A stretch of 64,000 nt of DNA from a virus. Where the stretch lies: IMG/VR virus record IMGVR_UViG_3300029887_000017. One strand, written 5' to 3'. The notes beneath the pieces were generated by a model. It had not been told where the DNA came from, ran no database searches, and saw only the letters and a list, made by a program, of their open reading frames with translations. The translations under genes and the position numbers were made by a program. Positions 1 to 64,000 of the stretch are shown in pieces (positions within the stretch are counted from its first letter, which is position 1; every line of letters begins with the position of its first letter).

Positions 1-2
1 GG

Positions 3-185
3 ATAGAGACAATAAAGGTATACAAAGAAGCAACAGGAGCCAAGAATATAGGCGAGCTTAAAGACATTGCCAGGGCAGTCGGAAAGCTTATCGAAAAGGA
101 CATGGCAGAAAACGGTGTCGGCAGGGAATGCGCAAGACAGAGAGTTTTTGCCCTGATACGGGATAAGCTTGAGAATGCGCATTAA
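3..185 (+). CDS. 3' fragment of hypothetical protein (5' end outside window)
   Basis: open reading frame from window edge to TAA 183-185; no domain recognised. Confidence 0.35.
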   Translation: METIKVYKEATGAKNIGELKDIARAVGKLIEKDMAENGVGRECARQRVFALIRDKLENAH

Positions 186-188
186 TAT

Positions 189-563
189 ATGAAAGGACGT
201 GGTTTTTTGGAAAACGAGAAAAACACACTCGAAAAATACCATGAGATGACAAAGGGTGGGTCGGCAGAACAGCTCGGAGCATTCTACTACCTTATAAGCC
301 ATCTTGATGAAATAATCGAATCGGCCGGAGAAAAGCCTGTTGTAAGCATTGAGGGCAACAGATTCGTAAAATGTAGCGAATGCGGCGCGATAGACGAAAG
401 GGAGTATTTTGCATCGTATGGCGGCAAGGGGCATGTCAACTACGGACTGTGCAACAACTGCGCTCATGGCAAAAGACATAAGGAAGTCATGTCGAAGCAT
501 TTAAGACAGGTCAAAGAGGAAAACGACCGGATCAGGAAAGAAAGGTTCAAGATTATAAAATAA
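189..563 (+). CDS. zinc-ribbon hypothetical protein (124 aa)
   Basis: ORF with CxxC..CxxC pairs (CSECG, CNNCAHG); weak RBS. Confidence 0.5.
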   Translation: MKGRGFLENEKNTLEKYHEMTKGGSAEQLGAFYYLISHLDEIIESAGEKPVVSIEGNRFVKCSECGAIDEREYFASYGGKGHVNYGLCNNCAHGKRHKEVMSKHLRQVKEENDRIRKERFKIIK

Positions 564-807
564 GAAGATACAAAAATAAGGAGAAGCGCGCCATCAGGGC
601 ATAAGATACACAATTTGAAGGAAGTAATAGGATTAATAAGAGATATTGACTGGGGATATGCCATAGGCTGGCTGACGATGTTTATTATATACGCAGGCAG
701 GGTGTGGGATGTGGAAAGAAAAAGTTAATACAGGAAAACCAGCTTATTTATATGGAAAGATATAGCTTAAAATGCATTCTGACATACTTTATACAGGAGG
801 AAGCAAC

Positions 808-1404
808 ATGATATACGAAAGCGAGTATGCGTGGGCTGTAATCAGTCCGGATCTGATAAAAGAAATGCAGTGTCAAAACATGCATCTGACAGATGTGGAC
901 AGAAACTGTGTTATTGATTCCATCGGATACGCAAAAGAAAAATTAAATTTTAAAGCAGATGATGAGCCCGACAGGGACAGTCTGAGAGATGTGGTCGCGA
1001 TTGCGGCGGAAAATACGGCTGTCAAGAAGCTTTGTTTCATGCTTGAAAATGCCGCGCGGTTCATAACGCAGGATGAAAAGAGAGCGTTAGAGTGGGCGTC
1101 GAGGCGCCTGGCTTTTTATGAAGACAGCGGATTATGGCAAAACTTCGGGCGGCAGCTCAACTGGAACCGGCTTGTAACGTATTCTCCGGCACTTGCGGCA
1201 ATCATCATGCAGGTATATACAAAAGCGACAGCGATTGCAGCAGAACTTGCGAGACAGGAGCTGGCGGAAGCAGATTTATGCAGAAGATGCACAGATGTAG
1301 ACAAGGATACGCATAGGAGTGCATCAGGACTTCGAGGATGCGAGCCGTACTGTCAGAAAATAGTTGATTTGAGAATAGATTTTGAGAGCATGGACGTCTT
1401 TTAG
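808..1404 (+). CDS. hypothetical protein (198 aa)
   Basis: start moved to ATG 808 behind caggaggaagcaacATG RBS. Confidence 0.55.
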   Translation: MIYESEYAWAVISPDLIKEMQCQNMHLTDVDRNCVIDSIGYAKEKLNFKADDEPDRDSLRDVVAIAAENTAVKKLCFMLENAARFITQDEKRALEWASRRLAFYEDSGLWQNFGRQLNWNRLVTYSPALAAIIMQVYTKATAIAAELARQELAEADLCRRCTDVDKDTHRSASGLRGCEPYCQKIVDLRIDFESMDVF

Positions 1405-1476
1405 GAGAAGAGAAGGATGCCTTGCAATGTTTGCAGATGAGCAGGAATAGGACACACGAGAAAGGAGACATTATAT

Positions 1477-1860
1477 ATGAGCAATGAAAGAACAGAGGAT
1501 ATGAGATTAGACGATATATTTGAGAAAGGAAAGATCGCGCTTTTTAAGCTTCTTGATGAGGTTTCCGGCGAGAAGAATACAGGATGCATAATGATTTATG
1601 CAGGAAAAATCCGCTTTAAAACTGCATCCGGAAGCAGAGATGAAAGACGCACGAAGGATGTCTTTAAATCAATGGACGGCGATGATTTTGTAAGAGAGTT
1701 TGTGCGGAAGATAATGCGAATGGATGCAGACAAGGAAGCTTACGCTGTATGTAAGCGCACGATTGCGTACCGGAATAGGCTGTATCAGGCAGCTGCAATA
1801 AATGAAAGATTTACAGCCGAGGAGAGACCTATGCTTCAGATCAGGATACTTATGGCATAA
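1477..1860 (+). CDS. hypothetical protein (127 aa)
   Basis: ORF with gaaaggagac RBS. Confidence 0.55.
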   Translation: MSNERTEDMRLDDIFEKGKIALFKLLDEVSGEKNTGCIMIYAGKIRFKTASGSRDERRTKDVFKSMDGDDFVREFVRKIMRMDADKEAYAVCKRTIAYRNRLYQAAAINERFTAEERPMLQIRILMA

Positions 1861-1920
1861 GAATGGTTGTATACAAGCGGAATGCAGTGTATAATTAACG
1901 AAAGCTGAATTTTTATAAAA

Positions 1921-1949
1921 CGTGAGCCCGGTTTCCCGGGCTCTTTTCA
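1921..1949 (+). terminator. intrinsic terminator
   Basis: GAGCCCGG-ttt-CCGGGCTC hairpin followed by T-run. Confidence 0.6.
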
Positions 1950-2144
1950 TATGGAAAGCAATATTCGGCAGATAAATCTATCATACTTATAATGTCCGGG
2001 AATACCGGACAGACCTTTCAAGCTTATGTGGCTTGTACAACTTTGTTACAAAAAATTTGTTTTCGCAGAACAGGACCGGAAGGAGCGCCGGTTCTGTTTT
2101 GTTGTACAGGAAAAGGGGCTGCTTGCATGCAGCTTTTTTCATAT

Positions 2145-2196
2145 GGAAAAATCATTCATTTTGTTAAATTCTGACATACTTTCCATATAAAAAGAA
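2145..2196 (+). promoter_or_regulatory. conserved palindromic promoter cassette (TTTTCATATGGAAA..CTGACATACT..TTCCATATAAAAAG)
   Basis: member of >40-copy motif family placed ~45 nt upstream of start codon. Confidence 0.5.
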
Positions 2197-2210
2197 GAAA
2201 GGAGAACAAA

Positions 2211-2522
2211 ATGAATATTGAAGAAACAAGGAGGAGCAAAGCTGCAAGATGCCGTGTCGATTTAAGGCAGATGTTTGACAAAGGGCGCTGCCGCCTTAAA
2301 TTTGGAGGCTGCATCAGGTATACAAAAGAAAATGGTGCTGATAGTTACGCTTTGTACAGGGATGACGATGCTGACGGCCTGCTGATAAGAGACGGCGAAC
2401 TGCTGGAGTTTGGCGGGTGGAAGACCACGGAGAATGGAACCGTATACACAGTTGGCACATCAGAAAGTGGAAAGCAGATTTATCTTACAGAAAATGAATA
2501 TGGCATGTTAATGCCATGCTAA
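2211..2522 (+). CDS. hypothetical protein (103 aa)
   Basis: ORF behind promoter cassette and aaggagaacaaaATG RBS. Confidence 0.6.
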   Translation: MNIEETRRSKAARCRVDLRQMFDKGRCRLKFGGCIRYTKENGADSYALYRDDDADGLLIRDGELLEFGGWKTTENGTVYTVGTSESGKQIYLTENEYGMLMPC

Positions 2523-2538
2523 AGAAAGGGTAAAAAAT

Positions 2539-3153
2539 ATGGATGATTTGAATATTAAAATCAATGATGATATTTCAAAAGATTTACTGAATATGAATCT
2601 AACGGATATGTTTTGTAAACACGTCATTAGACGCAATCCTGATGGTATACAGATTAAAGCAGGTAAATTATACATAGAATCTTGCAAAATTGGTTATAAA
2701 GTATGCAATTGGGGATTACATGTAGGACATGCCAGTGATATTCAATATCACATCAATTCTATCGTGCAGATGGAAAGGGATGGATATAATCCTGCAATCA
2801 GAGTTGTAATTTGCAAATATGATTTTTGCGATACACCTATTGTTTGGATAGATAATTTACACTCAGCTATTAAGTACATTAGAGAATATGGTAAAAATGT
2901 TAAATTAGGAGATATACCATTCTATGTAGTGGATATATCTGATTATGACCATCCATCCATTCATGGATATAATGGTTCTTTAAGAGAACGTTATGAGGAT
3001 ATTTTAGGAGCTGTATCATGTGCTTATAAAAGATTTAGAAGGTCTAATTCCAAAAAACTGATTGAAATCGGCTACACAGTGAAAGACTTTTTATATGACA
3101 ATCCTATGCTTTATACCGAACTGAATACACACTTGGATTTGATTAATAGATAA
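2539..3153 (+). CDS. hypothetical protein (204 aa)
   Basis: ORF, no recognisable domain. Confidence 0.55.
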   Translation: MDDLNIKINDDISKDLLNMNLTDMFCKHVIRRNPDGIQIKAGKLYIESCKIGYKVCNWGLHVGHASDIQYHINSIVQMERDGYNPAIRVVICKYDFCDTPIVWIDNLHSAIKYIREYGKNVKLGDIPFYVVDISDYDHPSIHGYNGSLRERYEDILGAVSCAYKRFRRSNSKKLIEIGYTVKDFLYDNPMLYTELNTHLDLINR

Positions 3154-3231
3154 AAATATTTATATGAGCAAAATAACGACGGGATGGTCCTGATGTTTGA
3201 AAGAGAAGAATAAGAGAATGGAGGAACAAAA

Positions 3232-3816
3232 ATGGAATATGTTTTGACTGAACCAGGCAGACAGAAAATTGCTGATTACATATTACAATGTGCAGCAAAG
3301 AGAAAGGAAATTCTGGATGCCGGGATTGATACAGCAGACGCAACAAAGCTGCCGACAGAAAAAGATATTCTGTCAGACTTGAATTACGGTGCCGGGGTTG
3401 ACGAAGACGGTGATTACTACAATTGCTGGGGAGTTACCGACAATTGTAATTCTGACTATCCGCTAGGACTTAAAGCAGGTGAGGATTTCGTAGAAGAAGA
3501 AACTCTGTTAAGAATAACAGAGCTAGAGGCAGCACTTGCCAATGAGGAATACGAGAACGAGGTGGAAGAGTGCTGTCTGGAAATTGAGCTGCAGTTTTTG
3601 CAGGGCAATAAGAATGCATATGATGAACCTTATGCATTCATAGGCACTGACAACGTGTCGTTCGATGTCATATACGAGGAAGAAAACGACAGGTATTCTG
3701 CTACGCTGTATGACAAGGATGGAAACCCGCAGATGCCGTATCTCAATGATAAGAACTTACATAAGCTTGTGGAACAGATTTTAGAAGATGGAGAAAAAGA
3801 CGATGGCAGAGATTAA
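3232..3816 (+). CDS. acidic hypothetical protein (194 aa)
   Basis: ORF behind aatggaggaacaaaaATG RBS; D/E-rich. Confidence 0.6.
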   Translation: MEYVLTEPGRQKIADYILQCAAKRKEILDAGIDTADATKLPTEKDILSDLNYGAGVDEDGDYYNCWGVTDNCNSDYPLGLKAGEDFVEEETLLRITELEAALANEEYENEVEECCLEIELQFLQGNKNAYDEPYAFIGTDNVSFDVIYEEENDRYSATLYDKDGNPQMPYLNDKNLHKLVEQILEDGEKDDGRD

Positions 3817-3996
3817 GAATATCAATATAAGCCAGTTCGCAGAGCAGTTTCAGAGATGATTTTGCTAAGAAACACAAAAATTTCATCAGCGAATTTGTAA
3901 AATTCAGAGGTGACTTTATTTCGAACGACAGGGAGGCAGCTGCTTTCATGTATGCGCTTGAGGAAGTAGCATAGAAACAAGAAAATATAAGTAAAA

Positions 3997-4029
3997 AGAA
4001 GAGCTGCATGATGCGGCTCTTTTTTTGCG
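3997..4029 (+). terminator. intrinsic terminator
   Basis: GAGCTGC..GCGGCTC hairpin plus TTTTTTT. Confidence 0.55.
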
Positions 4030-4093
4030 TCTAAGCGATGGTTTGTATGTTGAAAAGCGAATGATTTGCGCATGTAGCAACACTGATATTCGT

Positions 4094-4673
4094 ATCTACA
4101 TTAATATGCATCAGTAGACATTTTCCTTACAACTTCAATTCAAAATGATTAAAACAACAATAATATCTACTCCAGTAGACATTTTCCTTGTAGTTTCAAC
4201 ACATTGATGTACGATCTGCTCTTTTAGAATCTACACCAGTAGACATTCTGTTCGCAGTTTTAACATGTATTAGGTCTGGAGCTTTGGTTTCATCTTCATC
4301 AGTAGACATTTCTCTTACAGTTTCAACCAAACAACGAAAGGAGAAACGCATGATGAATCTACCCTAGTAGACATTTTTCCTTCGATATTATCTCCACAAA
4401 ATCTACGCTCGCAGACGTTCTCTCTCTGCAATATTAACATGAAAAATCTTTGCCACATCCTTGCCGGATCTACATCATTTATTCTGAAATGAATTACCGA
4501 AGAAACTCATTGCATCTACCCCAGTAGACATTTCGCCAACAGTTCAAATGAAGACAGCGCTGGACAATATTTCATATCTACCTCAGTAGACGTTTCCCTT
4601 TATGTTCTAACAGTATTGATTGGCGCTAAAGTGTTATATCTACACCAGTAGACATTCCACTTACAGTTTCAAT
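4094..4673 (-). CRISPR. CRISPR array A (type V-A, ~10 degenerate repeat units)
   Basis: units every 44-67 bp; minus-strand reading ends in ..AATGTCTACT-NNN-GTAGAT (Cas12a crRNA handle); distal units (4401, 4468) strongly degenerate. Confidence 0.7.
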
Positions 4674-4800
4674 CCTAACATTGTGCACCTGCACAATGTT
4701 TCACGGTTTAACTGTAATGTTTTTTATATATTGCGTTCTACTTCAAAAAATATTTTTCTCTACAGTATTAATTACGGATAGGACCTGTTTTTTTTTGAAA
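4674..4800 (-). promoter_or_regulatory. CRISPR leader copy 1 with perfect palindrome AACATTGTGCACCTGCACAATGTT (4677-4700)
   Basis: sequence CCTAACATTGTGCACCTGCACAA..TTTCACGG shared with 6195-6265 and 7028-7154, always on the promoter-proximal side of an array. Confidence 0.6.
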
Positions 4801-4807
4801 AACGAAA

Positions 4808-5542
4808 TTATTTGCCCACATACAACGGGAAATTAACTGTTTCTAATATATTTTTATATTTATCTCCATCCGTGTATAACGCAAATGTAGCATCTTTCCC
4901 ATTTTCATATTCTTCCCTTATAGTTGTAAGCGAAACTTCATCTTTATATTTTGCTACATCAAAAGGAGAACAATTGGTATCATACTTATTAAGATATGAA
5001 AGCATATCATCATCAATTATAATCGGACTATCAAACACTTTCTCAAAAGCTTTGCATAATGAATATAATTCTTCTTGAGAGAACGTTATGTAACATGTGG
5101 AAAAGAAAAACTCAAACAAAGATGGTTTATTAGTAACTCCATAACGCAGATTATCCAAAATTAATTTAATATAATCTTCTTTAGAAGATATAATATTTTT
5201 ATCCAAAGCATATTTAATCTCGTCCGCGGTAAGCGGAAGGTAGGTGTAATTATATACGGCCTTAATTTTATGTATAGTAAGCGGAATAAACGCTACTATA
5301 TTTATAATTAATACTATTGTACATAATGCAAGGACCAATACAATTGGGAAGGCTGCTGCTGCAACTAATCCGTTTATTATATCACTGCTACCTCCCATAA
5401 AATTAAATATTCCAGCTCTTCCTAATAATATAAACACAATCATATAAATTATAATAGAAGTTATTAAAATAGTTCCAAGGAATTCATTAACTAATGTACT
5501 CCAAAACGATTTTTTCTTATTCATGTTTTTAAGTTTATTCAT
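4808..5542 (-). CDS. membrane protein (2 N-terminal TM helices + ~170 aa cytoplasmic domain), nested between CRISPR arrays
   Basis: 244-aa ORF, AAGGAGG RBS 5545-5551 (minus) derived from a repeat remnant; same strand as cas12a and arrays. Confidence 0.7.
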   Translation of the reverse strand: MNKLKNMNKKKSFWSTLVNEFLGTILITSIIIYMIVFILLGRAGIFNFMGGSSDIINGLVAAAAFPIVLVLALCTIVLIINIVAFIPLTIHKIKAVYNYTYLPLTADEIKYALDKNIISSKEDYIKLILDNLRYGVTNKPSLFEFFFSTCYITFSQEELYSLCKAFEKVFDSPIIIDDDMLSYLNKYDTNCSPFDVAKYKDEVSLTTIREEYENGKDATFALYTDGDKYKNILETVNFPLYVGK

Positions 5543-5587
5543 ACCTCCTTACAGTTTCAAGTAAATATTGCTACCCGTGATCTACAC

Positions 5588-6194
5588 GTCTACCTCAGTA
5601 GACATTTTCTTTACAATTTCAACAAATAAAAATCATACTCTCTGTGAACAAATCTACCTCAGTAGACATTTCGCTCACAGTTTCAACATGCAAATGCTTG
5701 AGCTACATATGCAAATCTACTTTAGTAGACATTCCGCTCGCAGCTCCAACATAATTATTCAAATGGTTCATATACTGACAATCTACATAAGTAGACATTC
5801 TACTCATAGTTTAAATGATTCCACATTTACTTGATTCTTAATCTATATCAGTAGACATTCCGCTTACAGTTTCAAACAGTCTTTCAATCTCTGAGCCTAG
5901 TGCTATATCTACCTCAGTAGACATTTTTATTACAGTTTCAACATGTTTGTGGGCATTCGACAGAAAGTGATCTACGCAAGTAGACATTCCGCTTACAGTT
6001 TTAACATAGGAAAGGAAGGTATTCAAAATGATATCTACACCAGTAGACATTTTCCTTACAGCTTCAACACGCAAAGAACCATTCGTCTGCAACTCATCTA
6101 CACCAGTAGACATTCCGCTTACAGTATCAACCAAACATGAAGAATAGATGGTTAAAGGATCTACCTTAGTAGACATTCTGCTCACAGTATCAAT
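5588..6194 (-). CRISPR. CRISPR array B1 (10 repeat units, 36 nt, spacers 24-30 nt)
   Basis: units at 5588, 5652, 5715, 5781, 5841, 5907, 5970, 6033, 6096, 6159; partial repeat remnant 5551-5587. Confidence 0.8.
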
Positions 6195-6265
6195 CCTAAC
6201 ATTACGCACTTGTGCAACATTTCACGGCTGAGCTGTAGGCTTTTTATCATCATCTTATACTGTTG
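6195..6265 (-). promoter_or_regulatory. degenerate CRISPR leader copy between arrays B1 and B2
   Basis: CCTAACATTACGCACTTGTGCAACATTTCACGGCTGAGCTGTAGG resembles leaders at 4674 and 7028. Confidence 0.5.
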
Positions 6266-7027
6266 ATCTGATCTGTTTTAATAGATATTTCGCTAACAGC
6301 TTCAATTGAGTTATCTATATATCTATATCAGTAAATATTTTATTTGGTATGCTGGGAATAATCTACATCAGTAGACATTTTGCCTACAGTTTCAGCTTTA
6401 TTCAAATTAAAAAAATAAGAGAAAATCTACCTCAGTAGACATTTTCTTTATAATTTCAACTCACAGTGTCCATATGATTATCATAGTATCTACGCAAGTA
6501 GACATTCCGTTTACAGTTTCAACCTGAAACTCTTACAAGTCCCATTAATATCTACCCTAGTAGACATTCCGCTTACAGTTTCAACTTTTTGACATATTGC
6601 TGCCTCTGATTTAAATCTACCCTAGTAGACATTCCGCTTACAGTTTCAACATTATTACTGTGATTTTGATATGGAAATCTACCCTAGTAGACATTCCGCT
6701 TACAGTTTCAACAATGACTGTGATATCATCTTGACTATCATCTACCCTAGTAGACATTTCGCTTACAGTTTCGACTAGAGGATGTTTTTTCACCCATTGC
6801 AGATCTACCCCAGTAGACATTCCGCTTACAGTTTCAACCGTAATTGATATGTGTGTTAACGCATGATCTACCTTAGTAGACATTTCGCTCACAGTATCAA
6901 CAAAGTATGCAATCGAGTACATAGATGAAATCTACCTTAGTAGACATTTCGCTCACAGTATCAACAGCGAGCATTGTCATAATATATTTTTATCTACCTT
7001 AGTAGACATTTCGCTCACAGTATCAAC
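6266..7027 (-). CRISPR. CRISPR array B2 (13 units; consensus minus-strand repeat GTTGAAACTGTAAGCGGAATGTCTACTAGGGTAGAT)
   Basis: well-conserved 36-nt repeats at 6361, 6425, 6488, 6550, 6615, 6677, 6740, 6803, 6866, 6930, 6992; degenerate distal units at 6266, 6321; spacers 26-28 nt. Confidence 0.9.
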
Positions 7028-7154
7028 CCTAACATTGTGCACCTGCACAACATTTCACGGCTGAAACTGTAAGTTTTTACGTATTATGCCCTTAATTTGT
7101 TATCTTATACCATTGAACTGCAAGCATTTCTTTTTATTAAAGCTGCGGTCTGCA
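7028..7154 (-). promoter_or_regulatory. CRISPR leader (between cas12a stop and first repeat) with palindrome 7031-7054
   Basis: AT-rich 127 bp; shared leader sequence; candidate -10 CATAAT. Confidence 0.6.
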
Positions 7155-10100
7155 CTAACTATTCGTTTGCTGCCTCTTCTGCATAAAATTGAACCAGTCT
7201 TCATTGCTAAGTCTGCTAAATTTGAACTTCTCGCCCTCGGCCCAATTGTTCTTCACCTGAAGCACATTGTATAGGCCTTTCATCGCAATGCCATATGCAT
7301 CGTTAGCATCTGCTTCGACAGGAAGCGATTTGTCAGCGGCGTCCGTGTCAAAGAACTTTCCTGACGCGTTTAATATCGGAGATACAAACTTATCATATTC
7401 TCTGTCTTTCGATTCACATAAGCTGTTTCTCATCTGCACTGTGAGTTTGAACATCTCAAATATGTGAGAGGAGAGTGCATAGTCAATAATTTCCTGTTTG
7501 ATGTCATGACCATCTGCCCAGTTTATATCTGTGGCGGCAAGAGTTTTCTTGATTTCCTCTGTTATGTCGATAACGACTTCGCTAACGAACTTTCTGTTTT
7601 GGAACGTCTTTTTAACTCTGGTGCCGTAAGTGTATGCACACCATTTTGTTTTTGCACAGGTCTCGTATATCTCAAAATTGTCGTAATCAAACTCAAATGC
7701 AAACAGGTCTTTCTCGGCATCATATCTGATGCAGTCAAATCTGCCAATGAAATCCGTCATGGCTTTTTCAGATGATATATCCTTGAACTTGAATAAGGTT
7801 ACAAATCCTGTTGTCGGATCAACTCTTGATGTATATGCGGCTGGCACATAGAGAATGCATCCACACTGGCTTCCGACATTTTTAAGGCTTTCCGGAATGT
7901 ATGTAAGCTGATAACCATTGGCAATTCCGCCTGCTTCCAGAGGTTTTCTGTCCTTGAATGTCAGATAGTTGAGAGTCTTAATGAGGCTTGTCTCAAACTG
8001 CTGGTAAACCCCGCGCTCAATCTTTGAACGCTTTTCCTTAAACCTGCTGTTTAAGTCTTCCATGACAACAATACCATTGTATTTTATTACAAGCTCGGCA
8101 ACTTCATGAACTGCCTGTGACAAATAGCCTTTCTTTAAGTCAGCTATTTTTACACCCTGTTTCCAGTTCTGCCTTGCCAGTTTTCTCATGATTTCAACCT
8201 GCTTGAGCTTTGCCTGATAGTCCACATTGTTAATGATGTTAAGGGATTTCTGCTCAACAATGTTTCCGTCAGTATCAATTACTGATACATACAGCAAATT
8301 TCTCTCCCCACGGTCAATTCCAATGATGTAAGTGTCCTTTGTCTGAGCAATATACTTAAGAGCCATTTCGTTTACATTTACACGTCTGTTTTCCGCCTTG
8401 TAGTTTAGTGACACCGGCATGTTGATAAAGAACTCATCCTCTGTATATCTGCGGTCTTTTATGATGTCATAAGGGGCAGTGCGGTGGTCTACAATATCCT
8501 TGTACTTAAGCGCCTCTGCTGAAAGAGGTGTTCCTGAATTGTTGTAGTAGCCGTAAAGCTCCATGTAAACATCATCAGGCACGCATTTTCTGACGGTAAT
8601 AATGTTTCCATTTTCATCCATTTCCTGTGCGTTGTAGGTTTTACTGACAAGAATGGAACCTTTCTTGTGAACGACAGGAGTTTTTATGCTCTTTGGCCTG
8701 AAGAATACTTCCGTGCCGCCGCATAACTTGATAACAGGATCTGCAACATTTTCATCACTGAATAAACTGCGTAGAATAGCAGTGTGCTTACTTGGTTTTC
8801 CGAAGCTCTTTTCTGAAAAGTCTTTATTGTATATCTGAAACAGATACAGCTGGCCATTTTCCTGCAGACTGTCAATATCATCACTTCCAATGTATGTCCA
8901 GTTCATGTAATATCCCTGTTCGGCAACTTCCTTGTAGAACTCACCAATGTCATTGTAACTTTCGGTATCTGAGAACTTAAAATTAAAGCAGTCCCAGTCA
9001 GTATACAGTGCGAGACAGTGCTTAAAGTAATCAATCAGTTTGTGACAGTAGTCTATGTCAAAGTTTTTTGACGTCTTAAGATGTCTGCCTTTCTTGTAAT
9101 CAGAAAGCAGCTCATCTGTCAGTCCGTAAACCGGTACAGCCTTGCTTGAGCTTATAAACATGTGAGGCAGCATCTTGTTAGGTCCGGTTAAAAGAGAGTA
9201 GACCATTTTCTTGTAATCACCGTCCTGTATCGTATCATGTCCTTTGATAATACTTTTTGCAGGTTTGTTTTTGGCATTGAACACTCCAAGATAAAATTTG
9301 TCATCTTTTGCAAGAAGAATGGCATTGTTGGTGAATTCCTTGCTTTCACTCCAACCTGATGCAAATGAAGACGTGCCAAAATACAATCCGAACTTGTCTG
9401 TGTTGTACGGTTTCTTGGTTACGTAATTTCTTGTACGGTTGTATAAGGATACAATAGAATGGATCTCATCGTTTATATCCTCAAGTTCTGTGTAAAAATC
9501 CGTATCCTTGTCAACAGGCTCATCTGTCTTGAACTTTGCACACCAGCGAAAGATGTCCATAAACGGTTCAATTGCTTCCTTAAGAACAGCGATTTCAGTC
9601 TCATTTTCTGCGAGCGGAATGCCGGAATTCATAGTTAACGGATTTGCTTTGTAATCAGCGACAATATCTGAAATGCTTCTTATAAGCGACCTTGTGCTTG
9701 CAGCTTTGTCCGGACATAAGTTATACTTATCAACAAGTTTATCAATTTCACCAAGGCTTATTAATTCAGTGTTTTTAGCCATGGATGCAGCCTTTTTCTC
9801 TTTGGTCTTGCCTTTGCCCGGGAGAGTGTCAATGTAACTCATGGTAAGAGCAGTATTGATTACACTGAAATCCCTGTACAGTGTCTGGGATATATTTGTA
9901 AAGTGCTTCTTTGAAATGTATATCTTATCAAGGTCATAGCTATCAGCATTCTTACCGAGCATCTGCAGTCTTTCAATAACAGATTTGGTTCTGACATTGT
10001 TAAGAAAATCATTAACGGCAGCATATACATCTTCATCGCAATTGAATTTTGCAGGTACATCATACAGTGATTCTTCGATGCAGAGTATCTGCTTGTGAAG

Positions 10101-10940
10101 ATGTCTTAACTTGTATGGGCTTAATTTTTCCTTTGTCGCCTGACAGTAGAGGTTCATGAATTTATTAATTCCACCTACGACATAGTTGTAGAAAGAAATA
10201 TCATCCTGTGACACAAAATGATTGAAGGCAAAATGATCGAAGTTATACGAAAAGATATTTCTAATATCAGCTCCACCAGCAGCTTCCTCAATCTTCTCAA
10301 TCATTTCAATCTCGTAATCAAATTTGTTTGCAATGTTTTTGTATATGCGGATGTTGTCAAAATGGATTTTTGCATTGTCATCAACAATTCTGTAGCATGC
10401 AGATGATGAAATCTTTTCCTTTGAAAAGCAGTTCTCCCTGTTCGTAAAGAATGCTGAAAATGATGTCATGAAGCCGTTGAACATCTTGACAACCTGCATT
10501 TTCTCCTCTTTTTCCTCAGCGGAGTAGGCTCCGTTGTGCAGGATAAACTCTGGCAGGATGGAAGCGGTAATTTCTGCCTTGAACATCTTTTTGTATCTGT
10601 CATCGCTCTCAAAAATGTCATGGATGGCTTTTCTCATATCATCCTGTGCTTTTTCAAGAGCTTCCTTATTATCCTTTGTCTCCAGATACTTTTTCATTTC
10701 TGTAAAGAGCGGCTTAAAGTCAAGTTCATGAACTTTTACAAGGTTCTCATTTAAGAAGCTTCTGTAAAAGTCGTTTAAAATATTCTTAAGCTCCTGACTC
10801 ATCATATTTCTTTCCTGATCAGCTTCAATAACGCCGTGTTCTTTTATATATTTTGCCGTAATTTCTGTTGGAATCAGTCTGTTGCACAATGTTTTTGTGA
10901 CAGATGAAAGATTTGTAAAATCGTTAAAACCTGTATTCAT
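7155..10940 (-). CDS. cas12a: Cas12a (Cpf1) type V-A effector nuclease, 1261 aa
   Basis: IGIDRGERNLLY (RuvC-I), VVMEDLNSRFK (RuvC-II), QMRNS, DADANDAYGIAMKGL (RuvC-III), FQIYNKDFS and FFTNRENCFSKE blocks matching Lachnospiraceae Cas12a; start set to ATG 10938-10940 behind AAGGAGA RBS. Confidence 0.95.
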   Translation of the reverse strand: MNTGFNDFTNLSSVTKTLCNRLIPTEITAKYIKEHGVIEADQERNMMSQELKNILNDFYRSFLNENLVKVHELDFKPLFTEMKKYLETKDNKEALEKAQDDMRKAIHDIFESDDRYKKMFKAEITASILPEFILHNGAYSAEEKEEKMQVVKMFNGFMTSFSAFFTNRENCFSKEKISSSACYRIVDDNAKIHFDNIRIYKNIANKFDYEIEMIEKIEEAAGGADIRNIFSYNFDHFAFNHFVSQDDISFYNYVVGGINKFMNLYCQATKEKLSPYKLRHLHKQILCIEESLYDVPAKFNCDEDVYAAVNDFLNNVRTKSVIERLQMLGKNADSYDLDKIYISKKHFTNISQTLYRDFSVINTALTMSYIDTLPGKGKTKEKKAASMAKNTELISLGEIDKLVDKYNLCPDKAASTRSLIRSISDIVADYKANPLTMNSGIPLAENETEIAVLKEAIEPFMDIFRWCAKFKTDEPVDKDTDFYTELEDINDEIHSIVSLYNRTRNYVTKKPYNTDKFGLYFGTSSFASGWSESKEFTNNAILLAKDDKFYLGVFNAKNKPAKSIIKGHDTIQDGDYKKMVYSLLTGPNKMLPHMFISSSKAVPVYGLTDELLSDYKKGRHLKTSKNFDIDYCHKLIDYFKHCLALYTDWDCFNFKFSDTESYNDIGEFYKEVAEQGYYMNWTYIGSDDIDSLQENGQLYLFQIYNKDFSEKSFGKPSKHTAILRSLFSDENVADPVIKLCGGTEVFFRPKSIKTPVVHKKGSILVSKTYNAQEMDENGNIITVRKCVPDDVYMELYGYYNNSGTPLSAEALKYKDIVDHRTAPYDIIKDRRYTEDEFFINMPVSLNYKAENRRVNVNEMALKYIAQTKDTYIIGIDRGERNLLYVSVIDTDGNIVEQKSLNIINNVDYQAKLKQVEIMRKLARQNWKQGVKIADLKKGYLSQAVHEVAELVIKYNGIVVMEDLNSRFKEKRSKIERGVYQQFETSLIKTLNYLTFKDRKPLEAGGIANGYQLTYIPESLKNVGSQCGCILYVPAAYTSRVDPTTGFVTLFKFKDISSEKAMTDFIGRFDCIRYDAEKDLFAFEFDYDNFEIYETCAKTKWCAYTYGTRVKKTFQNRKFVSEVVIDITEEIKKTLAATDINWADGHDIKQEIIDYALSSHIFEMFKLTVQMRNSLCESKDREYDKFVSPILNASGKFFDTDAADKSLPVEADANDAYGIAMKGLYNVLQVKNNWAEGEKFKFSRLSNEDWFNFMQKRQQTNS

Positions 10941-10985
10941 CTCAATTTTCTCCTTTTTTCGCTTAAAATTCTCTCTGTATATCAT

Positions 10986-11030
10986 GAGTATGTTAGAAAT
11001 TATGCCGAGTTATGGCTTTCTATATAAGTT
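10986..11030 (-). promoter_or_regulatory. promoter cassette driving cas12a (TATATAGAAAGCC..N24..TCTAACATACT)
   Basis: reverse-oriented copy of the element-wide promoter motif ~45 nt upstream of the cas12a RBS. Confidence 0.55.
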
Positions 11031-11245
11031 TTTGCTGTTTATTTTTTGAAATCTGCGTTTATTTCAAGAGAAAGAAAAATCATACTCTGGGAAATTGATA
11101 TGGAAAGAATTTGTTGATGAGTATTATCGTCAAGGTAACAAATGTAGCATTCATGAGGGACATCCAGATTTGTGTTATTACACAAGTGCCGGCAAAACAG
11201 TGGTTCCTTATATGCGTGTACTTATTCGTAAAAAAGGAGTGTATA

Positions 11246-12025
11246 ATGAAAAATCCATTTTATCCATTTAGCATTGAAGTGTCTGGGTACACATGCTTAA
11301 AGAGTCTTGAAGAAATTTATTATAAGCGAAATGTTGAATATTATCAGAAATTCAAAAAGTTATTAATGGTATGTTCTATTCTATTAGCAATGGTTTGCAT
11401 AGTTGTAATTGTTCTTTCGGGAGGATGGATGCAGTCATTGTTTGCAACGCTATTAGGCGGTGCTTTAAGTTCTATTGTTTGGCTTATTTCAGTAATAATC
11501 ACTGATGATATGAATTATAGAATAAACCAAATAGATAACGTTATTTTACAAATAGATAAACTGAGTGTCAGTCTTCATACATTTAACCACTATTTAGTTA
11601 ATGGGATGACAGTTAAAACTATTGATTCCAATAATTTAATTTATCGTTTATGTAATCTTCTGCAAGTTGTTGTCGATTTGCAAATCATAGATAATATTGA
11701 TAGCAATGGTTTAAAATTCAAATGGGTTGATAAAACTGATATAAATGCTCAAGAATTTGAAGAACGTTCTGAACAACAAATATTATCAAATATAAATGAT
11801 ATATTAAAAATATACACTTTAGAGCAAATAAGCAATTTTGTTATTTATAATGAAAAATATTTAGACGGACAATTAAAAGGGCTGAAAGACGTACTATTAA
11901 AGCGTAAGGGTTATATTCTTTGTGGAAAAGTACCTATACCGCAGGATAAAGCTCAAAGCAGATTAAATAAAGCAAAATTGTTTGATAAAATTTTTAATCG
12001 CAGCATTCAGAAAGGAACTAAATAA
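11246..12025 (+). CDS. membrane protein (259 aa)
   Basis: ORF behind aaaaaaggagtgtataATG; two TM helices. Confidence 0.55.
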   Translation: MKNPFYPFSIEVSGYTCLKSLEEIYYKRNVEYYQKFKKLLMVCSILLAMVCIVVIVLSGGWMQSLFATLLGGALSSIVWLISVIITDDMNYRINQIDNVILQIDKLSVSLHTFNHYLVNGMTVKTIDSNNLIYRLCNLLQVVVDLQIIDNIDSNGLKFKWVDKTDINAQEFEERSEQQILSNINDILKIYTLEQISNFVIYNEKYLDGQLKGLKDVLLKRKGYILCGKVPIPQDKAQSRLNKAKLFDKIFNRSIQKGTK

Positions 12026-12027
12026 CT

Positions 12028-12372
12028 ATGAATATTAAAAAAGAATCAGTAACAATTAGAGAACTCTGTGAAAATTACAGAGATGACAATGATGGCGGTG
12101 TATATGGCTATGACAATGGAAAACATATCCTAGTTTTACGTCCAAAATATCAACTATCAACGAGAATATGTTTATTCTGACAAGGAACAGCTTCGCAGAA
12201 GATGAGGGCATACCAGAAGCAGGATGGCATTTGTCCATGCTGCGGACAGCACTTTGAATTTGAGGAAATGCAGGGCGATCACATTATTCCTTGGTCGCAG
12301 GGTGGCAGGACAGTGGATGATAATTTGCAGATGCTCTGCCAGAAGTGCAACAATGATAAGAGGGATAAGTAG
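12028..12372 (+). pseudogene. HNH endonuclease-like ORF interrupted by in-frame TGA (codon 51, 12178-12180)
   Basis: C-terminal part CPCCGQHFEFEEMQGDHIIPWSQGG..LCQKCNNDK is an HNH motif; single TGA in UGA-C context joins the two halves. Confidence 0.5.
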
Positions 12373-12510
12373 AGCGGCTTATTATAAGAGCTATAATAGG
12401 TAGAATATTTCAGTATGAGGTGCTGAAATAGGATAGCTGCGGGTTATTTGATAACGAATAACTCAATTTGTAAGAAAGTGGCGTAGTACTGCAATATTAC
12501 AGGGAAGTAT

Positions 12511-12720
12511 ATGATTATGGAAGCAATATTATCACTAATAGCCATTATTATATCGGTAATTGCTTTAATTTGTTCCTTGGCAGATACTCAATTAGCTATT
12601 GAATATTTCTTCTCAAATGAATATTTGTTAATTAAAATGAAACCTGATGCAGAATTAATCCCTCATACACATAGTTATGTATCGAATTGTAAATTTTGTA
12701 GAATTATTGATACAAGCTAA
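12511..12720 (+). CDS. small membrane protein (69 aa)
   Basis: hydrophobic ORF; weak RBS. Confidence 0.35.
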   Translation: MIMEAILSLIAIIISVIALICSLADTQLAIEYFFSNEYLLIKMKPDAELIPHTHSYVSNCKFCRIIDTS

Positions 12721-12747
12721 TGAGGAAGAACAAAAATAGGAGGATAT

Positions 12748-13176
12748 ATGGAAAATAGATTTTTATCCAAAGCAAAAGGCCAAACTAGCAAAATATGGTA
12801 TTATGGAATGCTTACGTTTTACAGCAAATACACATGTTACATAAAAGACGATCGGTATAATGAGATGATTTGTGATGCCAGCACTCTTTGCCGATGTACG
12901 GGCTTGAAAGATAAGAATGATAAACTGATTTGGGAAGGTGACATTATTTTGTTCCAAAGAGACAATGATGATTGCTCATTTCCGAATAAGGATACAAAGA
13001 AAAGACTTGGAAAAGTATTTTACAGTGACTTTAGGACAACTTTCGCTATCGGAATGGGAAAGAACGGAAGCAAATCTTTGAACGATGATTTGTGGAAATA
13101 TGTTCAAAATGGAAATCGAGTGGAAGTTATTGGTAATATTTTCGATAATCCAGAATTATTAAGAGTGCAGCCATAA
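12748..13176 (+). CDS. YopX-family protein (142 aa)
   Basis: CRCTGLKDKNDKLIWEGDII and IGNIFDNPELL motifs; paralog of 44478-44918. Confidence 0.7.
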   Translation: MENRFLSKAKGQTSKIWYYGMLTFYSKYTCYIKDDRYNEMICDASTLCRCTGLKDKNDKLIWEGDIILFQRDNDDCSFPNKDTKKRLGKVFYSDFRTTFAIGMGKNGSKSLNDDLWKYVQNGNRVEVIGNIFDNPELLRVQP

Positions 13177-13306
13177 AACTTATATAGAAACACATATCAC
13201 GCAGAAAAACTATCATACTTATAGTGAACGCGAAAGACATCTGAAAAAGATGTAATCAGGCAAATATGATTGTATTTACTATGAGAAGTAAAGAAAGGCA
13301 TTATTT

Positions 13307-13588
13307 ATGGCTAAATATTTAGACAAAACACCTGATGAATGGGAATTATTAACTGAAAAATGGCATGAAGATGAAACGATTACATGCTCGTTACAGGAAT
13401 ATTTAGGTCTTAATGATATTGAATACCGTAAATTTGTATTCGGAATTGATGATAAAGATGTTTCTGATACAGATGTTATAGAAAAATCATCAGAAATTAT
13501 AAGAGATGTAGTAACAGAACTTGTTATAAAACCAAAAATTGAAGAATTAGCAAAATGTTTAGCAAATGTAACTGATGATGTAAGATAA
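13307..13588 (+). CDS. hypothetical protein (93 aa)
   Basis: ORF. Confidence 0.45.
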   Translation: MAKYLDKTPDEWELLTEKWHEDETITCSLQEYLGLNDIEYRKFVFGIDDKDVSDTDVIEKSSEIIRDVVTELVIKPKIEELAKCLANVTDDVR

Positions 13589-14129
13589 GGAAGCGGATTT
13601 TAAAAAGGAAAATATTTAAAGGAATGACAAAAGATTCCTCCAAAAATTTTTGAAAAGCGGAAGCCGGGATGGTGCATGCTGTCCCGGTATTCGTTTTTAA
13701 ATGCAAAATATTGAAAATTGGCAGAAAAATCTATCATACTTATATTAAGCAGGGAAGACATTATTTGGATGTCATCATGCTATTTCCTCAACTTTTCGAA
13801 GCCGGGTTCTGATCGCCCGGCTTCTTTTTTTTTGCGAAAAAATAAATCATACTTATGAGGGAAGATGAACGCTGCATGAATTTCCTGGGCCAAAGAACCC
13901 AAAAGGCAGCAGCAGAAATGGAAGGGATGCCCGTTGATGCCGGGCAGGCTTTGGCTGGCCTGTCAGCTGTCGGTCTGTGCACAGCCACTTAATGGTGCAT
14001 GAACAACAGCAAAGCTATAAAGCATCCGTGGCGCAAAAGCATTTCGCGAAGCGGCTGCGCCGTGCTGTTCAGCAGCAGAGGTCATGTGCTCTTTTGTGGG
14101 TATATGGCCTTTGTTTTTGGAATTTTGGA

Positions 14130-14266
14130 CAAACGTATAGCCGGAGGCTTGCGTCCCCGGCCTGTAAAAAACAAAAAATGGAGTTGCGTTAACAGAAATG
14201 ATCATGTTTCTGTCTTGCACATATAGTATGTTAGAAATGATTCTGAGAAATGGCTTTCCATATAAG
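14130..14266. repeat. ~135-bp direct repeat copy 1 (GC hairpin + reverse-oriented promoter core)
   Basis: near-identical to 15200-15332. Confidence 0.7.
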
Positions 14267-14337
14267 GAGCCGCTGGTTTTTAATTTTCTATAATACTTTT
14301 GGCATAAGTACTGAATGATTTAGGAGGACATCATAAT

Positions 14338-15150
14338 ATGGCAGAATTAAAAGAATTAAATGATTTGTACGGTATTAACATTCCGGAAGACGCAAAACAG
14401 GTTGCAGAGGAAGCTGAAAAAAATCAAAACATCGAGCAGAACCCTCTTGATGAGCATATGTTTGATAGCGTTTCTGATTTAAAAGGTATTAATATTCCGA
14501 AAGAGCCGCAGCATGAACCTAAAGTGTTTAAAGGAGAGGCACCTAGAGATGTACGGATTCCTGATGAATACGAAGTTGTGGGGTCTAACGCTTATTGTGG
14601 CGATAACTCAATTGGGACTGTAAGCATGGGAAACGGGATATTTGTAATCAGAGACGGTGCTTTTGCAAATTGTAAGAATCTCAAGGCAGTAGATATGAGC
14701 GATAACGTAATCGAGATAGACAGCTCTGCATTCTCAGGGTGTAAGAAACTTGAAGCAGTGTATTTGTCAAAAAATCTGCGCGACATTAACATGAATGCTT
14801 TCAGGGACTGCAGCGCGCTTGAATACATGTATCTTCCTGAAAACCTTACAAGTATCGCGGCGGGAGCATTTGCAAACTGCACATCACTTGAAAAAGTTGT
14901 AATTCCTGAAAGCGTTAAATACTTGGGAATCGGCGCTTTTGCAGACTGTAAAAACTTAAAGGAGATAGATATACCGGATGCACTTCTTGCAAAAATGGAG
15001 AGAGACCCTGTTGCTAATATAGCAAACGTATTCAAGGGTACACAGCTTCCAATCAAGAAAATGCAGGCGCAGGCGAAGGCGTATGAGGCAAAACATCGTG
15101 CGGCTGTAGCAAGAAGACCAAAGAACAGGGACGCAGAAATTGAGCTTTAA
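14338..15150 (+). CDS. BspA-type leucine-rich repeat protein (270 aa)
   Basis: repeated ..AFxxCxxLxxVxLPxxVxxIGxxAF.. LRR units. Confidence 0.8.
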   Translation: MAELKELNDLYGINIPEDAKQVAEEAEKNQNIEQNPLDEHMFDSVSDLKGINIPKEPQHEPKVFKGEAPRDVRIPDEYEVVGSNAYCGDNSIGTVSMGNGIFVIRDGAFANCKNLKAVDMSDNVIEIDSSAFSGCKKLEAVYLSKNLRDINMNAFRDCSALEYMYLPENLTSIAAGAFANCTSLEKVVIPESVKYLGIGAFADCKNLKEIDIPDALLAKMERDPVANIANVFKGTQLPIKKMQAQAKAYEAKHRAAVARRPKNRDAEIEL

Positions 15151-15199
15151 AACATGCAGAACATACAGGGGCCGGATTAGTTCCGGTCTCCTTTTTTTG

Positions 15200-15332
15200 C
15201 AAACGTATAGCCGGAGGCTTGCGTCCCCGGCTCATATTTAAAAAGAAAATTGGAGTTGTGTATTAACAGATTTCCTCTGTCTTACACATATAGTATGTTA
15301 GAAATGATTTTGAGAAATGGCTTTCCATATAA
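15200..15332. repeat. ~135-bp direct repeat copy 2
   Basis: near-identical to 14130-14266. Confidence 0.7.
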
Positions 15333-15469
15333 GAACATGTAGCCATTCACCCACGCCTATGCAAATATTATAGACGTTCTACTCTAGCTGGTATGATAAA
15401 AAGACAAAGGCGGCTTTTGTAAAATCTAACATACTTTCTATATAAAAAAAGAAAGGTGGAGATAAAAAC

Positions 15470-15652
15470 ATGAATGAGTGCTATTTCTGCGGTGCATCAG
15501 GAAATACGGCGCATATTGCGTCAATTAAAGTGCGCGGCAGAAGAGACGGTGTGCGCATACAAAAGAACATAAAGATATGCGATGCGTGCCGTATCTGGAG
15601 GAACAAAGAAGACATAAGAGAAGCAGTCTCGGCAATGGAAGACTGGGATTAA
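15470..15652 (+). CDS. zinc-ribbon small protein (60 aa)
   Basis: CYFCG..CDACR; promoter cassette upstream. Confidence 0.5.
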   Translation: MNECYFCGASGNTAHIASIKVRGRRDGVRIQKNIKICDACRIWRNKEDIREAVSAMEDWD

Positions 15653-16164
15653 GGACTAATTGTTAAGTAATTAAAAACATGGAAATATGTATGCAAACAT
15701 AGACAAAAGTGGACACATTAAGTCTTTTGTTTATGGCTTAACAATAGGTTTCAAGCCTAAGTGACTGCTACTATCAAAAGATATGTTGCAGATATGAACT
15801 ACATTAAGTAGTAAGGTAAAGACGCACCTTTAGATGTAATCTTCAGTCTGAAGCTCTGTGAGTGCAAACCAAGAAACAATGCTAATGTCCTGCATTGATA
15901 ACAGGGAAACACATGTCCTCTACTTGATATTGGCACGAAGAAAAATTCTCCGAAAGGAAGGTGTCAGAAATGACAAATTACGCTTTTGTATTGGATGCTA
16001 ATAATAAACAATTAACGCCAACAAAAGTCCAACAAAACATTGTAAGAAGGTTAATGCAAGAAAATATAAAGTACTTTGGAAATGTTCTAAAATTTAATGG
16101 TTAGATAATGTGAGCTAGACACATTTATCTACATTTAAACACAAATAATTATTTCATAAGGAGG
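15653..16164. repeat. 0.5-kb direct repeat copy 1
   Basis: ~95% identical to 53470-53984. Confidence 0.85.
15970..16104 (+). CDS. small ORF inside repeat (44 aa, [28 protein letters not shown]..)
   Basis: AGGAAGG RBS; N-terminus resembles RRXRR/PLMP-type N-termini of HNH/IscB proteins. Confidence 0.4.
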   Translation: MTNYAFVLDANNKQLTPTKVQQNIVRRLMQENIKYFGNVLKFNG

Positions 16165-16171
16165 AACAAAA

Positions 16172-16429
16172 ATGGAAACAAACAGGAGAAATGAAATTAT
16201 TAAGCTTCATGACGCAATCTTAGACAGGCTTGGAATCAAGCCTGACAAGTATGAAAGAGAGGATTCGCTGATGTCAGCCATCGAGGATATTGACAACGGT
16301 CAGGACGTGCAAGCGAGTCTTGTGGACGCCATAAAGTGCGTGTACGGCAGGGAACTGACAGACATAATGTATAAATCTGTCTACGCAAACCTGAAAGGTC
16401 CTAAAGCATGGATCCAAGAGAGAGCATGA
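16172..16429 (+). CDS. hypothetical protein (85 aa)
   Basis: ORF behind cataaggaggaacaaaaATG. Confidence 0.55.
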   Translation: METNRRNEIIKLHDAILDRLGIKPDKYEREDSLMSAIEDIDNGQDVQASLVDAIKCVYGRELTDIMYKSVYANLKGPKAWIQERA

Positions 16430-16433
16430 AAAA

Positions 16434-16464
16434 AGAGAGCTGCATAACGCGGCTCTTTTTTTTG
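16434..16464 (+). terminator. intrinsic terminator
   Basis: GAGCTGC..GCGGCTC hairpin + T8. Confidence 0.6.
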
Positions 16465-16563
16465 TGAACTGTTCATATGGAAATGGAAAAATGTAACGAA
16501 GCAAACGGAAGAAAAATATATCATACTCTTTAGGGAATATCTGCGAAAGGATGAAAAATACAG

Positions 16564-17271
16564 ATGGGAAGAATCAAAGAAATATTTTCAGACATAAAAG
16601 AAGAAATCAAAAGCAGTGCAGAGGAAAGAGCAACTTATGTAAGAGTTGAAAAAGCAGTTGAAGAGACAAAAATGGCAGAGAACGCGGACTATGCAAGAAA
16701 AAAGCACATGCGGCGCGTGTATAAGGTGCAGATAATTTTCGAGGCTGTCACGCACATGCTGTACATTATGGCAGGAGGTCTGGTTGGAGTATATATAACG
16801 CATTGCATCTATAAATACGATGTGTTTGGTATTGACAGCTTTTTCAAAAACACAGGTCCAAATCATGGCACAGGAAAGATGGCGTTTCTGCAACTGATCG
16901 TAAATATGCTGCCATTTTGCTTTTCGCTCAAACTATTTGAGACAGCCCGACAACCGCTTCGTTTGATAATCTGGCGGGTTAAGAGCAAGATATATGCACC
17001 AATTTTTATAAAGCGTCTGACAAAAGAGAAAATGGACAAAATGCATATCAAGAACTTTCTTTGTTTTTCATACACTTATATGACACCGGCATTTACATAT
17101 ATACATTTAGATGCCCATGGACGAAAGCATGAGATTATATACCAATTTTCTGATGAACAGGCAGATGAGCTGGAAAGAAAATGCAAAGAAATTTTTCCAG
17201 AGCCTGAAAGCAATGTATCAGATTATGTCGCATTTGCTTTGAATAATTACAGAAAAATGCAGAAGAACTAA
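16564..17271 (+). CDS. membrane protein (235 aa)
   Basis: ORF with several TM segments. Confidence 0.5.
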   Translation: MGRIKEIFSDIKEEIKSSAEERATYVRVEKAVEETKMAENADYARKKHMRRVYKVQIIFEAVTHMLYIMAGGLVGVYITHCIYKYDVFGIDSFFKNTGPNHGTGKMAFLQLIVNMLPFCFSLKLFETARQPLRLIIWRVKSKIYAPIFIKRLTKEKMDKMHIKNFLCFSYTYMTPAFTYIHLDAHGRKHEIIYQFSDEQADELERKCKEIFPEPESNVSDYVAFALNNYRKMQKN

Positions 17272-17383
17272 AAATAATAATTAATTTCCCGGTACGCAGA
17301 TACCGGGATTTTTACGTGCAAAATTCCATTAACGCAAAAACTATCATACTTTTTATATAAAAAAGAGAAAAGGAGGAAAACAA

Positions 17384-17752
17384 ATGAACAACGAAGACAT
17401 AAGAATGGAGGAAAATAATATGAAATGTAACTACATTGAGTATCATAGATTAACCGACCAAATGTTTTATGGTGCTGCACAAACGGACGTGCATCTAAAT
17501 CAATATACAGAGGTTTTAAGACAATATCTTATAAATGGTGGTGCAGGTGATATAATGCTAAAACTTGGTATTGGAATACAACTCACAACCAAAAAAACTA
17601 TTTTATTACCTGAAGAAGTTGTTATGAGAAGATTCATATGGCTTAAAGGTAATAGAAAAGGAGAATTATTAGAAAGATATGAAATAGAGGCATTAGGAAT
17701 GTTTCTTCCTGGTGGTGCTTTATATGGAAAAGAAGATGATTATAAATGGTAA
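17384..17752 (+). CDS. hypothetical protein (122 aa)
   Basis: ORF behind promoter cassette and aaaggaggaaaacaaATG. Confidence 0.6.
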   Translation: MNNEDIRMEENNMKCNYIEYHRLTDQMFYGAAQTDVHLNQYTEVLRQYLINGGAGDIMLKLGIGIQLTTKKTILLPEEVVMRRFIWLKGNRKGELLERYEIEALGMFLPGGALYGKEDDYKW

Positions 17753-17790
17753 TGAAACGATAATTTACTGTGAAGATTGGAGAAACGATT

Positions 17791-17991
17791 ATGTTAAAGC
17801 GTGATTTAATGGATGAACTATACAAAACAGCATATAAACGGTACAGAGAAAAATATCCGAATAAGGATTTTGCAGCTGTTCCAAATTTTTTAGATTCGCT
17901 TTGGTTTAGCATTGAAGGCGAACTTAATAGAAATGGATATGATGCGGCAAAAAAGTATGTAGAGGAAGCAGAATTAATTGAGCTTGAATAA
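17791..17991 (+). CDS. hypothetical protein (66 aa)
   Basis: start moved to ATG 17791 behind gattggagaaacgattATG. Confidence 0.5.
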   Translation: MLKRDLMDELYKTAYKRYREKYPNKDFAAVPNFLDSLWFSIEGELNRNGYDAAKKYVEEAELIELE

Positions 17992-18020
17992 AAAAGAGAG
18001 GGTTTTCCCTCTTTTTTTGT
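17991..18020 (+). terminator. intrinsic terminator
   Basis: GAGAGGG..CCCTCTC hairpin + T7. Confidence 0.6.
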
Positions 18021-18029
18021 GCCAATAAT

Positions 18030-18062
18030 GTAAAAACTATCATACTTTCCATATAAAAATAA
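18030..18062 (+). promoter_or_regulatory. promoter cassette (AAAAACTATCATACTTTCCATATAAAAAT)
   Basis: motif family member. Confidence 0.5.
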
Positions 18063-18083
18063 AGAAAAATGGAGGAAAAACAA

Positions 18084-18917
18084 ATGAACAACGAAGAGAT
18101 AATAAAAGGATTTAAAGTGTTTAGACCTGATTGGACATGTTCACCTAACGGCAACACGAAACAGTACACTTGCCCCGGAAAATTTGAGGAAGAAGGGGAG
18201 CTTGATATTTGCAATCACGGTATGCACTTCTGTCAGACGGCTGCCGACTGTTTTAACTATTACAGTTTCAACAGTAAAAACAAGGTAGCGGAAATCATTG
18301 CCTATGGTGATGTGAGGACAGACGGATACGAGTTATGCACTAATAAGTTAGAGATCGTGCGTGAAATCCCGTGGGATGAAGTGTTGCGGATTGTCAACAT
18401 TGGAAAAAAATGTACGGGTCTCTGTAACGCCGGGGATAATAACACCGGGAACAGGAACACTGGAAACAGCAACACCGGAAACTGGAACACCGGGGACAGG
18501 AACACTGGAAACTGCAACACCGGAAACTGCAACACCGGGGACTGGAACACCGGGGACTGGAACAAATCGTCTTTTAATACTGGTTGTTTTAACACAGAAG
18601 AACAGAAGATTATACTGTTTAATAAGCCATCAAATATGACATATCGTGAATGGATGGATTCAGATGCAAAATATTTACTGAATCAGATACCAAAGAATGT
18701 TGTTGAATGGGTATCTGAAGAAGATATGACTGATGAAGAAAAAGCAGCATATCCAACCTATGAAACAACAAGCGGTTATCTCAAAGTGCTTGATGAATCT
18801 AAATGTGGTCAGTTGTGGTGGAACGGGTTATCTGATTGTGATAAACAGATAATTAAAAGTATTCCAAATTTTGATCCAGACATTTTTTATGAATGTACTG
18901 GAATTAAAGTCAATTAG
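18084..18917 (+). CDS. protein with 8 tandem NTGNx pentapeptide-like repeats (277 aa)
   Basis: NTGNRNTGNSNTGNWNTGDRNTGNCNTGNCNTGDWNTGDWN at 18421-18570. Confidence 0.6.
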   Translation: MNNEEIIKGFKVFRPDWTCSPNGNTKQYTCPGKFEEEGELDICNHGMHFCQTAADCFNYYSFNSKNKVAEIIAYGDVRTDGYELCTNKLEIVREIPWDEVLRIVNIGKKCTGLCNAGDNNTGNRNTGNSNTGNWNTGDRNTGNCNTGNCNTGDWNTGDWNKSSFNTGCFNTEEQKIILFNKPSNMTYREWMDSDAKYLLNQIPKNVVEWVSEEDMTDEEKAAYPTYETTSGYLKVLDESKCGQLWWNGLSDCDKQIIKSIPNFDPDIFYECTGIKVN

Positions 18918-18962
18918 TGTGTCACTGAGGTTATATATAAAGAAAAATGGAGGAAATAAAAT

Positions 18963-21083
18963 ATGAACAACGAAAACGTAAAAATCATGGAGAAACTTAT
19001 CAACAAGCTGAATGAGGCATCAGATGCCTACTATAATGGCAAAGACGAAATCATGTCGAATTATGAGTGGGATACAATGTTTGATGAGCTTGCACAGCTT
19101 GAGAAAGAGACAGGGATTATTCTGCCGGATTCCCCAACACAAAAAGTTGGTGCAGATGAGATTGGCGGAAATGGCCTTAAGAAAGTCAAACATGAGTTTC
19201 CGGCACTGTCGCTTGATAAGACAAAGGATATTAACGAATTTCCAGAAGTCTTTTCTGAGTCTTGGGATGGAGTCTGTAACGTCATGTGGAAACTTGACGG
19301 TAGTACTATAGTACTGGAATACAATAATGGCCGTCTGGTACAGTCTGTTACTCGCGGAAATGGTGAGGTAGGAAGTGATATAACTCATCAGGCACCATAC
19401 ATCGAAGGTATTCCAATGACCATTGGTTTTAAAGGAAAATTAGTGGTCAGAGGTGAAGCTCTCATGACTTATTCAGAATTTGAAAGAATTAATTCAAATC
19501 TGGAAGAGGATGAAGAGGAGTATTCAAATCCTCGTAATCTTGCAAATTCAACAATAACAATCAAAGAACCAGGTCTTAGAGGCAGAAAGGTTATGTTTAA
19601 AGCTTTTAAGCTTGTGCATATAGAGCCTGCTGCTGATGACAAAATTGAGGTACCTGAAACTTTCTTTGGTGCATTGACACTGCTTGAGAGACTGGGATTT
19701 GGTGTTGTTGAACATGAGCTTGCAAGAGCTTATTCAAGCAATCCAGATGTAGATTCAGATTTACCGGATCAGATTATCAATGTTATGAATAGTTTCTCTG
19801 ATAGAGTAGAGACACTGGATTATCCTGTAGACGGACTTGTTGTTGCATCGGATGATTACAAAACCGCTGATGCGCTTCCTGTCACAGGACATCATCCTAA
19901 CAGGCTCACAGGCTTTGCTTTCAAGTGGGCTGACGAGTGTGTTGAAACCACTTTGAGAGAAATTGAATGGTCTCCTAGCAGAACAGGACGTATTAATCCT
20001 GTTGCAGTCTTTGATCCGGTACAGCTTGAGGGAACTACAGTTACAAGAGCGAGCGTACATAATGTATCAATCGTTAAAAAACTGCGTCTGAGAGTTGGTG
20101 ATAAGATTTCAGTGTTCAAAAGTAATAAAATAATTCCACAGGTCGATAAAAACATGACACCGGGAGATGAGCTTACTTACGCTGAGTCTCATGCATGTAC
20201 ATGTCCGGTGTGTGGCATGGAAACATCGCCAATGATTACACATTCTGGTGACAGAGACGTTGAGGTAGAGATGTGTACAAATCCTAACTGTGCTGTAAAG
20301 CAGGTTAAGAAATTCGTACATTTCTGCGAGAGAGACTGCATGGATATTATCGGTCTGTCAGAGAAAACCCTTGAGAAATTTATTGAAAAGGGCTTCATTA
20401 AGCAGCTTGCAGATCTGTACAGACTTGATACTTTTGAGCGTGACATTGCTGCAATGGATGGTTTTGGACAGAAGTCATATGACAATATTTGGAAATCAAT
20501 TCAGAGAAGCCGTAAGACAACATTTGTACCGTTTATCCATGCGCTTGGTATTCCTATGGTAGGAAAAGGACAGGCAAAATTGTTTGACAAGGCCTACAAA
20601 GGTGATGTCAGGAAGTTTTTCAACGATGTCTATAATCGTAAATGTTTTACAGGCATAGACGGAATTGGAGAAAAGATTGAGCTCAGTCTTTGGGACTGGG
20701 GCAGCAGATATCTTGGATGGATTCCATTTGAGAAGAATTTACTGGATGAGATGTGGAGAATCTCAAACAATGCCGAAGTTTATGACTTGCTCAGATGGAT
20801 TGATGTCGAGGTTCCAGCAGAAGCAGATGTACCTGCTAGTAAAAATATTCTTTCCGGCAAGACATTTGTTATCACCGGCTCAGTTAACCATTTCAAGAAC
20901 CGTGCAGAATTGCAGACGAAAATTGAAGAACTGGGTGGCAAAGCAACCGGCTCTGTAACTAAGAAAACCAGCTATCTTATTAATAATGATGTAGAAAGTA
21001 CATCAGGAAAGAATAAGAAAGCTAAGGAACTTGGCGTGCCTATCATTTCTGAGGATGAATTCCTTGAGATGATAGGAGAATAA
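18963..21083 (+). CDS. ligA: NAD-dependent DNA ligase LigA (706 aa)
   Basis: KLDG adenylation motif, OB fold, Cys4 zinc finger (CTCPVCG..CTNPNC), HhH region and C-terminal BRCT. Confidence 0.9.
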   Translation: MNNENVKIMEKLINKLNEASDAYYNGKDEIMSNYEWDTMFDELAQLEKETGIILPDSPTQKVGADEIGGNGLKKVKHEFPALSLDKTKDINEFPEVFSESWDGVCNVMWKLDGSTIVLEYNNGRLVQSVTRGNGEVGSDITHQAPYIEGIPMTIGFKGKLVVRGEALMTYSEFERINSNLEEDEEEYSNPRNLANSTITIKEPGLRGRKVMFKAFKLVHIEPAADDKIEVPETFFGALTLLERLGFGVVEHELARAYSSNPDVDSDLPDQIINVMNSFSDRVETLDYPVDGLVVASDDYKTADALPVTGHHPNRLTGFAFKWADECVETTLREIEWSPSRTGRINPVAVFDPVQLEGTTVTRASVHNVSIVKKLRLRVGDKISVFKSNKIIPQVDKNMTPGDELTYAESHACTCPVCGMETSPMITHSGDRDVEVEMCTNPNCAVKQVKKFVHFCERDCMDIIGLSEKTLEKFIEKGFIKQLADLYRLDTFERDIAAMDGFGQKSYDNIWKSIQRSRKTTFVPFIHALGIPMVGKGQAKLFDKAYKGDVRKFFNDVYNRKCFTGIDGIGEKIELSLWDWGSRYLGWIPFEKNLLDEMWRISNNAEVYDLLRWIDVEVPAEADVPASKNILSGKTFVITGSVNHFKNRAELQTKIEELGGKATGSVTKKTSYLINNDVESTSGKNKKAKELGVPIISEDEFLEMIGE

Positions 21084-21156
21084 CATGTAAACATGACCAA
21101 TAAGGGCATGGATTTTTAAAATCCTGCCCTTTATAGGCAGGTAGAATGGAGAAAAT

Positions 21157-21582
21157 ATGGAATCGATAAAAACTTCACAAGAATTGTACGAGCATGTAAT
21201 GTCAGAGTATAAGAAATATGATACAGAATTAAATTCTTTATTCTTTGACTTTCCAGTGCATATGTCCAAATCAGATATACTTGTTACATATGAACATCTT
21301 CAGCATGATATAAACGGTGACTGTATAATAAAGCTTAAAAATCCAAAACAAGAAACTCTTGATAATGAAGATGTTATTATATATGGTGACAGTGAAGAGC
21401 CATTAACTGATGAATACGACGAGGTGTATGATGGCAACTGTAAAGATTTTTTAGAGTCATTCAATGACAAGGAACTTGAAACAGGATTATGCCGTATAGA
21501 TGAATTTCTGGTAATTGAAAATTTTAATCCAGAAGTTCAGAAATGCAAAGTCGGCGGTGTAAAGTTTGACTTTATTGCATAG
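21157..21582 (+). CDS. hypothetical protein (141 aa)
   Basis: ORF behind tggagaaaatATG. Confidence 0.55.
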   Translation: MESIKTSQELYEHVMSEYKKYDTELNSLFFDFPVHMSKSDILVTYEHLQHDINGDCIIKLKNPKQETLDNEDVIIYGDSEEPLTDEYDEVYDGNCKDFLESFNDKELETGLCRIDEFLVIENFNPEVQKCKVGGVKFDFIA

Positions 21583-21790
21583 GAAACTGCCATGAAAAAA
21601 GTAACGTTAGTTCCTGACATATACAGTCAACGGGAAAATCCCGGTATGTACTGCAATTATGCCAGAATGAAGCCGTATGAATTTACAAAGAAATAAACAA
21701 AAAAGAGTATCCGTTACGGGTACTCTTTTTGTTTATCTGCCCAATTTGGGTACATTTTTATGCAGATACTGTACGTGCCAAGAAATGCAG

Positions 21791-21823
21791 AAAAACCGCC
21801 AGGATAATCCAGCGGTTTTTTGT
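21791..21823. terminator. bidirectional terminator between convergent genes
   Basis: AAAACCGCCAGGATAATCCAGCGGTTTTTT. Confidence 0.55.
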
Positions 21824-22297
21824 TTAGAAGCAAATATCGGAATCTCTGCAGCTTTTCAGGTATTCGATGTCATCCAGTCTGGATGTGTCGAGTGCCTTAT
21901 AATAATCAGAATTTACAAGTCTTTTTTTGTGCCTGTAAAACGTGGCAATCGGCATGTCTATTTTAGAGGCAACCTCATCGTTAGACATGCTGTTAAGCAT
22001 ATATACAATGTCAGAATATGTATATGCCTTATATTCATTTTTGGGATACGCAAACCGGCGGCCGCGCCCGGCGTAGGTTCTTGCTGCGGCAGCGTATTTT
22101 TGCGAATTAATTGAAATAGAAAGACAGTCATCGTCTTTTTCGAGATTAACACCAACGCGCTCCAACATTTCCCGAATTGTATCAAATGATTTTTCATTAT
22201 GATTTTTATAATAAGGGGCGTCTTCAATCTTGTAACGTAAAGACCTGCCATCTAATTTTTTATCCAGCTCCCATGCTGCAATTTCTGCATTTGACAT
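21824..22297 (-). CDS. HTH DNA-binding protein, sigma region-4-like C-terminus (157 aa)
   Basis: start set to ATG 22295-22297 behind AAAGGAG; ..SDIVYMLNSMSNDEVASKIDMPIATFYRHKKRL.. helix-turn-helix-like; one of few minus-strand genes. Confidence 0.55.
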   Translation of the reverse strand: MSNAEIAAWELDKKLDGRSLRYKIEDAPYYKNHNEKSFDTIREMLERVGVNLEKDDDCLSISINSQKYAAAARTYAGRGRRFAYPKNEYKAYTYSDIVYMLNSMSNDEVASKIDMPIATFYRHKKRLVNSDYYKALDTSRLDDIEYLKSCRDSDICF

Positions 22298-22447
22298 TGT
22301 TTCTCCTTTTCTCTCAATGTTTCCATCTGCATTCATTATATCACAAAAAATTATAACTATCAATTTATAAAATGATAGTTTTTCGAATATTAATAAATCG
22401 AACATACTCTTTGTATAGAAAAAAGAAAAATGGAGGAAATATAAATT

Positions 22448-23257
22448 ATGGCAAACAATGAAATCGAGGCCTTTTTTAAGGCCTACAATTACCTGTACCC
22501 AGGAAACCGCATCTTTTACAAGACACAGACAGGAAAAATCAGGGAGGCACTGGTCTTTAACAGAACATCGTCAGAGACACTTGTGAACGAGGACAGCAAT
22601 CCCAAAGGACTCGTCTACGATGCCCTTGACGTAACAGGCTGCGGAGAGACTGTCGTTGTGGATACAGTTAATTTTGTCAAGGAAGACAAGTGTCCGAAGG
22701 ACGAATTGTTTTTCTTCACTTTTGGAAGTGATAAAAAATTTCCATATCAGGGAGGATACCTGATTGTGAGGGCAAAAGACCGTAAGGAAGCTTTTGATCT
22801 GTTCAGGGAAAAATATCCGGACAGAAGTGCAAATTGTCTTAACTGTGCATTTTGTTATACAGCTTATGACTGGGCGAAACTGCTTCAGGGCGGCATGCGC
22901 ATGGGGCAATGCCACGAAGTAATTGAGAAGACTGAGTGCTGCAAGGACGGAGATTACAGTCCGATTATAATCTTCGTTCCGGCCAAGAATGAGCTTTTGT
23001 GCATAAGCGAAGGTACGGGAGATAACCTGCTGCCTGAAGACGAGGAAGATGGTATCGTCGATTATGTTTACTATGAGACATACGACCTTGACTATGGAAC
23101 TGTCGAAGAAGGCGACGGCGGACAGATGGATATGAAGGAATATGTAAGAAATAAATATCCAAGTCTTGAGGCCTGCATTCCGGATCTTTTGGACTTTGTC
23201 TATAATGACAGAAACTTAAGCTATATAATGCTCGAGTCAGAAAAGGAGGAACAGTAA
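22448..23257 (+). CDS. hypothetical protein (269 aa)
   Basis: ORF behind promoter cassette. Confidence 0.6.
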   Translation: MANNEIEAFFKAYNYLYPGNRIFYKTQTGKIREALVFNRTSSETLVNEDSNPKGLVYDALDVTGCGETVVVDTVNFVKEDKCPKDELFFFTFGSDKKFPYQGGYLIVRAKDRKEAFDLFREKYPDRSANCLNCAFCYTAYDWAKLLQGGMRMGQCHEVIEKTECCKDGDYSPIIIFVPAKNELLCISEGTGDNLLPEDEEDGIVDYVYYETYDLDYGTVEEGDGGQMDMKEYVRNKYPSLEACIPDLLDFVYNDRNLSYIMLESEKEEQ

Positions 23258-23478
23258 TGCGTATATCAGATACTATGCTGCAGAAACTGAAGCATGATTA
23301 TCCGGAAGGAACACGAGTAAGACTCATACGCATGGATGATCCTTATTCAAGGCTTGAGCCCGGCGAAGAGGGAAATGTCATTGGTGTTGATGACATCGGA
23401 ACAATCCATGTCAAATGGGATAATGGTAGTACGCTTGGCGTCGTTTTCGGCGAGGACAGGTGTGAAAAAATTGAATGA
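23257..23478 (+). CDS. hypothetical protein (73 aa)
   Basis: ATG overlaps upstream stop (TAATG); GGAGGA RBS. Confidence 0.55.
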   Translation: MRISDTMLQKLKHDYPEGTRVRLIRMDDPYSRLEPGEEGNVIGVDDIGTIHVKWDNGSTLGVVFGEDRCEKIE

Positions 23479-23493
23479 AAAATAGGAGGAAAC

Positions 23494-23844
23494 ATGGAGA
23501 AGAAAGAAAAAACGGCACGCGTAAAGCTCAAATACTACAAAGGTGATGAGTTTGTGCCTTCAAAGGAAATGCTCTGCGAAATAAAAATGGATGTTGTCAA
23601 AGCGTTTATACTTCAGACTGATGAGGTAAGAAGCGTTGGTACATTCCTGCGCACGATAGACGGCGAGGATGCAGAAGCACTTTTAGACTACGCAAAAAAG
23701 AACAACGGCGTGGTAAAAATAGGCGTTAAGTACTGCGCTGCCTGTCAGAATGAATATGACAGGTATGTAAAGAACCATCCGGGAGACGGGGCCTTTACAA
23801 AAGCGGAGTTCTACCGCATGGTGTACTGCGCAGGTGTTGCCTAA
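23494..23844 (+). CDS. hypothetical protein (116 aa)
   Basis: ORF behind aaaataggaggaaacATG. Confidence 0.55.
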   Translation: MEKKEKTARVKLKYYKGDEFVPSKEMLCEIKMDVVKAFILQTDEVRSVGTFLRTIDGEDAEALLDYAKKNNGVVKIGVKYCAACQNEYDRYVKNHPGDGAFTKAEFYRMVYCAGVA

Positions 23845-23875
23845 AAAAAGAGAGAGGGAAACCTCTCTTTTTTCT
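23844..23875 (+). terminator. intrinsic terminator
   Basis: GAGAGAGGG..CCTCTCTC hairpin + T6. Confidence 0.6.
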
Positions 23876-24143
23876 TTGTGCTTATATTGACTGTATGAAC
23901 GAATTATGTTAATATAATTTCACGATTAAAAATTCGAATTTTTGTAGGGAATGGGTGAATACTCGTTCCCGATTTTTTATGCACTGGCCGGGTACGGAGT
24001 AAAGCAGATGACAGCTTATTCTCAAAACATTGCGAAAAAAATACGTTTAAAAAGAGTTCTGGAATTCCGGAACTCTTTTTTTTGAACTTTTTTCAGAGAA
24101 ATAAAAAACATACTCTGCATATGAACGTAGGAGGAATGTAATT

Positions 24144-24944
24144 TTGAAATGCTGCATCTGTGGTCAGGAGACCGGAAAACTGTTTAGCAGAAGCATTAAA
24201 GGAAATGAAAGAATCTGCAAGAACTGCTGTAAAAAACTGCCATCAGAAATGAAAAAGAAAATTTCTGAATTCGATATGGAAGACATAAAGTTTTATATAG
24301 AAAAAGACGTCAGGCGGCATCCGTATATCATAAAGTCATTTAAAAGGACTGCGCGTTATGGTGAGCTTGTCCTTGATGAGCATATGGGGTATATTGCCTT
24401 TGCAAAGAAACTGACTGATGGCGGCATGCTGCCAGATAGCTGCTATGATGTATTTAATCTTGCGGATGTCAGGGATATGAGCTTTGCAGTATTAAATCCC
24501 ACGTGGGCAAAGGGTGGAATACATGCGGATGTTGAAATATACATGAGCCTGCACAGCCCGCGGCTTGAATTCAGGCGGATCATAAAAAGCGATGATGTAT
24601 GCAGAATTACGCAGATGAATAACGATGGAAGCTGCACATACGAGGCACCTGAAGTGTTATGCATGTTTGAGACACTTATAAACCGTGCATGGGAGAGGGC
24701 GCTCAACAGCAGAAACCTTGATGACTTTTTTGGGGCTGTAGATGAGCGTGAATATACTCTTGCAAAAGCAACCCTGCTTGTTGATGATACATATGACATG
24801 GAGGAAATCAGGAAACAGAGGAATAAGCTTATGAAGACTTTTCATCCGGACACAATGGACGATGATGAAGATGCGGCGTATTATGTGCAGAAGATAAATG
24901 ATGCATATGGAATATTAAAGGAAAGACTCAGAAAGGAGAATTGA
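24144..24944 (+). CDS. zinc-ribbon / C-terminal J-domain protein (266 aa, TTG start)
   Basis: N-terminal CICG..CKNCC; C-terminal ..KLMKTFHPDTMDD..YVQKINDAYGIL.. (HPD motif). Confidence 0.7.
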   Translation: MKCCICGQETGKLFSRSIKGNERICKNCCKKLPSEMKKKISEFDMEDIKFYIEKDVRRHPYIIKSFKRTARYGELVLDEHMGYIAFAKKLTDGGMLPDSCYDVFNLADVRDMSFAVLNPTWAKGGIHADVEIYMSLHSPRLEFRRIIKSDDVCRITQMNNDGSCTYEAPEVLCMFETLINRAWERALNSRNLDDFFGAVDEREYTLAKATLLVDDTYDMEEIRKQRNKLMKTFHPDTMDDDEDAAYYVQKINDAYGILKERLRKEN

Positions 24945-26107
24945 TGAGTTCAAAATTGAAATACAGGCTTATGTTTTTAGTCAATATGTTTTGCATAATG
25001 ACTTTTCCAGTATGTCTGATAGTAGTATTTGTAATGGGATATTTTGCTAAGATGAATACAGTGCTGACAGCAGCTGCTGTAATAATCAGTGCAATTCCAC
25101 TGTTTTTTGTTAAAAAGACAGGGAAAATAATGAATGTGTACAAGGCGGACTGTGAGTATGATGAGTTCGGACAGCGTGTCGGGAAGGGCCGGTACGACTA
25201 CTCAAAGGAGGAGCGCAGGCAGCTTGATATGCAGCAGACAGCTAATATCGAAGGAATTATCGGAAATACAGCTTTAAAAGAAATAAAGAAAAAAGGCTCA
25301 AAGAATCCGGAAGACGACCTGAAAAAGCTGACAGGCCTCGTTCCTGTCAAGGAAAAGGTTGAGGAAATGGAAGCGAGGATGCGATTTGACCGAAGTGGCA
25401 GAAAAGATACAAACGACAAAACCGGGAATTCGATGAGCGGCAGGCACATGGTATTTTACGGAAGTCCCGGTACAGGCAAGACAACCGTGGCAAGAATAAT
25501 CACCGGTCTTCTATATAAGTACAAATATATTTCAGAGAACAAAATCATTGAGATAGATGGCAACTTTTTGAAAGCCGGAACAACAGGAAATACGGCGATT
25601 AAGGTAAGATATATAGTAAGACAGGCTTATGGCGGAGTGCTGTTCATAGATGAGGCGTATGCCCTTGCAGAGGATGAGCTTGGCGCACAGGCCATCGCAA
25701 CCCTTATCAAGGAGATGGAGGATAACCGGGATAAGTTTATCCTTATTCTTGCCGGATATACGGATGAAATGAAAGACCTTATCAGGTCAAACACGGGCTT
25801 TGCTTCCCGTGTCAAGGAATATCTGGACTTCCCAGATTACAACGAGCAGGAGATGAGGGAGATTTTTATGGGAATGGCCGGAGAGAGAGGATATGCTGTC
25901 GCTGACAATGCCTATGCCGCATTTGACACCAGAATGGCAAAAGAGAGAAAACTGATGACATTTGGCAATGCCAGAACAGTCAGAAGCGTGCTTGAGGAGA
26001 CAATAGATTCGCATGCACTTAACTTCGTTAGGGGAAAGATAGACGCAGGTGACAAGTATAAAATCCTTGCCATGGACATAAAAACAAGGCCAAAAGAGAT
26101 GTTTTAG
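24941..26107 (+). CDS. membrane-anchored AAA+ ATPase, SpoVK/CbbX family (388 aa)
   Basis: 2 N-terminal TM helices; GSPGTGKTTVARII Walker A, VLFIDEAYAL Walker B, ILAGY sensor; 4-nt overlap (ATGA) with upstream gene. Confidence 0.85.
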   Translation: MMSSKLKYRLMFLVNMFCIMTFPVCLIVVFVMGYFAKMNTVLTAAAVIISAIPLFFVKKTGKIMNVYKADCEYDEFGQRVGKGRYDYSKEERRQLDMQQTANIEGIIGNTALKEIKKKGSKNPEDDLKKLTGLVPVKEKVEEMEARMRFDRSGRKDTNDKTGNSMSGRHMVFYGSPGTGKTTVARIITGLLYKYKYISENKIIEIDGNFLKAGTTGNTAIKVRYIVRQAYGGVLFIDEAYALAEDELGAQAIATLIKEMEDNRDKFILILAGYTDEMKDLIRSNTGFASRVKEYLDFPDYNEQEMREIFMGMAGERGYAVADNAYAAFDTRMAKERKLMTFGNARTVRSVLEETIDSHALNFVRGKIDAGDKYKILAMDIKTRPKEMF

Positions 26108-26202
26108 AAGATGCAGTCTGCAGAAATGTGTGCAAATGAATGCGGTTCGGACAAAATCTAACATACTCCTTATATAAAAAAGAAAAAAGGAGAGATGCAA
26201 AA

Positions 26203-26775
26203 ATGTATTTATCAGAACTTTTATTTCAGTTTGAGCAGATTGAGGATGCAGGAAATGGAGGAATCGTGCTGCCAAAGCAGTTTGGCAGCCTTGCCATGCA
26301 TGACCGTTCGCTGGCTGAAATTGAAGTAGACCTCTTTGAAAGAGAGTCAGTGGAACTGTGCAAAGGAGATGAACATCTGACGGTGTCTGATTTCATCGAA
26401 AAAATCCATGGATTTGTAGATGAATTTCCGGATGCGGAAGATAAAGTACTTACAATTAAGGACCGAAGCATAATACACCTGACTCAGACATCATGGGGCA
26501 TTTCACCCGTCATCCTGCGTGATGCAGATTCTGATGCTTTCATCAGGAAGCAGATCGACAACGGACAAAACTGGCTGAAAATATTTTTCGATGCACAGAT
26601 TTCTGTCAACGACATCCCGTATACGGAACGAAACTATAGAAGGGATTATATCCGTTACATCTGTATGCGGGATGAACTGACACCTCATGCCAAGATGCTT
26701 GCAGAGGATAAAGACAGACAGCAGGTATTCCTAAATGCCGTAAAGAGCTACGCGGATGAAATGCTTGAAAAATAA
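26203..26775 (+). CDS. hypothetical protein (190 aa)
   Basis: start set to ATG 26203 behind aaaggagagatgcaaaaATG. Confidence 0.55.
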   Translation: MYLSELLFQFEQIEDAGNGGIVLPKQFGSLAMHDRSLAEIEVDLFERESVELCKGDEHLTVSDFIEKIHGFVDEFPDAEDKVLTIKDRSIIHLTQTSWGISPVILRDADSDAFIRKQIDNGQNWLKIFFDAQISVNDIPYTERNYRRDYIRYICMRDELTPHAKMLAEDKDRQQVFLNAVKSYADEMLEK

Positions 26776-26897
26776 ACAGCATCTGCAAAAAAAAGAGAGT
26801 CTCATATAAGGCTCTTTTTCATATGGAAAACAAATTCCAAAAATAAAAAATAACATACTTCCTGTAGAAAAATTAATTTATCAGGGAGGATTATATT

Positions 26898-27986
26898 TTG
26901 AATACTATTAACACGGAAACAAGCTATGAGGCATACGTGCCAGCAGATGAATGGACAGAACGCAGGAAATTCACGAAAGAAGAAAAAGAGCAGATACTGA
27001 AAAGCACAAAGGGTGTATGCGCCTGCTGTGGCAAAAAGCTTACGCTTAAGACAATGACGGTAGAACATATTATTCCAATTTACAGGCATGGAACAAACGA
27101 CATGAAAAACCTCACGGCCTTGTGCGAACAGTGCAATAAGGATAAGAGCAACCTGCTCTATCTGCCGAGAAGCTTTTACATGGCTATGAAGGATACACAG
27201 AAAATAAATGAAATGGATGAGATGGTAAGAGAGTGGATAAAGAACCACAGGGAAGCCATGGACATAGAGAGATTCCCGCTTATTGCACCAAAACACAACT
27301 TTTTTATCAATCCAACAGGCAGAAGGGGCGTTAATCCGTTAGTGTATAACAGACAGCTTGTGTATACATGGACACTCGTCGGTGGCGAGGATTTTGAAGA
27401 GGTTGAGGCTGTTACAGGAGTAAACCTTAAGGTAACAAGGGATTTTCTTAAGCGTCCCCGCCAGGGCATGGCGGACAGTGACATTCTTACGCATCCGTCA
27501 TATGAAGTGTATAAGCCAGTTACATTTTATACGCTCAGGAAGTTAAGCAGCCAGAAGATACTTGCCGTTGCAGGAGTGAGGTATGACAAGGATAAGGGAG
27601 ACCTTGCCATAAGCATTCCGTGGATGGATGTGACAAAAAGAGCTGTTCCTGTTATCGTGGCAAATCTCCTGGATATTTCAAGGGATGTAATCAAAAATCT
27701 CTGCGGTGAAGCCTTAAATTCAACTATTGTTTTTTCAAAGTCGGCAGAAATGTTTAAGACACTTGTTTATCTGAGAAAATTTATCCCGTGGGGAAACAGA
27801 TTCAGCTATGTGGACAGCTTGTTTTACGAAGACACAACAAATGGCAGTACTATTTACGGAGCTATTTTCAGGGAGCAGGACATGAAGATGATAGCCGAGG
27901 ATTTCATCGAAGTGCCGAGATGGCTTAAGCCGATTAAAGACCCGGATTCAAAGAACAGTTACATATTTTCAAGTGTATGCAGTTAA
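26898..27986 (+). CDS. HNH endonuclease with long C-terminal extension (362 aa, TTG start)
   Basis: CACCGKKL..EHIIP..NLTALCEQCNKDK HNH motif. Confidence 0.7.
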   Translation: MNTINTETSYEAYVPADEWTERRKFTKEEKEQILKSTKGVCACCGKKLTLKTMTVEHIIPIYRHGTNDMKNLTALCEQCNKDKSNLLYLPRSFYMAMKDTQKINEMDEMVREWIKNHREAMDIERFPLIAPKHNFFINPTGRRGVNPLVYNRQLVYTWTLVGGEDFEEVEAVTGVNLKVTRDFLKRPRQGMADSDILTHPSYEVYKPVTFYTLRKLSSQKILAVAGVRYDKDKGDLAISIPWMDVTKRAVPVIVANLLDISRDVIKNLCGEALNSTIVFSKSAEMFKTLVYLRKFIPWGNRFSYVDSLFYEDTTNGSTIYGAIFREQDMKMIAEDFIEVPRWLKPIKDPDSKNSYIFSSVCS

Positions 27987-28014
27987 TAAAACCCGCCTTT
28001 TAGGCGGGGTTTTT
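27987..28014 (+). terminator. intrinsic terminator
   Basis: CCCGCC..GGCGGGG hairpin + T5. Confidence 0.6.
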
Positions 28015-28075
28015 GATGCAATTTTCTACTTTCTAACATACTTTCCATATAAAAAGAAAAAAGGAGGAACTAAAT

Positions 28076-28264
28076 ATGGACAAAAAGGAACTGTTGGAGC
28101 TGATAGAAGAGAAAATAGATGATGTTTTTCTTGAATATCAGAAAAAAAATGACATTAAAAGCGGGGACATATCCCCGGAGCAGGCTTTAAGGCTTGATGA
28201 ACTGCAGAACGAGCTTGCAGATCTGGTGATGCATGTAGGAAGTAGACAGGAGGAACATTCATGA
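28076..28264 (+). CDS. hypothetical protein (62 aa)
   Basis: ORF behind promoter cassette. Confidence 0.5.
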   Translation: MDKKELLELIEEKIDDVFLEYQKKNDIKSGDISPEQALRLDELQNELADLVMHVGSRQEEHS

Positions 28265-28548
28265 AAAGAACTGAAGAAATGGCAAAAATCATGGCTGAAA
28301 GTATTGAATACCTTGACAAATATATCAAGGTGACAGATGCGGTCAAAGCCAAAATTACAAAACATGTCAGACGATATAACATTAAACCTGAAATCTGCGC
28401 GTGGTATGCAGACTGGAATGATTTCTGCAGCGACTGGTGCGACGGCTGTGGCTACACAAGAACCGAAGCCAGAGCCATAAGACACGGCGGACATGGCGAG
28501 TTTATGGATCTTCCAAATAAGAAGGGCATCGTCAGGTTTGTGATTTAA
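28261..28548 (+). CDS. hypothetical Cys-rich protein (95 aa)
   Basis: ATGA overlap with upstream gene. Confidence 0.5.
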   Translation: MKRTEEMAKIMAESIEYLDKYIKVTDAVKAKITKHVRRYNIKPEICAWYADWNDFCSDWCDGCGYTRTEARAIRHGGHGEFMDLPNKKGIVRFVI

Positions 28549-28564
28549 GAAATGGAGGAACAAA

Positions 28565-29293
28565 ATGGAATACATTAAAGAAATGCTGCAAGAAGCTGGT
28601 CTTTCAAAGACAGAGGCTTCAAAGATTGCAAAGAAAAAGGAAAGCCTTGCAGCATGGCTCAAAAAGGCTGTGTGCGCAATGGATGCGGTCAGCGTGATAA
28701 ACCGCGAAGCGAATCTTGCAAATGCCGGGCTTGTGGAATACTCGGAGACGCTTGATGATATGGATGAATGCGAAGAGCATATAGAGAAAATCCTTGAGCT
28801 GACAGAGGACATTCTTGGCAGTACAAAAAAGCCACAGGATTTGCCAGACATGCGAAAGGTCTGGATTAACCAGATCAACCTGCTTCGCGCGGTTGCAGAT
28901 GACATCATAAAAAACAAACCGACCCCAGAACTGTACAGGTATCTGACACATGAGTATCCGTTCATTTCAACTGAATGGCCATGTAACGAAGACGGCAGTA
29001 TCAGGGCATCTGTATCTGACAGGGTACGCCTTAATTATGGCGAAGCATATGCATACATTCACCTTGATGAAAGACTCAGACCGACAGGAGAAGTTACATG
29101 GGACACCGAAGAAATGGGGGTCAGTGATGAAGCTTCATCTGATGCTGAGATGACAAAAGCTGAGCTTAAGGCCATGTCAAAAAAGCAGGCGCACGCGATG
29201 GCTGAGTGCATTGATGAAAACTATTACAGCATGAAAGATGAAACGCCTGTTGAGTACAGGCCATTTGCAGATGACTTTAAAATAAGAGAGTAA
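28565..29293 (+). CDS. hypothetical protein (242 aa)
   Basis: ORF behind aaatggaggaacaaaATG. Confidence 0.55.
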   Translation: MEYIKEMLQEAGLSKTEASKIAKKKESLAAWLKKAVCAMDAVSVINREANLANAGLVEYSETLDDMDECEEHIEKILELTEDILGSTKKPQDLPDMRKVWINQINLLRAVADDIIKNKPTPELYRYLTHEYPFISTEWPCNEDGSIRASVSDRVRLNYGEAYAYIHLDERLRPTGEVTWDTEEMGVSDEASSDAEMTKAELKAMSKKQAHAMAECIDENYYSMKDETPVEYRPFADDFKIRE

Positions 29294-29326
29294 ATGCATG
29301 TTTCATTAGAGATTGGAGGATATGAC

Positions 29327-29611
29327 ATGATTACAAGAGAAATGATTAGAAATGGTTTTGAATCTGGAACTGTTTCAATCGAAGAAGAATATGCAGGATG
29401 TATTGGCATCTGCTGTAGAATTGGTGATAACGCATTTTATTTTCTCGGTTCAGAAGATAATGATTTAACAAAAGAAGAATATTGGAAATCATATACATTA
29501 GATATGACAATAGATATGATTTTTAATATACTGAAAGACGTTGAATCTGCTGAAGAACACGGATTAGATGAAACTGAGTTAGATTATTATATATCTGTAT
29601 TAGCGTATTAG
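29327..29611 (+). CDS. hypothetical protein (94 aa)
   Basis: start set behind gattggaggatatgacATG. Confidence 0.5.
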   Translation: MITREMIRNGFESGTVSIEEEYAGCIGICCRIGDNAFYFLGSEDNDLTKEEYWKSYTLDMTIDMIFNILKDVESAEEHGLDETELDYYISVLAY

Positions 29612-29654
29612 CCGAATGAAACTAAGATTTCTTGATAAGATTGGAGAAATTAAT

Positions 29655-29834
29655 ATGGAGGAAAAAATCAAGCAAAGGAGTAACAGAATGGTTAAGAACA
29701 TATACTGCAAGCGCTGCGGACACAAAGTTGTCCGCGAGACATGTAAAGAGCTGAAGAAGACATATCCTTTTTATTGTGCAAACTGCGATGAGGATATGTT
29801 TAGATTTGAGACGTATAAGAAAGGTAAAAGGTAA
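29655..29834 (+). CDS. zinc-ribbon small protein (59 aa)
   Basis: CKRCGHK..CANCDE; behind TTTCTTGATAAGATTGGAG motif. Confidence 0.5.
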   Translation: MEEKIKQRSNRMVKNIYCKRCGHKVVRETCKELKKTYPFYCANCDEDMFRFETYKKGKR

Positions 29835-29840
29835 TTAAAA

Positions 29841-30080
29841 ATGGGTGAAAACATTGTATTGGACAGAGTTACAAGTAAGAACAAAAGCGAATGCTGTGAT
29901 TTTGTAGCATGTAATAACTGCGGAAGAGCAATGCTGATAAATCACGGAGAAAACACCTGTCCCGAATGTGACTGTAATGGAACTTTATCATGGATGGAAG
30001 AAGATTTCGAGGAAATCAATTATGATAATGCTCCAGATATATTAGCAGGAATGGGATATACGCTGTGTGATACGGAGTAA
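29841..30080 (+). CDS. zinc-ribbon small protein (79 aa)
   Basis: CNNCG..CPECDC. Confidence 0.5.
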   Translation: MGENIVLDRVTSKNKSECCDFVACNNCGRAMLINHGENTCPECDCNGTLSWMEEDFEEINYDNAPDILAGMGYTLCDTE

Positions 30081-30098
30081 AGAATTGGAGGAAAGATT

Positions 30099-30431
30099 AT
30101 GACATGGGATGAATTAAATGAAAAATATCCAGAAGCAAGGGATGAAATGAGCGCAGACAGAAAAAGAGATTTCTTAAAAGACTTGTATGATGCTTATGAA
30201 GCCGTTGGATTTGTAGACAAATTTTGGACTCCATTTGATTTGAATGATGAAGACAAAAGTTATGTTGGAAAACCATTTAAGGTGGTTGGAAGATGTGAGG
30301 AAGGTAAGGAATGGGATTTAGAATCTTTACCTGCTTGGAAAATCGAATTTGAAAATGGACATAAAATGGATGCGTATCCAGAAGAAATTTACTTAAAAGA
30401 CATGATTGCAAATGGATATAACCCACATTGA
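30099..30431 (+). CDS. hypothetical protein (110 aa)
   Basis: ORF behind aattggaggaaagattATG. Confidence 0.5.
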   Translation: MTWDELNEKYPEARDEMSADRKRDFLKDLYDAYEAVGFVDKFWTPFDLNDEDKSYVGKPFKVVGRCEEGKEWDLESLPAWKIEFENGHKMDAYPEEIYLKDMIANGYNPH

Positions 30432-30512
30432 CATTTAATATGATAGAAATTCGCATCTCAGAAGAAAGAAAAAAAGGAAACTAAAATTTCTTGATAAGAT
30501 TGGAGGAAAGAT

Positions 30513-30698
30513 ATGTTAGATTTGAATAAAATAGTAAACAACGAGATTGAGAAAGCATACTTAAAAGGAAGAAAAGAAGCAGCGAGTGAGTTAGGAGACA
30601 TATTATCAAAGAAAAATAATAACAATGCATATGAAATTGACATGCAGATGATTGACAAAATATCTGAAGAATTAAACCGTGAATGGTCTTTGGACTAA
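30513..30698 (+). CDS. hypothetical protein (61 aa)
   Basis: behind TTTCTTGATAAGATTGGAGG motif. Confidence 0.5.
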   Translation: MLDLNKIVNNEIEKAYLKGRKEAASELGDILSKKNNNNAYEIDMQMIDKISEELNREWSLD

Positions 30699-30721
30699 GA
30701 TTTATAAGGAGAACAGATAAA

Positions 30722-30889
30722 ATGGAAGAGTATATTAGAGAAATTGAACAAATTGCAGCTGAATGCACAGAAAACCAATCTGATGGATATTCACAAATTA
30801 TGAGAATTTGTGATGCAATGAGAGAACAACAGAGATATTGCTTAGGATATATGTCTAAAAACGAAATAGCATCGCCTCAATTTGATTAG
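30722..30889 (+). CDS. hypothetical protein (55 aa)
   Basis: start set behind ataaggagaacagataaaATG. Confidence 0.45.
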   Translation: MEEYIREIEQIAAECTENQSDGYSQIMRICDAMREQQRYCLGYMSKNEIASPQFD

Positions 30890-30961
30890 ATTTGAAACTA
30901 AAATAAGAGGTGTGTTGGTACAAATGAATTCGTATTTCGTTAGAAAGAGAGGAAAATTTTT

Positions 30962-31219
30962 ATGAAACAGATTATCAACTTTATCGACGCTGATGTCGAT
31001 GGATGTGGAACAGACGTTGAAACAATGATTCAGATTGAGGGTGATCAGGCGTTAACAAACGGAGCTATTAAAAGAATCAAGGATGCCATCGAAAGATATA
31101 AAAAAGAAAATTATGGCAAATGCAGTCCGGATGATGTTGTTGAAGCCGCATGCGAGCAGTTAGGCCGTGAAGGATATATTTACGAATATCTTTCAGAAGA
31201 TGTGACTATCGAGTTCTGA
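30962..31219 (+). CDS. hypothetical protein (85 aa)
   Basis: ORF. Confidence 0.5.
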   Translation: MKQIINFIDADVDGCGTDVETMIQIEGDQALTNGAIKRIKDAIERYKKENYGKCSPDDVVEAACEQLGREGYIYEYLSEDVTIEF

Positions 31220-31257
31220 TAAAACTAATATTTTTTGATAAGATTGGAGGAAACGTT

Positions 31258-31617
31258 ATGTTGATTGATAAAGTAATTGAAATAATGCTTGGTGAAGATG
31301 CAGAAATGATAGCTGATTTTTTAGGTTATAAACTAGATGATGAGGTTTTAAATGATAATCAGTTACTTGAAGAGGAACTTGAAAATGCAGCAAGACAAAT
31401 GCCTGATGATATTTTGATGAAATTCTATGAAAAAAGCCAAGAAAAATCAAGAAGAGAATCAGAAAAAAAATATTGTTTGCAAGCAATAGAAAATCTTCTA
31501 ACTGATATGGAAGATTACAAAAGTAAATTGCAGTATAAAGATAAAACGGAAAGTATTATTGAAGTAATTGATATTGCAATTACAAACATTGAAACATTAA
31601 AATCTGATATAGAATAG
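31258..31617 (+). CDS. hypothetical protein (119 aa)
   Basis: behind TTTTTTGATAAGATTGGAGG motif. Confidence 0.5.
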   Translation: MLIDKVIEIMLGEDAEMIADFLGYKLDDEVLNDNQLLEEELENAARQMPDDILMKFYEKSQEKSRRESEKKYCLQAIENLLTDMEDYKSKLQYKDKTESIIEVIDIAITNIETLKSDIE

Positions 31618-31878
31618 ACTTATTAGTGAATATTAACTTTATAGTCCATACAAAAAGAAGAGCTCCAGACGGGGCTCTTTTTTTCATGCAAAAAAATAGG
31701 AACCGGACATTTCCGGTTCCCGTTTACAAAGGAGAAAGCTTTTGAAAAACTTCCGATATAAGTATGATTTATTTTTCTAACGTTTTTGCAAAAAAAATCA
31801 AAATTTAATGAATTCTGGCGTTTTTGAAAAGTCTAACATACTTTCCATATAAAAAAGAAGAAAGGAGAACAACAAAAA

Positions 31879-32160
31879 ATGGATATTGAAGAAACAAAGG
31901 AGAGGGACTGCAAGTCTCTATCTTTAATGAAACAGCTCATACGCTCTGACGCTGCAAAACTGCTCTCGCAACTGGTCGGCAGTGAGTATGCAGAGGATAT
32001 CCTGAATAACAAAACAGGAGCAGATGAAACCATTGGCGATGCTGTAGTGAATGAAGTGACAAAACATGCCATCAATACAGACAGCGGGTGCAGTTACAAA
32101 GACATCAGGAATGCACTTGGCAAAGTCATTGCAGAAAGATTGACAATACAAGAGTCATAA
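31879..32160 (+). CDS. hypothetical protein (93 aa)
   Basis: behind promoter cassette 31826-31868. Confidence 0.55.
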   Translation: MDIEETKERDCKSLSLMKQLIRSDAAKLLSQLVGSEYAEDILNNKTGADETIGDAVVNEVTKHAINTDSGCSYKDIRNALGKVIAERLTIQES

Positions 32161-32181
32161 GAAAGGATTGGAGGAAAAATA

Positions 32182-32475
32182 ATGAAAAAATATACAGTAA
32201 GTACAGCGACATTATTTAATGTATTAACAGGTTTTGATAATGAAGAAGAATATGTACCACTGGAATACGGTGGATATATTCAAAAGGAAACAGATGGAGA
32301 TAAGGAGTGGTTTGATTTGAAAACCGATAATGGAACTCCTTGTATGGATGGAGAAACCTGTGAATTGATTGAAGAAACAGATGATTATATTGTCTTACAA
32401 GAGGAAGATGAACAAATTCCATTTAAACTATCAAGACGGGAATTTGAAATTGCAGCTACCTTATGTGTTGCATAA
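32182..32475 (+). CDS. hypothetical protein (97 aa)
   Basis: ORF behind gattggaggaaaaataATG. Confidence 0.5.
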   Translation: MKKYTVSTATLFNVLTGFDNEEEYVPLEYGGYIQKETDGDKEWFDLKTDNGTPCMDGETCELIEETDDYIVLQEEDEQIPFKLSRREFEIAATLCVA

Positions 32476-32509
32476 TGCAGGACCTGTAAGAAAAGATTGG
32501 AGGAAAACA

Positions 32510-32740
32510 ATGAAAAAATACACATGGAATGAAATTTATGCGGCAGCAGAAGGATGCGGCTGCGGAGAAAGCGGCTTAAGAGCCAAGGACAACGCAAGAG
32601 AAAATGTGCGCTGTCTTGCACTGGAGCGTGGCGAAGCGGACCTTGAAGAAGCAGAGTGTCCGGAGGACGAAGTGGAATATTATAGCAACAAATACAGTAT
32701 CTTATTCGACGAAGACGGTCATATAGTTGACCAGAACTAG
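32510..32740 (+). CDS. hypothetical protein (76 aa)
   Basis: start set behind gattggaggaaaacaATG. Confidence 0.5.
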   Translation: MKKYTWNEIYAAAEGCGCGESGLRAKDNARENVRCLALERGEADLEEAECPEDEVEYYSNKYSILFDEDGHIVDQN

Positions 32741-32779
32741 AAAAGATGCTGGCAGGTAAAGAAACAAGGAGGAAAAAGT

Positions 32780-33040
32780 ATGTCAAAATACGATGATTAT
32801 GAGTCTGACTGGATTATTGCAGTCGCAAATACGGCGGCTGATGGCACATTAGTATACAGATTCAGAGAAACTGCAGATAAAGTAAGAGCAAAGCTTGCAG
32901 AGCTTGCAAAGAAGGACATAGAAAATGACCCGGATAACATCTGTGGCGGCTGTGGCAGAGAGTTCAGTGCATACATTGAATTCAGCGATTATCACATCAC
33001 ATATCAGGCGATTCAGTTGTGTCAGATAGATTTCATTTGA
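32780..33040 (+). CDS. hypothetical protein (86 aa)
   Basis: ORF behind aaggaggaaaaagtATG. Confidence 0.5.
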   Translation: MSKYDDYESDWIIAVANTAADGTLVYRFRETADKVRAKLAELAKKDIENDPDNICGGCGREFSAYIEFSDYHITYQAIQLCQIDFI

Positions 33041-33133
33041 AAATGAAAAATATTTCATTTGGGAATGTGATGACGACAATAACTATTACAATGCCGAAGT
33101 AAGATGAAACGATGATTTCATATGGAGGATAAG

Positions 33134-33319
33134 ATGAGTAGAACAACAAGAAATATTAATTACATTACAAAAGAGTTAGATAGAATTAGTGGCTTAGACG
33201 GAATTGTAGCAGACAAAACGGAAAAACTTGCAATTGAAGTACACGAAATGGTAGAAGATATTCTCGATAACCATGCTAACGCAAGTATTTTTGATTATGA
33301 AGGAAAAGGAGAAAATTGA
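33134..33319 (+). CDS. hypothetical protein (61 aa)
   Basis: start set behind tggaggataagATG. Confidence 0.45.
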   Translation: MSRTTRNINYITKELDRISGLDGIVADKTEKLAIEVHEMVEDILDNHANASIFDYEGKGEN

Positions 33320-33323
33320 CAAT

Positions 33324-33533
33324 ATGAAAATTTTCAGTTGGCAAGCAAAAGTCGGAGGTGATGTGATTGCAGACGGTTATCTGTTGGCGAAAGACCGGAA
33401 AGAAGCGGAAGAAAAATTAAAATATGTTCCATATCATGACACTCATGAAGTTGTCGAGTTAGACGATGACGATTGCGGTCATGACGGAAAAGAAATTAAT
33501 GAGCAAGGCATTGCTGTAAGATGGTTCGACTAA
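33324..33533 (+). CDS. hypothetical protein (69 aa)
   Basis: start set behind aaggagaaaattgacaatATG. Confidence 0.45.
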   Translation: MKIFSWQAKVGGDVIADGYLLAKDRKEAEEKLKYVPYHDTHEVVELDDDDCGHDGKEINEQGIAVRWFD

Positions 33534-33747
33534 GTCAAAAACATCAAAGGTCTGAAAGAATGGAATAAATAAATGACAAAAAAAGAAAATGAAGACTGCG
33601 AAAAAGTGATGAATGAAGCTATCCGAATAGCAAATAAGTGAATATCTTTCAGAAACAGAAATTGAAGAATGCGAGGTATTATCTATAACTTGTGCAAGGG
33701 TAAGATAAACCTATGAAACGGAAATTTCTTGAAGAAAGGTGATAAGT

Positions 33748-33996
33748 ATGGTAATTGAAACATGGAGAAAAGTGTATAACGGAAAAATAATTAACATTAT
33801 AGTAAAACATGATGATTGGTGGTATCAAGCTTTTGTAAATGAAAAACCTATAACAAAAGCAGATGGAAGTCTTGAGAGTTTGCATAACATTTTGTATGGA
33901 AACGGTTGTCAGCGAAAAATTAAAGAGAATTCATTTGAAGAAAAATATGTTGATTTAATGAATTGGCAGAAAATCGACTGGCATAAAATATTTTAA
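33748..33996 (+). CDS. hypothetical protein (82 aa)
   Basis: ORF. Confidence 0.45.
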   Translation: MVIETWRKVYNGKIINIIVKHDDWWYQAFVNEKPITKADGSLESLHNILYGNGCQRKIKENSFEEKYVDLMNWQKIDWHKIF

Positions 33997-34140
33997 GGAA
34001 AAGGAGGAGCAAAAATAACAGTAAAAGAATTTCTGTCAAATATTACTGATTCTATTCCATATTACGGAAGAATCAGTGTTGAGATAGAAAAATAAGAATA
34101 AGAATTCATTTTTTACAAAGAGAGTCGCAGATGCGGCTCT

Positions 34141-34203
34141 TTTTTATATGGAAAGCCATATGCCGGTTTACGCAAAATCTAACATACTTTCCATATAAAA
34201 AAG
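34141..34203 (+). promoter_or_regulatory. archetypal promoter cassette: TTTTTATATGGAAAGCC-N26-TCTAACATAC-TTTCCATATAAAAAAG (15-bp inverted arms)
   Basis: follows terminator 34118-34146, precedes RBS/ATG 34225. Confidence 0.55.
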
Positions 34204-34224
34204 AAAAATGGAGGTAAATTGAAT

Positions 34225-34710
34225 ATGGATGTTTTTTTAAGAAACATAACAACGGATGAGGACGTAGAAGTTTCACTTCCAATGGACTCAGGAAAATTAA
34301 AGGAACTGACAGGTAAAGATGAGTGGATAATCGCTGACTCTCCGGTTGGAGAAGAGCTTACAAGCATATTAATGCTTAATGAGCTTGTTAAACGTTTTGG
34401 TGAGGAAAATCTTATGGTTCTTGCTGAGGCATTTCTTCTAAGCGAGATAGAAGAAAAAGAACCGGATGACTTTGTCATCATTGATTTCGATAATGAAACC
34501 GCCTGTTACAACGACGGCAACGGCTTCATATTTACCGACTGGGAAAAAGGATTTGTCCTTCATGACCTTGGGTATGTGGATTTTCCATTTAAGTACACAG
34601 ATGAAATGGAAGGATACGTAAAGTTTGAGCAGCTCTGGTATACAGCAGAAAGCTCAGGCTGGAATGCGGTTATCATTAACGGCAGACCTTATCTTGTCTG
34701 CAAGAATTAA
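34225..34710 (+). CDS. hypothetical protein (161 aa)
   Basis: ORF, ATG preferred over upstream TTG. Confidence 0.55.
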   Translation: MDVFLRNITTDEDVEVSLPMDSGKLKELTGKDEWIIADSPVGEELTSILMLNELVKRFGEENLMVLAEAFLLSEIEEKEPDDFVIIDFDNETACYNDGNGFIFTDWEKGFVLHDLGYVDFPFKYTDEMEGYVKFEQLWYTAESSGWNAVIINGRPYLVCKN

Positions 34711-34728
34711 AAAACGGAGGAAACAGAG

Positions 34729-34902
34729 ATGACAAAAACAGGCTGGTGGGGTGTTGATTTTAATATCACACTCGAAGGGGAAACAGTAAGATTTGACGAC
34801 TTAAGCGAGTGCTCGCAGGAGCATATCCTGCAGAAGATATCCGAAGGATATACAAGCGGAGAAGTCGTAGAAGAAGATGATGAGGAAGAGGAGGAACAAT
34901 AA
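34729..34902 (+). CDS. small acidic protein (57 aa)
   Basis: aacggaggaaacagagATG; stop overlaps next start (TAATG). Confidence 0.45.
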   Translation: MTKTGWWGVDFNITLEGETVRFDDLSECSQEHILQKISEGYTSGEVVEEDDEEEEEQ

Positions 34903-35492
34903 TGGGATGGACAAGTTATTACCCGACACATTTTACAAAAAGAGGCGCCATTGACCGCAAGGCCGAGTGCGACGCTTATTTCATGGAAGGATTAAACAGA
35001 GGAAACTTCCTTGTGCTTAAGTCAGCCATGAAAGGCAGCACATATTATGCTGCAGTAAAATCCATGGTTAGATACGCTGGCAAAGATGAGAATGGAAAGG
35101 ACATATATGAGCCGATAAATGATGGCAAGGTATGCGGATACGTATTCCTCACGGCAGTAGAAAAAGGTGAATTTTTCTACAAGGACATGAGCGAGTTCTC
35201 AGGTCCCGCACAGTGCGACTGTCCAAAGTCTATCATTAATCTGCTCAGCGAGACAGATGATGAGTGGGCACTTGAGTGGCGAAGACGCTGTCTTGAGCAG
35301 GCAGCCAAGCCGAAGCTGTCATCGCTTCCGGTTGGAACCGTGATAGAGTGGACGATATGCGACGAAACATACAGAGCTGTAAAAAGCGCTCCGGCATATC
35401 AGTTCAAACGTCCGTTCTGGCTGAAAACAGACGGTACAGCTTACATACCGAGCAAAAGAATCGCCGACAACTGGAAGGTTGTCGAGGCGTAG
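34902..35492 (+). CDS. hypothetical protein (196 aa)
   Basis: ORF. Confidence 0.55.
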   Translation: MGWTSYYPTHFTKRGAIDRKAECDAYFMEGLNRGNFLVLKSAMKGSTYYAAVKSMVRYAGKDENGKDIYEPINDGKVCGYVFLTAVEKGEFFYKDMSEFSGPAQCDCPKSIINLLSETDDEWALEWRRRCLEQAAKPKLSSLPVGTVIEWTICDETYRAVKSAPAYQFKRPFWLKTDGTAYIPSKRIADNWKVVEA

Positions 35493-35512
35493 AAAATAGG
35501 AGGAATGAAAAA

Positions 35513-36001
35513 ATGACACAAAAACAATTTGAAACAACAAAGCTTCGCCTTGAGACAGAGCGGGAGAAGCTGGAAAAGCTTTATAAGGACACTTTTCCTT
35601 TTAATGTAAAAGCTGCATATGTTACCTGCCGCGAATGCGGAAGTAAGATAAGCACTAAAGTCATGAAAGAGCGCAGATGCCGTGATATAGAGCAGGCGTG
35701 TCCTGTATGTGGCAGTTTTAAGGGCCTGTACAGTGTAACAGCAAACGAGCGCATAGCAAAAGCAAAGGCGCGCTGTTCAAAGGCAGACAAGGCTTTTGCA
35801 GAGGCTAAAAAGAAGCTTGATGCCACAGCGGCGAAGAATCCTGTGGATAAATTCAAGCAGGCGGTGGATGATGTCATGGAGGAACTTGAAATCATATATG
35901 ATGTCTATAAAGCCCCTGACTTCACTGAGATAAAAGGTGAAACAGGAGGAGATTTGAGGTGCATGCGTGTTTACAAAGACGGAAGTGTGTGCGAAAAATA
36001 A
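35513..36001 (+). CDS. coiled-coil/zinc-ribbon protein (162 aa)
   Basis: start set behind ataggaggaatgaaaaaATG; CRECGSK..CPVCGS. Confidence 0.55.
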   Translation: MTQKQFETTKLRLETEREKLEKLYKDTFPFNVKAAYVTCRECGSKISTKVMKERRCRDIEQACPVCGSFKGLYSVTANERIAKAKARCSKADKAFAEAKKKLDATAAKNPVDKFKQAVDDVMEELEIIYDVYKAPDFTEIKGETGGDLRCMRVYKDGSVCEK

Positions 36002-36136
36002 AATATCCAGTAAAAAAGGAGAGAGTCAGAAGTGGCTCTCTTTTTTTGTGCGGGTTTATATAGAAGAAGCAAAGCTTTTGAAAAAAATTAGTTCTAACAT
36101 ACTTTTTTTAAATTAAGAAAAAAGGAGGTATGTATT

Positions 36137-36457
36137 ATGGCAGAGTTTGTAATACCTACGTATGAACAGGAAAGAACAAATGTAAGAATTTGTTGCCTCT
36201 TAATCAGTGCAAAGGACGGCATGACTTCGAAAGATGTTTTAGAATCAATAAAAAAAGCCAGCACAGAGTACTGTACTACCCCAGAGGGCAGAATGATTTA
36301 TGAAAACAACTGTAATTGCTTCAATTACGGTGATTTCGATGTTTATGTGCCAAACGTCATCTGTAAAAAATACGGCATTAGCAAAAATGACTCAAAATAC
36401 AATTATATTGAGCCGGTGTGTTTCGATGAACAGCTTGTCGACGTAGCTGCTGAATGA
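36137..36457 (+). CDS. hypothetical protein (106 aa)
   Basis: behind promoter cassette 36090-36125. Confidence 0.55.
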   Translation: MAEFVIPTYEQERTNVRICCLLISAKDGMTSKDVLESIKKASTEYCTTPEGRMIYENNCNCFNYGDFDVYVPNVICKKYGISKNDSKYNYIEPVCFDEQLVDVAAE

Positions 36458-36586
36458 AAAAGAAAGGGGGCTTGCCCTCTTTCTTTTTTTTGCTCCCATC
36501 TGAACAATAGACACGATCATCCGATTTGAAAAATCTATCATACTTTCTATATAAAAAGAAAAAAGAAGAAAAGGAGAGAAAATAAA

Positions 36587-36880
36587 ATGAGCGATTTTAT
36601 TATAATCACAAAAGCCCGTGTTCTGGAGAACGAACCGGAGGAAATCGTAAAAGAGCAGGAAGAGAAAAGAAAAATCCTGGGACTGGGAGACAAAAACTTC
36701 CTGTGTCATTTTCACAGCTCGCCGTATACTTCCGACAGGATTGTTGAGATGCCGATTGAGTTTGCAATCCAGCATCTTGCAATAAAGGAAGGGTATGACA
36801 TGGTTCAGTTTTCGAACGGGAACTATGGATTCGTTGCATACTATAATGGTGTGCCAAATGGATTCGAGATTATTGGCTGA
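36587..36880 (+). CDS. hypothetical protein (97 aa)
   Basis: behind promoter cassette 36530-36565. Confidence 0.55.
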   Translation: MSDFIIITKARVLENEPEEIVKEQEEKRKILGLGDKNFLCHFHSSPYTSDRIVEMPIEFAIQHLAIKEGYDMVQFSNGNYGFVAYYNGVPNGFEIIG

Positions 36881-36908
36881 AAAAGAGGCGTCAGAATATC
36901 TGGCGTCT

Positions 36909-36966
36909 TTTTTTATATGGAAAGACATGGTTTTCACAAAATCTATCATACTTTCCATATAAAAAA
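36909..36966 (+). promoter_or_regulatory. promoter cassette (TTTTTTATATGGAAAGACA..ATCTATCATACTTTCCATATAAAAAAG)
   Basis: motif family member. Confidence 0.55.
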
Positions 36967-36986
36967 GAAAAAAGGAGGAAAACAAA

Positions 36987-37253
36987 ATGAGTATGAGTAA
37001 TATTGTTGAGGAATGGAACAACGCACGCATCAGGTATCAAAACAGATACTACGGTGCATGTAAAAAACTTAAGACAGGGGAAACAAATACTGATAATCAC
37101 GGAGCAATGCTTGAGATGAGCTATGTGCTTATTTCAATATTCGGCCTTTCTCCGAAAGAAGTTGATGAGGTTGAGAAAAACGGCGGATTCACAAACAAAG
37201 ATCTAAAGAAGATAGAGGAGGAGACAGAGAAGTATGTCAAGCTGTATCCATAA
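36987..37253 (+). CDS. hypothetical protein (88 aa)
   Basis: ORF behind aaaaggaggaaaacaaaATG. Confidence 0.55.
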   Translation: MSMSNIVEEWNNARIRYQNRYYGACKKLKTGETNTDNHGAMLEMSYVLISIFGLSPKEVDEVEKNGGFTNKDLKKIEEETEKYVKLYP

Positions 37254-37440
37254 AAAAATGAGCAAAATGATTAACAAAAATGTCATGGATGCAATCGCTG
37301 TGCTCATGGATAGTGATAAAAGAGAAGCAGTACACAGGGAGTTTGCCCCATGTACATACGAAAAATTCCTTGAGGAGTACTGCAAAAAAGATCCGCAGTT
37401 TGAGGATATCCTTAAGAATGAGTTTGGAATAGTGCTGTAG
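37234..37440 (+). CDS. hypothetical protein (68 aa)
   Basis: overlapping ORF with ggaggagacagagaagtATG. Confidence 0.45.
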   Translation: MSSCIHKKMSKMINKNVMDAIAVLMDSDKREAVHREFAPCTYEKFLEEYCKKDPQFEDILKNEFGIVL

Positions 37441-37453
37441 AAGGGAGAAAAGT

Positions 37454-37630
37454 ATGAGTAAACATATAATCACGTTAAGCGAGGTTATAGAACGTGCAAA
37501 CAACGGAGTGACAACCTTTTCAAGAAAGGACAATTCGCCAAGAGGCTGCAAGACAGTACCGGCGAGCGAAATCAAGGTTGGCGATGAGATAGTAATTGAT
37601 AATTATTTCACGTTGGTTGTTGAGGATTAA
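37454..37630 (+). CDS. small protein (58 aa)
   Basis: gaagggagaaaagtATG. Confidence 0.4.
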   Translation: MSKHIITLSEVIERANNGVTTFSRKDNSPRGCKTVPASEIKVGDEIVIDNYFTLVVED

Positions 37631-37654
37631 TATTAAGGAGGAACAAAAAATATT

Positions 37655-38617
37655 ATGGCAAATACATTTAACAGAGAAATCGCAAAAAAAGTCAGAACCG
37701 CACAGGAGGACATTAAAACAGATTTCTGTAAATACTGTGAAGAAAAGGCTTGTGACGGCTGTTTTATTGACGGCATGACAGAGGCATACACTCTAAGAGC
37801 GGAGATTGCTCTGGAACAGAAGAAATTGGATTTCGTTAATCATCTGTTATCAATGACAGGTGATGAAATTTACGACAAATATGGTTTTAAACGAGATGAG
37901 ACTATTATTAGCACCGCTGTTTTCCCGGATGGAATGCAGGCTGATATTAAGATTGTTATCTGTGATGGAGAAAATAAACCTTACACAGAGGCTGTTCTTT
38001 TTGACAAGAACGGTTTTCAGAAAGCGTATACCGATCCGGAAGATGAGTATACAGGTGACTGGGAACTTGAATATGACGATGTTAATTATGTTGTCACTGT
38101 TAAAGTAAAGGAACCAGTTGGTTACAGGTCTGATGGCATCTTTAACGATGGTTACAGGAATGCTGTAGATGTCATGACTCATGAGATTTTTGAGCTGTGG
38201 AACGCAGACATTCTTGACACTCTTGCTGATAGTATTTTAAAGGATACTGATATAGTAGAAGATGTGATACATCTGTCAGATGACCTGCAATTTTCAAAAA
38301 CTTCGTATTTTGCAGATATTTTTGAAGAAAAGGATAAGTCTGTTGCAGAAGAGAAAAAAAAGGCTTTTGTCAGAAGAATCCTTGATACGGTGAAAGAAAA
38401 GACTGGGAAAGACATCAAGTATGTTCTGTGGCTTTCTGACAGTGTTGATGATGTTATCGCCGAATACGAGCTTAATGACCCCATTACGGAGTTTGACGAG
38501 TATCCGACTGCGAACAGCATTGTTTTATCGGACATCGGCAGGGGCGGTAAGCTCTTTGGCTATGAGAAATTGCCTGCAGAAATAAGAATTGTTGACAGGC
38601 AGATGAAAACAATCTGA
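37655..38617 (+). CDS. hypothetical protein (320 aa)
   Basis: ORF behind attaaggaggaacaaaaaATATTATG. Confidence 0.6.
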   Translation: MANTFNREIAKKVRTAQEDIKTDFCKYCEEKACDGCFIDGMTEAYTLRAEIALEQKKLDFVNHLLSMTGDEIYDKYGFKRDETIISTAVFPDGMQADIKIVICDGENKPYTEAVLFDKNGFQKAYTDPEDEYTGDWELEYDDVNYVVTVKVKEPVGYRSDGIFNDGYRNAVDVMTHEIFELWNADILDTLADSILKDTDIVEDVIHLSDDLQFSKTSYFADIFEEKDKSVAEEKKKAFVRRILDTVKEKTGKDIKYVLWLSDSVDDVIAEYELNDPITEFDEYPTANSIVLSDIGRGGKLFGYEKLPAEIRIVDRQMKTI

Positions 38618-38741
38618 AAAAATCATAATAAAAAAGAGGCATCGCAAAAGCGGTGTCTTTTTTTGTGCATGCCTTCGATATACAACTTTCTGACATACTT
38701 TTCATGTAACAAAAAATAAAGAAAAGTGGAGGAAAGCAATA

Positions 38742-39653
38742 ATGAAAGCAAAAGCTATGTTAAAAGCACTTAAAAACATGAGAGAGGACGCGATTATCTG
38801 CTTTGGTGCAGGACATAAACCAAACTGGGTTCGCGGTTTTGCACAATTCTCTCAGGACGACAAAACACTGTATCTGATGGATGAAACACCAGGAGTACAA
38901 GGAATGAAGATTACTGTGGAAATTTTACGTGACGTGCTTGAACAGGGGCGTAATGATGCAGTCGTAAAGACTTTCGATAATCTTGAAGTACTTTTCATGA
39001 CTTCTCATGCAGCAGGCCATCTTGTATACGTTGAAACAGAGGCAGATATTGACATGCCATCCAAGCTCAAAGAAATCTGGGACAATGCTGTTACCGAAGG
39101 ATTAGATGAGGATACTGTATACTTAGAACTTCTCGACAGAGGAATTACACCAGAAGTCGTAAAGAAATATGACAGCAGAGAACATGGGCTGCATATGGCA
39201 AAGTACTGTGTTGAACACGGACTGATGTCTGAAGATGAGCTTTCTTTTGATGATTTTGTTGTCATAGTGACTATATCCGGTTCAAAAGGGGAAGAACGGA
39301 AAATGTTCCAGAGAACTGATAGAAACGGTATTTTCACAGAGTTGCTAAGCTTGACAGGATTAAGTGGATTTTCAAAAGAAGCTGCAGCCTCAATAACATG
39401 TCCTGAGTCAGAACCGGGTATGTGGGGCGCAGTACGCGGTCATACCAGGGTATCGGTTACTATCGTTCCAGTGTGGGCGGCAGAGAATATTGTCAGAAAA
39501 AAGAAAGAGTTCATCGTTCATGCAGTCAATCATGGTACTGCAAAGGTCATGGCCTGCTCGGAAGCAGAGGCTCTTAATATGGCAAACAGCTTAAGCAGTG
39601 ACATGTTTGACTGGAAAAGCGAGCTGGAAGTTGTTGAGGTTAAAGAATCTTAA
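38742..39653 (+). CDS. hypothetical protein (303 aa)
   Basis: behind promoter cassette 38685-38725. Confidence 0.6.
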   Translation: MKAKAMLKALKNMREDAIICFGAGHKPNWVRGFAQFSQDDKTLYLMDETPGVQGMKITVEILRDVLEQGRNDAVVKTFDNLEVLFMTSHAAGHLVYVETEADIDMPSKLKEIWDNAVTEGLDEDTVYLELLDRGITPEVVKKYDSREHGLHMAKYCVEHGLMSEDELSFDDFVVIVTISGSKGEERKMFQRTDRNGIFTELLSLTGLSGFSKEAAASITCPESEPGMWGAVRGHTRVSVTIVPVWAAENIVRKKKEFIVHAVNHGTAKVMACSEAEALNMANSLSSDMFDWKSELEVVEVKES

Positions 39654-39770
39654 CCATGCTTTTGACAAAAAAGAGACTGGAGGCGGTCTCTTTTTTATAT
39701 GGAAAGCAATACACGAGTATAAAATCTTTCATACTTATTATAGACAAGAAAGAAAAAGAGGGGAAAATAT

Positions 39771-40757
39771 ATGAACAACGAGATCAAATTGAGACAGCGG
39801 TTCTGCAAGGACTGCGATATTCCTGTTAACATATTCGATGAACCATACTTTTCAGACAGACTCAAACTGTTTGATTTTCTGTATGATTCTGTAAGCAAAT
39901 GGGATTTATTTAAGAATGAACTTACAAAGTATGACAGTGCTATGGATTATTTTGCTGACTATAGTCGCATAAAGGACGAAGCGATTGAAGCTGTAAGGAG
40001 TACAGAAGGTTTTCAGCTTTTCACCGCTTATGGTATCAATGATTTTTCAATAAAAAACAAAGGGCTCCCGGTAAGCAAGATATACAAACCTGAAAATAAC
40101 GGCAGAGTGTTCTTAAGCATTGATATGAAAAAGGCTAATTTTTCAGCGCTACGCGAATACCGTGATGATATATTTGGCGGATCCAATACATGGGAAGAAT
40201 TTATCAGTAGGTTTACTGATAATAAGCACATCATAAACAGCAAGTACATTCGTCAGGTTATCATGGGCAATCTTAATCCGAAGAGACAGACTGCTTACGA
40301 AAAGGTTCTTATGGATAAACTGCTGACAGATATTCTGCATGCAAAAGTTATTGGCAAAGAGAATGTGGCGGCATTTCTTGCTGATGAAATTATCTTTGAT
40401 GTGACTGATCTGGAAAACAGGCGTGAAGTAATAGCTGACATATATAAAATATCCGGTCAGGTGTCATATATGAACACGGAAGTTTTTTCTCTGCATAAGA
40501 TTTATGGATACTGTGTTGACGGCTACATCAAGAATGTTTATTCAATGGACAATGCAGGCTGCAGCATAAAGGTTAAGTGTGTTGACAAAGACATGATGGC
40601 ATTCGTTGCAAGATATCTGTTAAAGGAACCTGTTACGGATTCAGACAGGACGTTCTATTGCAATGGACTGCTTGCGAAGTTTGAACAGGTGCCGGAGATT
40701 ACAACCGACCTGAAGTTTGATAACAAAATGATAATAGCTGACAGAATTTTCTTGTAA
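39771..40757 (+). CDS. hypothetical protein (328 aa)
   Basis: behind promoter cassette 39690-39745. Confidence 0.6.
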   Translation: MNNEIKLRQRFCKDCDIPVNIFDEPYFSDRLKLFDFLYDSVSKWDLFKNELTKYDSAMDYFADYSRIKDEAIEAVRSTEGFQLFTAYGINDFSIKNKGLPVSKIYKPENNGRVFLSIDMKKANFSALREYRDDIFGGSNTWEEFISRFTDNKHIINSKYIRQVIMGNLNPKRQTAYEKVLMDKLLTDILHAKVIGKENVAAFLADEIIFDVTDLENRREVIADIYKISGQVSYMNTEVFSLHKIYGYCVDGYIKNVYSMDNAGCSIKVKCVDKDMMAFVARYLLKEPVTDSDRTFYCNGLLAKFEQVPEITTDLKFDNKMIIADRIFL

Positions 40758-40775
40758 AATGGAGGTAATAAAAAT

Positions 40776-41099
40776 ATGTTATATCAACTAAGAACGGGTG
40801 ATGTCATTCTTTGTGAAAACAAAAAATTAAATCAAGCAAATGCTTATCTAATTGTATATGATATAGATAATGGGTTTGGACTATGGTGTCTTGGATGTGG
40901 CGAAGCCCTTGGATTTTATGGCGATGACATTGAACAGATGAGAGCAGATATCTTAGATAAAGATTTTCTAAACGTTCAATCGGTTATCCCAAAAGAACTG
41001 ATTAGTAACTATTTGAACAGTCAGTGTAAACTTGCATTCCCAGTTAAAGCGCATGATGGATTCAATAAATTAAATATTGTAATAGAGTTAGGAGAATAA
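40776..41099 (+). CDS. hypothetical protein (107 aa) flanked by duplicated 3' end of upstream gene
   Basis: aatggaggtaataaaaatATG; 55-bp duplication 40671-40727 / 41132-41186. Confidence 0.5.
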   Translation: MLYQLRTGDVILCENKKLNQANAYLIVYDIDNGFGLWCLGCGEALGFYGDDIEQMRADILDKDFLNVQSVIPKELISNYLNSQCKLAFPVKAHDGFNKLNIVIELGE

Positions 41100-41223
41100 A
41101 TCATTTGAAGACAAGGGAAATATATAACTTACTTGCGAAGTTTGAGCAGGTTTCTGAGATTGCAACTAACCTGAAGTTTGATAACATTAAGTAAATCAAT
41201 TAAATCAGATAGGAGGATTAACA

Positions 41224-41433
41224 GTGAGAATGCTCAAAACAGTAATAATAATTGCAATGGTTGCAAATGTTTTAATGTTTGCTACGAACGCGATACAAAC
41301 GAAGACTGCTCATGCTGACCTCGATAGCGATCAGATGCATTACTCAATTCGTTTGTGCGTTAAGAATGTCATGTTATTAATTGAACTGGGATTAATTATA
41401 TACATAATTATGTATTATAACATTCAGTTGTAA
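41224..41433 (+). CDS. small membrane protein (69 aa, GTG start)
   Basis: ataggaggattaacaGTG. Confidence 0.4.
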   Translation: MRMLKTVIIIAMVANVLMFATNAIQTKTAHADLDSDQMHYSIRLCVKNVMLLIELGLIIYIIMYYNIQL

Positions 41434-41599
41434 AAACATGCGGGAGAAAATGTTCGTGAGAACCGTATGAAAGGACATTGTAAAGGACTGTATTGATAAA
41501 TGCGTTGAGATGGAATGGTGGTAAAGACATTGTAACTCAAAAACAAAAAGCACTGTATGAATGTCGTGCATGAATATACAAAACAAAGGAGAATGAATT

Positions 41600-42244
41600 A
41601 TGCTGAAAAAATACTTACAATTTTTAATTGACTCATTTGAAAAACTTACTTCCCTTGGTGGAAGCAACAGTACATGGAACGACTATTTCCTTACTGTTGG
41701 AAACGAGCTTTTAGTTATTCTTATTGGGCTGGCTTACATTATAGCTATATTTCTCATTATTTATATTCCGATTTTCGGGAATAAAAAGCTGATACGAGGA
41801 ATAAGAAAGAAAGATAATTGGTACAGATTTTACAACCTGTATGAAAAATATACCGAGGCGGTATTAAAGATCAAGTCTATCGTAGACTGTCAGATTCAAT
41901 ATGATAATTATGCATACAATGATTATCTCAACAAAGAATTAATTGAAGCATTGAATAAGTTCGGAATTCAGATTTCAGGAATAAACTTTAAAAATGGTGA
42001 CAGGTTTGATAAAGATCTGTTAAATAATACTCTTAAACAGTTTAATCTTCAAAACTGCCTGTTAATGGAAGAAATTCCAAAATACAAATGGGATAACTGT
42101 GGAGTGTTTGCTGAATTCAATATTCTTGGAAAGAATTGGAATAAAGAATTACGTTACAACATTAAATGTGTTGCATCATGTTCCGGATTGCTGCTTATAT
42201 ATGCAGTCTTTGTTGTTCCACTCATTCTTATGCTGTTTAAGTAG
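41600..42244 (+). CDS. membrane protein (214 aa)
   Basis: aaaggagaatgaattATG; TM helices. Confidence 0.55.
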   Translation: MLKKYLQFLIDSFEKLTSLGGSNSTWNDYFLTVGNELLVILIGLAYIIAIFLIIYIPIFGNKKLIRGIRKKDNWYRFYNLYEKYTEAVLKIKSIVDCQIQYDNYAYNDYLNKELIEALNKFGIQISGINFKNGDRFDKDLLNNTLKQFNLQNCLLMEEIPKYKWDNCGVFAEFNILGKNWNKELRYNIKCVASCSGLLLIYAVFVVPLILMLFK

Positions 42245-42337
42245 GAGACTATAAAGTCCACCACATCCGCAGGTTTTGCCCTGCGGGTGATTTCTGATGA
42301 AGTGATTTGCAGAAGACAGAATTCAGAGGAGAAAATT

Positions 42338-42949
42338 ATGCAGATACGAAAGAAATTCAAGTATTCAAAAGATAATAATGGTCAGATAAATATAATATAC
42401 AACATTCCTGACGAGGTATATGCCGACACAAGAATCAAAGGTATGCCATTTGCAAAGCTGAAAGTTGGTTATCCTACATTATTTAAAATATGTGAACTTT
42501 TATATAATTATGACGTTCTTATGGCAATAATAACTGTATTGGCTGCCATAGAAATGGTTGCAATTATTATGGAGCTGCTCATGCATTTTTGTGTTAGACA
42601 TATCGGTATGTCGAAAATGATTATGACTGTTACACTCTTTCTGACCATTGTGTTTTTGATATTTATTCAGTGCTGGCTTGATAAGATGTTTGAAAAATCA
42701 GAACCGTACTATATCAGAGCAGAGCTCTTTAAAGCTATCGTTTATGATGAAACAAGAATATATCCCGGCTATAGCAACAAAAGGAAGAAAGTCACAGATA
42801 TAGAAATTGACTGCGACGAAAATCCTTATAGCTGCAGCGATTATATCCATTGTCAGTTTTCGACACCTTTCAAAAATGGAGAATCGTGCACTGTTGAGTT
42901 TTGGTTTGCGGATGATTTGAAGTATGAAACGATTATCAAGAGGAAGTAG
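42338..42949 (+). CDS. membrane protein (203 aa)
   Basis: start set behind cagaggagaaaattATG. Confidence 0.5.
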   Translation: MQIRKKFKYSKDNNGQINIIYNIPDEVYADTRIKGMPFAKLKVGYPTLFKICELLYNYDVLMAIITVLAAIEMVAIIMELLMHFCVRHIGMSKMIMTVTLFLTIVFLIFIQCWLDKMFEKSEPYYIRAELFKAIVYDETRIYPGYSNKRKKVTDIEIDCDENPYSCSDYIHCQFSTPFKNGESCTVEFWFADDLKYETIIKRK

Positions 42950-43058
42950 CTATGGAAATCACGAAAAAGTCTACTAATTTTAGGACAAAACTGTGATTTC
43001 AGGTACTATATATATAACAATAAATAATGTTAACCCGATCATTTTAGAGGAGACAAAG

Positions 43059-43466
43059 ATGTATAATATATATTCTGTTTTTAGAAACTTATTCATTTTG
43101 ACGCTTATTGTACTTTTGTTATCATTTGTACTTTTATGTGTAGACAAAAAAATAGTTAAGAACAAAAAAATATATAAATTCATAGATAAGTTTCAAAATG
43201 CAGTTTCTATCATTTGTATAATAAGCTTATTTGTATTTATCATATCATTAATGGGATTTGCTGTTTCTGATGGAATGGTTTCTCTTAAAATAAAAAATAC
43301 AATGGCTAATTATTTTAATACTGATGTAAAACTACATTACAATCAATTAATTGTGGATGGAGATGAATATTATGAATATAAGTATGATGATAAAAAGGAT
43401 GAAATAATCTTAGATAAGATTAATTCCGATAAAAAGATAGTAATAAAGGATGTTTTTGGAAAATAA
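43059..43466 (+). CDS. membrane protein (135 aa)
   Basis: start set behind ttagaggagacaaagATG. Confidence 0.5.
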   Translation: MYNIYSVFRNLFILTLIVLLLSFVLLCVDKKIVKNKKIYKFIDKFQNAVSIICIISLFVFIISLMGFAVSDGMVSLKIKNTMANYFNTDVKLHYNQLIVDGDEYYEYKYDDKKDEIILDKINSDKKIVIKDVFGK

Positions 43467-43652
43467 TCTGTTGCAATATTCGAAAAGAAAGTTAGATGTT
43501 AGTAACAAAGAAATGAAAATCAATTCAAAATAGGAGGACATGTAAAAAGATACATAATTTGTCAAAGATATTTATTGATTATAGGAATTCCAACTGGACA
43601 ATAGGTATATTAATTGGGTTCTTTGTGGTTATGAAGGGAGAAAATTAAAATT

Positions 43653-44180
43653 ATGAAAAATAAATATCAGAAGTTACATAGAATTGTAATCGGAAAAACC
43701 GGCAGTGGAAAGTCATTTTATATTTTATCAAATGTAAAAGAAGATAATAAAATAAATATTATTTGTTATCCAGAAGCAATAGGCACTTATGGAGATGTTT
43801 ATAGAAAGGCATTTCCAGGGATATTTTTAAAATATAGACAAGATGTTATAACTGCAATACCACAACATATAACAAGCATTAATGAAAATACATTATTAAA
43901 ATGTAATCATCATTATAGTCCAAATATATTTAAGTTTATTGAGTGGGCTAAACAATATGGTGAAGATTTAAGCAGGTATCGTTTTGTTTTCCTTGACAGT
44001 TTATGGAATCAGTTAAATCAGGCTGATAAAATTAAGTATTTCTTGTTGTTGTCAGAACTTAATACAGAAATAGTCATTGAAATGGGCGGACTGGATGAGT
44101 TATTGGAAATGACAATCCGTGATTATAATTCAAAAATAATAAACAACTATTGGACCATTTTAGAAAAGGAGTGCTCATAA
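43653..44180 (+). CDS. P-loop NTPase (175 aa)
   Basis: Walker A IVIGKTGSGKS. Confidence 0.6.
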   Translation: MKNKYQKLHRIVIGKTGSGKSFYILSNVKEDNKINIICYPEAIGTYGDVYRKAFPGIFLKYRQDVITAIPQHITSINENTLLKCNHHYSPNIFKFIEWAKQYGEDLSRYRFVFLDSLWNQLNQADKIKYFLLLSELNTEIVIEMGGLDELLEMTIRDYNSKIINNYWTILEKECS

Positions 44181-44181
44181 A

Positions 44182-44469
44182 ATGAAATGTAACAAGTGCA
44201 ATAATGCAAATGTCTGCTTAGAACATATTGAATTCCCTAGTTTGAGTGGGTGTGCGAGTGGAATACCAGACCGCAAAGCACCTACTAACGCTGATAAAAT
44301 AAGGAGCATGTCGGATGAGGGGTTAGCAGAATGGATTACGAACATATGCGATATTGAAAGGCACGAAAAGCTCTATAAGTCAATTTATAACCTTGATACA
44401 GAACAGGAAGAAGAAATCCGTGACAGTTATGGAGATTTATTAAAATGGCTTCAATCAAAAGCAGAATAG
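44182..44469 (+). CDS. hypothetical protein (95 aa)
   Basis: ORF. Confidence 0.45.
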   Translation: MKCNKCNNANVCLEHIEFPSLSGCASGIPDRKAPTNADKIRSMSDEGLAEWITNICDIERHEKLYKSIYNLDTEQEEEIRDSYGDLLKWLQSKAE

Positions 44470-44477
44470 GAGAGAGT

Positions 44478-44918
44478 ATGGAAGATAGATACTTATGTTT
44501 ATGTAAAGCAAAGAGACTTAACGATGGAGAATGGGTTGTTGGCTATATTGTGAGATATGGACATACGGGGAAAGAAAAATACTATATAATTCCAAGCTAT
44601 GCATCTGATTTATATTCTTTTTTAATAGACAAAAATACAATCTGCCGCTGTACAGGACTGAAAGATAAAAATAAGAAATTGATTTGGGAGAATGATATTC
44701 TGCATAATGGAAATTATTTTATTGTTAAATGGAATGCACCTTGTGCAAGATTTGACATTGTATTAAATAATTCACATAACATTCCAATAGGAAAATGGGA
44801 ACCAATGATTTGTGATTGGAAAACCAATGATTTTAAAGAATATAGAAAATCCATTGACTATGAAGTTATCGGCAACATTTTTGACAATACGGAATCAGTA
44901 AGGAGGAACGACGAATGA
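44478..44918 (+). CDS. YopX-family protein (146 aa)
   Basis: CRCTGLKDKNKKLIWENDIL, IGNIFDNTES; paralog of 12748-13176. Confidence 0.7.
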   Translation: MEDRYLCLCKAKRLNDGEWVVGYIVRYGHTGKEKYYIIPSYASDLYSFLIDKNTICRCTGLKDKNKKLIWENDILHNGNYFIVKWNAPCARFDIVLNNSHNIPIGKWEPMICDWKTNDFKEYRKSIDYEVIGNIFDNTESVRRNDE

Positions 44919-45577
44919 GTATAAAACCAATATTGTTTAATACAGAGACGGTCCAGGCGATTCTGGATGGGAGAAAGAGCTGTACAAGAAGAATTGTAAA
45001 ACCGCAACAGTTTGTAGGAATGTTGCCGGATAAATGCAAAAACAAAGTACCGGAAGAATTTCTGAAAGAAAAGAAATTCATGTTCAAACCATACTGTGAT
45101 ATGACAGATATAGAACTGATAAATACTGCATACAAAGCCCCATATCAGCTGGGAGATATCTTGTATGTTAGGGAAACATGGCACAAATATAACAAGCGAG
45201 TGGGTGAAGGTAAAAGTTGTCACATGGAAGAATTTTACGGCTACAAAGCAAGTGTCGCAAACTCTGAAGATGCAAACGAACCATGGAAACCGTCTATCCA
45301 TATGCCGAAAGAAGCGGCACGCATCTGGCTTAAGGTTACGGATGTTAGGGCGGAGCGGTTGCAGGAGATAACCGCAGAAAGTGCTTTATTGGAGGGAACA
45401 GATAAGTATATCCATCTAAATGGCAAATTTGATAAAAACGCTATACTCACATCATTTATGGGTATTTGGAACTCAACCATCAAGAAATCCGACCTTGATC
45501 GCTACGGATGGGATGCGAATCCTTACGTATGGGTGATCGAATTTGAGCGATGCGAAAAGCCGAAAGAAGAAAGATGA
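44915..45577 (+). CDS. PUA/ASCH-like protein (220 aa)
   Basis: KPILFNTETVQAILDGRKSCTRR N-terminus; paralog of 46706-47362. Confidence 0.55.
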   Translation: MSIKPILFNTETVQAILDGRKSCTRRIVKPQQFVGMLPDKCKNKVPEEFLKEKKFMFKPYCDMTDIELINTAYKAPYQLGDILYVRETWHKYNKRVGEGKSCHMEEFYGYKASVANSEDANEPWKPSIHMPKEAARIWLKVTDVRAERLQEITAESALLEGTDKYIHLNGKFDKNAILTSFMGIWNSTIKKSDLDRYGWDANPYVWVIEFERCEKPKEER

Positions 45578-45616
45578 AATGGTTCGGGCAATTCTAAATG
45601 AAAGGAAAAGTTGTAC

Positions 45617-46054
45617 ATGGGTGATATATTAATTGGATTATGTCTTATATTATTAGGGACAGCAGGATTCACTTTTTTGTTACCTTCTCAATGCAAAAAA
45701 GTATGCAAAATTTTTATTTCCATTATTTTATGGAGTCTGTGCATTTCGGGAGGCGTCTTAATTTACAAAGTTTATCAGGATTGCAAAGCTGAAGTTAAAA
45801 AACAGGAAGCTCATTGTGAATATGTCAAGAGTCAAATAGCAGCAGAATATCCTGATGCACTGGATTATTCTACAACAAAATCGCTTTTTGTTTCTGACGA
45901 TTATGATGGTACATTTGAATCTGATGGTGTCAAATATAAATTCAAAGAAACAGAAGATTTGCATGGAAATAAAGTACTAAGCATTATCAGTACCGGGAAG
46001 AAAAATCCTGATACAAAAGTGATCAAAATAGATGATAATTTGGAGACAGACTAA
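45617..46054 (+). CDS. membrane-anchored protein (145 aa)
   Basis: N-terminal TM helices. Confidence 0.5.
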   Translation: MGDILIGLCLILLGTAGFTFLLPSQCKKVCKIFISIILWSLCISGGVLIYKVYQDCKAEVKKQEAHCEYVKSQIAAEYPDALDYSTTKSLFVSDDYDGTFESDGVKYKFKETEDLHGNKVLSIISTGKKNPDTKVIKIDDNLETD

Positions 46055-46146
46055 TGAAAGAGAGGAAAATCATTTTCAAATAATAAAAAAAGGTAGGTAT
46101 ATTGATTTGGTTGGTAACTATAATAGGTCAAGAAAGGAATTTGTAT

Positions 46147-46461
46147 ATGTTTTCGCCAGAATATTTTAGACAAACAAGCCTTTTAAATGGGAAAGAAAAA
46201 TTAATGGGAAATTTAGAAGCGGCTGGACTAATTGAGAATATGGCATTTGAGTGTATCAAAAATGATATAGGCCTTTATGCTGCTCAAGAACAGATAAAGA
46301 CAATCCTTATTGATAAATATGGTACTGAATGGTATGAACGAAACGGAGAAGCAATTAACTATATTGTTGAAAATAAGTATTGTGACAAAGAAAGAGCCAG
46401 AAACCCATTATTTGATAAAGAACAATATAATTTTGATGTGACTCACAGTGTTTTGTATTAA
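46147..46461 (+). CDS. hypothetical protein (104 aa), paralog of 61369-61683
   Basis: shared MxSPxY start and EWYERNGEAINYIVENKY block. Confidence 0.55.
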   Translation: MFSPEYFRQTSLLNGKEKLMGNLEAAGLIENMAFECIKNDIGLYAAQEQIKTILIDKYGTEWYERNGEAINYIVENKYCDKERARNPLFDKEQYNFDVTHSVLY

Positions 46462-46705
46462 AACAGAAATAAATAAAGATAGAGACGGCCAAAGAATGAT
46501 AAAGAGAGTCTGTAGCAGATTCTCTTTTTCTTTGCACTTAGGTAAAAACTTATATAGAAGCCTATAGAAGTTTCTTGAATCTATCATACTCTCAATGTAA
46601 GTAAATAGTTTACTGCAGATGTGAACATGGGTGACGGAACGATGATGAATCATAACTTAATAATAAGCAAAAATGCAATCGAGATTGTGAAAGGCGGTGG
46701 AATAG

Positions 46706-47362
46706 ATGGCAATTAAGCCGATTTTGTTTAACACTGAAATGGTTCAGGCGATTCTGGAAGGTAGAAAGAGTTGCACAAGAAGAATTGTAAAACCACAGCC
46801 GCAGGGCAAATTATGCTACAGGCTCGCAGGCAGTGATTATGGTACATGGGGATATCCGAGCAAAACAGCGCGAGAGATGAATATGAATAACTTTTGTCTT
46901 CCTGAGGATATTACAGATGAGGAATTGAATAGAAGATGGAATCCACCATATCATGCAGATGATATCCTGTATGTCCGGGAGACATGGAAAAAGGCTCCAA
47001 ATGGATATTATTACTACGAGGATTGGCGGAGAGATGATATTGCAGACATTACAAAATGGAAACCATCTATCCACATGCCGAAAGAAGCGGCACGCATCTG
47101 GCTTAAAGTTACGAATGTTAGAATGGAGCGGTTGCAAGAGATTACGGGACTCAGTGTACAGAAAGAAGGAATTGAAGTAGATCCGAAGGAATGCGCTAGT
47201 AAATTTGATTTCATCACTGAATTGTTTCTCTTATTTCAGAGATTGTGGGATTCTACTATCAAGAAATCTGACCTTGATCGTTATGGTTGGGATGCGAATC
47301 CTTATGTTTTCGTGATAGAATTTGAGCGATGTGAAAAGCCAAAAGAAGAAAAGGGAAAATAG
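46706..47362 (+). CDS. PUA/ASCH-like protein (218 aa)
   Basis: KPILFNTEMVQAILEGRKSCTRR; C-terminal SDLDRYGWDANPYV..EFERCEKPKEE shared with 44915-45577. Confidence 0.55.
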   Translation: MAIKPILFNTEMVQAILEGRKSCTRRIVKPQPQGKLCYRLAGSDYGTWGYPSKTAREMNMNNFCLPEDITDEELNRRWNPPYHADDILYVRETWKKAPNGYYYYEDWRRDDIADITKWKPSIHMPKEAARIWLKVTNVRMERLQEITGLSVQKEGIEVDPKECASKFDFITELFLLFQRLWDSTIKKSDLDRYGWDANPYVFVIEFERCEKPKEEKGK

Positions 47363-47532
47363 ATAAAAATTGATGCGCTGACAGGTGAATGTAAAAAATT
47401 CAAAATATTGCGTTTTTTCATTCTGCTACTTTAGCAGTGGGATGAAAGAACGTATTTTTTATATAGAAGGCCATTCATAAAAATCAAATCTATCATACTT
47501 CTCATATAAAAACGAAAGGAGCACTGTATTTT

Positions 47533-47697
47533 ATGGGAGCATTTATTATGCTTGTAATTATAGGACTTGCTGCCATCTGGATTCTACTTTCAAAGCATTT
47601 CGAGCAGATAGGCAGGTCCTTTTCCGGAATGAGTCCTGGAGCCAAAGATGAAGACAAAAAAGAAAGTGAGGAACACGATGTCAAAGAAGAAAGATAA
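47533..47697 (+). CDS. small membrane peptide (54 aa)
   Basis: behind promoter cassette 47455-47515; overlaps next gene start in another frame. Confidence 0.4.
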   Translation: MGAFIMLVIIGLAAIWILLSKHFEQIGRSFSGMSPGAKDEDKKESEEHDVKEER

Positions 47698-48694
47698 GCA
47701 TATTACTTACGATGATCCAAACAACTGGACGTATAATTATGCAGCCAAGCAGGAAAAAGATGATAACGAAAGAGAGGAAATGGCAATGAGTAAAAAGAGT
47801 GCAGGCAGCACGATAAACTGGATTAAAGGAGCGGTCGTATGCACTGTGGTTTTGGTCCTTGTGGTGATATTCATTAATCTGTTAACAGTAAGGGTGCCTG
47901 CGGGATATGCAGCAGTCCAGTATAACATGAACGGAGGCGTGCAGGATAAATCACTTGGTCAGGGATGGCACATTAAGAGTCCGTTTGTTAAGACAACACT
48001 GTATACAGTGGGTTTGGAGCAGTCATATTTAACTGCATCAAAGAAAGGCGACTCTCCATCGGATGAGAGCTTTTCAGCAAGTTCATCTGAAGGTAAGGCC
48101 ATGACGATTGAGCTTACATACAGCTATCAATTCAATCAGGATACCGTAAACAGGGTGTTTACCAGATTTAAAGGTAAATCCGGTATTGAGGTGAGGGATT
48201 CTTTTATCAAACCGAATATTGTTTCATGGACCAAGGAGGTTGTCGCCAAATATAAGGTTTCAGACATTATTGGTTCAAAACGTGAAGAAGTCAACATGGC
48301 TATTACCGATTACCTTGCTGACAAGTTTGCTGATTATAATATCTCAATCTCAAATGTTTCATTGTCAAATGTGGAAGTGGATGAGGATACAAGAAAAGCC
48401 ATTGACGCAAAGATTGCCGCACAGCAGAATGCTGAGACACAGGCAATCCAGAACCAGACTAACATTGACAAAGCAAAAGCTGACGCTGAAGCCAAGGTTA
48501 CAGCTGCTCAGGGTGATGCTGATGCAAAAGTTATTGCAGCGCAGGCAGAAGCTGATGCAAATGCGAAGATTAACAGCTCAATTACTGACCAGTTGATCCG
48601 CATGAAAGAGGCTGAGGCAAGACTCAAACATGGATGGGTAACAGTACAGGGCAGCGACACTGTTGTTACAAAGGATGCTGATTCGGATAAATAA
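47648..48694 (+). CDS. SPFH/band-7 (prohibitin/HflC-like) membrane protein (348 aa)
   Basis: TM helix then GYAAVQYNMNGGV..GWHIKSPF band-7 core and Ala/Gln-rich coiled coil. Confidence 0.7.
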   Translation: MKTKKKVRNTMSKKKDKHITYDDPNNWTYNYAAKQEKDDNEREEMAMSKKSAGSTINWIKGAVVCTVVLVLVVIFINLLTVRVPAGYAAVQYNMNGGVQDKSLGQGWHIKSPFVKTTLYTVGLEQSYLTASKKGDSPSDESFSASSSEGKAMTIELTYSYQFNQDTVNRVFTRFKGKSGIEVRDSFIKPNIVSWTKEVVAKYKVSDIIGSKREEVNMAITDYLADKFADYNISISNVSLSNVEVDEDTRKAIDAKIAAQQNAETQAIQNQTNIDKAKADAEAKVTAAQGDADAKVIAAQAEADANAKINSSITDQLIRMKEAEARLKHGWVTVQGSDTVVTKDADSDK

Positions 48695-48712
48695 GAGAGG
48701 CGTGGAATTATC

Positions 48713-48916
48713 ATGGCAGCGAAACAATTTATTCAGACTTTGACTTTTTTCGTCGTGTTAGCAGGTTTTGTATTCCTTGTATTTGGGATTGTGCATACAG
48801 TTGCAAATGAAAAGGACGACATTGGCAGAAAAGGAGGAGTGTGTCTTATTATCATGGGCGTATTGGCTTTCCTTGCTGGAGTTGCAGGATGCTACGTGAG
48901 TAGTATAGTTGGATAA
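48713..48916 (+). CDS. small membrane protein (67 aa)
   Basis: flanked by duplicated 3' end of SPFH gene (48661-48694 / 48986-49030). Confidence 0.45.
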   Translation: MAAKQFIQTLTFFVVLAGFVFLVFGIVHTVANEKDDIGRKGGVCLIIMGVLAFLAGVAGCYVSSIVG

Positions 48917-49109
48917 TATCTAACTGATCTGAATACTTCACGGTGGAAGCTTCCTAGACGCTAAATCGGTGACAAAATAAGCAGATTCGGATACTGTGGT
49001 TACAAAGGATGCGGATAAAGACAGCGAGTAGCAAAAGAGCAGGCGGGGAGAAATTCCTGCCTGTATGTATATGAAGAAGATGAACCCAAGCATACAAGGA
49101 GAGAAAAAC

Positions 49110-50864
49110 ATGGAATTAATTATCAAGGAAACAGGATATACCAAGGAAGAAGCTTGTAAAAAAGAACCAGTGTTCAAAATTGAGGATGGCGTACTCGTAG
49201 ACTGCAACTTAAATGGCAGCAAGATAGTAACAATTCCAGCAGATGTAAAAATCATTGACAAAATGTGTTTTATCAGTACCGACGTGAAAGAAGTAATCCT
49301 GCCTGAAGGCGTTGAGAGCATTGAAGAAAGAGCGTTTTCATGCTGCAATAAACTCAGAAAAATCAATTTCCCTGAAACACTTAACGCCATAAAAGAAAGG
49401 GCGTTCTACGGCTGCGTTTCATTGGCTGAGGTCATACTGCCAGAGCGTTTGGCAGAGATAGGAGACTATGCTTTTCACTGTGCAGGCATTAAACAGTTGG
49501 TTCTGCCAAAAAGAGCAGCATCAACAGGAATCAATGTATTCAGTTCAATCAAAATTGAGTCAATTAATATTCCCGAGAACTTCAGCCTTGACATTGCAAT
49601 GTTTGCTGGCTGTGCTAATCTTCACACTGTCAATTTTGAAGCAGACCAGATAACCATTCCGGAGAGATGCTTCTGTGGCTGCACAAATCTGACAGAGATA
49701 GACATAAACAAAGCGTTGTTTATAGAAGACTCGGCATTTCTCAAATGTCACAGTCTATCAGTAAATACTATCCCTGCTCATACTTATGTCGGTGTATGCG
49801 CATTTTCAGAAACCGATGTCACAGATGTAATCATTGAAGACATTTCAAAGATCAGCGAAAGGGCTTTTGCTGAATGCAAACCTTTGAAGAAACTGACAAT
49901 CAATGTTCCTGTCAGTGTTGCCGGATTATCTGTTCCTGGGGGATTAGCATGCGAATGTAAAAGTTTAAAGACAGTCACTTTCACAGGACACATCGAAAAT
50001 CTGTCAAGCATTAAAGAAGCAGCATTTAGAGGTACAATGATGCTGACAGAAATCAATCTGCCTGACAATATCCGTCTGATTGAAAAGGAAGCCTTTCATG
50101 GCAGCGGCATCGAGTCTATTCATCTGCCTGAGAACCTTAAGCAGATAGGAATTAGGGCTTTTATGTCATCTGACTTAAAAAGCATTACTGTTCCGGATAA
50201 GACAGTGAAGCTGGGAAAAAGTACTTTTGAAGACTGTGTTCATCTGACAGAGGCCACTCTGCCAAAGTCAATTACGACAATTCCTGAACGGGTTTTCATA
50301 AACTGTGTTTCCTTAAAGACGGTAAATGCCTCAAACATAAATGTTGTCTGCTGCGGAGCTTTCAGTAATTGTGTGTCATTGGAAGCATTTGATTTCAGTC
50401 AGGTCAAAGAGCTTGGAAGCAGGTCGTTTTCAGATTCAGGCCTTCATGAAGTGGTATTCTCTAACAAACCGCCAAAGTTACAGCTGTCAGTATTCTGCAA
50501 CTGTAAAAACCTTCAGCAGGTTGACATGTCAGCTTGCAACAAAATCGAGACAATATCAGCACACTGTTTTGCGAATTGCAGCAGTCTTAAAGACATTAAA
50601 CTGCCGCCAAATGTTCATAAGTTCGATGACGGCTGTTTTACATCAGTGAAGCTTGATAAACTTGTGATAAAAGCTGGAATGCGTGTGAATTTTCATGCAT
50701 TCAGCGAAACATCCATCAATGAACTGGAATTTATTGATGATGCTGGCAAATCCGCAAAGACTGTAGTTGACTTATATGCTTTTGAAAACGCAAAAGTGGG
50801 CAGGTTAATCATACCTGATCATATGTATGACAGGTTTAAAGAAGTAATTGCAAAAATGAGGTAG
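49110..50864 (+). CDS. BspA-type leucine-rich repeat protein (584 aa)
   Basis: ~20 tandem LRR units (..IxExAFxxCxxLxxVxLP..); start set behind acaaggagagaaaaacATG. Confidence 0.8.
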   Translation: MELIIKETGYTKEEACKKEPVFKIEDGVLVDCNLNGSKIVTIPADVKIIDKMCFISTDVKEVILPEGVESIEERAFSCCNKLRKINFPETLNAIKERAFYGCVSLAEVILPERLAEIGDYAFHCAGIKQLVLPKRAASTGINVFSSIKIESINIPENFSLDIAMFAGCANLHTVNFEADQITIPERCFCGCTNLTEIDINKALFIEDSAFLKCHSLSVNTIPAHTYVGVCAFSETDVTDVIIEDISKISERAFAECKPLKKLTINVPVSVAGLSVPGGLACECKSLKTVTFTGHIENLSSIKEAAFRGTMMLTEINLPDNIRLIEKEAFHGSGIESIHLPENLKQIGIRAFMSSDLKSITVPDKTVKLGKSTFEDCVHLTEATLPKSITTIPERVFINCVSLKTVNASNINVVCCGAFSNCVSLEAFDFSQVKELGSRSFSDSGLHEVVFSNKPPKLQLSVFCNCKNLQQVDMSACNKIETISAHCFANCSSLKDIKLPPNVHKFDDGCFTSVKLDKLVIKAGMRVNFHAFSETSINELEFIDDAGKSAKTVVDLYAFENAKVGRLIIPDHMYDRFKEVIAKMR

Positions 50865-50943
50865 AGGATACTCGCCATCGACACTCAGAAAAAATATTTC
50901 TGTCATACTTTCCATATAAACCAAAGAAAGGATGCGAAAAATT

Positions 50944-51213
50944 ATGAAACAGGCAGGATATTTTTTCAATACAGCTAATGATCAATATTCAGTTACTTAC
51001 ATGCAGGGGGCGGGAGTCGGAGTCTTAAACGGTGGCAATTTCCATGACTGCTATATACACCTTCCGCAGATGGCAGGAGAAGGACAGCCTTTCATCGCAC
51101 AGTTTGTAAACGATGCAAGAAATCCTGAATCTCTTCGAGGCAAGACACTCAGGACATCCCCAATACAGTCTGTACATGCAATGAGAATGCAGGAGCAGGA
51201 ACTGGAATTATAG
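50944..51213 (+). CDS. hypothetical protein (89 aa)
   Basis: behind promoter cassette 50895-50925. Confidence 0.5.
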   Translation: MKQAGYFFNTANDQYSVTYMQGAGVGVLNGGNFHDCYIHLPQMAGEGQPFIAQFVNDARNPESLRGKTLRTSPIQSVHAMRMQEQELEL

Positions 51214-51461
51214 GGAAGAAGGAGAAGATATGATGAGATTAATATCAGACAGCCGATTTGCTGGCATGCCATGCGCCTATACAGGCACGGCAACGGCATA
51301 TAAAATAAGAGACTAAAACCGAAAAAAAAGACAATGTCACAAGGCAGTGTTTTTTCGTGTCGGAAAACGAAAAATTAAAATAATATCATACTTTAAGTGT
51401 AAAAATGACAACTGGAGACAGCAAAATTGCCTCTCACAAAAAGAAAATGGAGGAAATGACT

Positions 51462-51632
51462 ATGAGCAAAGCACTTAAATTAAAGAAGTGGAGATTAAGA
51501 AACGGCACGAAGATATACGCCTACTGCACATGCGGCAGGGAGGTGAATAAGGAGCATGACGACAAAGTATGTCCGTTGTGCGGTCAAAAGCTTGACTGGG
51601 GAAACGACAGTGACCCGGTAGGTATTTTATAA
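51462..51632 (+). CDS. zinc-ribbon small protein (56 aa)
   Basis: aaaatggaggaaatgactATG; CTCG..CPLCG. Confidence 0.5.
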   Translation: MSKALKLKKWRLRNGTKIYAYCTCGREVNKEHDDKVCPLCGQKLDWGNDSDPVGIL

Positions 51633-51642
51633 GGAGGTTTTT

Positions 51643-51861
51643 ATGACTCCTAAACAAAAGGCATGGACCGATAAACAAATAAATTTAATCATCGATCCTA
51701 TAAAAAAAGTCGGTCCGCTATCCATGACAGATGAACAGTGGGAGGCGGTAAATAACCGAATTGACCATGTCATCAGGCTGGCAAAAGGCAATAAAGAGGT
51801 GCGGGAAGCACTTTTTGATGCTATTGAGCCATATGATAAAATGGTTAATTCCGGTAAATAA
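51643..51861 (+). CDS. hypothetical protein (72 aa)
   Basis: ataaggaggtttttATG. Confidence 0.5.
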   Translation: MTPKQKAWTDKQINLIIDPIKKVGPLSMTDEQWEAVNNRIDHVIRLAKGNKEVREALFDAIEPYDKMVNSGK

Positions 51862-51947
51862 AAAAAGAAGAGTCCACGGTTTGTGGGCTCTTTTTTGAAA
51901 ACAAAAAACATACTCTGTGAAAGAAAACACCGAAAGGAGGAGGTTTT

Positions 51948-52088
51948 ATGAACAGATGGAAGAGATGGCTGTTCATTATTATTGTAACAGCTGCGGCAGT
52001 ATGTCTGCTTATTCTGGCAGGACTGGCGTTTTTCAACATATTTGAAGGAAGCAAAGCTGTAATGCCTATCCATTCGCCGATGGTATAA
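51948..52088 (+). CDS. small TM peptide (46 aa)
   Basis: gaaaggaggaggttttATG. Confidence 0.4.
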   Translation: MNRWKRWLFIIIVTAAAVCLLILAGLAFFNIFEGSKAVMPIHSPMV

Positions 52089-52089
52089 G

Positions 52090-52116
52090 AAAAGAGCGGA
52101 AAATACCGCTCTTTTT
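52090..52116. terminator. bidirectional terminator between convergent genes
   Basis: AGAGCGG..CCGCTCT hairpin flanked by A/T runs. Confidence 0.6.
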
Positions 52117-52650
52117 CTAAAATATCCCAAACAACTTCGGAGGCTTGTCGTCAAACATAATATTCTTACGTCTGTCACCCTCATCGTAAAGTTTCCTAGC
52201 TTTTTCAGCCGGCATAAACAATGCAGATATGGTCGTGAAGGTAATGCGCCGGTAAATGAAATCAATTGTCGGGGCCACATATTCAGGTTTTTCCTTATCT
52301 CGTGGCAGATAACCCTTATACCGCGCGGCCCATGCAATATCATCACATTCCTCACCGTCTATATAACCTTTAAAGTTCACATCTTCATTCCAGTATTCAC
52401 AGGCAAAAACAAATTTTCCCGGGAAGAGAGCAGTCAGCTTCTTGGCTGCCTCAGTGGTTTCACCGTCAATGTCAAAGCGTATTCCGCATGGCATCTCTTT
52501 GAGATTGCATGGAGCGGCAGGATCAATCCCTATGCTTTCCATATTTTTCTTTGTAAATACCTTTGTGTCTTTTTTATATGCATTGAAAACAAAGCATGTC
52601 GCATACCGCGTCCCGGCGCCATACAGTGCCTTAAATTTAGTGTAATCCAT
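52117..52650 (-). CDS. hypothetical protein (177 aa)
   Basis: minus-strand ORF, AGGAGAAA RBS. Confidence 0.6.
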   Translation of the reverse strand: MDYTKFKALYGAGTRYATCFVFNAYKKDTKVFTKKNMESIGIDPAAPCNLKEMPCGIRFDIDGETTEAAKKLTALFPGKFVFACEYWNEDVNFKGYIDGEECDDIAWAARYKGYLPRDKEKPEYVAPTIDFIYRRITFTTISALFMPAEKARKLYDEGDRRKNIMFDDKPPKLFGIF

Positions 52651-52661
52651 AAATATTTCTC

Positions 52662-53189
52662 CTATTTTGTGATGTTGATGTCAATCTGTTCCTTGAAATA
52701 TTCCATGATAAATTCATCCCTCATGCCGTTTGCATAGTTCATGGAGTTTGCTTTCAAATTTTCATAAAAGCAGTCAAACTGTGCCTTACCAAATTTTTTA
52801 TCCATCTGCATAAGCGCGTTCAAAGAAAGCACGATGTATGACTCAATAGCGCGGTTTGATTCTACAACCGCCATATTAATAGCCTGCATCCCACCTTTCG
52901 GGAGGCCGCCTATTATGTATGTTTTGGCACGGTATGGAAATTCTTTAACCTTATGAGGCAGGGATACATTCCATATTTTTTCAATTTCTTTCTCCGCTTT
53001 ATCAAAAGCATTAAAATTTCCTGATAATTCTCCGTTATATTCATGCAGTTTCTTATTAAACTGGGTCAGTTTTTCAGTACTGAAATTAAAATTATAATAA
53101 AGCACTGTAAATCCAAGAAGCTGTATGCTGCTGAAGGTCTTTAAAAATGCGTTGTCACCAATACTTTTCAACTGTCTGTCTGTTATCAT
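52662..53189 (-). CDS. hypothetical protein (175 aa)
   Basis: minus-strand ORF behind reverse-oriented promoter cassette at 53225-53275. Confidence 0.6.
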   Translation of the reverse strand: MITDRQLKSIGDNAFLKTFSSIQLLGFTVLYYNFNFSTEKLTQFNKKLHEYNGELSGNFNAFDKAEKEIEKIWNVSLPHKVKEFPYRAKTYIIGGLPKGGMQAINMAVVESNRAIESYIVLSLNALMQMDKKFGKAQFDCFYENLKANSMNYANGMRDEFIMEYFKEQIDINITK

Positions 53190-53469
53190 AAATGCACCTC
53201 ATTTTCTATTTTACCATATTTTTTACATATATAGTATGACAGAATTGAAATTTACAAATAGCTTTCCATATAAGAAGGTCTGAATATGCGTCATGACGCA
53301 CGCAGAGCCGGAAAACCTAAGTCCCCCGGCTCCTGATTAAAAAAGAAAAATAGAGAAAACGCGAAAATGTACTTAAGCAATGGCGTTAGCTTAAGATGAT
53401 TCGCATTGTAAGTATGATATTTTTTATAAAAATAAAAAATCATACTCCCCATGCAAATATTATAACACA

Positions 53470-53984
53470 GGACTAATTGTTAAGTAATTAAAAACATAGA
53501 AATATGTATGCAAACATAAACAAAAGTGGACACATTAAGTCTTTTGTTTATGGCTTAACAATAGGTTTCGAGCCTAAGTGACTGCTACTGTCGAAAGATA
53601 TGTTGCAGATATGAACTACATTAAGTAGTAAGGTAAAGACACACCTTTAGATGTAATCTTCAGTCTGAAGCGCTGTGAGTGCAAACCAAGAAACAATGCT
53701 AATGTCCTGCATTGATAACAGGGAAACACATGTCCTCTACTCGATATTGGCACGAAGAAAAATTCTCCGAAAGGAAGGTGTCAGAAATGACAAATTACGC
53801 TTTTGTATTGGATGCTAATAATAAACAATTAACGCCAACAAAAGTCCAACAAAACATTGTAAGAAAGTTAACACAAGAAAATGTAAAGCACTTTGGAAAT
53901 ATTCTAAGATTTACTGGTTAGATAATGTAAGCTAGACACATTTATCTACATTTAAACACAAATAATAATTATTTCATAAGGAGG
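53470..53984. repeat. 0.5-kb direct repeat copy 2
   Basis: ~95% identical to 15653-16164. Confidence 0.85.
53787..53921 (+). CDS. small ORF inside repeat (44 aa, [28 protein letters not shown]..)
   Basis: identical context to 15970-16104. Confidence 0.4.
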
Positions 53985-53990
53985 GAAATA

Positions 53991-54122
53991 ATGAGAAGAG
54001 AAAGTTTGGTCAATGCAAGAATTGCCGCTTATACACAAAAAAAGAAGCATGGCGGCAAAATAAGAAAAGACACAGCAATTAACATAATCAGGGACAAGAC
54101 GCATCATAAAAAGCATTGTTAA
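53991..54122 (+). CDS. small basic protein (43 aa)
   Basis: cataaggagggaaataATG. Confidence 0.35.
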   Translation: MRRESLVNARIAAYTQKKKHGGKIRKDTAINIIRDKTHHKKHC

Positions 54123-54232
54123 AAGAAGAGAGCCCCTCAAAGAGGCTCTTCCTTTTTATATGGAAAGCTATAAGCAGCTGTCTAAAATATCATACTTGTC
54201 GTATATAACGACCGGGGGCGAAAGGAGTTCAT

Positions 54233-54421
54233 ATGATTTTGCATTTTTTTATCCTGATGTTTATTTTTGCGGCATGGATACTGACAATTGGAATAGTAGC
54301 TGCCGTGTACAAAGCAAAACACGCACTTAATATATGGCTTAAAATAATCGGCATGGGAGGATTCTTGTATCCACTTGCAATAGCCGTGTTTTTAGGAATT
54401 GAATATGGAATTATCTACTAA
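54233..54421 (+). CDS. small membrane protein (62 aa)
   Basis: 2 TM helices. Confidence 0.5.
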   Translation: MILHFFILMFIFAAWILTIGIVAAVYKAKHALNIWLKIIGMGGFLYPLAIAVFLGIEYGIIY

Positions 54422-54507
54422 TCTTATATAGAAAACCATAAACGAATTAAAATTCTATCATACTTGTAATGTAAACAAAATTTGAAAAGAAAGGAAACTT
54501 GGAAAAA

Positions 54508-54936
54508 ATGTACTGTCCAACGATTAATCAGGCAAAAGCACTTGCTGAAAAATATCACAATTCTTCGACATACAAGCATGTGTGCAGGGTTGCAGACTAC
54601 GTCGCAGAATGCCCGGGCGTTCCGGATGCAATACGAAACGACTGTATAGTGCTGGCATATATGCACGACCTAGTAGAGGATACTGATTTTGTAAAAAGCG
54701 AAATGTATAAAAATCTGAATGAAGCGGTTAAAATGGCTCTCACCCTCATCACAAAAGAAAAAGATGAAAGTTATGATGAATATTGCCAGAAATTAAGAGA
54801 CAACTCAGGAATGGGACCAGGAAAGATGGCATGGCTGGTAAAATTGGCAGATATGAAGGATCATCTGAACCAGACGGAAACTCTTTCAGAAAGAAGAAAA
54901 GAAAAATATTTAAGCGGACTAAGATTTCTGCTTTAG
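54508..54936 (+). CDS. HD-domain phosphohydrolase, SpoT/Mesh1-like (142 aa)
   Basis: H..HDLVEDT..D motif pattern. Confidence 0.65.
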   Translation: MYCPTINQAKALAEKYHNSSTYKHVCRVADYVAECPGVPDAIRNDCIVLAYMHDLVEDTDFVKSEMYKNLNEAVKMALTLITKEKDESYDEYCQKLRDNSGMGPGKMAWLVKLADMKDHLNQTETLSERRKEKYLSGLRFLL

Positions 54937-54950
54937 GAAAGGAAAGAAGA

Positions 54951-55310
54951 ATGGCTAAAATTTTGATAGTGGATGATGCAGCATTCATGCGCATGATGTT
55001 AAAAGACATTGTTGTAAAAGCAGGACATGAAGTTGCTGCGGAAGCCTATGATGGCAATGAAGCTCTTGAAAAATATAAAGAGTTTAAACCAGACCTTGTA
55101 ACGATGGACATTACAATGCCAAATTGTGACGGTCTTGAGGCTGTTTCAAATATAATTGCAAGTTTTCCTGATGCAAAAATCATCATGGTATCAGCAATGG
55201 GACAGCAGGGGATGGTTCTCGATGCAATAAAGCGCGGGGCAAAAGATTTTATCGTTAAGCCTTTTCAGGCAGAAAAAGTGGCAAATTCAATTGCAAATGT
55301 TTTAAAATAG
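54951..55310 (+). CDS. cheY: CheY-like single-domain response regulator (119 aa)
   Basis: MAKILIVDDAAFMRMML..DLVTMDITMP..MVSAMGQQ..AKDFIVKPF, near-identical in pattern to Firmicutes CheY. Confidence 0.85.
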   Translation: MAKILIVDDAAFMRMMLKDIVVKAGHEVAAEAYDGNEALEKYKEFKPDLVTMDITMPNCDGLEAVSNIIASFPDAKIIMVSAMGQQGMVLDAIKRGAKDFIVKPFQAEKVANSIANVLK

Positions 55311-55321
55311 GAGGAACAAAA

Positions 55322-56404
55322 ATGAATAAAAAAGAAGTACTGGAACTTAGAAAGAAGCAGACAAAGGACAAGGCGTCCTTTTCAAGAGTATGCGGATGTT
55401 ATGTGAATTCAGGCAAAAACAAGATCCTTACAATGGGGAATACCTTTTTATCATTAGACGACGATGAGTTCTATAAGTATCTTGACATCGCAAAGAAATC
55501 GCTTGGAGGAAAGCTTGGAAACAATCTTTTAAACCTTGAGTTTCCGCTTGAAGAGGAAAAACCGGGCGGATGCCAGCAGATGCTCATGGCATTAAGAGAC
55601 AGCGATTTAAAAAATGATGAGCTGCTTAATACCTTTTATGACCATGTCATTGATACATACGATAATCCCGGCAATTACCTTATTCTTTTGTATCTTGACA
55701 ATTACGATATTATAAAGAAAGGCAGCGATAATGCAAGCATTGACGAGTCAGAAGAAGTATATAAATATCTTATCTGCAGCATCTGTCCGGTAGAGCGCTC
55801 AAAACCTGCCCTCGGATACAAGGAAGATGAAAATAAGATAGGCTCAAGAGCGCGCGACTGGGTTGTGGGCGCACCAGAAAGTGCATTCTTATTTCCGTCG
55901 TTTAATGACAGAAGCACGGATATTCACGAAGCCTTGTTCTTTGCCAAAAAGCCAAAAGAACTGCATGATGAGTTTATTAAGAAAGGACTTGGCTGCAAGC
56001 CGGTTATGCCGTCAGAAATGAAGAGAGGCATGTTTGAGCAGGCTGTCAGATATGCAACAGATTCAGATGATGAACTTGACAGGAGAATAGTCGGTATATG
56101 CATGGATATTGACGAGCAGGCAGAGTCTTTCGGCAAAGACCTTGCTGATTTTGAAATTACAGAGGACAACTTTGAGAAAGTCTTAAGGGACAATGACATG
56201 TCTGATGCGCAAGCTAAAAAGGTCAGGAAAGCATGCAGGGAGATATTCGATGACGGACCAGTGACAGCCGCTGACATAGTTGATGAGAAAGCCATAGAAA
56301 AACGCTCGAAAGAGCTTGGGTATAAAGAGCTTGAGGCTGAAAATGAAAGACTCAGGGAAGAGATAGAAAAGCTTAAAAAAGAACTCAAAGACGCAAGGCA
56401 GTAG
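55322..56404 (+). CDS. hypothetical protein (360 aa)
   Basis: ORF behind aaataggaggaacaaaaATG. Confidence 0.6.
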   Translation: MNKKEVLELRKKQTKDKASFSRVCGCYVNSGKNKILTMGNTFLSLDDDEFYKYLDIAKKSLGGKLGNNLLNLEFPLEEEKPGGCQQMLMALRDSDLKNDELLNTFYDHVIDTYDNPGNYLILLYLDNYDIIKKGSDNASIDESEEVYKYLICSICPVERSKPALGYKEDENKIGSRARDWVVGAPESAFLFPSFNDRSTDIHEALFFAKKPKELHDEFIKKGLGCKPVMPSEMKRGMFEQAVRYATDSDDELDRRIVGICMDIDEQAESFGKDLADFEITEDNFEKVLRDNDMSDAQAKKVRKACREIFDDGPVTAADIVDEKAIEKRSKELGYKELEAENERLREEIEKLKKELKDARQ

Positions 56405-56455
56405 AAAAGCAAACAGCCATCCGGACAGTTCGGATGGCTGTTAAGGAGGTTTTTT

Positions 56456-57193
56456 ATGGAAATCATAAAGGTTGAAGACAACTTAAGATATGCAGTGGTA
56501 ATAACTAATGAAGAAGTTGAAGATAACGGAATTATAACAGGCGGACAGTTTAATCCGCAGGTGGTAATGAACTTTGTGGCACAGATACCGGAAATGGCAG
56601 ACGTAATAAAAACTACCGAAAGAGAAGAGAACCGCGTACATCTTAACATGGCATGTTTTGATAATTATGTAATTATTGCGGCTGATTTTGATCAGGATGA
56701 CAGTATCGGGCATCTTGTTAAGGAAGCCGAAGGCTTTGCAGATGATGCCAAGCATACGGATGACGTTGTTTTTGCGCAGGCGATAGAGTTGTTTGTGAGA
56801 ATTCTTTCAGATAAGCTGAAGATAAAGCAGGCTGCAGGCAAAGGGACGGGCATGCGCGGACACAGCATGAATTTGAATGAACTTTGTGGTTATGATGATG
56901 AGAATGATGACATATCTCAAGAGAGCTGTATTTTTGCAATGAAGCAGACTCCAAAATCATTTGATTACATTATGCACCTGAGAAGCGCTCTGGAAAAGAA
57001 AAAGATGCTTGGAAAAGGTGCTGTGCTATATAAAGATGAAGCCAAAAGGGCATACTTCATCGACCTTGCAGGTGTCTTAGACATAAAAGATGCAGCAGTA
57101 ATTGGTTACACAGCCCTTGAGATGGGATTTAGCAGGGCAAAGCCGATAAGAAGCTATTTGAAAGAGCATGGAAAAGTTTTTCCGATACTATAA
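56456..57193 (+). CDS. hypothetical protein (245 aa)
   Basis: ORF. Confidence 0.55.
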   Translation: MEIIKVEDNLRYAVVITNEEVEDNGIITGGQFNPQVVMNFVAQIPEMADVIKTTEREENRVHLNMACFDNYVIIAADFDQDDSIGHLVKEAEGFADDAKHTDDVVFAQAIELFVRILSDKLKIKQAAGKGTGMRGHSMNLNELCGYDDENDDISQESCIFAMKQTPKSFDYIMHLRSALEKKKMLGKGAVLYKDEAKRAYFIDLAGVLDIKDAAVIGYTALEMGFSRAKPIRSYLKEHGKVFPIL

Positions 57194-57294
57194 GATACTG
57201 TGCGGATAATATACCAAGAGTCTTGAACTTTCAAGGCTCTTTTTTTGTGCAAAGAAAAAATCATACTCTTAATATATTAAAACAGGAGGACGAA

Positions 57295-58656
57295 ATGATT
57301 AAATATAAACTATTTGACAAAACAAATTTAAAAGGCATTGCAATAGCAGGAGCGTTGTCATTGTCTGCCGCGTTCATGGCGGTTCCATCAGCATGCGTGT
57401 ATGCGGATACACCAGTTCAGTCGCAGACAGCAGATACAGACAGCAGTGAACCTTTAAGCGAGAATGAAAGCGAAAAAGATAACCCAGCGGCAGGGGATAT
57501 TGGTGATACACCCGGTTACAATTTGGAAAAGACGAAAAAGCAGTCTGTTGAGGAAAATGAAAATTCAACAAGACAGGACTCAGAGATAGATTTGTCAGCA
57601 AGGCCTTATCCAGCTGCAGACAACGTTATAAATAGCGATTCTTATTATAATCTTGGCGCGCTTACAAATTATGAACAGTATATCAATATGTCTTTTGACG
57701 TCGCTGAAAATGATGTTACACGTCTTCAGGTTATCTACAGCGGAAACTCTCCGGAATTTGCTTTTTTTAATCCGGAAAAGCAGATTTATGCAGGATCGAA
57801 CAAGACTTACGAAAATGGATTTTCCATTGTAAAAAAAACACGCAGTGATTACATGTCAATAGGTCAGAGTAACTACAATGTAGATGTGTATTATATCGAA
57901 TATCCAAAGACGGGTGGCTCCTGGATAGCGCAGATGTCTGCTGTAGGGGTAAAAGATGTTATATGTTCAAAAACAAAACTGCCTAAGAACTGGCAAAATT
58001 TAAGTGCAAGCAAAGAGGGCGCGGTTGATATGGACGGTCCAACATTTTACTCGCTCGCGGATTCATCTAACATCGTTACACTTACCGATTCATCCAGCAG
58101 CTTTGATGCAAATGGGGAATCAGCAGATAAAAAGATAAAGGCAGTAAAAGAAGAAGACAAGAAAGATTACAGCTCACTTATAATGTGTGGAACTTTTCTG
58201 GCAATAATGGTAGTCGGTTTTATTGTATTTAAAGTAAAGTCGAATAAAAAAGCCAAGGCAGCAGAAGAAAAGACCAAAAAAGAAAAAGAACTTGCGGAAT
58301 ATAAAGAATCAAGAAAGAGGACGACGGAACAGATTGAAGAAGATCTTACAAAAGAATTTGAAAAAGAAGGCGAAGACTGGTCTGATGTGCAGATTGAGTG
58401 GGATACAAAGCCGACAGTTCTTGAAATGCCTGAAGAGAAAAAGGAATCCAAGGCTATCAAAAAGCGTGTAAGCCAGATTAAAGAGGTGAATGCGGAGTAT
58501 ACAAACACTGTAATACGCGATGCACAGAAGGCGCAGTCAAAGAAAGATGAGGAAGAAAGAAGTAAAGTTCCTTCATATGATGAGTCGGACAGCGTGATTT
58601 TAAACCCTGTTATTCCAAATGTCCCGGACAACGGGAATGATGATGACCTTTTTTAA
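57295..58656 (+). CDS. secreted/membrane-anchored surface protein (453 aa)
   Basis: signal peptide, C-terminal TM helix followed by K/E-rich tail. Confidence 0.6.
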   Translation: MIKYKLFDKTNLKGIAIAGALSLSAAFMAVPSACVYADTPVQSQTADTDSSEPLSENESEKDNPAAGDIGDTPGYNLEKTKKQSVEENENSTRQDSEIDLSARPYPAADNVINSDSYYNLGALTNYEQYINMSFDVAENDVTRLQVIYSGNSPEFAFFNPEKQIYAGSNKTYENGFSIVKKTRSDYMSIGQSNYNVDVYYIEYPKTGGSWIAQMSAVGVKDVICSKTKLPKNWQNLSASKEGAVDMDGPTFYSLADSSNIVTLTDSSSSFDANGESADKKIKAVKEEDKKDYSSLIMCGTFLAIMVVGFIVFKVKSNKKAKAAEEKTKKEKELAEYKESRKRTTEQIEEDLTKEFEKEGEDWSDVQIEWDTKPTVLEMPEEKKESKAIKKRVSQIKEVNAEYTNTVIRDAQKAQSKKDEEERSKVPSYDESDSVILNPVIPNVPDNGNDDDLF

Positions 58657-58761
58657 AAAAATAATCGAATGCAGCTCCGTAAGGAGCTGTATTTTTGCAT
58701 TTCAAAAAAATATCATACTCTCTATGTTTGAAGATACAAAGAGAAAAGGAGAAAGAACAAA

Positions 58762-59676
58762 ATGAGGAACACGACAATTACAAAAGCAGTCGTTGCAGGA
58801 ATGCTTGTAGTGGCGATGACAACAACAGTATTTACAGGAGCGCAGACATCTGTTTATGCAGAAGAACAGCAGCAGATGACAACAAACGATGAAATAGCCC
58901 TTCTTGAAGCAAAAAAAGCGGCTATGGAAGCTGACATGGCTGTGTATCCAAACTGTAAAGGACTGGCTGATGCACATGACAGAGTCGCTGCGGATATTAA
59001 AGAAATGAAACAATATAAAAGTGCTTCAAAAAAGGCTCCGTCAAAAAATAACTTTCTGACAGCAGGCGTAACCGCAGCCCTTGGGTCTTCAGATATGTAT
59101 GATGGAAAGATAAACAGTATATATGAAACAGACAAAGACATTGCCGAGCGTTCTTTTTACGGCTATTACAATGTAGACGCACAGAGAATACAGGCTGTCA
59201 ATACAGCTGTTTCATCTCAGGGCAGAATCAAGTATGTCTGGGGTGGAAAACCATCAAGCCCTGACTGGCAGACATCATGGGATGAAAAAACATCAGGTCT
59301 TGACTGTTCCGGATTCATAAGCTTTGTATACTGGAACACAACAGGTGTTCACAATGAAGGTCTTGAATCCACATATGCAATCGCAAGGCATGCATCCCCG
59401 ATAAGCGAGGATGAATTACAGCCGGGAGACCTTGGCATGCTAAATGACAGGGGGACATATTGGACAGCAGGAAATACTGCGTATGATACAAGAGAAGCCG
59501 CAGATGCTGCTGTCGCACAATCCGGTGAAGCCGTCATACAACATACCGGCCATGTAGGAATCTACGTAGGCCTCGATGCAGACGGCAACAAACTGTTCTG
59601 CCACTGCAAGGGCGGAAGTGCAAGAACTGTAGTTGTAGACAACTTCAATTTCAGATATTTCTACAGAATGTTTTAG
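58762..59676 (+). CDS. secreted NlpC/P60 family peptidoglycan peptidase (304 aa)
   Basis: signal peptide; GLDCSGF catalytic Cys motif and downstream GHVGIYVG His. Confidence 0.8.
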   Translation: MRNTTITKAVVAGMLVVAMTTTVFTGAQTSVYAEEQQQMTTNDEIALLEAKKAAMEADMAVYPNCKGLADAHDRVAADIKEMKQYKSASKKAPSKNNFLTAGVTAALGSSDMYDGKINSIYETDKDIAERSFYGYYNVDAQRIQAVNTAVSSQGRIKYVWGGKPSSPDWQTSWDEKTSGLDCSGFISFVYWNTTGVHNEGLESTYAIARHASPISEDELQPGDLGMLNDRGTYWTAGNTAYDTREAADAAVAQSGEAVIQHTGHVGIYVGLDADGNKLFCHCKGGSARTVVVDNFNFRYFYRMF

Positions 59677-59802
59677 TATCTGAAGGGTTTGTGTAAAAAG
59701 AGCTATCCATGAGGAGGCTCTTTTTTCATATAGAAAGCTAACGGACAGAACAAAATCTATCATACTTATAGTACCTAAAAAAGAAAACAAGGAGGAAACA
59801 AA

Positions 59803-60381
59803 ATGAAAGATCTAAAAAAAGACGTGCTGGCAACAGGCCAGTTCGCGGAATTCTACACACTCAATACATTCGTAAGAGTGTATACCGCATTTGGCATTGA
59901 CAAGGTGAAGATGTCATTTGTAACAAAAGGACAGCATGGGCAGGGCTGTGACGTGTATGTTGACACAGATGTTTTTGACATCCTCTGTGACGACATTTTA
60001 AGCGGGGACTTAAGAAAGCTCATTGCCGCGTCAAAGCCTAATGACAAGGGTTACTATCCTGTAGTTTGGGAACATGTAACAGGAAAGGACGGATCAAAGA
60101 AGGTCAATATTGCCCGCGGCATGAAAAAGCCAGTTGTAATCACCGGTTACGATGGTACACAAAAGAAGTATATCAGAGTAACAGTTGAAAAATACGCTGA
60201 GCTTCGCATAATGGCAAAATGGTGGAAGAGAGTGTCAGCTCCTTACTATCAAAAGCTTGCCATGATAGGATACGAGGCGAAGAAAGCCTTTGTTCCGAAG
60301 TACAATCCGGACGATCTTGAGGAGCCAGAGAATATGTCTGACAATGAGCCTGACCTGCCACCAGTTCCGCCAATGGCGTAA
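59803..60381 (+). CDS. hypothetical protein (192 aa)
   Basis: behind promoter cassette 59705-59785. Confidence 0.55.
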   Translation: MKDLKKDVLATGQFAEFYTLNTFVRVYTAFGIDKVKMSFVTKGQHGQGCDVYVDTDVFDILCDDILSGDLRKLIAASKPNDKGYYPVVWEHVTGKDGSKKVNIARGMKKPVVITGYDGTQKKYIRVTVEKYAELRIMAKWWKRVSAPYYQKLAMIGYEAKKAFVPKYNPDDLEEPENMSDNEPDLPPVPPMA

Positions 60382-60466
60382 GTAGCACGTTAAAAAAGAG
60401 CATTCCTGAAAAAGGAGTGCTTTTTTCGTTGAAAAAATCCTGAAAAACAAAAATCATACTTATTAC

Positions 60467-60934
60467 ATGGAAAGATTTAACAATGAAAGAAGCGCGAATT
60501 ACAGATGCAATTTTTTTAAGGCAAATAAAGGACTGCGCGGTCACAGAAAACATTATCACTGTTCATACTGCGGAAGAATAAAGAAAAAAGACGATATTAC
60601 CGTTGATCATTTGATACCCGTAAACAAGGTATTAAAAGGATGTCATAAAAGGTTCTGGAAAATGGTCTTAAGATTAAATGGAATAAACGACATTAACGAC
60701 ACGAGAAACCTTGTTCCCGCGTGCAGAAAATGCAATTCAAGAAAAGGAGCAAACACTGGCATATGGATTATCAGAGGACTTATTGGAAGACATTTTGGTT
60801 TCTGGTGTATTGAAAAACCAGTAAAGTGGTTATTGATAGTGATTTTTGCATACTGGCTGTATACAAATCCGAAAGAGCTTACAGATGGAATCAACTATGT
60901 TTTCTCGGGTATTCTTAACAGCCTGCTGCGCTGA
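60467..60934 (+). CDS. HNH endonuclease (155 aa), apparently leaderless
   Basis: HYHCSYCG..VDHLIP..NLVPACRKCNSRKG; ATG only ~10 nt after CATACT core, no SD. Confidence 0.6.
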   Translation: MERFNNERSANYRCNFFKANKGLRGHRKHYHCSYCGRIKKKDDITVDHLIPVNKVLKGCHKRFWKMVLRLNGINDINDTRNLVPACRKCNSRKGANTGIWIIRGLIGRHFGFWCIEKPVKWLLIVIFAYWLYTNPKELTDGINYVFSGILNSLLR

Positions 60935-61229
60935 GAAACGCAGAAGAAAAGCGCCTGTGTGTTTGGTAATTCTGTTTTTATTTCCAATAAGGATGAATTT
61001 ATTGCAAATATTAGTTCTTATGTATGTTATAAAAAATCTAATAATATTTATGATTCATGGTTAATGATGCTTCACAACTTAAATGAGACAATGGATGGAC
61101 TATTCAGATACGGAGCAAAGGATACAGATGAAAATGTTATATTTCTAAAGAATATATTAGTCTTTTTATCTTACATAAGCATTTACGAAGATGAAAAGTC
61201 ATGGAGAAATTTGTTATTGTAATGATATT

Positions 61230-61337
61230 GTGGCGGTGGCTCAGTCTGGTAGTAGCACTCCTGTTCCTGTATGGCATCGTAAAATCATGTAAGGAACTAT
61301 GCAGGTGTTGTCGGAGGTTCAAATCCTTCTCGCAACA
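61230..61337 (+). other. tRNA-like element (D-arm and T-arm consensus, atypical 108-nt length)
   Basis: GTGGCGG-TG-GCTCAGTCTGGTAGTAGC .. GGAGGTTCAAATCCTTC-TCGCAAC-A-CC; 6/7 acceptor pairing; ~35 extra nt in the anticodon/variable region. Confidence 0.35.
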
Positions 61338-61368
61338 CCTATAATGATTTAAAACTAGGAGGTATATT

Positions 61369-61683
61369 ATGGTTTCACCAAGTTATATGTGTTTATTAAG
61401 CTTAGTCGATAATAAAACCAAAATAATGGGAAATATCGAGTTAGCAAATAAAATAAAAGAAATGACAAAAATATACTTGAAGCAAGGGAAAGACTTATAC
61501 GAAGCACAAGAAAAACTTAAAATCTTATTACTGAAAGAATTAGGTTTAGAATGGTATGAAAAAAGTGGAGAAGCTGTTAATTTCGTTATTGAAAATGAAT
61601 ATGCTCATGCAGAAAGAACATCTTTACCAGCGTTTGATATGAAACAATACGAGAAGGATATGAAACAAGGTGTTATGTATTAA
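61369..61683 (+). CDS. hypothetical protein (104 aa), paralog of 46147-46461
   Basis: aaactaggaggtatattATG; shared EWYEKSGEAVNFVIENEY block. Confidence 0.55.
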   Translation: MVSPSYMCLLSLVDNKTKIMGNIELANKIKEMTKIYLKQGKDLYEAQEKLKILLLKELGLEWYEKSGEAVNFVIENEYAHAERTSLPAFDMKQYEKDMKQGVMY

Positions 61684-61785
61684 AATAGAATATACGATGA
61701 AGAACGTGCAAATTAACAGCACTCGCAGGAGAAAATAACTGCATGAGAAAATACACAAAATTAGAGTTATAGAAAGGATATATAA

Positions 61786-62259
61786 ATGATTCTAACAGAA
61801 CATGAACAGGTAATTATTAACAATATGAGACACCCATCAATTCGCACAGTAACGGCGAGCAAATCGTATAAAGATTTATCCGATGAAGAGCTTACTTCAC
61901 TAATTGGCAAAATAGATGACTATGTGAATGAAATTGGCGAAACACAGAGAGCTTTCGGTAATTATGATGAATTTTACGTATTAGAATTTGATTCGATTAA
62001 GGCTCGTCTAGTAGATGAATGTCAACGCAGAAAAATTATGCTTAGAATGCAAGGCGATAAATTTGACGTTTATCGAAAAGAATATAATGAAATAGTAAAT
62101 AGCGCAATGAATCATCCTGTTGGTAATATGATGTATAAAATTCGTCAAATTAAAAGAATTCTTATGGAAGAGTTTCCAAGAGAAGCAAACGATGAAAAAG
62201 CAGAACTTGTTGCAAATAGATTATATGACCAAATTATGTACGAAGATAAGGATGTTTAA
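61786..62259 (+). CDS. hypothetical protein (157 aa)
   Basis: tagaaaggatatataaATG. Confidence 0.55.
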   Translation: MILTEHEQVIINNMRHPSIRTVTASKSYKDLSDEELTSLIGKIDDYVNEIGETQRAFGNYDEFYVLEFDSIKARLVDECQRRKIMLRMQGDKFDVYRKEYNEIVNSAMNHPVGNMMYKIRQIKRILMEEFPREANDEKAELVANRLYDQIMYEDKDV

Positions 62260-62340
62260 TTTGAACAGATACAATACTATAAAATATAAAACCACTATAC
62301 GAATTCCCAAAATAAATGCATACCCTTAATGACATTGCGT

Positions 62341-62392
62341 AAAAACAACCCTCCCTTTTCTCTTTAAAAGAGTTCTGGGAGGGTTATCTTTT
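62341..62392. terminator. bidirectional terminator
   Basis: AACCCTCCC..GGGAGGGTT long hairpin. Confidence 0.55.
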
Positions 62393-62457
62393 ATTTACCC
62401 CGTGCTTAACTTAATGACATTGGTGTGTAAACAGGCGCTTTTTATTATGGCTATTTT

Positions 62458-62640
62458 TTAATGGATGGCATTGCATGCTATCCAGAAAACGAGAAGTAAT
62501 GCGACGAACGAGCCCCATGCCATTACTTCCTCAAAAGTAATCTTTTGATGCCAGAACAATTTGTCCTGAACATCCCAAAGTGCCGCAAGCAGGTTAAGAC
62601 CCGCCCTCTTTATTATTTTTGCCATTTTAATTTCCTCCAT
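62458..62640 (-). CDS. small membrane protein (60 aa)
   Basis: minus-strand ORF behind reverse promoter core at 62660-62675. Confidence 0.45.
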   Translation of the reverse strand: MEEIKMAKIIKRAGLNLLAALWDVQDKLFWHQKITFEEVMAWGSFVALLLVFWIACNAIH

Positions 62641-62886
62641 TTGTCTTTTCTACTTTTCTTACCGTAAGTATGATAGATTCCAAAAAAACGGATCTGCGAC
62701 TATATAAAAAACAGCATTATACACAAAAAAAGAACTTCTATATAAACAAACTTTATATAGAAAGGTCTTTTTTTGTGCGTTTTCATTTCAGGTAAAAAAT
62801 AAATCATACTATGGACGGAAATAGGAAAATACAAAAGAAAGGAATTTGATTTCTTCTTTATATAGAAGAATACATGGGGAATCATT

Positions 62887-63384
62887 ATGACAGAACAGCA
62901 GATTACAGACATGATGATGGATAAAATTGCTGCCTTTGAGGTTATCGCTTCAAAAATACAGACAGGAAATGAGGACGAAGCCAGAACAATGGCAATCAGC
63001 ACATATACACTGTTTGATGATATTGAGAAGTTTATAGAGGAGAACAAAGATTTTGATGCAGAGTACTGCGCAAACTGTTTTATCGAAAATGGCAATTTCG
63101 TTGACAGAAGCAGCGATGTAGTCATTGTGAAAAGCAAAGAAGATTACTATCTGAAAAAGACAGAAATGTGTGTTGAAAAGACAAGATCTCTTTATGGGCT
63201 TTTAATTAGCATTGCAAACACATTGAAAAACAAAAACACAATGGGTAAGAGCTGTCTCAAAGACCGCATGAAGTACAATGCAGCCCTTGACGCCCTTGCG
63301 GAGAGACTTATGCAGGAGATGAGTGAGACACATCTGGGCTACATATCTGACGCTATGTTTAAGTTAATGCTAAAAAAATCATAA
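62887..63384 (+). CDS. hypothetical protein (165 aa)
   Basis: ORF. Confidence 0.5.
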   Translation: MTEQQITDMMMDKIAAFEVIASKIQTGNEDEARTMAISTYTLFDDIEKFIEENKDFDAEYCANCFIENGNFVDRSSDVVIVKSKEDYYLKKTEMCVEKTRSLYGLLISIANTLKNKNTMGKSCLKDRMKYNAALDALAERLMQEMSETHLGYISDAMFKLMLKKS

Positions 63385-63536
63385 AGATTTTCGCATTTGT
63401 TAAAAGTATTAGAAAAAAAAATCATACTTACGGCGGTTAAAGCGACTGTGCTTTATCAAATAAAAACTTCCGCCATTACGGGAGATAAAAGTAACTTATC
63501 AACCATGTGCACAAAGAAGAAAGGACAAAAAGAAAA

Positions 63537-63761
63537 ATGAAAGAAACCGTAGCACACATTCTTGAGATTGCAGTAGTTGTAATCGCACTTATGGCATTAA
63601 TCGCCATCATGATCAACCTTACCAAGGTCGGAAAGACAAATGCCGATGGTACAACAACCGGTTCTGGTTATATTACACAGAACGTTGAAAAAACAATCGG
63701 CAATGTATTTGACAAGACAGGTAATGCTATCGACAGCAGCACAAACAGCAGCAAGGAGTAA
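63537..63761 (+). CDS. small TM protein (74 aa), first of a tandem duplicate
   Basis: aaaggacaaaaagaaaaATG; hydrophobic N-terminus. Confidence 0.5.
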   Translation: MKETVAHILEIAVVVIALMALIAIMINLTKVGKTNADGTTTGSGYITQNVEKTIGNVFDKTGNAIDSSTNSSKE

Positions 63762-63861
63762 AGTTACACATTTATCAGAAAGAACGGCCTGCATCCTGAC
63801 TAAAATGCAGGCTGGAGGCTGTTTTTAGAAAACGATAAAAAAAGAAAGGACAAAAAGAAAA

Positions 63862-64000
63862 ATGAAAGAAACTGTAGCACACATTCTTGAGATTGCAGTA
63901 GTTGTAATCGCACTTATGGCATTAATCGCCATCATGATCAACCTTACCAAGGTCGGAAAGACAAATGCCGATGGTACAACAACCGGTTCTGGTTACATTA
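63862..64000 (+). CDS. small TM protein, tandem duplicate (3' end outside window)
   Basis: near-identical to 63537 onward including RBS. Confidence 0.5.
   Translation, partial: MKETVAHILEIAVVVIALMALIAIMINLTKVGKTNADGTTTGSGYI

Follow-up and report, generated by a model that had tools for sequence, protein, structure and literature searches.

CATACT promoter-like elements of a large plasmid-like element and a candidate sigma factor for their recognition

Results

CATACT sites in the window

The window (the whole stretch of 64,000 nt analysed here) carries on its minus strand a cas12a gene (7155–10940; 1261 aa), whose product matches the Cpf1 REC1, REC2, PI, RuvC and NUC domains (E values from 1e-29 to 6e-88), and on both strands a short motif built around the hexamer CATACT. 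Using a position-weight matrix on aligned sites, we found 45 sites fitting AAAAWCTAW-CATACT-N6-purine in the window and none in shuffled sequence. The motif search proposed in the original prediction, which had counted more than 40 conserved copies, thus gave a strong excess. A relaxed matrix (threshold 10) retrieved 51 matches in the window versus 3 in shuffles. All the cores listed previously (36 on the plus strand and 5 on the minus strand) are present within 1 nt, those given as 13847, 36538 and 54458 each being 1 nt off; sites 783(+), 31766(-) and 53416(-) were absent from that list.

On the plus strand of the window, CATACT occurs 48 times against about 15 predicted from base composition, and 40 of these 48 occurrences are promoter-like sites. 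The hexamer is invariant among the 45 matrix sites, and the single convincing core variant in the window is AATACT at 14292. Numbered from the C of CATACT, conservation is unbroken from -9 to +18; a purine occupies +12, 7 nt downstream of the hexamer, in 81 of 81 non-redundant sites, and a T occupies +11 in 65 of them. No -35 hexamer was found at normal spacing from CATACT, which agrees with the earlier view that these promoter-like elements lie outside the canonical sigma-70 -35/-10 layout. A generic host repeat had been named as the alternative; the motif is not one, the 23-mer having a single match, within a coding sequence, in the genomes of 185,579 species. The motif at 5634(+) was rejected as a promoter: it sits within a CRISPR spacer (5624–5651, minus strand) whose own sequence, aaataaaaatCATACTctctgtgaaca, forms a class II motif.

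Arms and classes of sites

An upstream arm, TTATATRGAAAG, is present in 16 of the 45 sites, each time 22–24 nt ahead of CATACT, and an inverted downstream arm (up to 1 mismatch) in nine; when up to 1 mismatch is allowed, TATATGGAAAG is present 25 times versus 2.0 expected. The outer arms had been described as reverse complements, and TATATGGAAAG and CTTTCCATATA do match exactly as such. The 60-bp palindromic cassette does not hold as the general unit: both arms, with the upstream one at fixed spacing, were found in 2 of 45 sites versus 3.2 expected under independence. The arm-to-core gap, previously put at about 25–26 nt, is 23 nt in 21 of 24 cases. The site first taken as the example, 34141–34203(+), is atypical, its core 34183 carrying both arms with a gap of 27 instead of 23 nt, 36–42 nt ahead of ORF 34219/34225–34710. 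About one third of the promoters, hereafter class I, have the extra TTATATRGAAAG 22–24 nt upstream of CATACT. In the strongest class II promoters the same 11-mer, inverted, overlaps the predicted start site.

In what follows, each core is given by the position of its first base, with the span of the site in brackets, on the plus strand unless marked otherwise. Among predicted class I promoters, core 783 (748–795; TTATATGGAAAG-N23-CATACT) lies 25 nt from ORF 808–1404, core 2175 (2139–2187; both arms) 36 nt from ORF 2211–2522, core 13214 (13180–13226; N22) 93 nt from ORF 13307–13588, core 26854 (26819–26866) 44 nt from the HNH-domain ORF 26898–27986, core 36947 (36913–36959; N22, both arms) 40 nt from ORF 36987–37253 and core 39730 (39695–39742) 41 nt from ORF 39771–40757. 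Cores 54191 (54156–54203) and 59761 (59726–59773) are each 42 nt from their ORFs (54233–54421 and 59803–60381), and core 53238 (53226–53273, minus strand) is 49 nt from ORF 53189–52662. The presence of the motif ahead of cas12a was confirmed, with core 10992 (10980–11027, minus strand) and the start at 10940(-) 52 nt apart. Longer leaders follow core 46585 (46550–46597; 121 nt, ORF 46706–47362), core 54459 (54424–54471; about 370 nt, receiver-domain gene 54831–55310) and core 1982 (1947–1994), which stands behind the terminator 1924–1943 and precedes a small ORF or ncRNA; core 47494 (47459–47506), behind the terminator 47409–47454, precedes a small ORF and then the Band7 gene 47648–48694. Core 14230 (14218–14265, minus strand) falls within a direct repeat of about 145 nt and may drive a repeated, non-coding-looking transcript of about 100 nt; core 15297 (15285–15332, minus strand), in the second repeat copy, points antisense into the BspA-LRR gene 14338–15150. 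This gene is itself preceded, at 46 nt, by the probable variant promoter ttttctatAATACT (14280–14304; first base 14292).

Predicted class II promoters close to an ORF comprise cores 15430 (15421–15442; 40 nt to 15470–15652), 16522 (16513–16534; 42 nt to 16564–17271), 24109 (24100–24121; 35 nt to 24144–24944), 26162 (26153–26174; 41 nt to 26203–26775), 36098 (36089–36110; 39 nt to 36137–36457), 36539 (36530–36551; 48 nt to 36587–36880; top matrix score, 38.2), 38694 (38685–38706; 48 nt to 38742–39653), 51387 (51378–51399; 75 nt to 51462–51632), 51909 (51900–51921; 39 nt to a 46-aa ORF) and, on the minus strand, 62672 (62660–62681; 47 nt to 62625–62458). Core 22403 (22394–22415; 45 nt to 22448–23257) is divergent from the sigma-A-type promoter of an HTH gene. 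The inverted arm accompanies cores 18041 (18032–18053; CTTTCCATATA; 43 nt to 18084–18917), 31837 (31828–31849; 42 nt to 31879–32160), 50904 (50895–50916; 40 nt to 50944–51213) and 28037 (28028–28049; 39 nt to 28076–28264), the last behind the terminator 27992–28008. Terminators also precede cores 17345 (17336–17357; terminator 17287–17308; 39 nt to 17384–17752), 57262 (57253–57274; terminator 57216–57241; 33 nt to 57295–58656), 58714 (58705–58726; terminator 58667–58694; 48 nt to the NlpC/P60 gene 58762–59676) and, directly, 13848 (13839–13860; terminator 13798–13824), for which, as for core 13735 (13726–13747), the downstream ORF is not obvious. Core 11081 (11072–11093), with the lowest matrix score (12.7), has a 165-nt leader before ORF 11246–12025. 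The remaining class II sites are promoter-like: core 31766 (31754–31775, minus strand), back to back with 31837 and lacking a clear ORF; core 53416 (53404–53425, minus strand), back to back with core 53441 (53432–53453; long leader); core 60455 (60446–60467), with no Shine-Dalgarno-led ORF within 400 nt by our criteria; core 62805 (62796–62817; 184-nt leader); and core 63423 (63414–63435), whose structured leader precedes ORF 63537–63761.

Placement relative to genes and terminators

Altogether, 28 of the 45 sites, including that of cas12a, lie 25–60 nt upstream of an ORF preceded by a Shine-Dalgarno sequence; an ORF of this kind in the same orientation follows within 400 nt at 38 of 45 sites. 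A hairpin plus T-run ends at most 70 nt upstream at 22–24 of 45 sites versus 2.6 at random positions; the association with terminators claimed earlier is thus a true enrichment, but it concerns about half of the sites and not most of them. Nor does the motif precede nearly every gene, the 45 sites comparing with about 90–100 ORF calls, i.e. about one promoter per two genes; site-free multi-gene runs include about 28.1–31.7 kb and 39.8–46.5 kb. Canonical sigma-70-type sites were not in excess over shuffles (78 vs 70.8, 53 vs 55.1 and 71 vs 66.5), hence they do not provide an alternative promoter supply.

The element and its sigma gene

Contig MT835474 shares 99.5% identity with the window across 18.4 kb, and its backbone holds 28 further motif sites, ahead of partition, VirB4-like, helicase and other operons. 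In the roughly 126 kb of the element examined, we identified VirB4/TraG-like and VirB11-like ATPases, a ParM-like partition protein, helicases and a topoisomerase-like protein (the latter by reading its sequence and not by Pfam). The original prediction spoke of a phage; no virion genes were detectable in these 126 kb, which carry genes of conjugation and partition type instead, and the part beyond the window looks like a conjugative plasmid. The element is best explained as a large plasmid-like mobile element (at least about 126 kb) whose host is a gut Firmicute, probably a Lachnospiraceae. A phage-type RNA polymerase had been suggested as reader of the promoters, a proposal that found no support: no RNA polymerase gene, phage-type included, was found in the same 126 kb.

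The search for a sigma gene in the rest of the element was successful. A divergent sigma-70-family gene (311 aa; MT835474:78293–79228) lies outside the window, to which it is tied through the near-identical contigs MT835474 and UMHE01058847.1 (L011 in our set). Its product matches TIGR02937 (sigma70-ECF superfamily) across regions 2–4 (E=1.3e-9), below the curated cut-off (37.9 vs 42.9 bits), and Pfam r4_2 at E=0.004, likewise below the cut-off; its PDB profile matches are exclusively to sigma region 2 or region 4. Among 40 members of the clade, Pfam Sigma70_r2 was detected in 28, r4 in 12, r4_2 in 8 and r3 in 8. The AlphaFold model was poor (pLDDT 59.5), and Foldseek with this model gave no match at E<=1e-3. 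No paralogue was found in the 126 kb. CATACT stands 125 nt upstream of the gene, TTGAAT-17-TAAAAT stands further upstream, and a divergent HTH_3 (XRE-type repressor) gene adjoins it.

The motif co-occurs with this sigma clade in other contigs, as assessed on contigs carrying homologues of 51% down to about 24% identity. Four distant homologues on unrelated contigs, whose flanks have otherwise diverged, are preceded by the CATACT motif: in L009 the sigma operon begins 35 nt downstream of CATACT, L024 has TTATATAGAAAA-N23-CATACT plus AAAAAAACATACT, L025 has TATATGGAAAA-N22-CATACT and L026 has AAAAAAAATCATACT. Beside more distant sigmas, L027 shows CATTCT three times in the same context, and L029 shows cttCCATAnT 38–47 nt before 7 of the 9 plus-strand starts listed and, at 63 nt, before one more, with C, A and T fixed at positions 1–3 and T at position 6. 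No CATACT motif was seen at the more distant relatives L031 and L032, which speaks against the link.

Discussion

CATACT behaves as a -10 element, a reading we base on the A fixed at position 2, the T fixed at position 6 and the purine 7 nt downstream. Sigma-70-family factors flip -11A and -7T out of the helix, to which these two bases would correspond; transcription would then start at the invariant purine, and the role of an extended -10 or of a UP-like element would fall to the A-rich or TCTAW sequence immediately before CATACT. A host alternative sigma may read these promoters; their -10 is similar to that of sporulation sigmas, which is of CATA type. A dedicated sigma factor, as contemplated earlier, is the best explanation, the sigma gene of the element and four of its homologues on unrelated contigs being preceded by the same motif. 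Judging from sequence, the most likely reader of the promoters is the host core RNA polymerase with the element's own divergent sigma-70-family factor, and we lean towards an element-wide regulon driven by this factor through the CATACT promoters.

The HTH gene 21824–22297, previously put forward as a binder of the motif, is not an obvious one: the gene has a canonical sigma-A-type promoter to itself, and its 8-bp inverted-repeat operator is a separate one. A TTATATRGAAAG-binding factor is plausible, though for part of the promoters only: in class I this arm spans about -47 to -36 from the predicted start and would serve either a candidate activator or a sigma region 4 of unusually long reach, the 23-nt gap being too long for an ordinary region 4.

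The sigma gene appears to start from a host sigma-A-type promoter. We infer a cascade in which it would first be expressed from this promoter, beside the divergent XRE-type repressor gene, and then be amplified from its own CATACT promoter, creating positive feedback. Own sigma factors are known for some phages and one Bacillus plasmid; the promoter set described here would be of the same kind as those of the phage sigmas and of SigN of the Bacillus plasmid pBS32.

The CATACT core

Sites were aligned with the hexamer CATACT as anchor, taking in its intergenic, A/T-preceded copies, and are designated hereafter by the coordinate of the C of CATACT. The alignment revealed a conserved block without gaps, extending from -9 to +18 from this C and reading AAAA-W-(C/A)-T-A-W-CATACT-(T/C)-N3-A-T-R-(T)-AAAAA. 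The motif search suggested with the original prediction was carried out using a position-weight matrix built from the aligned sites, which retrieved 45 matches in the window against none in shuffled sequence. All 41 cores listed in that prediction exist, three of them being displaced by 1 nt, and the list has to be completed with 783(+), 31766(-) and 53416(-).

A second matrix with heavy pseudocounts was used to tolerate hexamer variants. The sole further convincing site that it added was ttttctatAATACT at 14292, located 46 nt upstream of gene 14338, and CATACT can thus be considered as effectively invariant. It is unchanged in 45/45 sites of the window and in 81/81 sites of a non-redundant set that combines the window, the rest of MT835474 (a longer, near-identical contig) and other loci. 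In this larger set, a purine is found 7 nt after the hexamer (+12) in all 81 sites, and T is found just before it (+11) in 65. No -35 hexamer was detected 16-19 nt upstream of CATACT, columns -23 to -18 carrying approximately 0.1 bit; the sole upstream element lies 23 nt from CATACT and is present in 24 of the 81 sites. Downstream of CATACT, an A/T-rich hexamer varies among sites in both position and sequence, and takes the -10-like form ATATAA in many class II sites (i.e. those devoid of the upstream arm that defines class I, 22-24 nt before CATACT). Canonical sites of the type TTGACA-N16-18-TATAAT were not enriched over shuffles (78 vs 70.8, 53 vs 55.1 and 71 vs 66.5), hence no alternative supply of promoters is visible in the window.

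We argue that CATACT acts as the -10 element of a sigma-70-family holoenzyme. The A at position 2 (-11) and the T at position 6 (-7) of a -10 element are the bases flipped into the pockets of sigma region 2. Both are invariant here, the purine located 7 nt further on stands at the usual distance of a transcription start, and in relatives only positions 4 and 5 vary, which together point to this assignment. An ECF-like reading of the sites, with GGAAAG as -35 and TCTAW as -10 after 17-18 nt, was rejected: TCTAW varies (second position C in 28 sites and A in 17) and is missing from many class II sites, in contrast to the constant CATACT, and it is from CATACT, not from TCTAW, that the invariant purine stands at the 7 nt expected of a start. 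A literature search for a CATACT promoter returned nothing relevant, and the lead of a conserved intergenic motif on Butyrivibrio megaplasmids was abandoned, their genome paper making no mention of one.

CATACT occurs 79 times on both strands of the window (48 plus, 31 minus), for approximately 15 plus-strand and 27 minus-strand occurrences expected from base composition by our own arithmetic. Once the promoter-like sites are set aside, 8 copies are left on the plus (gene-sense) strand, i.e. fewer than the ~15 expected, and 26 on the minus strand against ~27. The plus-strand deficit may reflect the avoidance of spurious internal promoters, the numbers being small (Poisson P ~0.04).

Two optional arms and two classes of sites

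The arms TATATGGAAAG and CTTTCCATATA are exact reverse complements, as had been predicted. The 11-mer TATATGGAAAG is over-represented in the window (25 copies vs 2.0 expected) and was found in both orientations, at fixed positions. As upstream element, TTATATRGAAAG is present in 24/81 sites, always 22-24 nt before CATACT and exactly 23 nt in 21 of them, and the block continues after it with G-C-n-A-T. The inverted arm, allowing up to one mismatch, was found in 14/81 sites (9/45 in the window), where it overlaps the stretch between the hexamer end and the putative start. Both arms are carried by 2175 and 36947 alone, while independence predicts 3.2 in the window. The arms are therefore two separate optional additions to the core and not a unit, so that the palindromic cassette initially described holds for the relation between the arms and not for their association, which is no more frequent than chance (2/45). 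The stretch 34141-34203, cited at the time as an example, is itself atypical, with an upstream arm 27 nt from the core.

With respect to the inferred start, TTATATRGAAAG lies at about -47 to -36. This position would be beyond the ordinary contact of region 4 and would correspond to that where class II activators bind. The two classes also differ in what follows them: class II sites are typically continued at once by a leader rich in A and by a strong Shine-Dalgarno sequence, and several class I sites are followed by a long or structured leader, or by no ORF. The reverse complement of the class I upstream region reads (t)AT(g/t/a)GCTTTCCATATAA, to be compared with CATACTTTCCATATAA in the forward promoter. 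This reverse-complement relation between upstream element and start region in the strongest promoters is real and is explained by none of the five readings weighed in this work; it could represent a decayed inverted promoter, or a site recognised by a protein whichever way round it lies.

One of these readings is that CATACT and its flanks form the operator of an element-encoded global regulator (KorA/KorB-like), the arms being half-sites and host sigma-A using the downstream ATATAA or TATAGT. The presence of the 11-mer in both orientations at fixed positions, the ATATAA that follows CATACT in many class II sites and the existence in the window of an HTH gene with its own sigma-A promoter are in line with it. 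We nevertheless consider it quite improbable, as the downstream A/T hexamer shifts in place and sequence while CATACT remains constant, and neither a TTGACA-like -35 nor a TG extension is found at the right distance from this A/T hexamer. Moreover, the only universal positions are T +11 and purine +12, i.e. a start-site signature, the arms co-occur no more than by chance, and the palindromic operator of the HTH gene differs.

This HTH gene (21824-22297, minus strand) has the only near-perfect sigma-A-type promoter of the window, TTGATA-17-TATAAT with a TG, at 22363-22335 on the minus strand. In the intergenic region 22298-22447, an 8-bp inverted repeat, AACTATCA-N10-TGATAGTT (22355-22380), overlaps the -35 of the gene and is located 23-48 nt upstream of the divergent CATACT promoter 22403.

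Placement relative to genes and terminators

A start codon with a GGAGG-like Shine-Dalgarno sequence is located 25-60 nt downstream of 28 of the 45 sites; 10 further sites have a Shine-Dalgarno-led ORF 61-400 nt downstream, and none was found for 7. Co-orientation with the downstream Shine-Dalgarno-led ORF was thus observed in 38/45 sites. The 10992(-) core lies 52 nt upstream of a 1261-aa ORF that contains all Cpf1/Cas12a domains. Site density is approximately one per 1.4 kb, or one per two ORF calls, and the description of a cassette before nearly every gene was overstated. In 22-24 of the 45 sites, a hairpin with a T-run ends no more than 70 nt upstream, compared with 2.6 for random positions, terminator-like sites being 2-3 times commoner in the window than in shuffles. 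The expectation that most cassettes follow a terminator is borne out as a strong excess over random, and applies to about half of the sites.

Three Cas12a-type CRISPR arrays were found at 4100-7078 on the minus strand (~7035-6355, 6202-5582 and 4681-4100). Their 36-nt repeats, with a period of ~63 nt, are unusually degenerate (60-90% mutual identity), and a conserved leader of ~45 nt precedes each array (4682-4724, 6203-6245 and 7036-7078). The CATACT match 5634(+) lies within a spacer of these arrays (5624-5651), whose minus strand TTGTTCACAGAGAGTATGATTTTTATTT corresponds to the class II promoter sequence aaataaaaatCATACTctctgtgaaca. An exact search of IMG/VR gave no protospacer for it. The sequence suggests that a related, competing element supplied this spacer from one of its promoters, and hints that related elements target each other's promoters.

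The motif outside the element

The commonest 23-mer, TCTAWCATACTTTCCATATAAAA, has several copies in the window and a single match among the genomes of 185,579 species (596 Gb). The match falls antisense within a cpaE-like CDS of a Lachnospiraceae MAG, in what looks like a chromosomal flagellar/Tad region, and may well be due to chance, since ~0.14 chance matches are estimated for such a pattern there. A generic host intergenic repeat, which had been named as the finding that would count against the original prediction, is not what emerged from this search, which covered the 23-mer in species-representative genomes. Additionally, no intergenic site was found in the 8 kb of L005, a Lachnospiraceae chromosome-like contig. 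The motif does not behave as a REP/MITE-like element either, given that both arms are joined in only 2/45 sites, that 38/45 sites are co-oriented with an ORF and that representative genomes contain no intergenic copy of the 23-mer.

Several copies share identical stretches of 40-60 nt including the leader, e.g. CATACTTTCCATATAAAAAAGAAAAAAGGAGG, a ~145-nt direct repeat with a class I promoter flanks one gene, and related contigs differ by gene-sized insertions and deletions. These features would fit a selfish intergenic repeat (REP/MITE-like or PeSL-like cassette) spread by recombination, not by regulatory selection. As an explanation for the motif, we regard such a repeat as very unlikely: most copies share the core only, in unrelated flanks, sites are co-oriented with downstream genes, and the hexamer is kept where flanks and proteins have diverged to ~24% identity. 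Homology breakpoints were not significantly close to cores either (9/39 within 150 nt of a core vs 7.0 +/- 2.4 at random, P ~0.26), and the idea of a recombination hot-spot finds no clear support in them. Spread as a selfish repeat and function as a promoter are not mutually exclusive.

The ~145-nt direct repeats (14123-14266 and 15193-15333, 80-97% identical) flank a BspA-LRR gene, 14338-15150. In each, a class I promoter on the minus strand precedes ~100 nt that look non-coding and include a GC-rich hairpin, the right-hand copy being directed antisense into the gene. The unit was also found at positions 3667 and 11877 of the IMG/VR contig L001, and its transcript could be a small or antisense RNA. 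A longer internal repeat of ~530 bp (15652-16177 and 53469-53997, ~95% identity) holds an identical 44-aa ORF in both copies (15970-16104 and 53787-53921). Paralogous pairs are also present in the window, i.e. 44915-45577 and 46706-47362, 46147-46461 and 61369-61683, and two YopX genes.

Among other IMG/VR contigs, L021 represents a piece of an element of this family, and L017 and L018 contain single pattern matches that look like chance. One complete class I unit, TTATATAGAAAGCCAT-N-TTCTGACATACT, followed by a Shine-Dalgarno sequence and ATG, was found at 5672-5760 of IMGVR_UViG_3300029770_000272 (L013), an otherwise unrelated 27-kb viral contig with no other sites; it could be a moved cassette or a distant relative.

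A large plasmid-like element

The window is 95-99% identical to MT835533 and MT835474, two unannotated "Bacteriophage sp." scaffolds from human faeces, and also matches a 92-kb IMG/VR contig. MT835474 overlaps window positions 45575-64000 at 99.5% identity and extends 62 kb beyond. This extension encodes a T2SSE/VirB11-like ATPase, a TraG/TraC/VirB4-like ATPase, an actin-like (ALP/ParM) partition protein, RecD/Dda-like helicases with an SbcC-like protein, and MoxR and VWA proteins. From the reading of the sequences, a pair of IS200/IS605 transposases, a topoisomerase and a protein of 1386 aa whose end is NlpC/P60-like were also recognised there; the 1386-aa protein had no PHROG match. Genes of the window include cas12a with its three CRISPR arrays, an NAD-dependent ligase, a SpoVK-like AAA ATPase, BspA-type LRR proteins, YopX, HNH, Band7 and NlpC/P60 proteins, and many small ORFs; no Rfam match at gathering thresholds and no tRNA (tRNA scan) were found in the window.

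No capsid, portal, tail protein or clear terminase was detected in the window or in MT835474 21-83 kb, and a weak PHROG "terminase" match falls on the VirB4-like ATPase. Since the extension holds VirB4-, VirB11- and ParM-like genes while virion genes went undetected, the element is regarded as large, plasmid-like and probably conjugative, rather than as a phage. The "Bacteriophage sp." labels of its GenBank relatives are unverified, the gene content of MT835474 over 21-83 kb being plasmid- or conjugation-like. The host is probably a member of the Lachnospiraceae or a related Firmicute, an assignment based on the strength of the GGAGG sites, the type of Cas12a and the one GTDB match.

Beyond the window, the matrix identified 28 further sites in MT835474, ahead of partition, helicase, VirB4-like, MoxR/VWA and other operons. 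They are wider apart than in the window because genes form operons in this region.

The promoters might alternatively be read by an element-encoded RNA polymerase, of phage-type single-subunit or otherwise non-canonical nature, in the manner of T7, N4 or jumbo phages. An invariant hexamer, ~27 bp of unbroken conservation and the lack of a -35 do recall single-subunit polymerase promoters, and the element, which is not closed, has been seen in part only. Against this, no RNA polymerase family match was obtained with Pfam, NCBIfam and PHROGs in the window or in MT835474 21-83 kb, a partial scan for the latter (some ORFs of at least 130 aa lay outside it, among them, for Pfam, the 1386-, 946-, 815-, 756- and 609-aa proteins, and five of the ten large proteins compared with PHROGs had no match). 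A sigma-70-family gene is present instead, and the positions that stay fixed in relatives are those of a sigma -10. The dedicated RNA polymerase initially envisaged is thus without a candidate gene in the regions scanned, and we give this explanation very little weight.

A divergent sigma factor and its putative promoters across relatives

The other candidate of the original prediction, i.e. a dedicated sigma factor, has a counterpart: MT835474, 99.5% identical to the window where they overlap, encodes a divergent sigma-70-family protein of 311 aa (78293-79228). It matches TIGR02937 over regions 2-4 (E=1.3e-9, below the curated cut-off), with weaker matches to FliA/WhiG and SigB/F/G models (SigF/G and FliA, E 1e-4 to 5e-4). 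A profile of its five closest relatives matched only sigma factors in the PDB, through region 2 and region 4 separately (E 0.003-0.05). An exhaustive profile search retrieved 172 distant relatives; of 40 that were aligned, 28 match Pfam Sigma70_r2, 12 r4, 8 r4_2 and 8 r3. The AlphaFold2 model is of low confidence (pLDDT 59.5), and the top Foldseek matches obtained with it are mostly sigma factors, none at E<=1e-3. No paralogue was found among the ORFs called in the window and MT835474. By tblastn, the gene had no match in 72,556 plasmid records and matched only MT835474 itself in 50,697 phage records; a scan of IMG/VR gave no relatives, and a metagenome scan identical copies only.

A CATACT is located 125 nt upstream of the sigma start, with a short conserved ORF between them, and TTGAAT-17-TAAAAT lies further upstream. 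An HTH_3 (XRE-type) gene is divergently transcribed from the sigma gene. The short ORF (~40-63 aa) is always found 5' of the sigma gene and overlaps its start, at 78175-78295 in MT835474, 2842-2982 in L009, 9919-10044 in L010, 1179-1370 in L028 and 9816-10004 in L029. In the closest relatives its product contains ...AFQKA..K(V/I)NS(N/D)PLLKEAK. Candidate roles for it are those of a leader peptide, of a translationally coupled partner or of a co-factor.

Contigs encoding increasingly distant homologues of this sigma were compared, a small sample made mostly of short contigs. In L009 (sigma at 51% identity), aaaaatagCATACTcttgATAT lies 35 nt before the small ORF and sigma, and a second CATACT lies 54 nt before the divergent neighbour, the flanks being otherwise unalignable. 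In L024 (~24% identity), TTATATAGAAAA-N23-CATACT and AAAAAAACATACT were found upstream of sigma, and AAAAAACATACT past a terminator, ahead of the next gene; L025 (~25%) contains TATATGGAAAA-N22-CATACT, and L026 (~24%) contains AAAAAAAATCATACTTGTATAG. L027, whose sigma is more distant, has no CATACT but three copies of CATTCT in that same context, e.g. AAAAAAATCATTCTATCCAT. L029, still more distant and carrying nucleotide-metabolism and replication genes, has a cttCCATAnT motif (CATACT three times, CATTCT once, CATAAT and CATATT twice each) before 8 of the 9 plus-strand starts printed, seven at 38-47 nt and one at 63 nt. No such motif was found in L031 and L032, the most distant of the homologues compared. 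The hexamer therefore drifts as the sigma diverges, with variation confined to positions 4-5 and with C, A and T (positions 1-3) and T (position 6) retained. Given the motif in L009 and L024-L026 and its variants in L027 and L029, the motif and the phased upstream element are traits of the sigma-clade lineage. This covariation is the strongest non-experimental evidence that sigma and promoters belong together.

We favour, as the most probable of the readings considered, a mechanism in which the element-encoded sigma would direct the host core polymerase to CATACT promoters over the whole element, with a separate factor reading the optional site at -47 to -36. A bolder version, which we put forward only tentatively and hold to be doubtful, is that of an orthogonal transcription: the housekeeping sigma would essentially not see the conjugation-like backbone, the partition genes, cas12a and over 100 small cargo genes, all of which would be jointly switched on by one element sigma of a previously unannotated clade, placed behind an XRE-type repressor with positive feedback, a second factor reading TTATATRGAAAG either way and sorting the promoter classes.

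The sites could instead be read by a host sigma of the Lachnospiraceae, of the sporulation type or another alternative one, the element sigma having a narrower regulon. CATACT shares 5/6 positions with the sigma-E -10 of B. subtilis (CATACA-T), its first four bases being also the CATA of sigma-K and sigma-G promoters, the distant relatives of the element sigma in L031 and L032 come without the motif, and the link between sigma and motif is drawn from sequence. We judge this reading rather unlikely, as columns -23 to -18 show no -35 conserved at the sigma-E/K distance, the motif is kept just 5' of the sigma operon of four diverged elements, and divergence of the sigma is accompanied by changes in the hexamer (CATTCT, CCATAnT). 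The rarity of the 23-mer in genomes, where its one match falls in a CDS, and the lack of an intergenic site in L005 also speak against a host sigma. CATACT as a sigma-E/K -10 proper was rejected: it resembles one, and no cognate -35 (ATA.. or AC) is conserved at 14-18 nt.

Significance and comparison with known systems

A mobile-element sigma with a private promoter set is already known from T4, SPO1 and pBS32, and the advance is one of scale, consensus and lineage, not of kind. The sigma clade is new, being unannotated and absent from curated phage and plasmid collections at BLAST sensitivity, as are the consensus (an invariant CATACT without -35) and the phased upstream element kept in very distant relatives. 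The scale also appears new, with at least 70 promoters seemingly serving the whole element, including cas12a. If the favoured mechanism is true, a whole-plasmid transcription system apart from that of the host would exist in uncultured human-gut Firmicutes, in which one sigma of an unannotated clade, with a strict and short promoter, would serve at least 70 transcription units, a Cas12a defence locus among them. Such a system would account for the way in which the ~150 mostly unknown genes of a very large element can be silenced or switched on as a block. Promoters of the element family would become predictable from sequence, which would help to annotate small genes and non-coding RNAs, and the compact sigma-promoter pair might serve as an orthogonal expression tool in Clostridia.

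In T4-type phages, PeSLs are likewise units of terminator and promoter that bracket many small accessory genes and create many separate transcription units. They rely on early promoters read by host sigma-70 and have been proposed as agents of gene shuffling, whereas breakpoints show no significant enrichment at the cassettes described here. The KorA/KorB system of IncP plasmids similarly brings a short operator, at fixed positions, to many promoters of a conjugative plasmid, and is a possible analogue for TTATATRGAAAG. Kor operators, however, are palindromes bound by known repressors at sigma-70 promoters, while TTATATRGAAAG is asymmetric and the core promoter of the element non-canonical.

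The -10 of the sporulation sigma-E/K/G group begins with CATA (CATACA-T, CATA---TA), and C at -12 is unusual for sigma-A and typical of this group. These promoters need a -35 at 14-18 nt, whereas CATACT sites have none conserved there; position 6 of CATACT is invariantly T, not A, and the element sigma is element-borne and only distantly similar. With phage sigmas (T4 gp55; SPO1 gp28 and gp33/34), the element would share a mobile-element sigma that sends the host core polymerase to uniform promoters, and T4 late promoters are an extended -10 (TATAAATA) without -35. T4 gp55, however, is region-2-only while the element sigma keeps region 4, and the element differs in having no detected virion genes and no early, middle and late classes seen besides classes I and II.

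The plasmid pBS32 of Bacillus subtilis encodes SigN (ZpdN), whose regulon is confined to the plasmid (PMC6751061). The sigN gene has two SigA-dependent promoters, one strong and LexA-repressed and the other weak and constitutive, as well as a promoter read by SigN itself, i.e. a positive feedback (PMC6751061). SigN promoters carry TTTACGTTT at -35 and GATATAA at -10 (PMC6751061). At the sequence level, the region upstream of the element's sigma shows the same layout. Unlike pBS32, the element has an invariant CATACT and no -35, and its sigma, without a tblastn match among the plasmid records searched, is not a close relative of SigN. It also has far more putative promoters, at least 70 in ~126 kb, which cover both backbone and cargo.

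What the first reader, a model, noticed from the sequence alone, without database searches (positions are those of the whole stretch)
4094..11030. Minimal type V-A CRISPR-Cas12a module carried by a phage/MGE-like element with no adaptation genes
A full-length cas12a sits in inverted orientation inside a block of + strand phage-like genes (YopX, HNH, LigA, PUA/ASCH-like, many tiny ORFs). Seen directly: its RuvC I/II/III motifs are intact, and it is followed immediately by CRISPR arrays rather than by cas4-cas1-cas2. No cas1, cas2 or cas4 is present anywhere in the 64 kb. The gene is preceded by a reverse-oriented copy of the element's own conserved promoter cassette, so the effector appears to be expressed as one of the element's own genes rather than being a recent host fragment. 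Established: Lachnospiraceae Cas12a loci normally have cas12a-cas4-cas1-cas2-array. Inference: an adaptation-less effector plus arrays on a mobile element is a candidate phage- or plasmid-encoded CRISPR system used against competing elements.
Basis: partly seen in the sequence, partly recalled or inferred. Interest (0 to 1): 0.85.

Follow-up and report, generated by a model that had tools for sequence, protein, structure and literature searches.

The report
Adaptation-less Cas12a on gut megaplasmid
An intact Cas12a gene with three CRISPR arrays and no spacer-acquisition genes is really there, but its carrier is a roughly 277-kb conjugative megaplasmid common in human gut metagenomes and mislabelled as a phage, which makes it a new example of an already known kind of plasmid-borne CRISPR system.

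Summary
A 1261-aa cas12a lies at 7155-10940 on the minus strand, with the catalytic and RNA-processing motifs present. It sits behind a reverse copy of the element's own multi-copy promoter and is followed by three arrays, each with its own leader (about 30 repeats in all). No cas1, cas2 or cas4 was found in the window or in about 110 kb of further DNA from the same element.

The carrier is not a phage. Proteins of the window occur on 225-301 kb contigs, two of them 277,041 and 277,043 bp. A GenBank "Bacteriophage sp." scaffold collinear with the window runs on into a VirD4-type coupling protein, a VirB4/TraC-like ATPase, a large NlpC/P60 protein and topoisomerase III. Nearby are a ParM-like actin and a VirB11/CpaF-type ATPase. 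No terminase, portal or capsid gene was seen.

The system looks functional: dN/dS is 0.05-0.15 and the crRNA handle is invariant, while the 5' half of the repeats drifts. Identical leader-proximal repeats with lineage-specific spacers suggest acquisition in trans. None of 65 spacers found a target, so the "anti-competitor" role remains an inference.

Precedents include Butyrivibrio pCY360, the published "subtype VIII" Cas12a loci and surveys of plasmid CRISPR. I rate it a new member of a known kind.

The parts
10987..11027 (-). Copy of the element's multi-copy promoter cassette (TTATATAGAAAGC, 17 nt, TCTAACATACT), oriented to drive cas12a
   Evidence: Repeat family D8; sequence read; motif positions and chance expectation (21 copies of the core in the window against about 0.1 expected per strand).
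10950..10956 (-). Ribosome-binding site AAAGGAG, 9 nt upstream of the ATG at 10940
   Evidence: The same promoter, then AAGGAGG, then ATG layout is seen in the plus-strand copies.
7155..10940 (-). cas12a, 1261 aa, with RuvC, Nuc and RNase motifs present
   Evidence: Family matches; motifs; 26 solved Cas12a sequences matched; this exact protein is a called gene on 5 public contigs; dN/dS 0.05-0.15.
7028..7154 (-). Leader of array 1, with a conserved core at 7028-7078 that includes the near-palindrome TTGTGCAGGTGCACAA next to the first repeat, and TATAAGAT at 7102-7109
   Evidence: 87-nt family D5, three copies at 77-79% identity; sequences; positions. A similar TTGTGCA..CACA motif precedes the first repeat in the bacterial V-A loci L002 and L003.
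6271..7027 (-). CRISPR array 1: 11 repeats of 36 nt with an intact hairpin, 10 spacers of 26-29 nt, and two decayed terminal repeats. The first three repeats are identical.
6195..6270 (-). Leader of array 2
5588..6194 (-). CRISPR array 2: 10 repeats and 9 spacers
4808..5542 (-). 244-aa ORF between arrays 2 and 3. The model shows two long N-terminal helices, probably membrane-spanning, and a helical C-terminal part. Function is unknown, and it is physically inside the locus but probably not a Cas component.
   Evidence: No Pfam, NCBIfam or PHROG match. More than 120 homologue clusters, on contigs of up to 577 kb. A paralogue sits about 127 kb away on the same 277-kb contig with no cas12a nearby. 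A homologue lies 3.3 kb from cas12a in a sister lineage. The AlphaFold model is unusable, pLDDT 45.
4674..4760 (-). Leader of array 3
4104..4673 (-). CRISPR array 3: about 8 recognisable repeats, partly decayed, with a 121-nt stretch holding repeat remnants

Best explanation
This is a working, interference-only type V-A CRISPR-Cas module carried by a roughly 277-kb conjugative megaplasmid of a human-gut Clostridia host.

Shown or read directly from the sequence:
- cas12a is placed behind one of the plasmid's own repeated promoters.
- The three arrays lie downstream in the same orientation, each with its own leader.

Inferred:
- The arrays are transcribed from their leaders and by read-through from cas12a.
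- Cas12a cuts the transcript itself upstream of the conserved AAUGUCUACU-loop-GUAGAU handle. Its RNase residues are present.
- It uses the 26-29-nt guides to cleave PAM-flanked double-stranded DNA with its RuvC/Nuc site.
- No acquisition genes are carried, so new spacers are added at the leader end by a host-encoded Cas4-Cas1-Cas2 acting in trans. Repeat-spacer cassettes are then kept for long periods and reshuffled by recombination between arrays and between plasmid lineages.
- The benefit to the plasmid is keeping rival plasmids or phages out of its host cell.
For: Effector identity and integrity.

Purifying selection: dN/dS is 0.05-0.15 among six element-borne alleles, with dS up to 0.77.

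Own-promoter wiring.

Constraint on the crRNA handle only:
- 26 of 30 repeats are distinct.
- Handle positions are 97-100% conserved; the 5' half is 57-97% conserved.
- Between lineages, the 5' half of shared repeats diverges at p = 0.07-0.18, of the same order as cas12a dS (0.12-0.24). The handle diverges at 0.04 or less.
- The hairpin folds as expected.

No adaptation genes:
- Window.
- 413 kb of loci from this element and its sister lineages.
- The 83-kb right-hand scaffold.
- Sister lineages also show cas12a plus array without cas1/2/4.

Signs of acquisition:
- The first three repeats of array 1 are identical.
- The leader-end spacer differs between lineages: the window has s01, L001 lacks it, and L155 has another.
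- One target was captured in both orientations, 21 of 21 nt.
- The leader motif is shared with bacterial V-A loci that do carry cas4-cas1-cas2.

Cassette reshuffling.

Carrier is a conjugative megaplasmid:
- Contigs of 225-301 kb, none over 1 Mb, with two assemblies of 277,041 and 277,043 bp.
- MT835474.1 is 99.5% identical to window 45575-64000 and continues into a T4SS coupling protein (PF02534, 207 bits), a VirB4/TraC-like ATPase, a 1386-aa NlpC/P60 protein and topoisomerase III.
- The coupling protein matches 655 plasmids, 497 of them conjugative.
- There is a CpaF/VirB11 ATPase, an ALP_N (ParM-like) protein and an S26 peptidase.

Published context: only 36% of plasmid CRISPR-Cas loci have adaptation modules, trans use is proposed, and plasmid spacers are biased towards other plasmids (PMC9071438).
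Against: - No spacer target was found. 65 distinct spacers gave nothing in 50,697 phage records or 72,556 plasmid records, in two exact IMG/VR scans, or in about 770 kb of the element and its relatives.
- The PAM is unknown.
- No expression data exist.
- No relaxase or replication initiator was identified.
- About 100 kb of the element was not inspected, so an adaptation module elsewhere on it is possible.
- The host, and any host V-A adaptation module with a compatible repeat, were not identified.
- Parts of arrays 1 and 3 are decayed.
- One micro-variant differs only by duplication of a unit, not by a new spacer.
- The catalytic-residue equivalences rest on motifs recalled from the Cas12a literature, not on a residue-by-residue structural alignment. 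The alignment was cut off.
Confidence: 0.62

Rival explanations
1. The carrier is a jumbo phage or phage-plasmid, and the Cas12a module serves the phage during infection or lysogeny against competing phages.
For: - IMG/VR lists a 92-kb fragment, and related contigs of 95-244 kb, as viral.
- GenBank holds three scaffolds of the element as 'Bacteriophage sp.' from fecal samples.
- The genes form long co-directional blocks of tiny unknown ORFs, with YopX, HNH and an NAD+ salvage cluster.
- A 672-aa protein has homologues only in Caulobacter and Brevundimonas jumbo phages among phage records.
Against: - No terminase, portal, capsid or tail gene was found in about 175 kb (63%) of the element by Pfam or PHROGs.
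- The element has a full set of conjugation ATPases and a ParM-like protein.
- There is a published precedent of gut 'huge phages' lacking TerL that turned out to be megaplasmids (PMC12934698).
- The GenBank records are flagged UNVERIFIED and carry no annotation.
Confidence: 0.1
2. The element does encode its own adaptation module (cas4-cas1-cas2, or another Cas1-Cas2) in the roughly 100 kb that could not be read, so the system is a split but autonomous V-A system.
For: - Leader-end polarity and identical leader-proximal repeats imply active acquisition.
- Only about 63% of the element was inspected.
Against: - Nothing was found in 175 kb.
- Three sister lineages, and the distantly related Butyrivibrio pCY360, also show cas12a plus array alone.
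- Loci of this kind are reported as integrase-free in MAGs (PMC12375029).
Confidence: 0.12
3. The module is a relic or has been re-purposed. The arrays are frozen and decaying, and Cas12a serves a non-immune role such as gene regulation, plasmid addiction or guide-directed recombination.
For: - Repeats are extremely heterogeneous, some units are decayed, and arrays are identical in contigs that share the same Cas12a.
- No targets were found.
- A recurrent spacer family resembles the reverse complement of the element's own promoter core.
Against: - Purifying selection is strong and the nuclease and RNase motifs are intact.
- The handle is conserved in 27 of 30 repeats.
- Leader-end spacers are lineage-specific.
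- The promoter-like spacers match the element's own promoters only in the PAM-distal part, with no T-rich PAM.
Confidence: 0.1
4. The region is chromosomal, either a genomic island or an integrated element, and not part of an independent replicon.
For: Relatives of the Cas12a at 51-52% identity are chromosomal. A related lineage occurs on a 577-kb contig.
Against: - Among 1493 index blocks, no contig exceeds 1 Mb, and sizes cluster at 225-301 kb.
- Two assemblies have equal length.
- No housekeeping genes were seen in any of the flanks.
- 577 kb is about twice 288 kb, which suggests a doubled assembly. This last point is my inference.
Confidence: 0.03

Closest known systems
cas12a locus of Butyrivibrio proteoclasticus B316 megaplasmid pCY360 (NC_014389.1, 361 kb)
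   Same: - cas12a with a short, heterogeneous array.
- No cas4, cas1 or cas2 next to it.
- Carried on a large Clostridia plasmid that has a VirD4-like coupling protein.
- A DUF5688 gene neighbours it, as in the sister lineages L154, L155 and L157.
   Different: - Cas12a is only 25% identical.
- The repeat hairpin differs (ACCTACT..AGGTAT).
- It has one array of about 4-5 units, against three arrays with about 30 units.
- Rumen rather than human gut.
'Subtype VIII' integrase-free Cas12a loci of Acutalibacteraceae / Ruminococcus_E MAGs (Nat Commun 2025, PMC12375029)
   Same: - Gut-derived Cas12a loci lacking Cas1, Cas2 and Cas4.
- About 4.2 kb from the cas12a start to the first spacer, against about 3.95 kb here.
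- The second catalytic motif is MEK/D, against MED here.
- The proteins were shown to be active nucleases.
   Different: - That paper assigns the loci to bacterial genomes and does not identify a mobile carrier.
- Sequence identity to this Cas12a could not be checked because no supplement is held.
Canonical type V-A loci (cas12a-cas4-cas1-cas2-array), for example L002 from GCA_963659315.1
   Same: - Cas12a domain architecture.
- 36-nt repeats ending in a UCUACU-loop-GUAGAU handle.
- A leader motif, TTGTGCA..CACA, next to the first repeat.
   Different: - 51% identity.
- An adaptation module is present.
- One array with nearly identical repeats (2 variants among 7), against 26 variants among 30 here.
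- Chromosomal context.
Plasmid-encoded CRISPR-Cas in general (Pinilla-Redondo et al., NAR 2022, PMC9071438) and phage-encoded systems without adaptation genes (Al-Shayeb et al., Nature 2020, PMC7162821)
   Same: Systems borne on mobile elements that usually lack cas1/cas2. They are proposed to borrow host adaptation machinery and to target competing mobile elements.
   Different: Type V-A is not singled out in either text. Targets are documented there and not here.
'Hodor' conjugative megaplasmids of the human gut (bioRxiv 2026, PMC12934698)
   Same: Human-gut elements over 200 kb, filed in viral databases but lacking TerL. They have a T4SS and ParM-type partitioning, and carry a CRISPR-Cas locus with a degenerate array.
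   Different: - Hodors have 45-47% G+C, against about 38% here.
- They are about 357 kb on average.
- They carry type I-C, not V-A.
- Their sortase and giant surface-protein module and Rep_3 were not seen here.

Membership tests
Type V-A CRISPR-Cas | Cas12a effector with REC, PI, RuvC and Nuc domains | tested here: met
   TIGR04330 scores 1126 bits over 1287 of 1288 model positions; five Cas12a Pfam domains are found; 26 solved Cas12a sequences match.
Type V-A CRISPR-Cas | Catalytic RuvC triad, Nuc arginine and pre-crRNA RNase residues present | tested here: met
   The motifs GIDRGE, MEDLN, ADAND, QMRNS and VVHKK...K / IIKDRRY are present. Their assignment to catalytic residues relies on motif knowledge from the literature (PMC12375029, and my own recall).
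Type V-A CRISPR-Cas | 36-nt repeats ending in a short hairpin handle (UCUACU-loop-GUAGAU), with spacers downstream of the handle | tested here: met
   30 repeats found; handle positions 97-100% conserved; the hairpin is predicted to fold.
Type V-A CRISPR-Cas | Adjacent adaptation module cas4-cas1-cas2 | tested here: not met
   No hit by tblastn or Pfam in the window or in about 110 kb more of the element. The positive control on L002 was recovered.
Type V-A CRISPR-Cas | T-rich 5' PAM and interference activity | not testable with these tools
   No protospacer was found, so no PAM can be inferred.
Conjugative plasmid | Type IV coupling protein and VirB4-family ATPase | tested here: met
   PF02534, TraG-D_C and TrwB_AAD_bind on a 913-aa protein; P-loop_TraG and TraC_F_IV on an 808-aa protein. 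The coupling protein has homologues on 655 plasmids, 497 of them conjugative.
Conjugative plasmid | Relaxase and replication initiator | tested here: inconclusive
   None was recognised among the large ORFs scanned. About 100 kb was not inspected.
Conjugative plasmid | Independent replicon of defined size, with a partition system | tested here: met
   Contigs of 225-301 kb, none over 1 Mb, and two assemblies of 277,041 and 277,043 bp. An ALP_N (ParM-like) gene is present. Circularity itself was not shown.
Tailed bacteriophage (Caudoviricetes) | Large terminase, portal and major capsid protein | tested here: not met
   No such Pfam or PHROG match in about 175 kb of the element. The remainder was not inspected.
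Hodor megaplasmids (groups G1 and G2) | 45-47% G+C, type I-C CRISPR-Cas, and a sortase plus giant surface-protein module | tested here: not met
   G+C is 0.30-0.43 per 2-kb window, about 0.38 overall, and 0.39 on MT835474. The CRISPR system is V-A. No sortase was seen in the parts inspected.

The most novel reading that the evidence does not exclude
The plasmid keeps a long-lived library of guide cassettes. The library is refreshed only when the plasmid resides in a host that supplies a compatible Cas4-Cas1-Cas2, and it is traded between arrays and plasmid lineages by recombination.

Part of this library, the recurrent CA(A/G)AGAGTATGATTTTT spacers, would be aimed at the multi-copy promoter consensus of sibling megaplasmids. 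One guide would then cut a rival replicon at many sites, while the plasmid's own promoters escape through seed and PAM differences. That would amount to a CRISPR-based incompatibility system among giant gut plasmids.
Probability: 0.12. Interest if true: 0.65.

Novelty: new member of a known kind. Interest (0 to 1): 0.4.

Why it matters
The finding adds a very prevalent human-gut example to the list of interference-only CRISPR systems carried on plasmids. One protein of the element is indexed in 1493 assembly blocks.

It also shows concretely what long life without a resident integrase does to a V-A array. The discarded 5' half of each repeat drifts at close to the synonymous rate. The crRNA handle stays fixed, and shared spacers change little, although that last figure is biased by how the cassettes were paired.

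It flags a giant conjugative plasmid that public virus catalogues list as a phage. That label matters for gut virome statistics and for host-range inference.

The Cas12a itself is a naturally streamlined effector with many natural handle-loop variants, which may interest tool developers.

Tried and rejected
1. Spacer targets.
- 44 and then 21 further distinct spacers were searched with blastn (distant mode) against INPHARED, and 44 against PLSDB. The only hit was another copy of the array, MT835946.1.
- Two exact IMG/VR scans, of a duplicated spacer and of the newest leader-end spacer, returned only the array itself or nothing.
- Self and sibling targeting was scanned with a Hamming search over about 770 kb.

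2. A false lead. The apparent 25-of-27 match of an L151 'spacer' to window 37793 is not a protospacer. Homology continues past 27 nt, because in that lineage the array abuts a truncated homologue of gene 37655-38617.

3. Phage hallmark hunt. I walked 27.5 kb to the left along the IMG/VR contig and ran PHROGs and Pfam on the large ORFs. No structural genes were found.

4. Tiling the element by scanning for its promoter in IMG/VR returned only the same contig.

5. A genome-collection scan with Cas12a peptide patterns found nothing. A scan for the hairpin variant gave mostly chance hits.

6. The 244-aa ORF has no family match in three libraries, and its AlphaFold model has pLDDT 45, too poor for a fold search.

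7. Rfam found nothing in the window at gathering score.

8. Bacterial V-A spacers from L002, L003 and others do not match the element.

9. Cluster look-ups gave no source names and no host. The supplement of PMC12375029 is not held, so identity with the published RbrCas12a and RspCas12a proteins could not be checked.


Full report
**What is in the window**

The minus strand between 4104 and 11027 holds a complete type V-A effector-plus-array module.

The long ORF at 7155-10985 matches the Cas12a equivalog TIGR04330 over its whole length, at 1126 bits. It also matches the five Cas12a Pfam domains REC1, REC2, PI, RuvC and NUC, and 26 solved Cas12a sequences. Close homologues and public gene calls start at the internal ATG at 10940, giving 1261 aa. 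That ATG is preceded by AAAGGAG.

The motifs that hold the catalytic residues are present:
- GIDRGE
- VVMEDLN
- EADANDA
- QMRNS
- the His/Lys residues of the pre-crRNA RNase site

Downstream of cas12a there are three arrays rather than one:
- A1: 7027-6271
- A2: 6194-5588
- A3: 4673-4104

Each array is preceded by a copy of the same leader. This is an 87-nt family at 77-79% identity that ends in CCGTGAAA..TTGTGCAGGTGCACAATGTTAGG. A 244-aa ORF lies between A2 and A3.

The window has no cas1, cas2 or cas4. tblastn with the Cas4, Cas1 and Cas2 of the nearest canonical locus gave nothing better than E = 0.4. That locus is L002, whose Cas12a is 51% identical. Pfam on 97 ORFs gave no such family.

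The 'own promoter' claim is correct. A cassette TTATATGGAAAGC-N-TCTAWCATACT-...AAGGAGG-ATG recurs throughout the window. Its core CTAWCATACT occurs 17 times on the plus strand and 4 times on the minus strand, against 0.1 expected per strand. One minus-strand copy sits at 10987-11027, exactly upstream of cas12a.

**What the carrier is**

At first the evidence pointed to a phage:
- A 92-kb IMG/VR contig carries a 97% identical cas12a and the same arrays.
- GenBank 'Bacteriophage sp.' scaffolds match the window.

However, 27.5 kb to the left of the window plus the window itself contain no terminase, portal, capsid or tail gene.

Exact look-ups of window proteins showed that the element lies on contigs of 225-301 kb. 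None exceeds 1 Mb, and two independent assemblies measure 277,041 and 277,043 bp.

The deciding piece was GenBank MT835474.1, an 83-kb record flagged UNVERIFIED. It is 99.5% identical to window 45575-64000 and continues 62 kb further. That stretch encodes:
- a CpaF/VirB11-type ATPase
- a ParM-like ALP_N protein
- an S26 signal peptidase
- two RecD2-like helicases
- an SMC-like ATPase
- a topoisomerase III-like protein
- a VirD4/TraG coupling protein (PF02534, 207 bits)
- a VirB4/TraC-like ATPase
- a 1386-aa protein ending in NlpC/P60

The coupling protein belongs to the 'VirD4-like, CD1115 family'. It has homologues on 655 PLSDB plasmids, 497 of them typed as conjugative. These include Butyrivibrio pCY360 and a 334-kb Subdoligranulum plasmid.

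The element is therefore best read as a conjugative megaplasmid, and the viral labels as misclassification. The same was recently reported for the 'Hodor' megaplasmids of the human gut (PMC12934698). This element is not a Hodor of group G1 or G2: its G+C is about 38-39% and its CRISPR system is V-A, not I-C.

The phage reading retains some support. The element has many tiny co-directional ORFs, YopX and HNH genes, and a protein shared only with jumbo phages among phage records. About 100 kb also remains unseen. I give the phage reading about 0.1.

**Is the module functional?**

Six element-borne cas12a alleles, from four different neighbourhoods, differ by dS of up to 0.77 but show dN/dS of only 0.05-0.15.

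The repeats are unusually diverse. 26 of 30 are distinct here, and 37 of 40 in the IMG/VR variant. The nearest bacterial loci show 2 variants among 7 repeats and 2 among 13.

The diversity is confined to the part of the repeat that Cas12a discards and to the hairpin loop. The handle AATGTCTACT...GTAGAT is 97-100% conserved and folds as expected.

For repeat-spacer cassettes shared between lineages, the rates are:
- 5' half of the repeat: p = 0.07-0.18, of the same order as the synonymous rate of cas12a (dS 0.12-0.24 for the same lineage pairs)
- handle: p of 0.04 or less

The low spacer divergence in that comparison is biased by the matching rule, so I do not rely on it.

This pattern is what selection for interference alone would produce. 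It argues against a decaying relic.

**How the arrays change**

- Contigs with an identical Cas12a carry identical arrays, or differ by duplication of one unit.
- The 97% variant and the sister lineages share many cassettes in a different order and in different arrays. In the sister lineages cas12a sits next to HD and TPR genes and there is one long array. The same spacer sometimes appears in two arrays. This indicates recombination.
- The first three repeats of A1 are identical to each other, and the leader-end spacer is lineage-specific. The window has s01, L001 lacks it, and L155 has another.
- One target sequence appears in opposite orientations in two lineages, 21 of 21 nt.

The last two points are signs of genuine integrase-type acquisition. 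No integrase was found in about 175 kb of the element or next to cas12a in any sister lineage.

The leader motif next to the first repeat resembles that of bacterial V-A loci that do carry cas4-cas1-cas2. Acquisition in trans by a host module is therefore the most economical reading. It is an inference. An adaptation module in the unseen 100 kb remains possible, at about 0.12.

**What the guides target**

Nothing was found. 65 distinct spacers from four lineages gave no protospacer in any of these searches:
- INPHARED
- PLSDB
- two exact IMG/VR scans
- the element and its relatives

One apparent hit was an artefact of flanking homology.

A recurrent spacer family resembles the reverse complement of the element's own promoter core. 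It matches the element's own promoters only in the PAM-distal part. This suggests promoters of sibling plasmids as targets, but that is speculation.

The 'anti-competitor' function thus rests on analogy with plasmid CRISPR surveys. In those, only 36% of loci have adaptation modules and spacers are biased towards other plasmids (PMC9071438). It also rests on analogy with phage systems (PMC7162821).

**Comparison with what is known**

- RefSeq already holds a Cas12a with a short heterogeneous array and no cas1/2/4 on the 361-kb Butyrivibrio proteoclasticus plasmid pCY360.
- RefSeq also holds a cas12a-cas2 locus on B. hungatei pNP144.
- A 2025 paper describes integrase-free 'subtype VIII' Cas12a loci in Ruminococcus_E / Acutalibacteraceae MAGs and shows that the proteins are active (PMC12375029). 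Those loci may well be this clade, which would also suggest the host. I could not check the sequences.

The finding is therefore a new member of a known kind. Three features are noteworthy but not categorically new:
- three leader-headed arrays
- a handle-only conservation pattern
- a very prevalent megaplasmid carrier that is catalogued as a phage

**Verdict**

- Observation: confirmed.
- Interpretation: partly supported. The carrier is a mobile element and the module has no adaptation genes of its own, but the carrier is not a phage and the targets are unproven.
- Interest: 0.4.

Noticed in passing
window, e.g. 13181-13220, 18029-18088, 28025-28084, 34145-34231, 36914-36995, 54157-54207; minus-strand copies at 10987-11027, 14209-14266, 15276-15333, 53217-53274, 62667-62707: An element-specific promoter-like cassette recurs about every 3-5 kb: TTATATGGAAAGC, then about 19 nt, then TCTAWCATACT, followed by TTCCATATAAAAA, an RBS and ATG. 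The core occurs 21 times against about 0.1 expected per strand. It does not resemble a standard sigma-70 promoter, which suggests a dedicated sigma factor or activator.
   Followed up: partly
window 14123-14266 and 15193-15333 (minus strand): Two near-identical small units. Each is a reverse promoter cassette followed about 40 nt later by the hairpin GCCGGGGACGCAAGCCTCCGGC and a T-run, with no convincing ORF. They may be small RNAs. Rfam finds nothing there.
   Followed up: partly
window 15652-16177 and 53469-53997; also the end of IMG/VR contig IMGVR_UViG_3300045988_182914 (L011 1-325): A 300-530-nt dispersed repeat at 95-98% identity. Public assemblies break at it, which explains why the element appears as 38-92-kb 'viral' fragments.
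   Followed up: partly
L004 1740-5779 (about 4-8 kb left of window position 1): An NAD+ salvage cluster: a NUDIX-NMN adenylyltransferase fusion, a nicotinamide phosphoribosyltransferase and an NAD synthetase. The window also has an NAD-dependent ligase at 18963-21083. The cluster is reminiscent of NAD+-reconstitution counter-defence genes.
   Followed up: no
GenBank MT835533.1, MT835474.1 and MT835946.1; IMG/VR UViG_3300045988_182914: Public records labelled 'Bacteriophage sp.' or viral are pieces of this conjugative megaplasmid. MT835474.1 carries the VirD4-like and VirB4-like genes.
   Followed up: yes
genome contig JAFZRZ010000071.1 (280,209 bp, Lachnospiraceae MAG, water-buffalo rumen); loci L036, L038, L046, L052, L055, L056, L089, L093, L094, L116, L122, L125: About 25 copies of the same Cas12a-type handle (AATGTCTACTNNNGTAGAT) are scattered singly or in pairs over the whole 280-kb contig rather than in one array. 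They may be solitary repeat units or mini-arrays on another giant element.
   Followed up: no
L151 10094-10330 versus window 37560-37793 (minus strand): In a sister lineage the terminal repeat of the array is fused to the 5' part of a homologue of gene 37655-38617. The array has therefore been inserted into, or recombined with, that gene. This mimicked a spacer hit.
   Followed up: yes
window spacer at 5651-5624; L001, L151 and L154 arrays: A spacer family, (TTGTT)CA(A/G)AGAGTATGATTTTT(A/T)TTT, recurs up to three times per array in all lineages. It resembles the reverse complement of the element's promoter core (..AAAAATCATACTCTCT..). The best match within the element is 18 of 21 nt at 58704-58724, with no T-rich PAM.
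   Followed up: partly
window 18441-18564, inside ORF 18069-18917: A 15-nt tandem repeat (8.3 copies) encodes NTG(N/D)x pentapeptide repeats in a DUF7666 protein. It is a likely contingency or variable region.
   Followed up: no
Separately, there is a 163-nt direct repeat (98%) at the right edge of the window.
   Followed up: no
L127 15980-16975 (about 6 kb right of the window end); L160 23730-24884: A metallo-beta-lactamase-fold protein with a faint Apyc1 (anti-Pycsar) signal, and a TnpB (IS605 OrfB) gene, both on the same plasmid.
   Followed up: no
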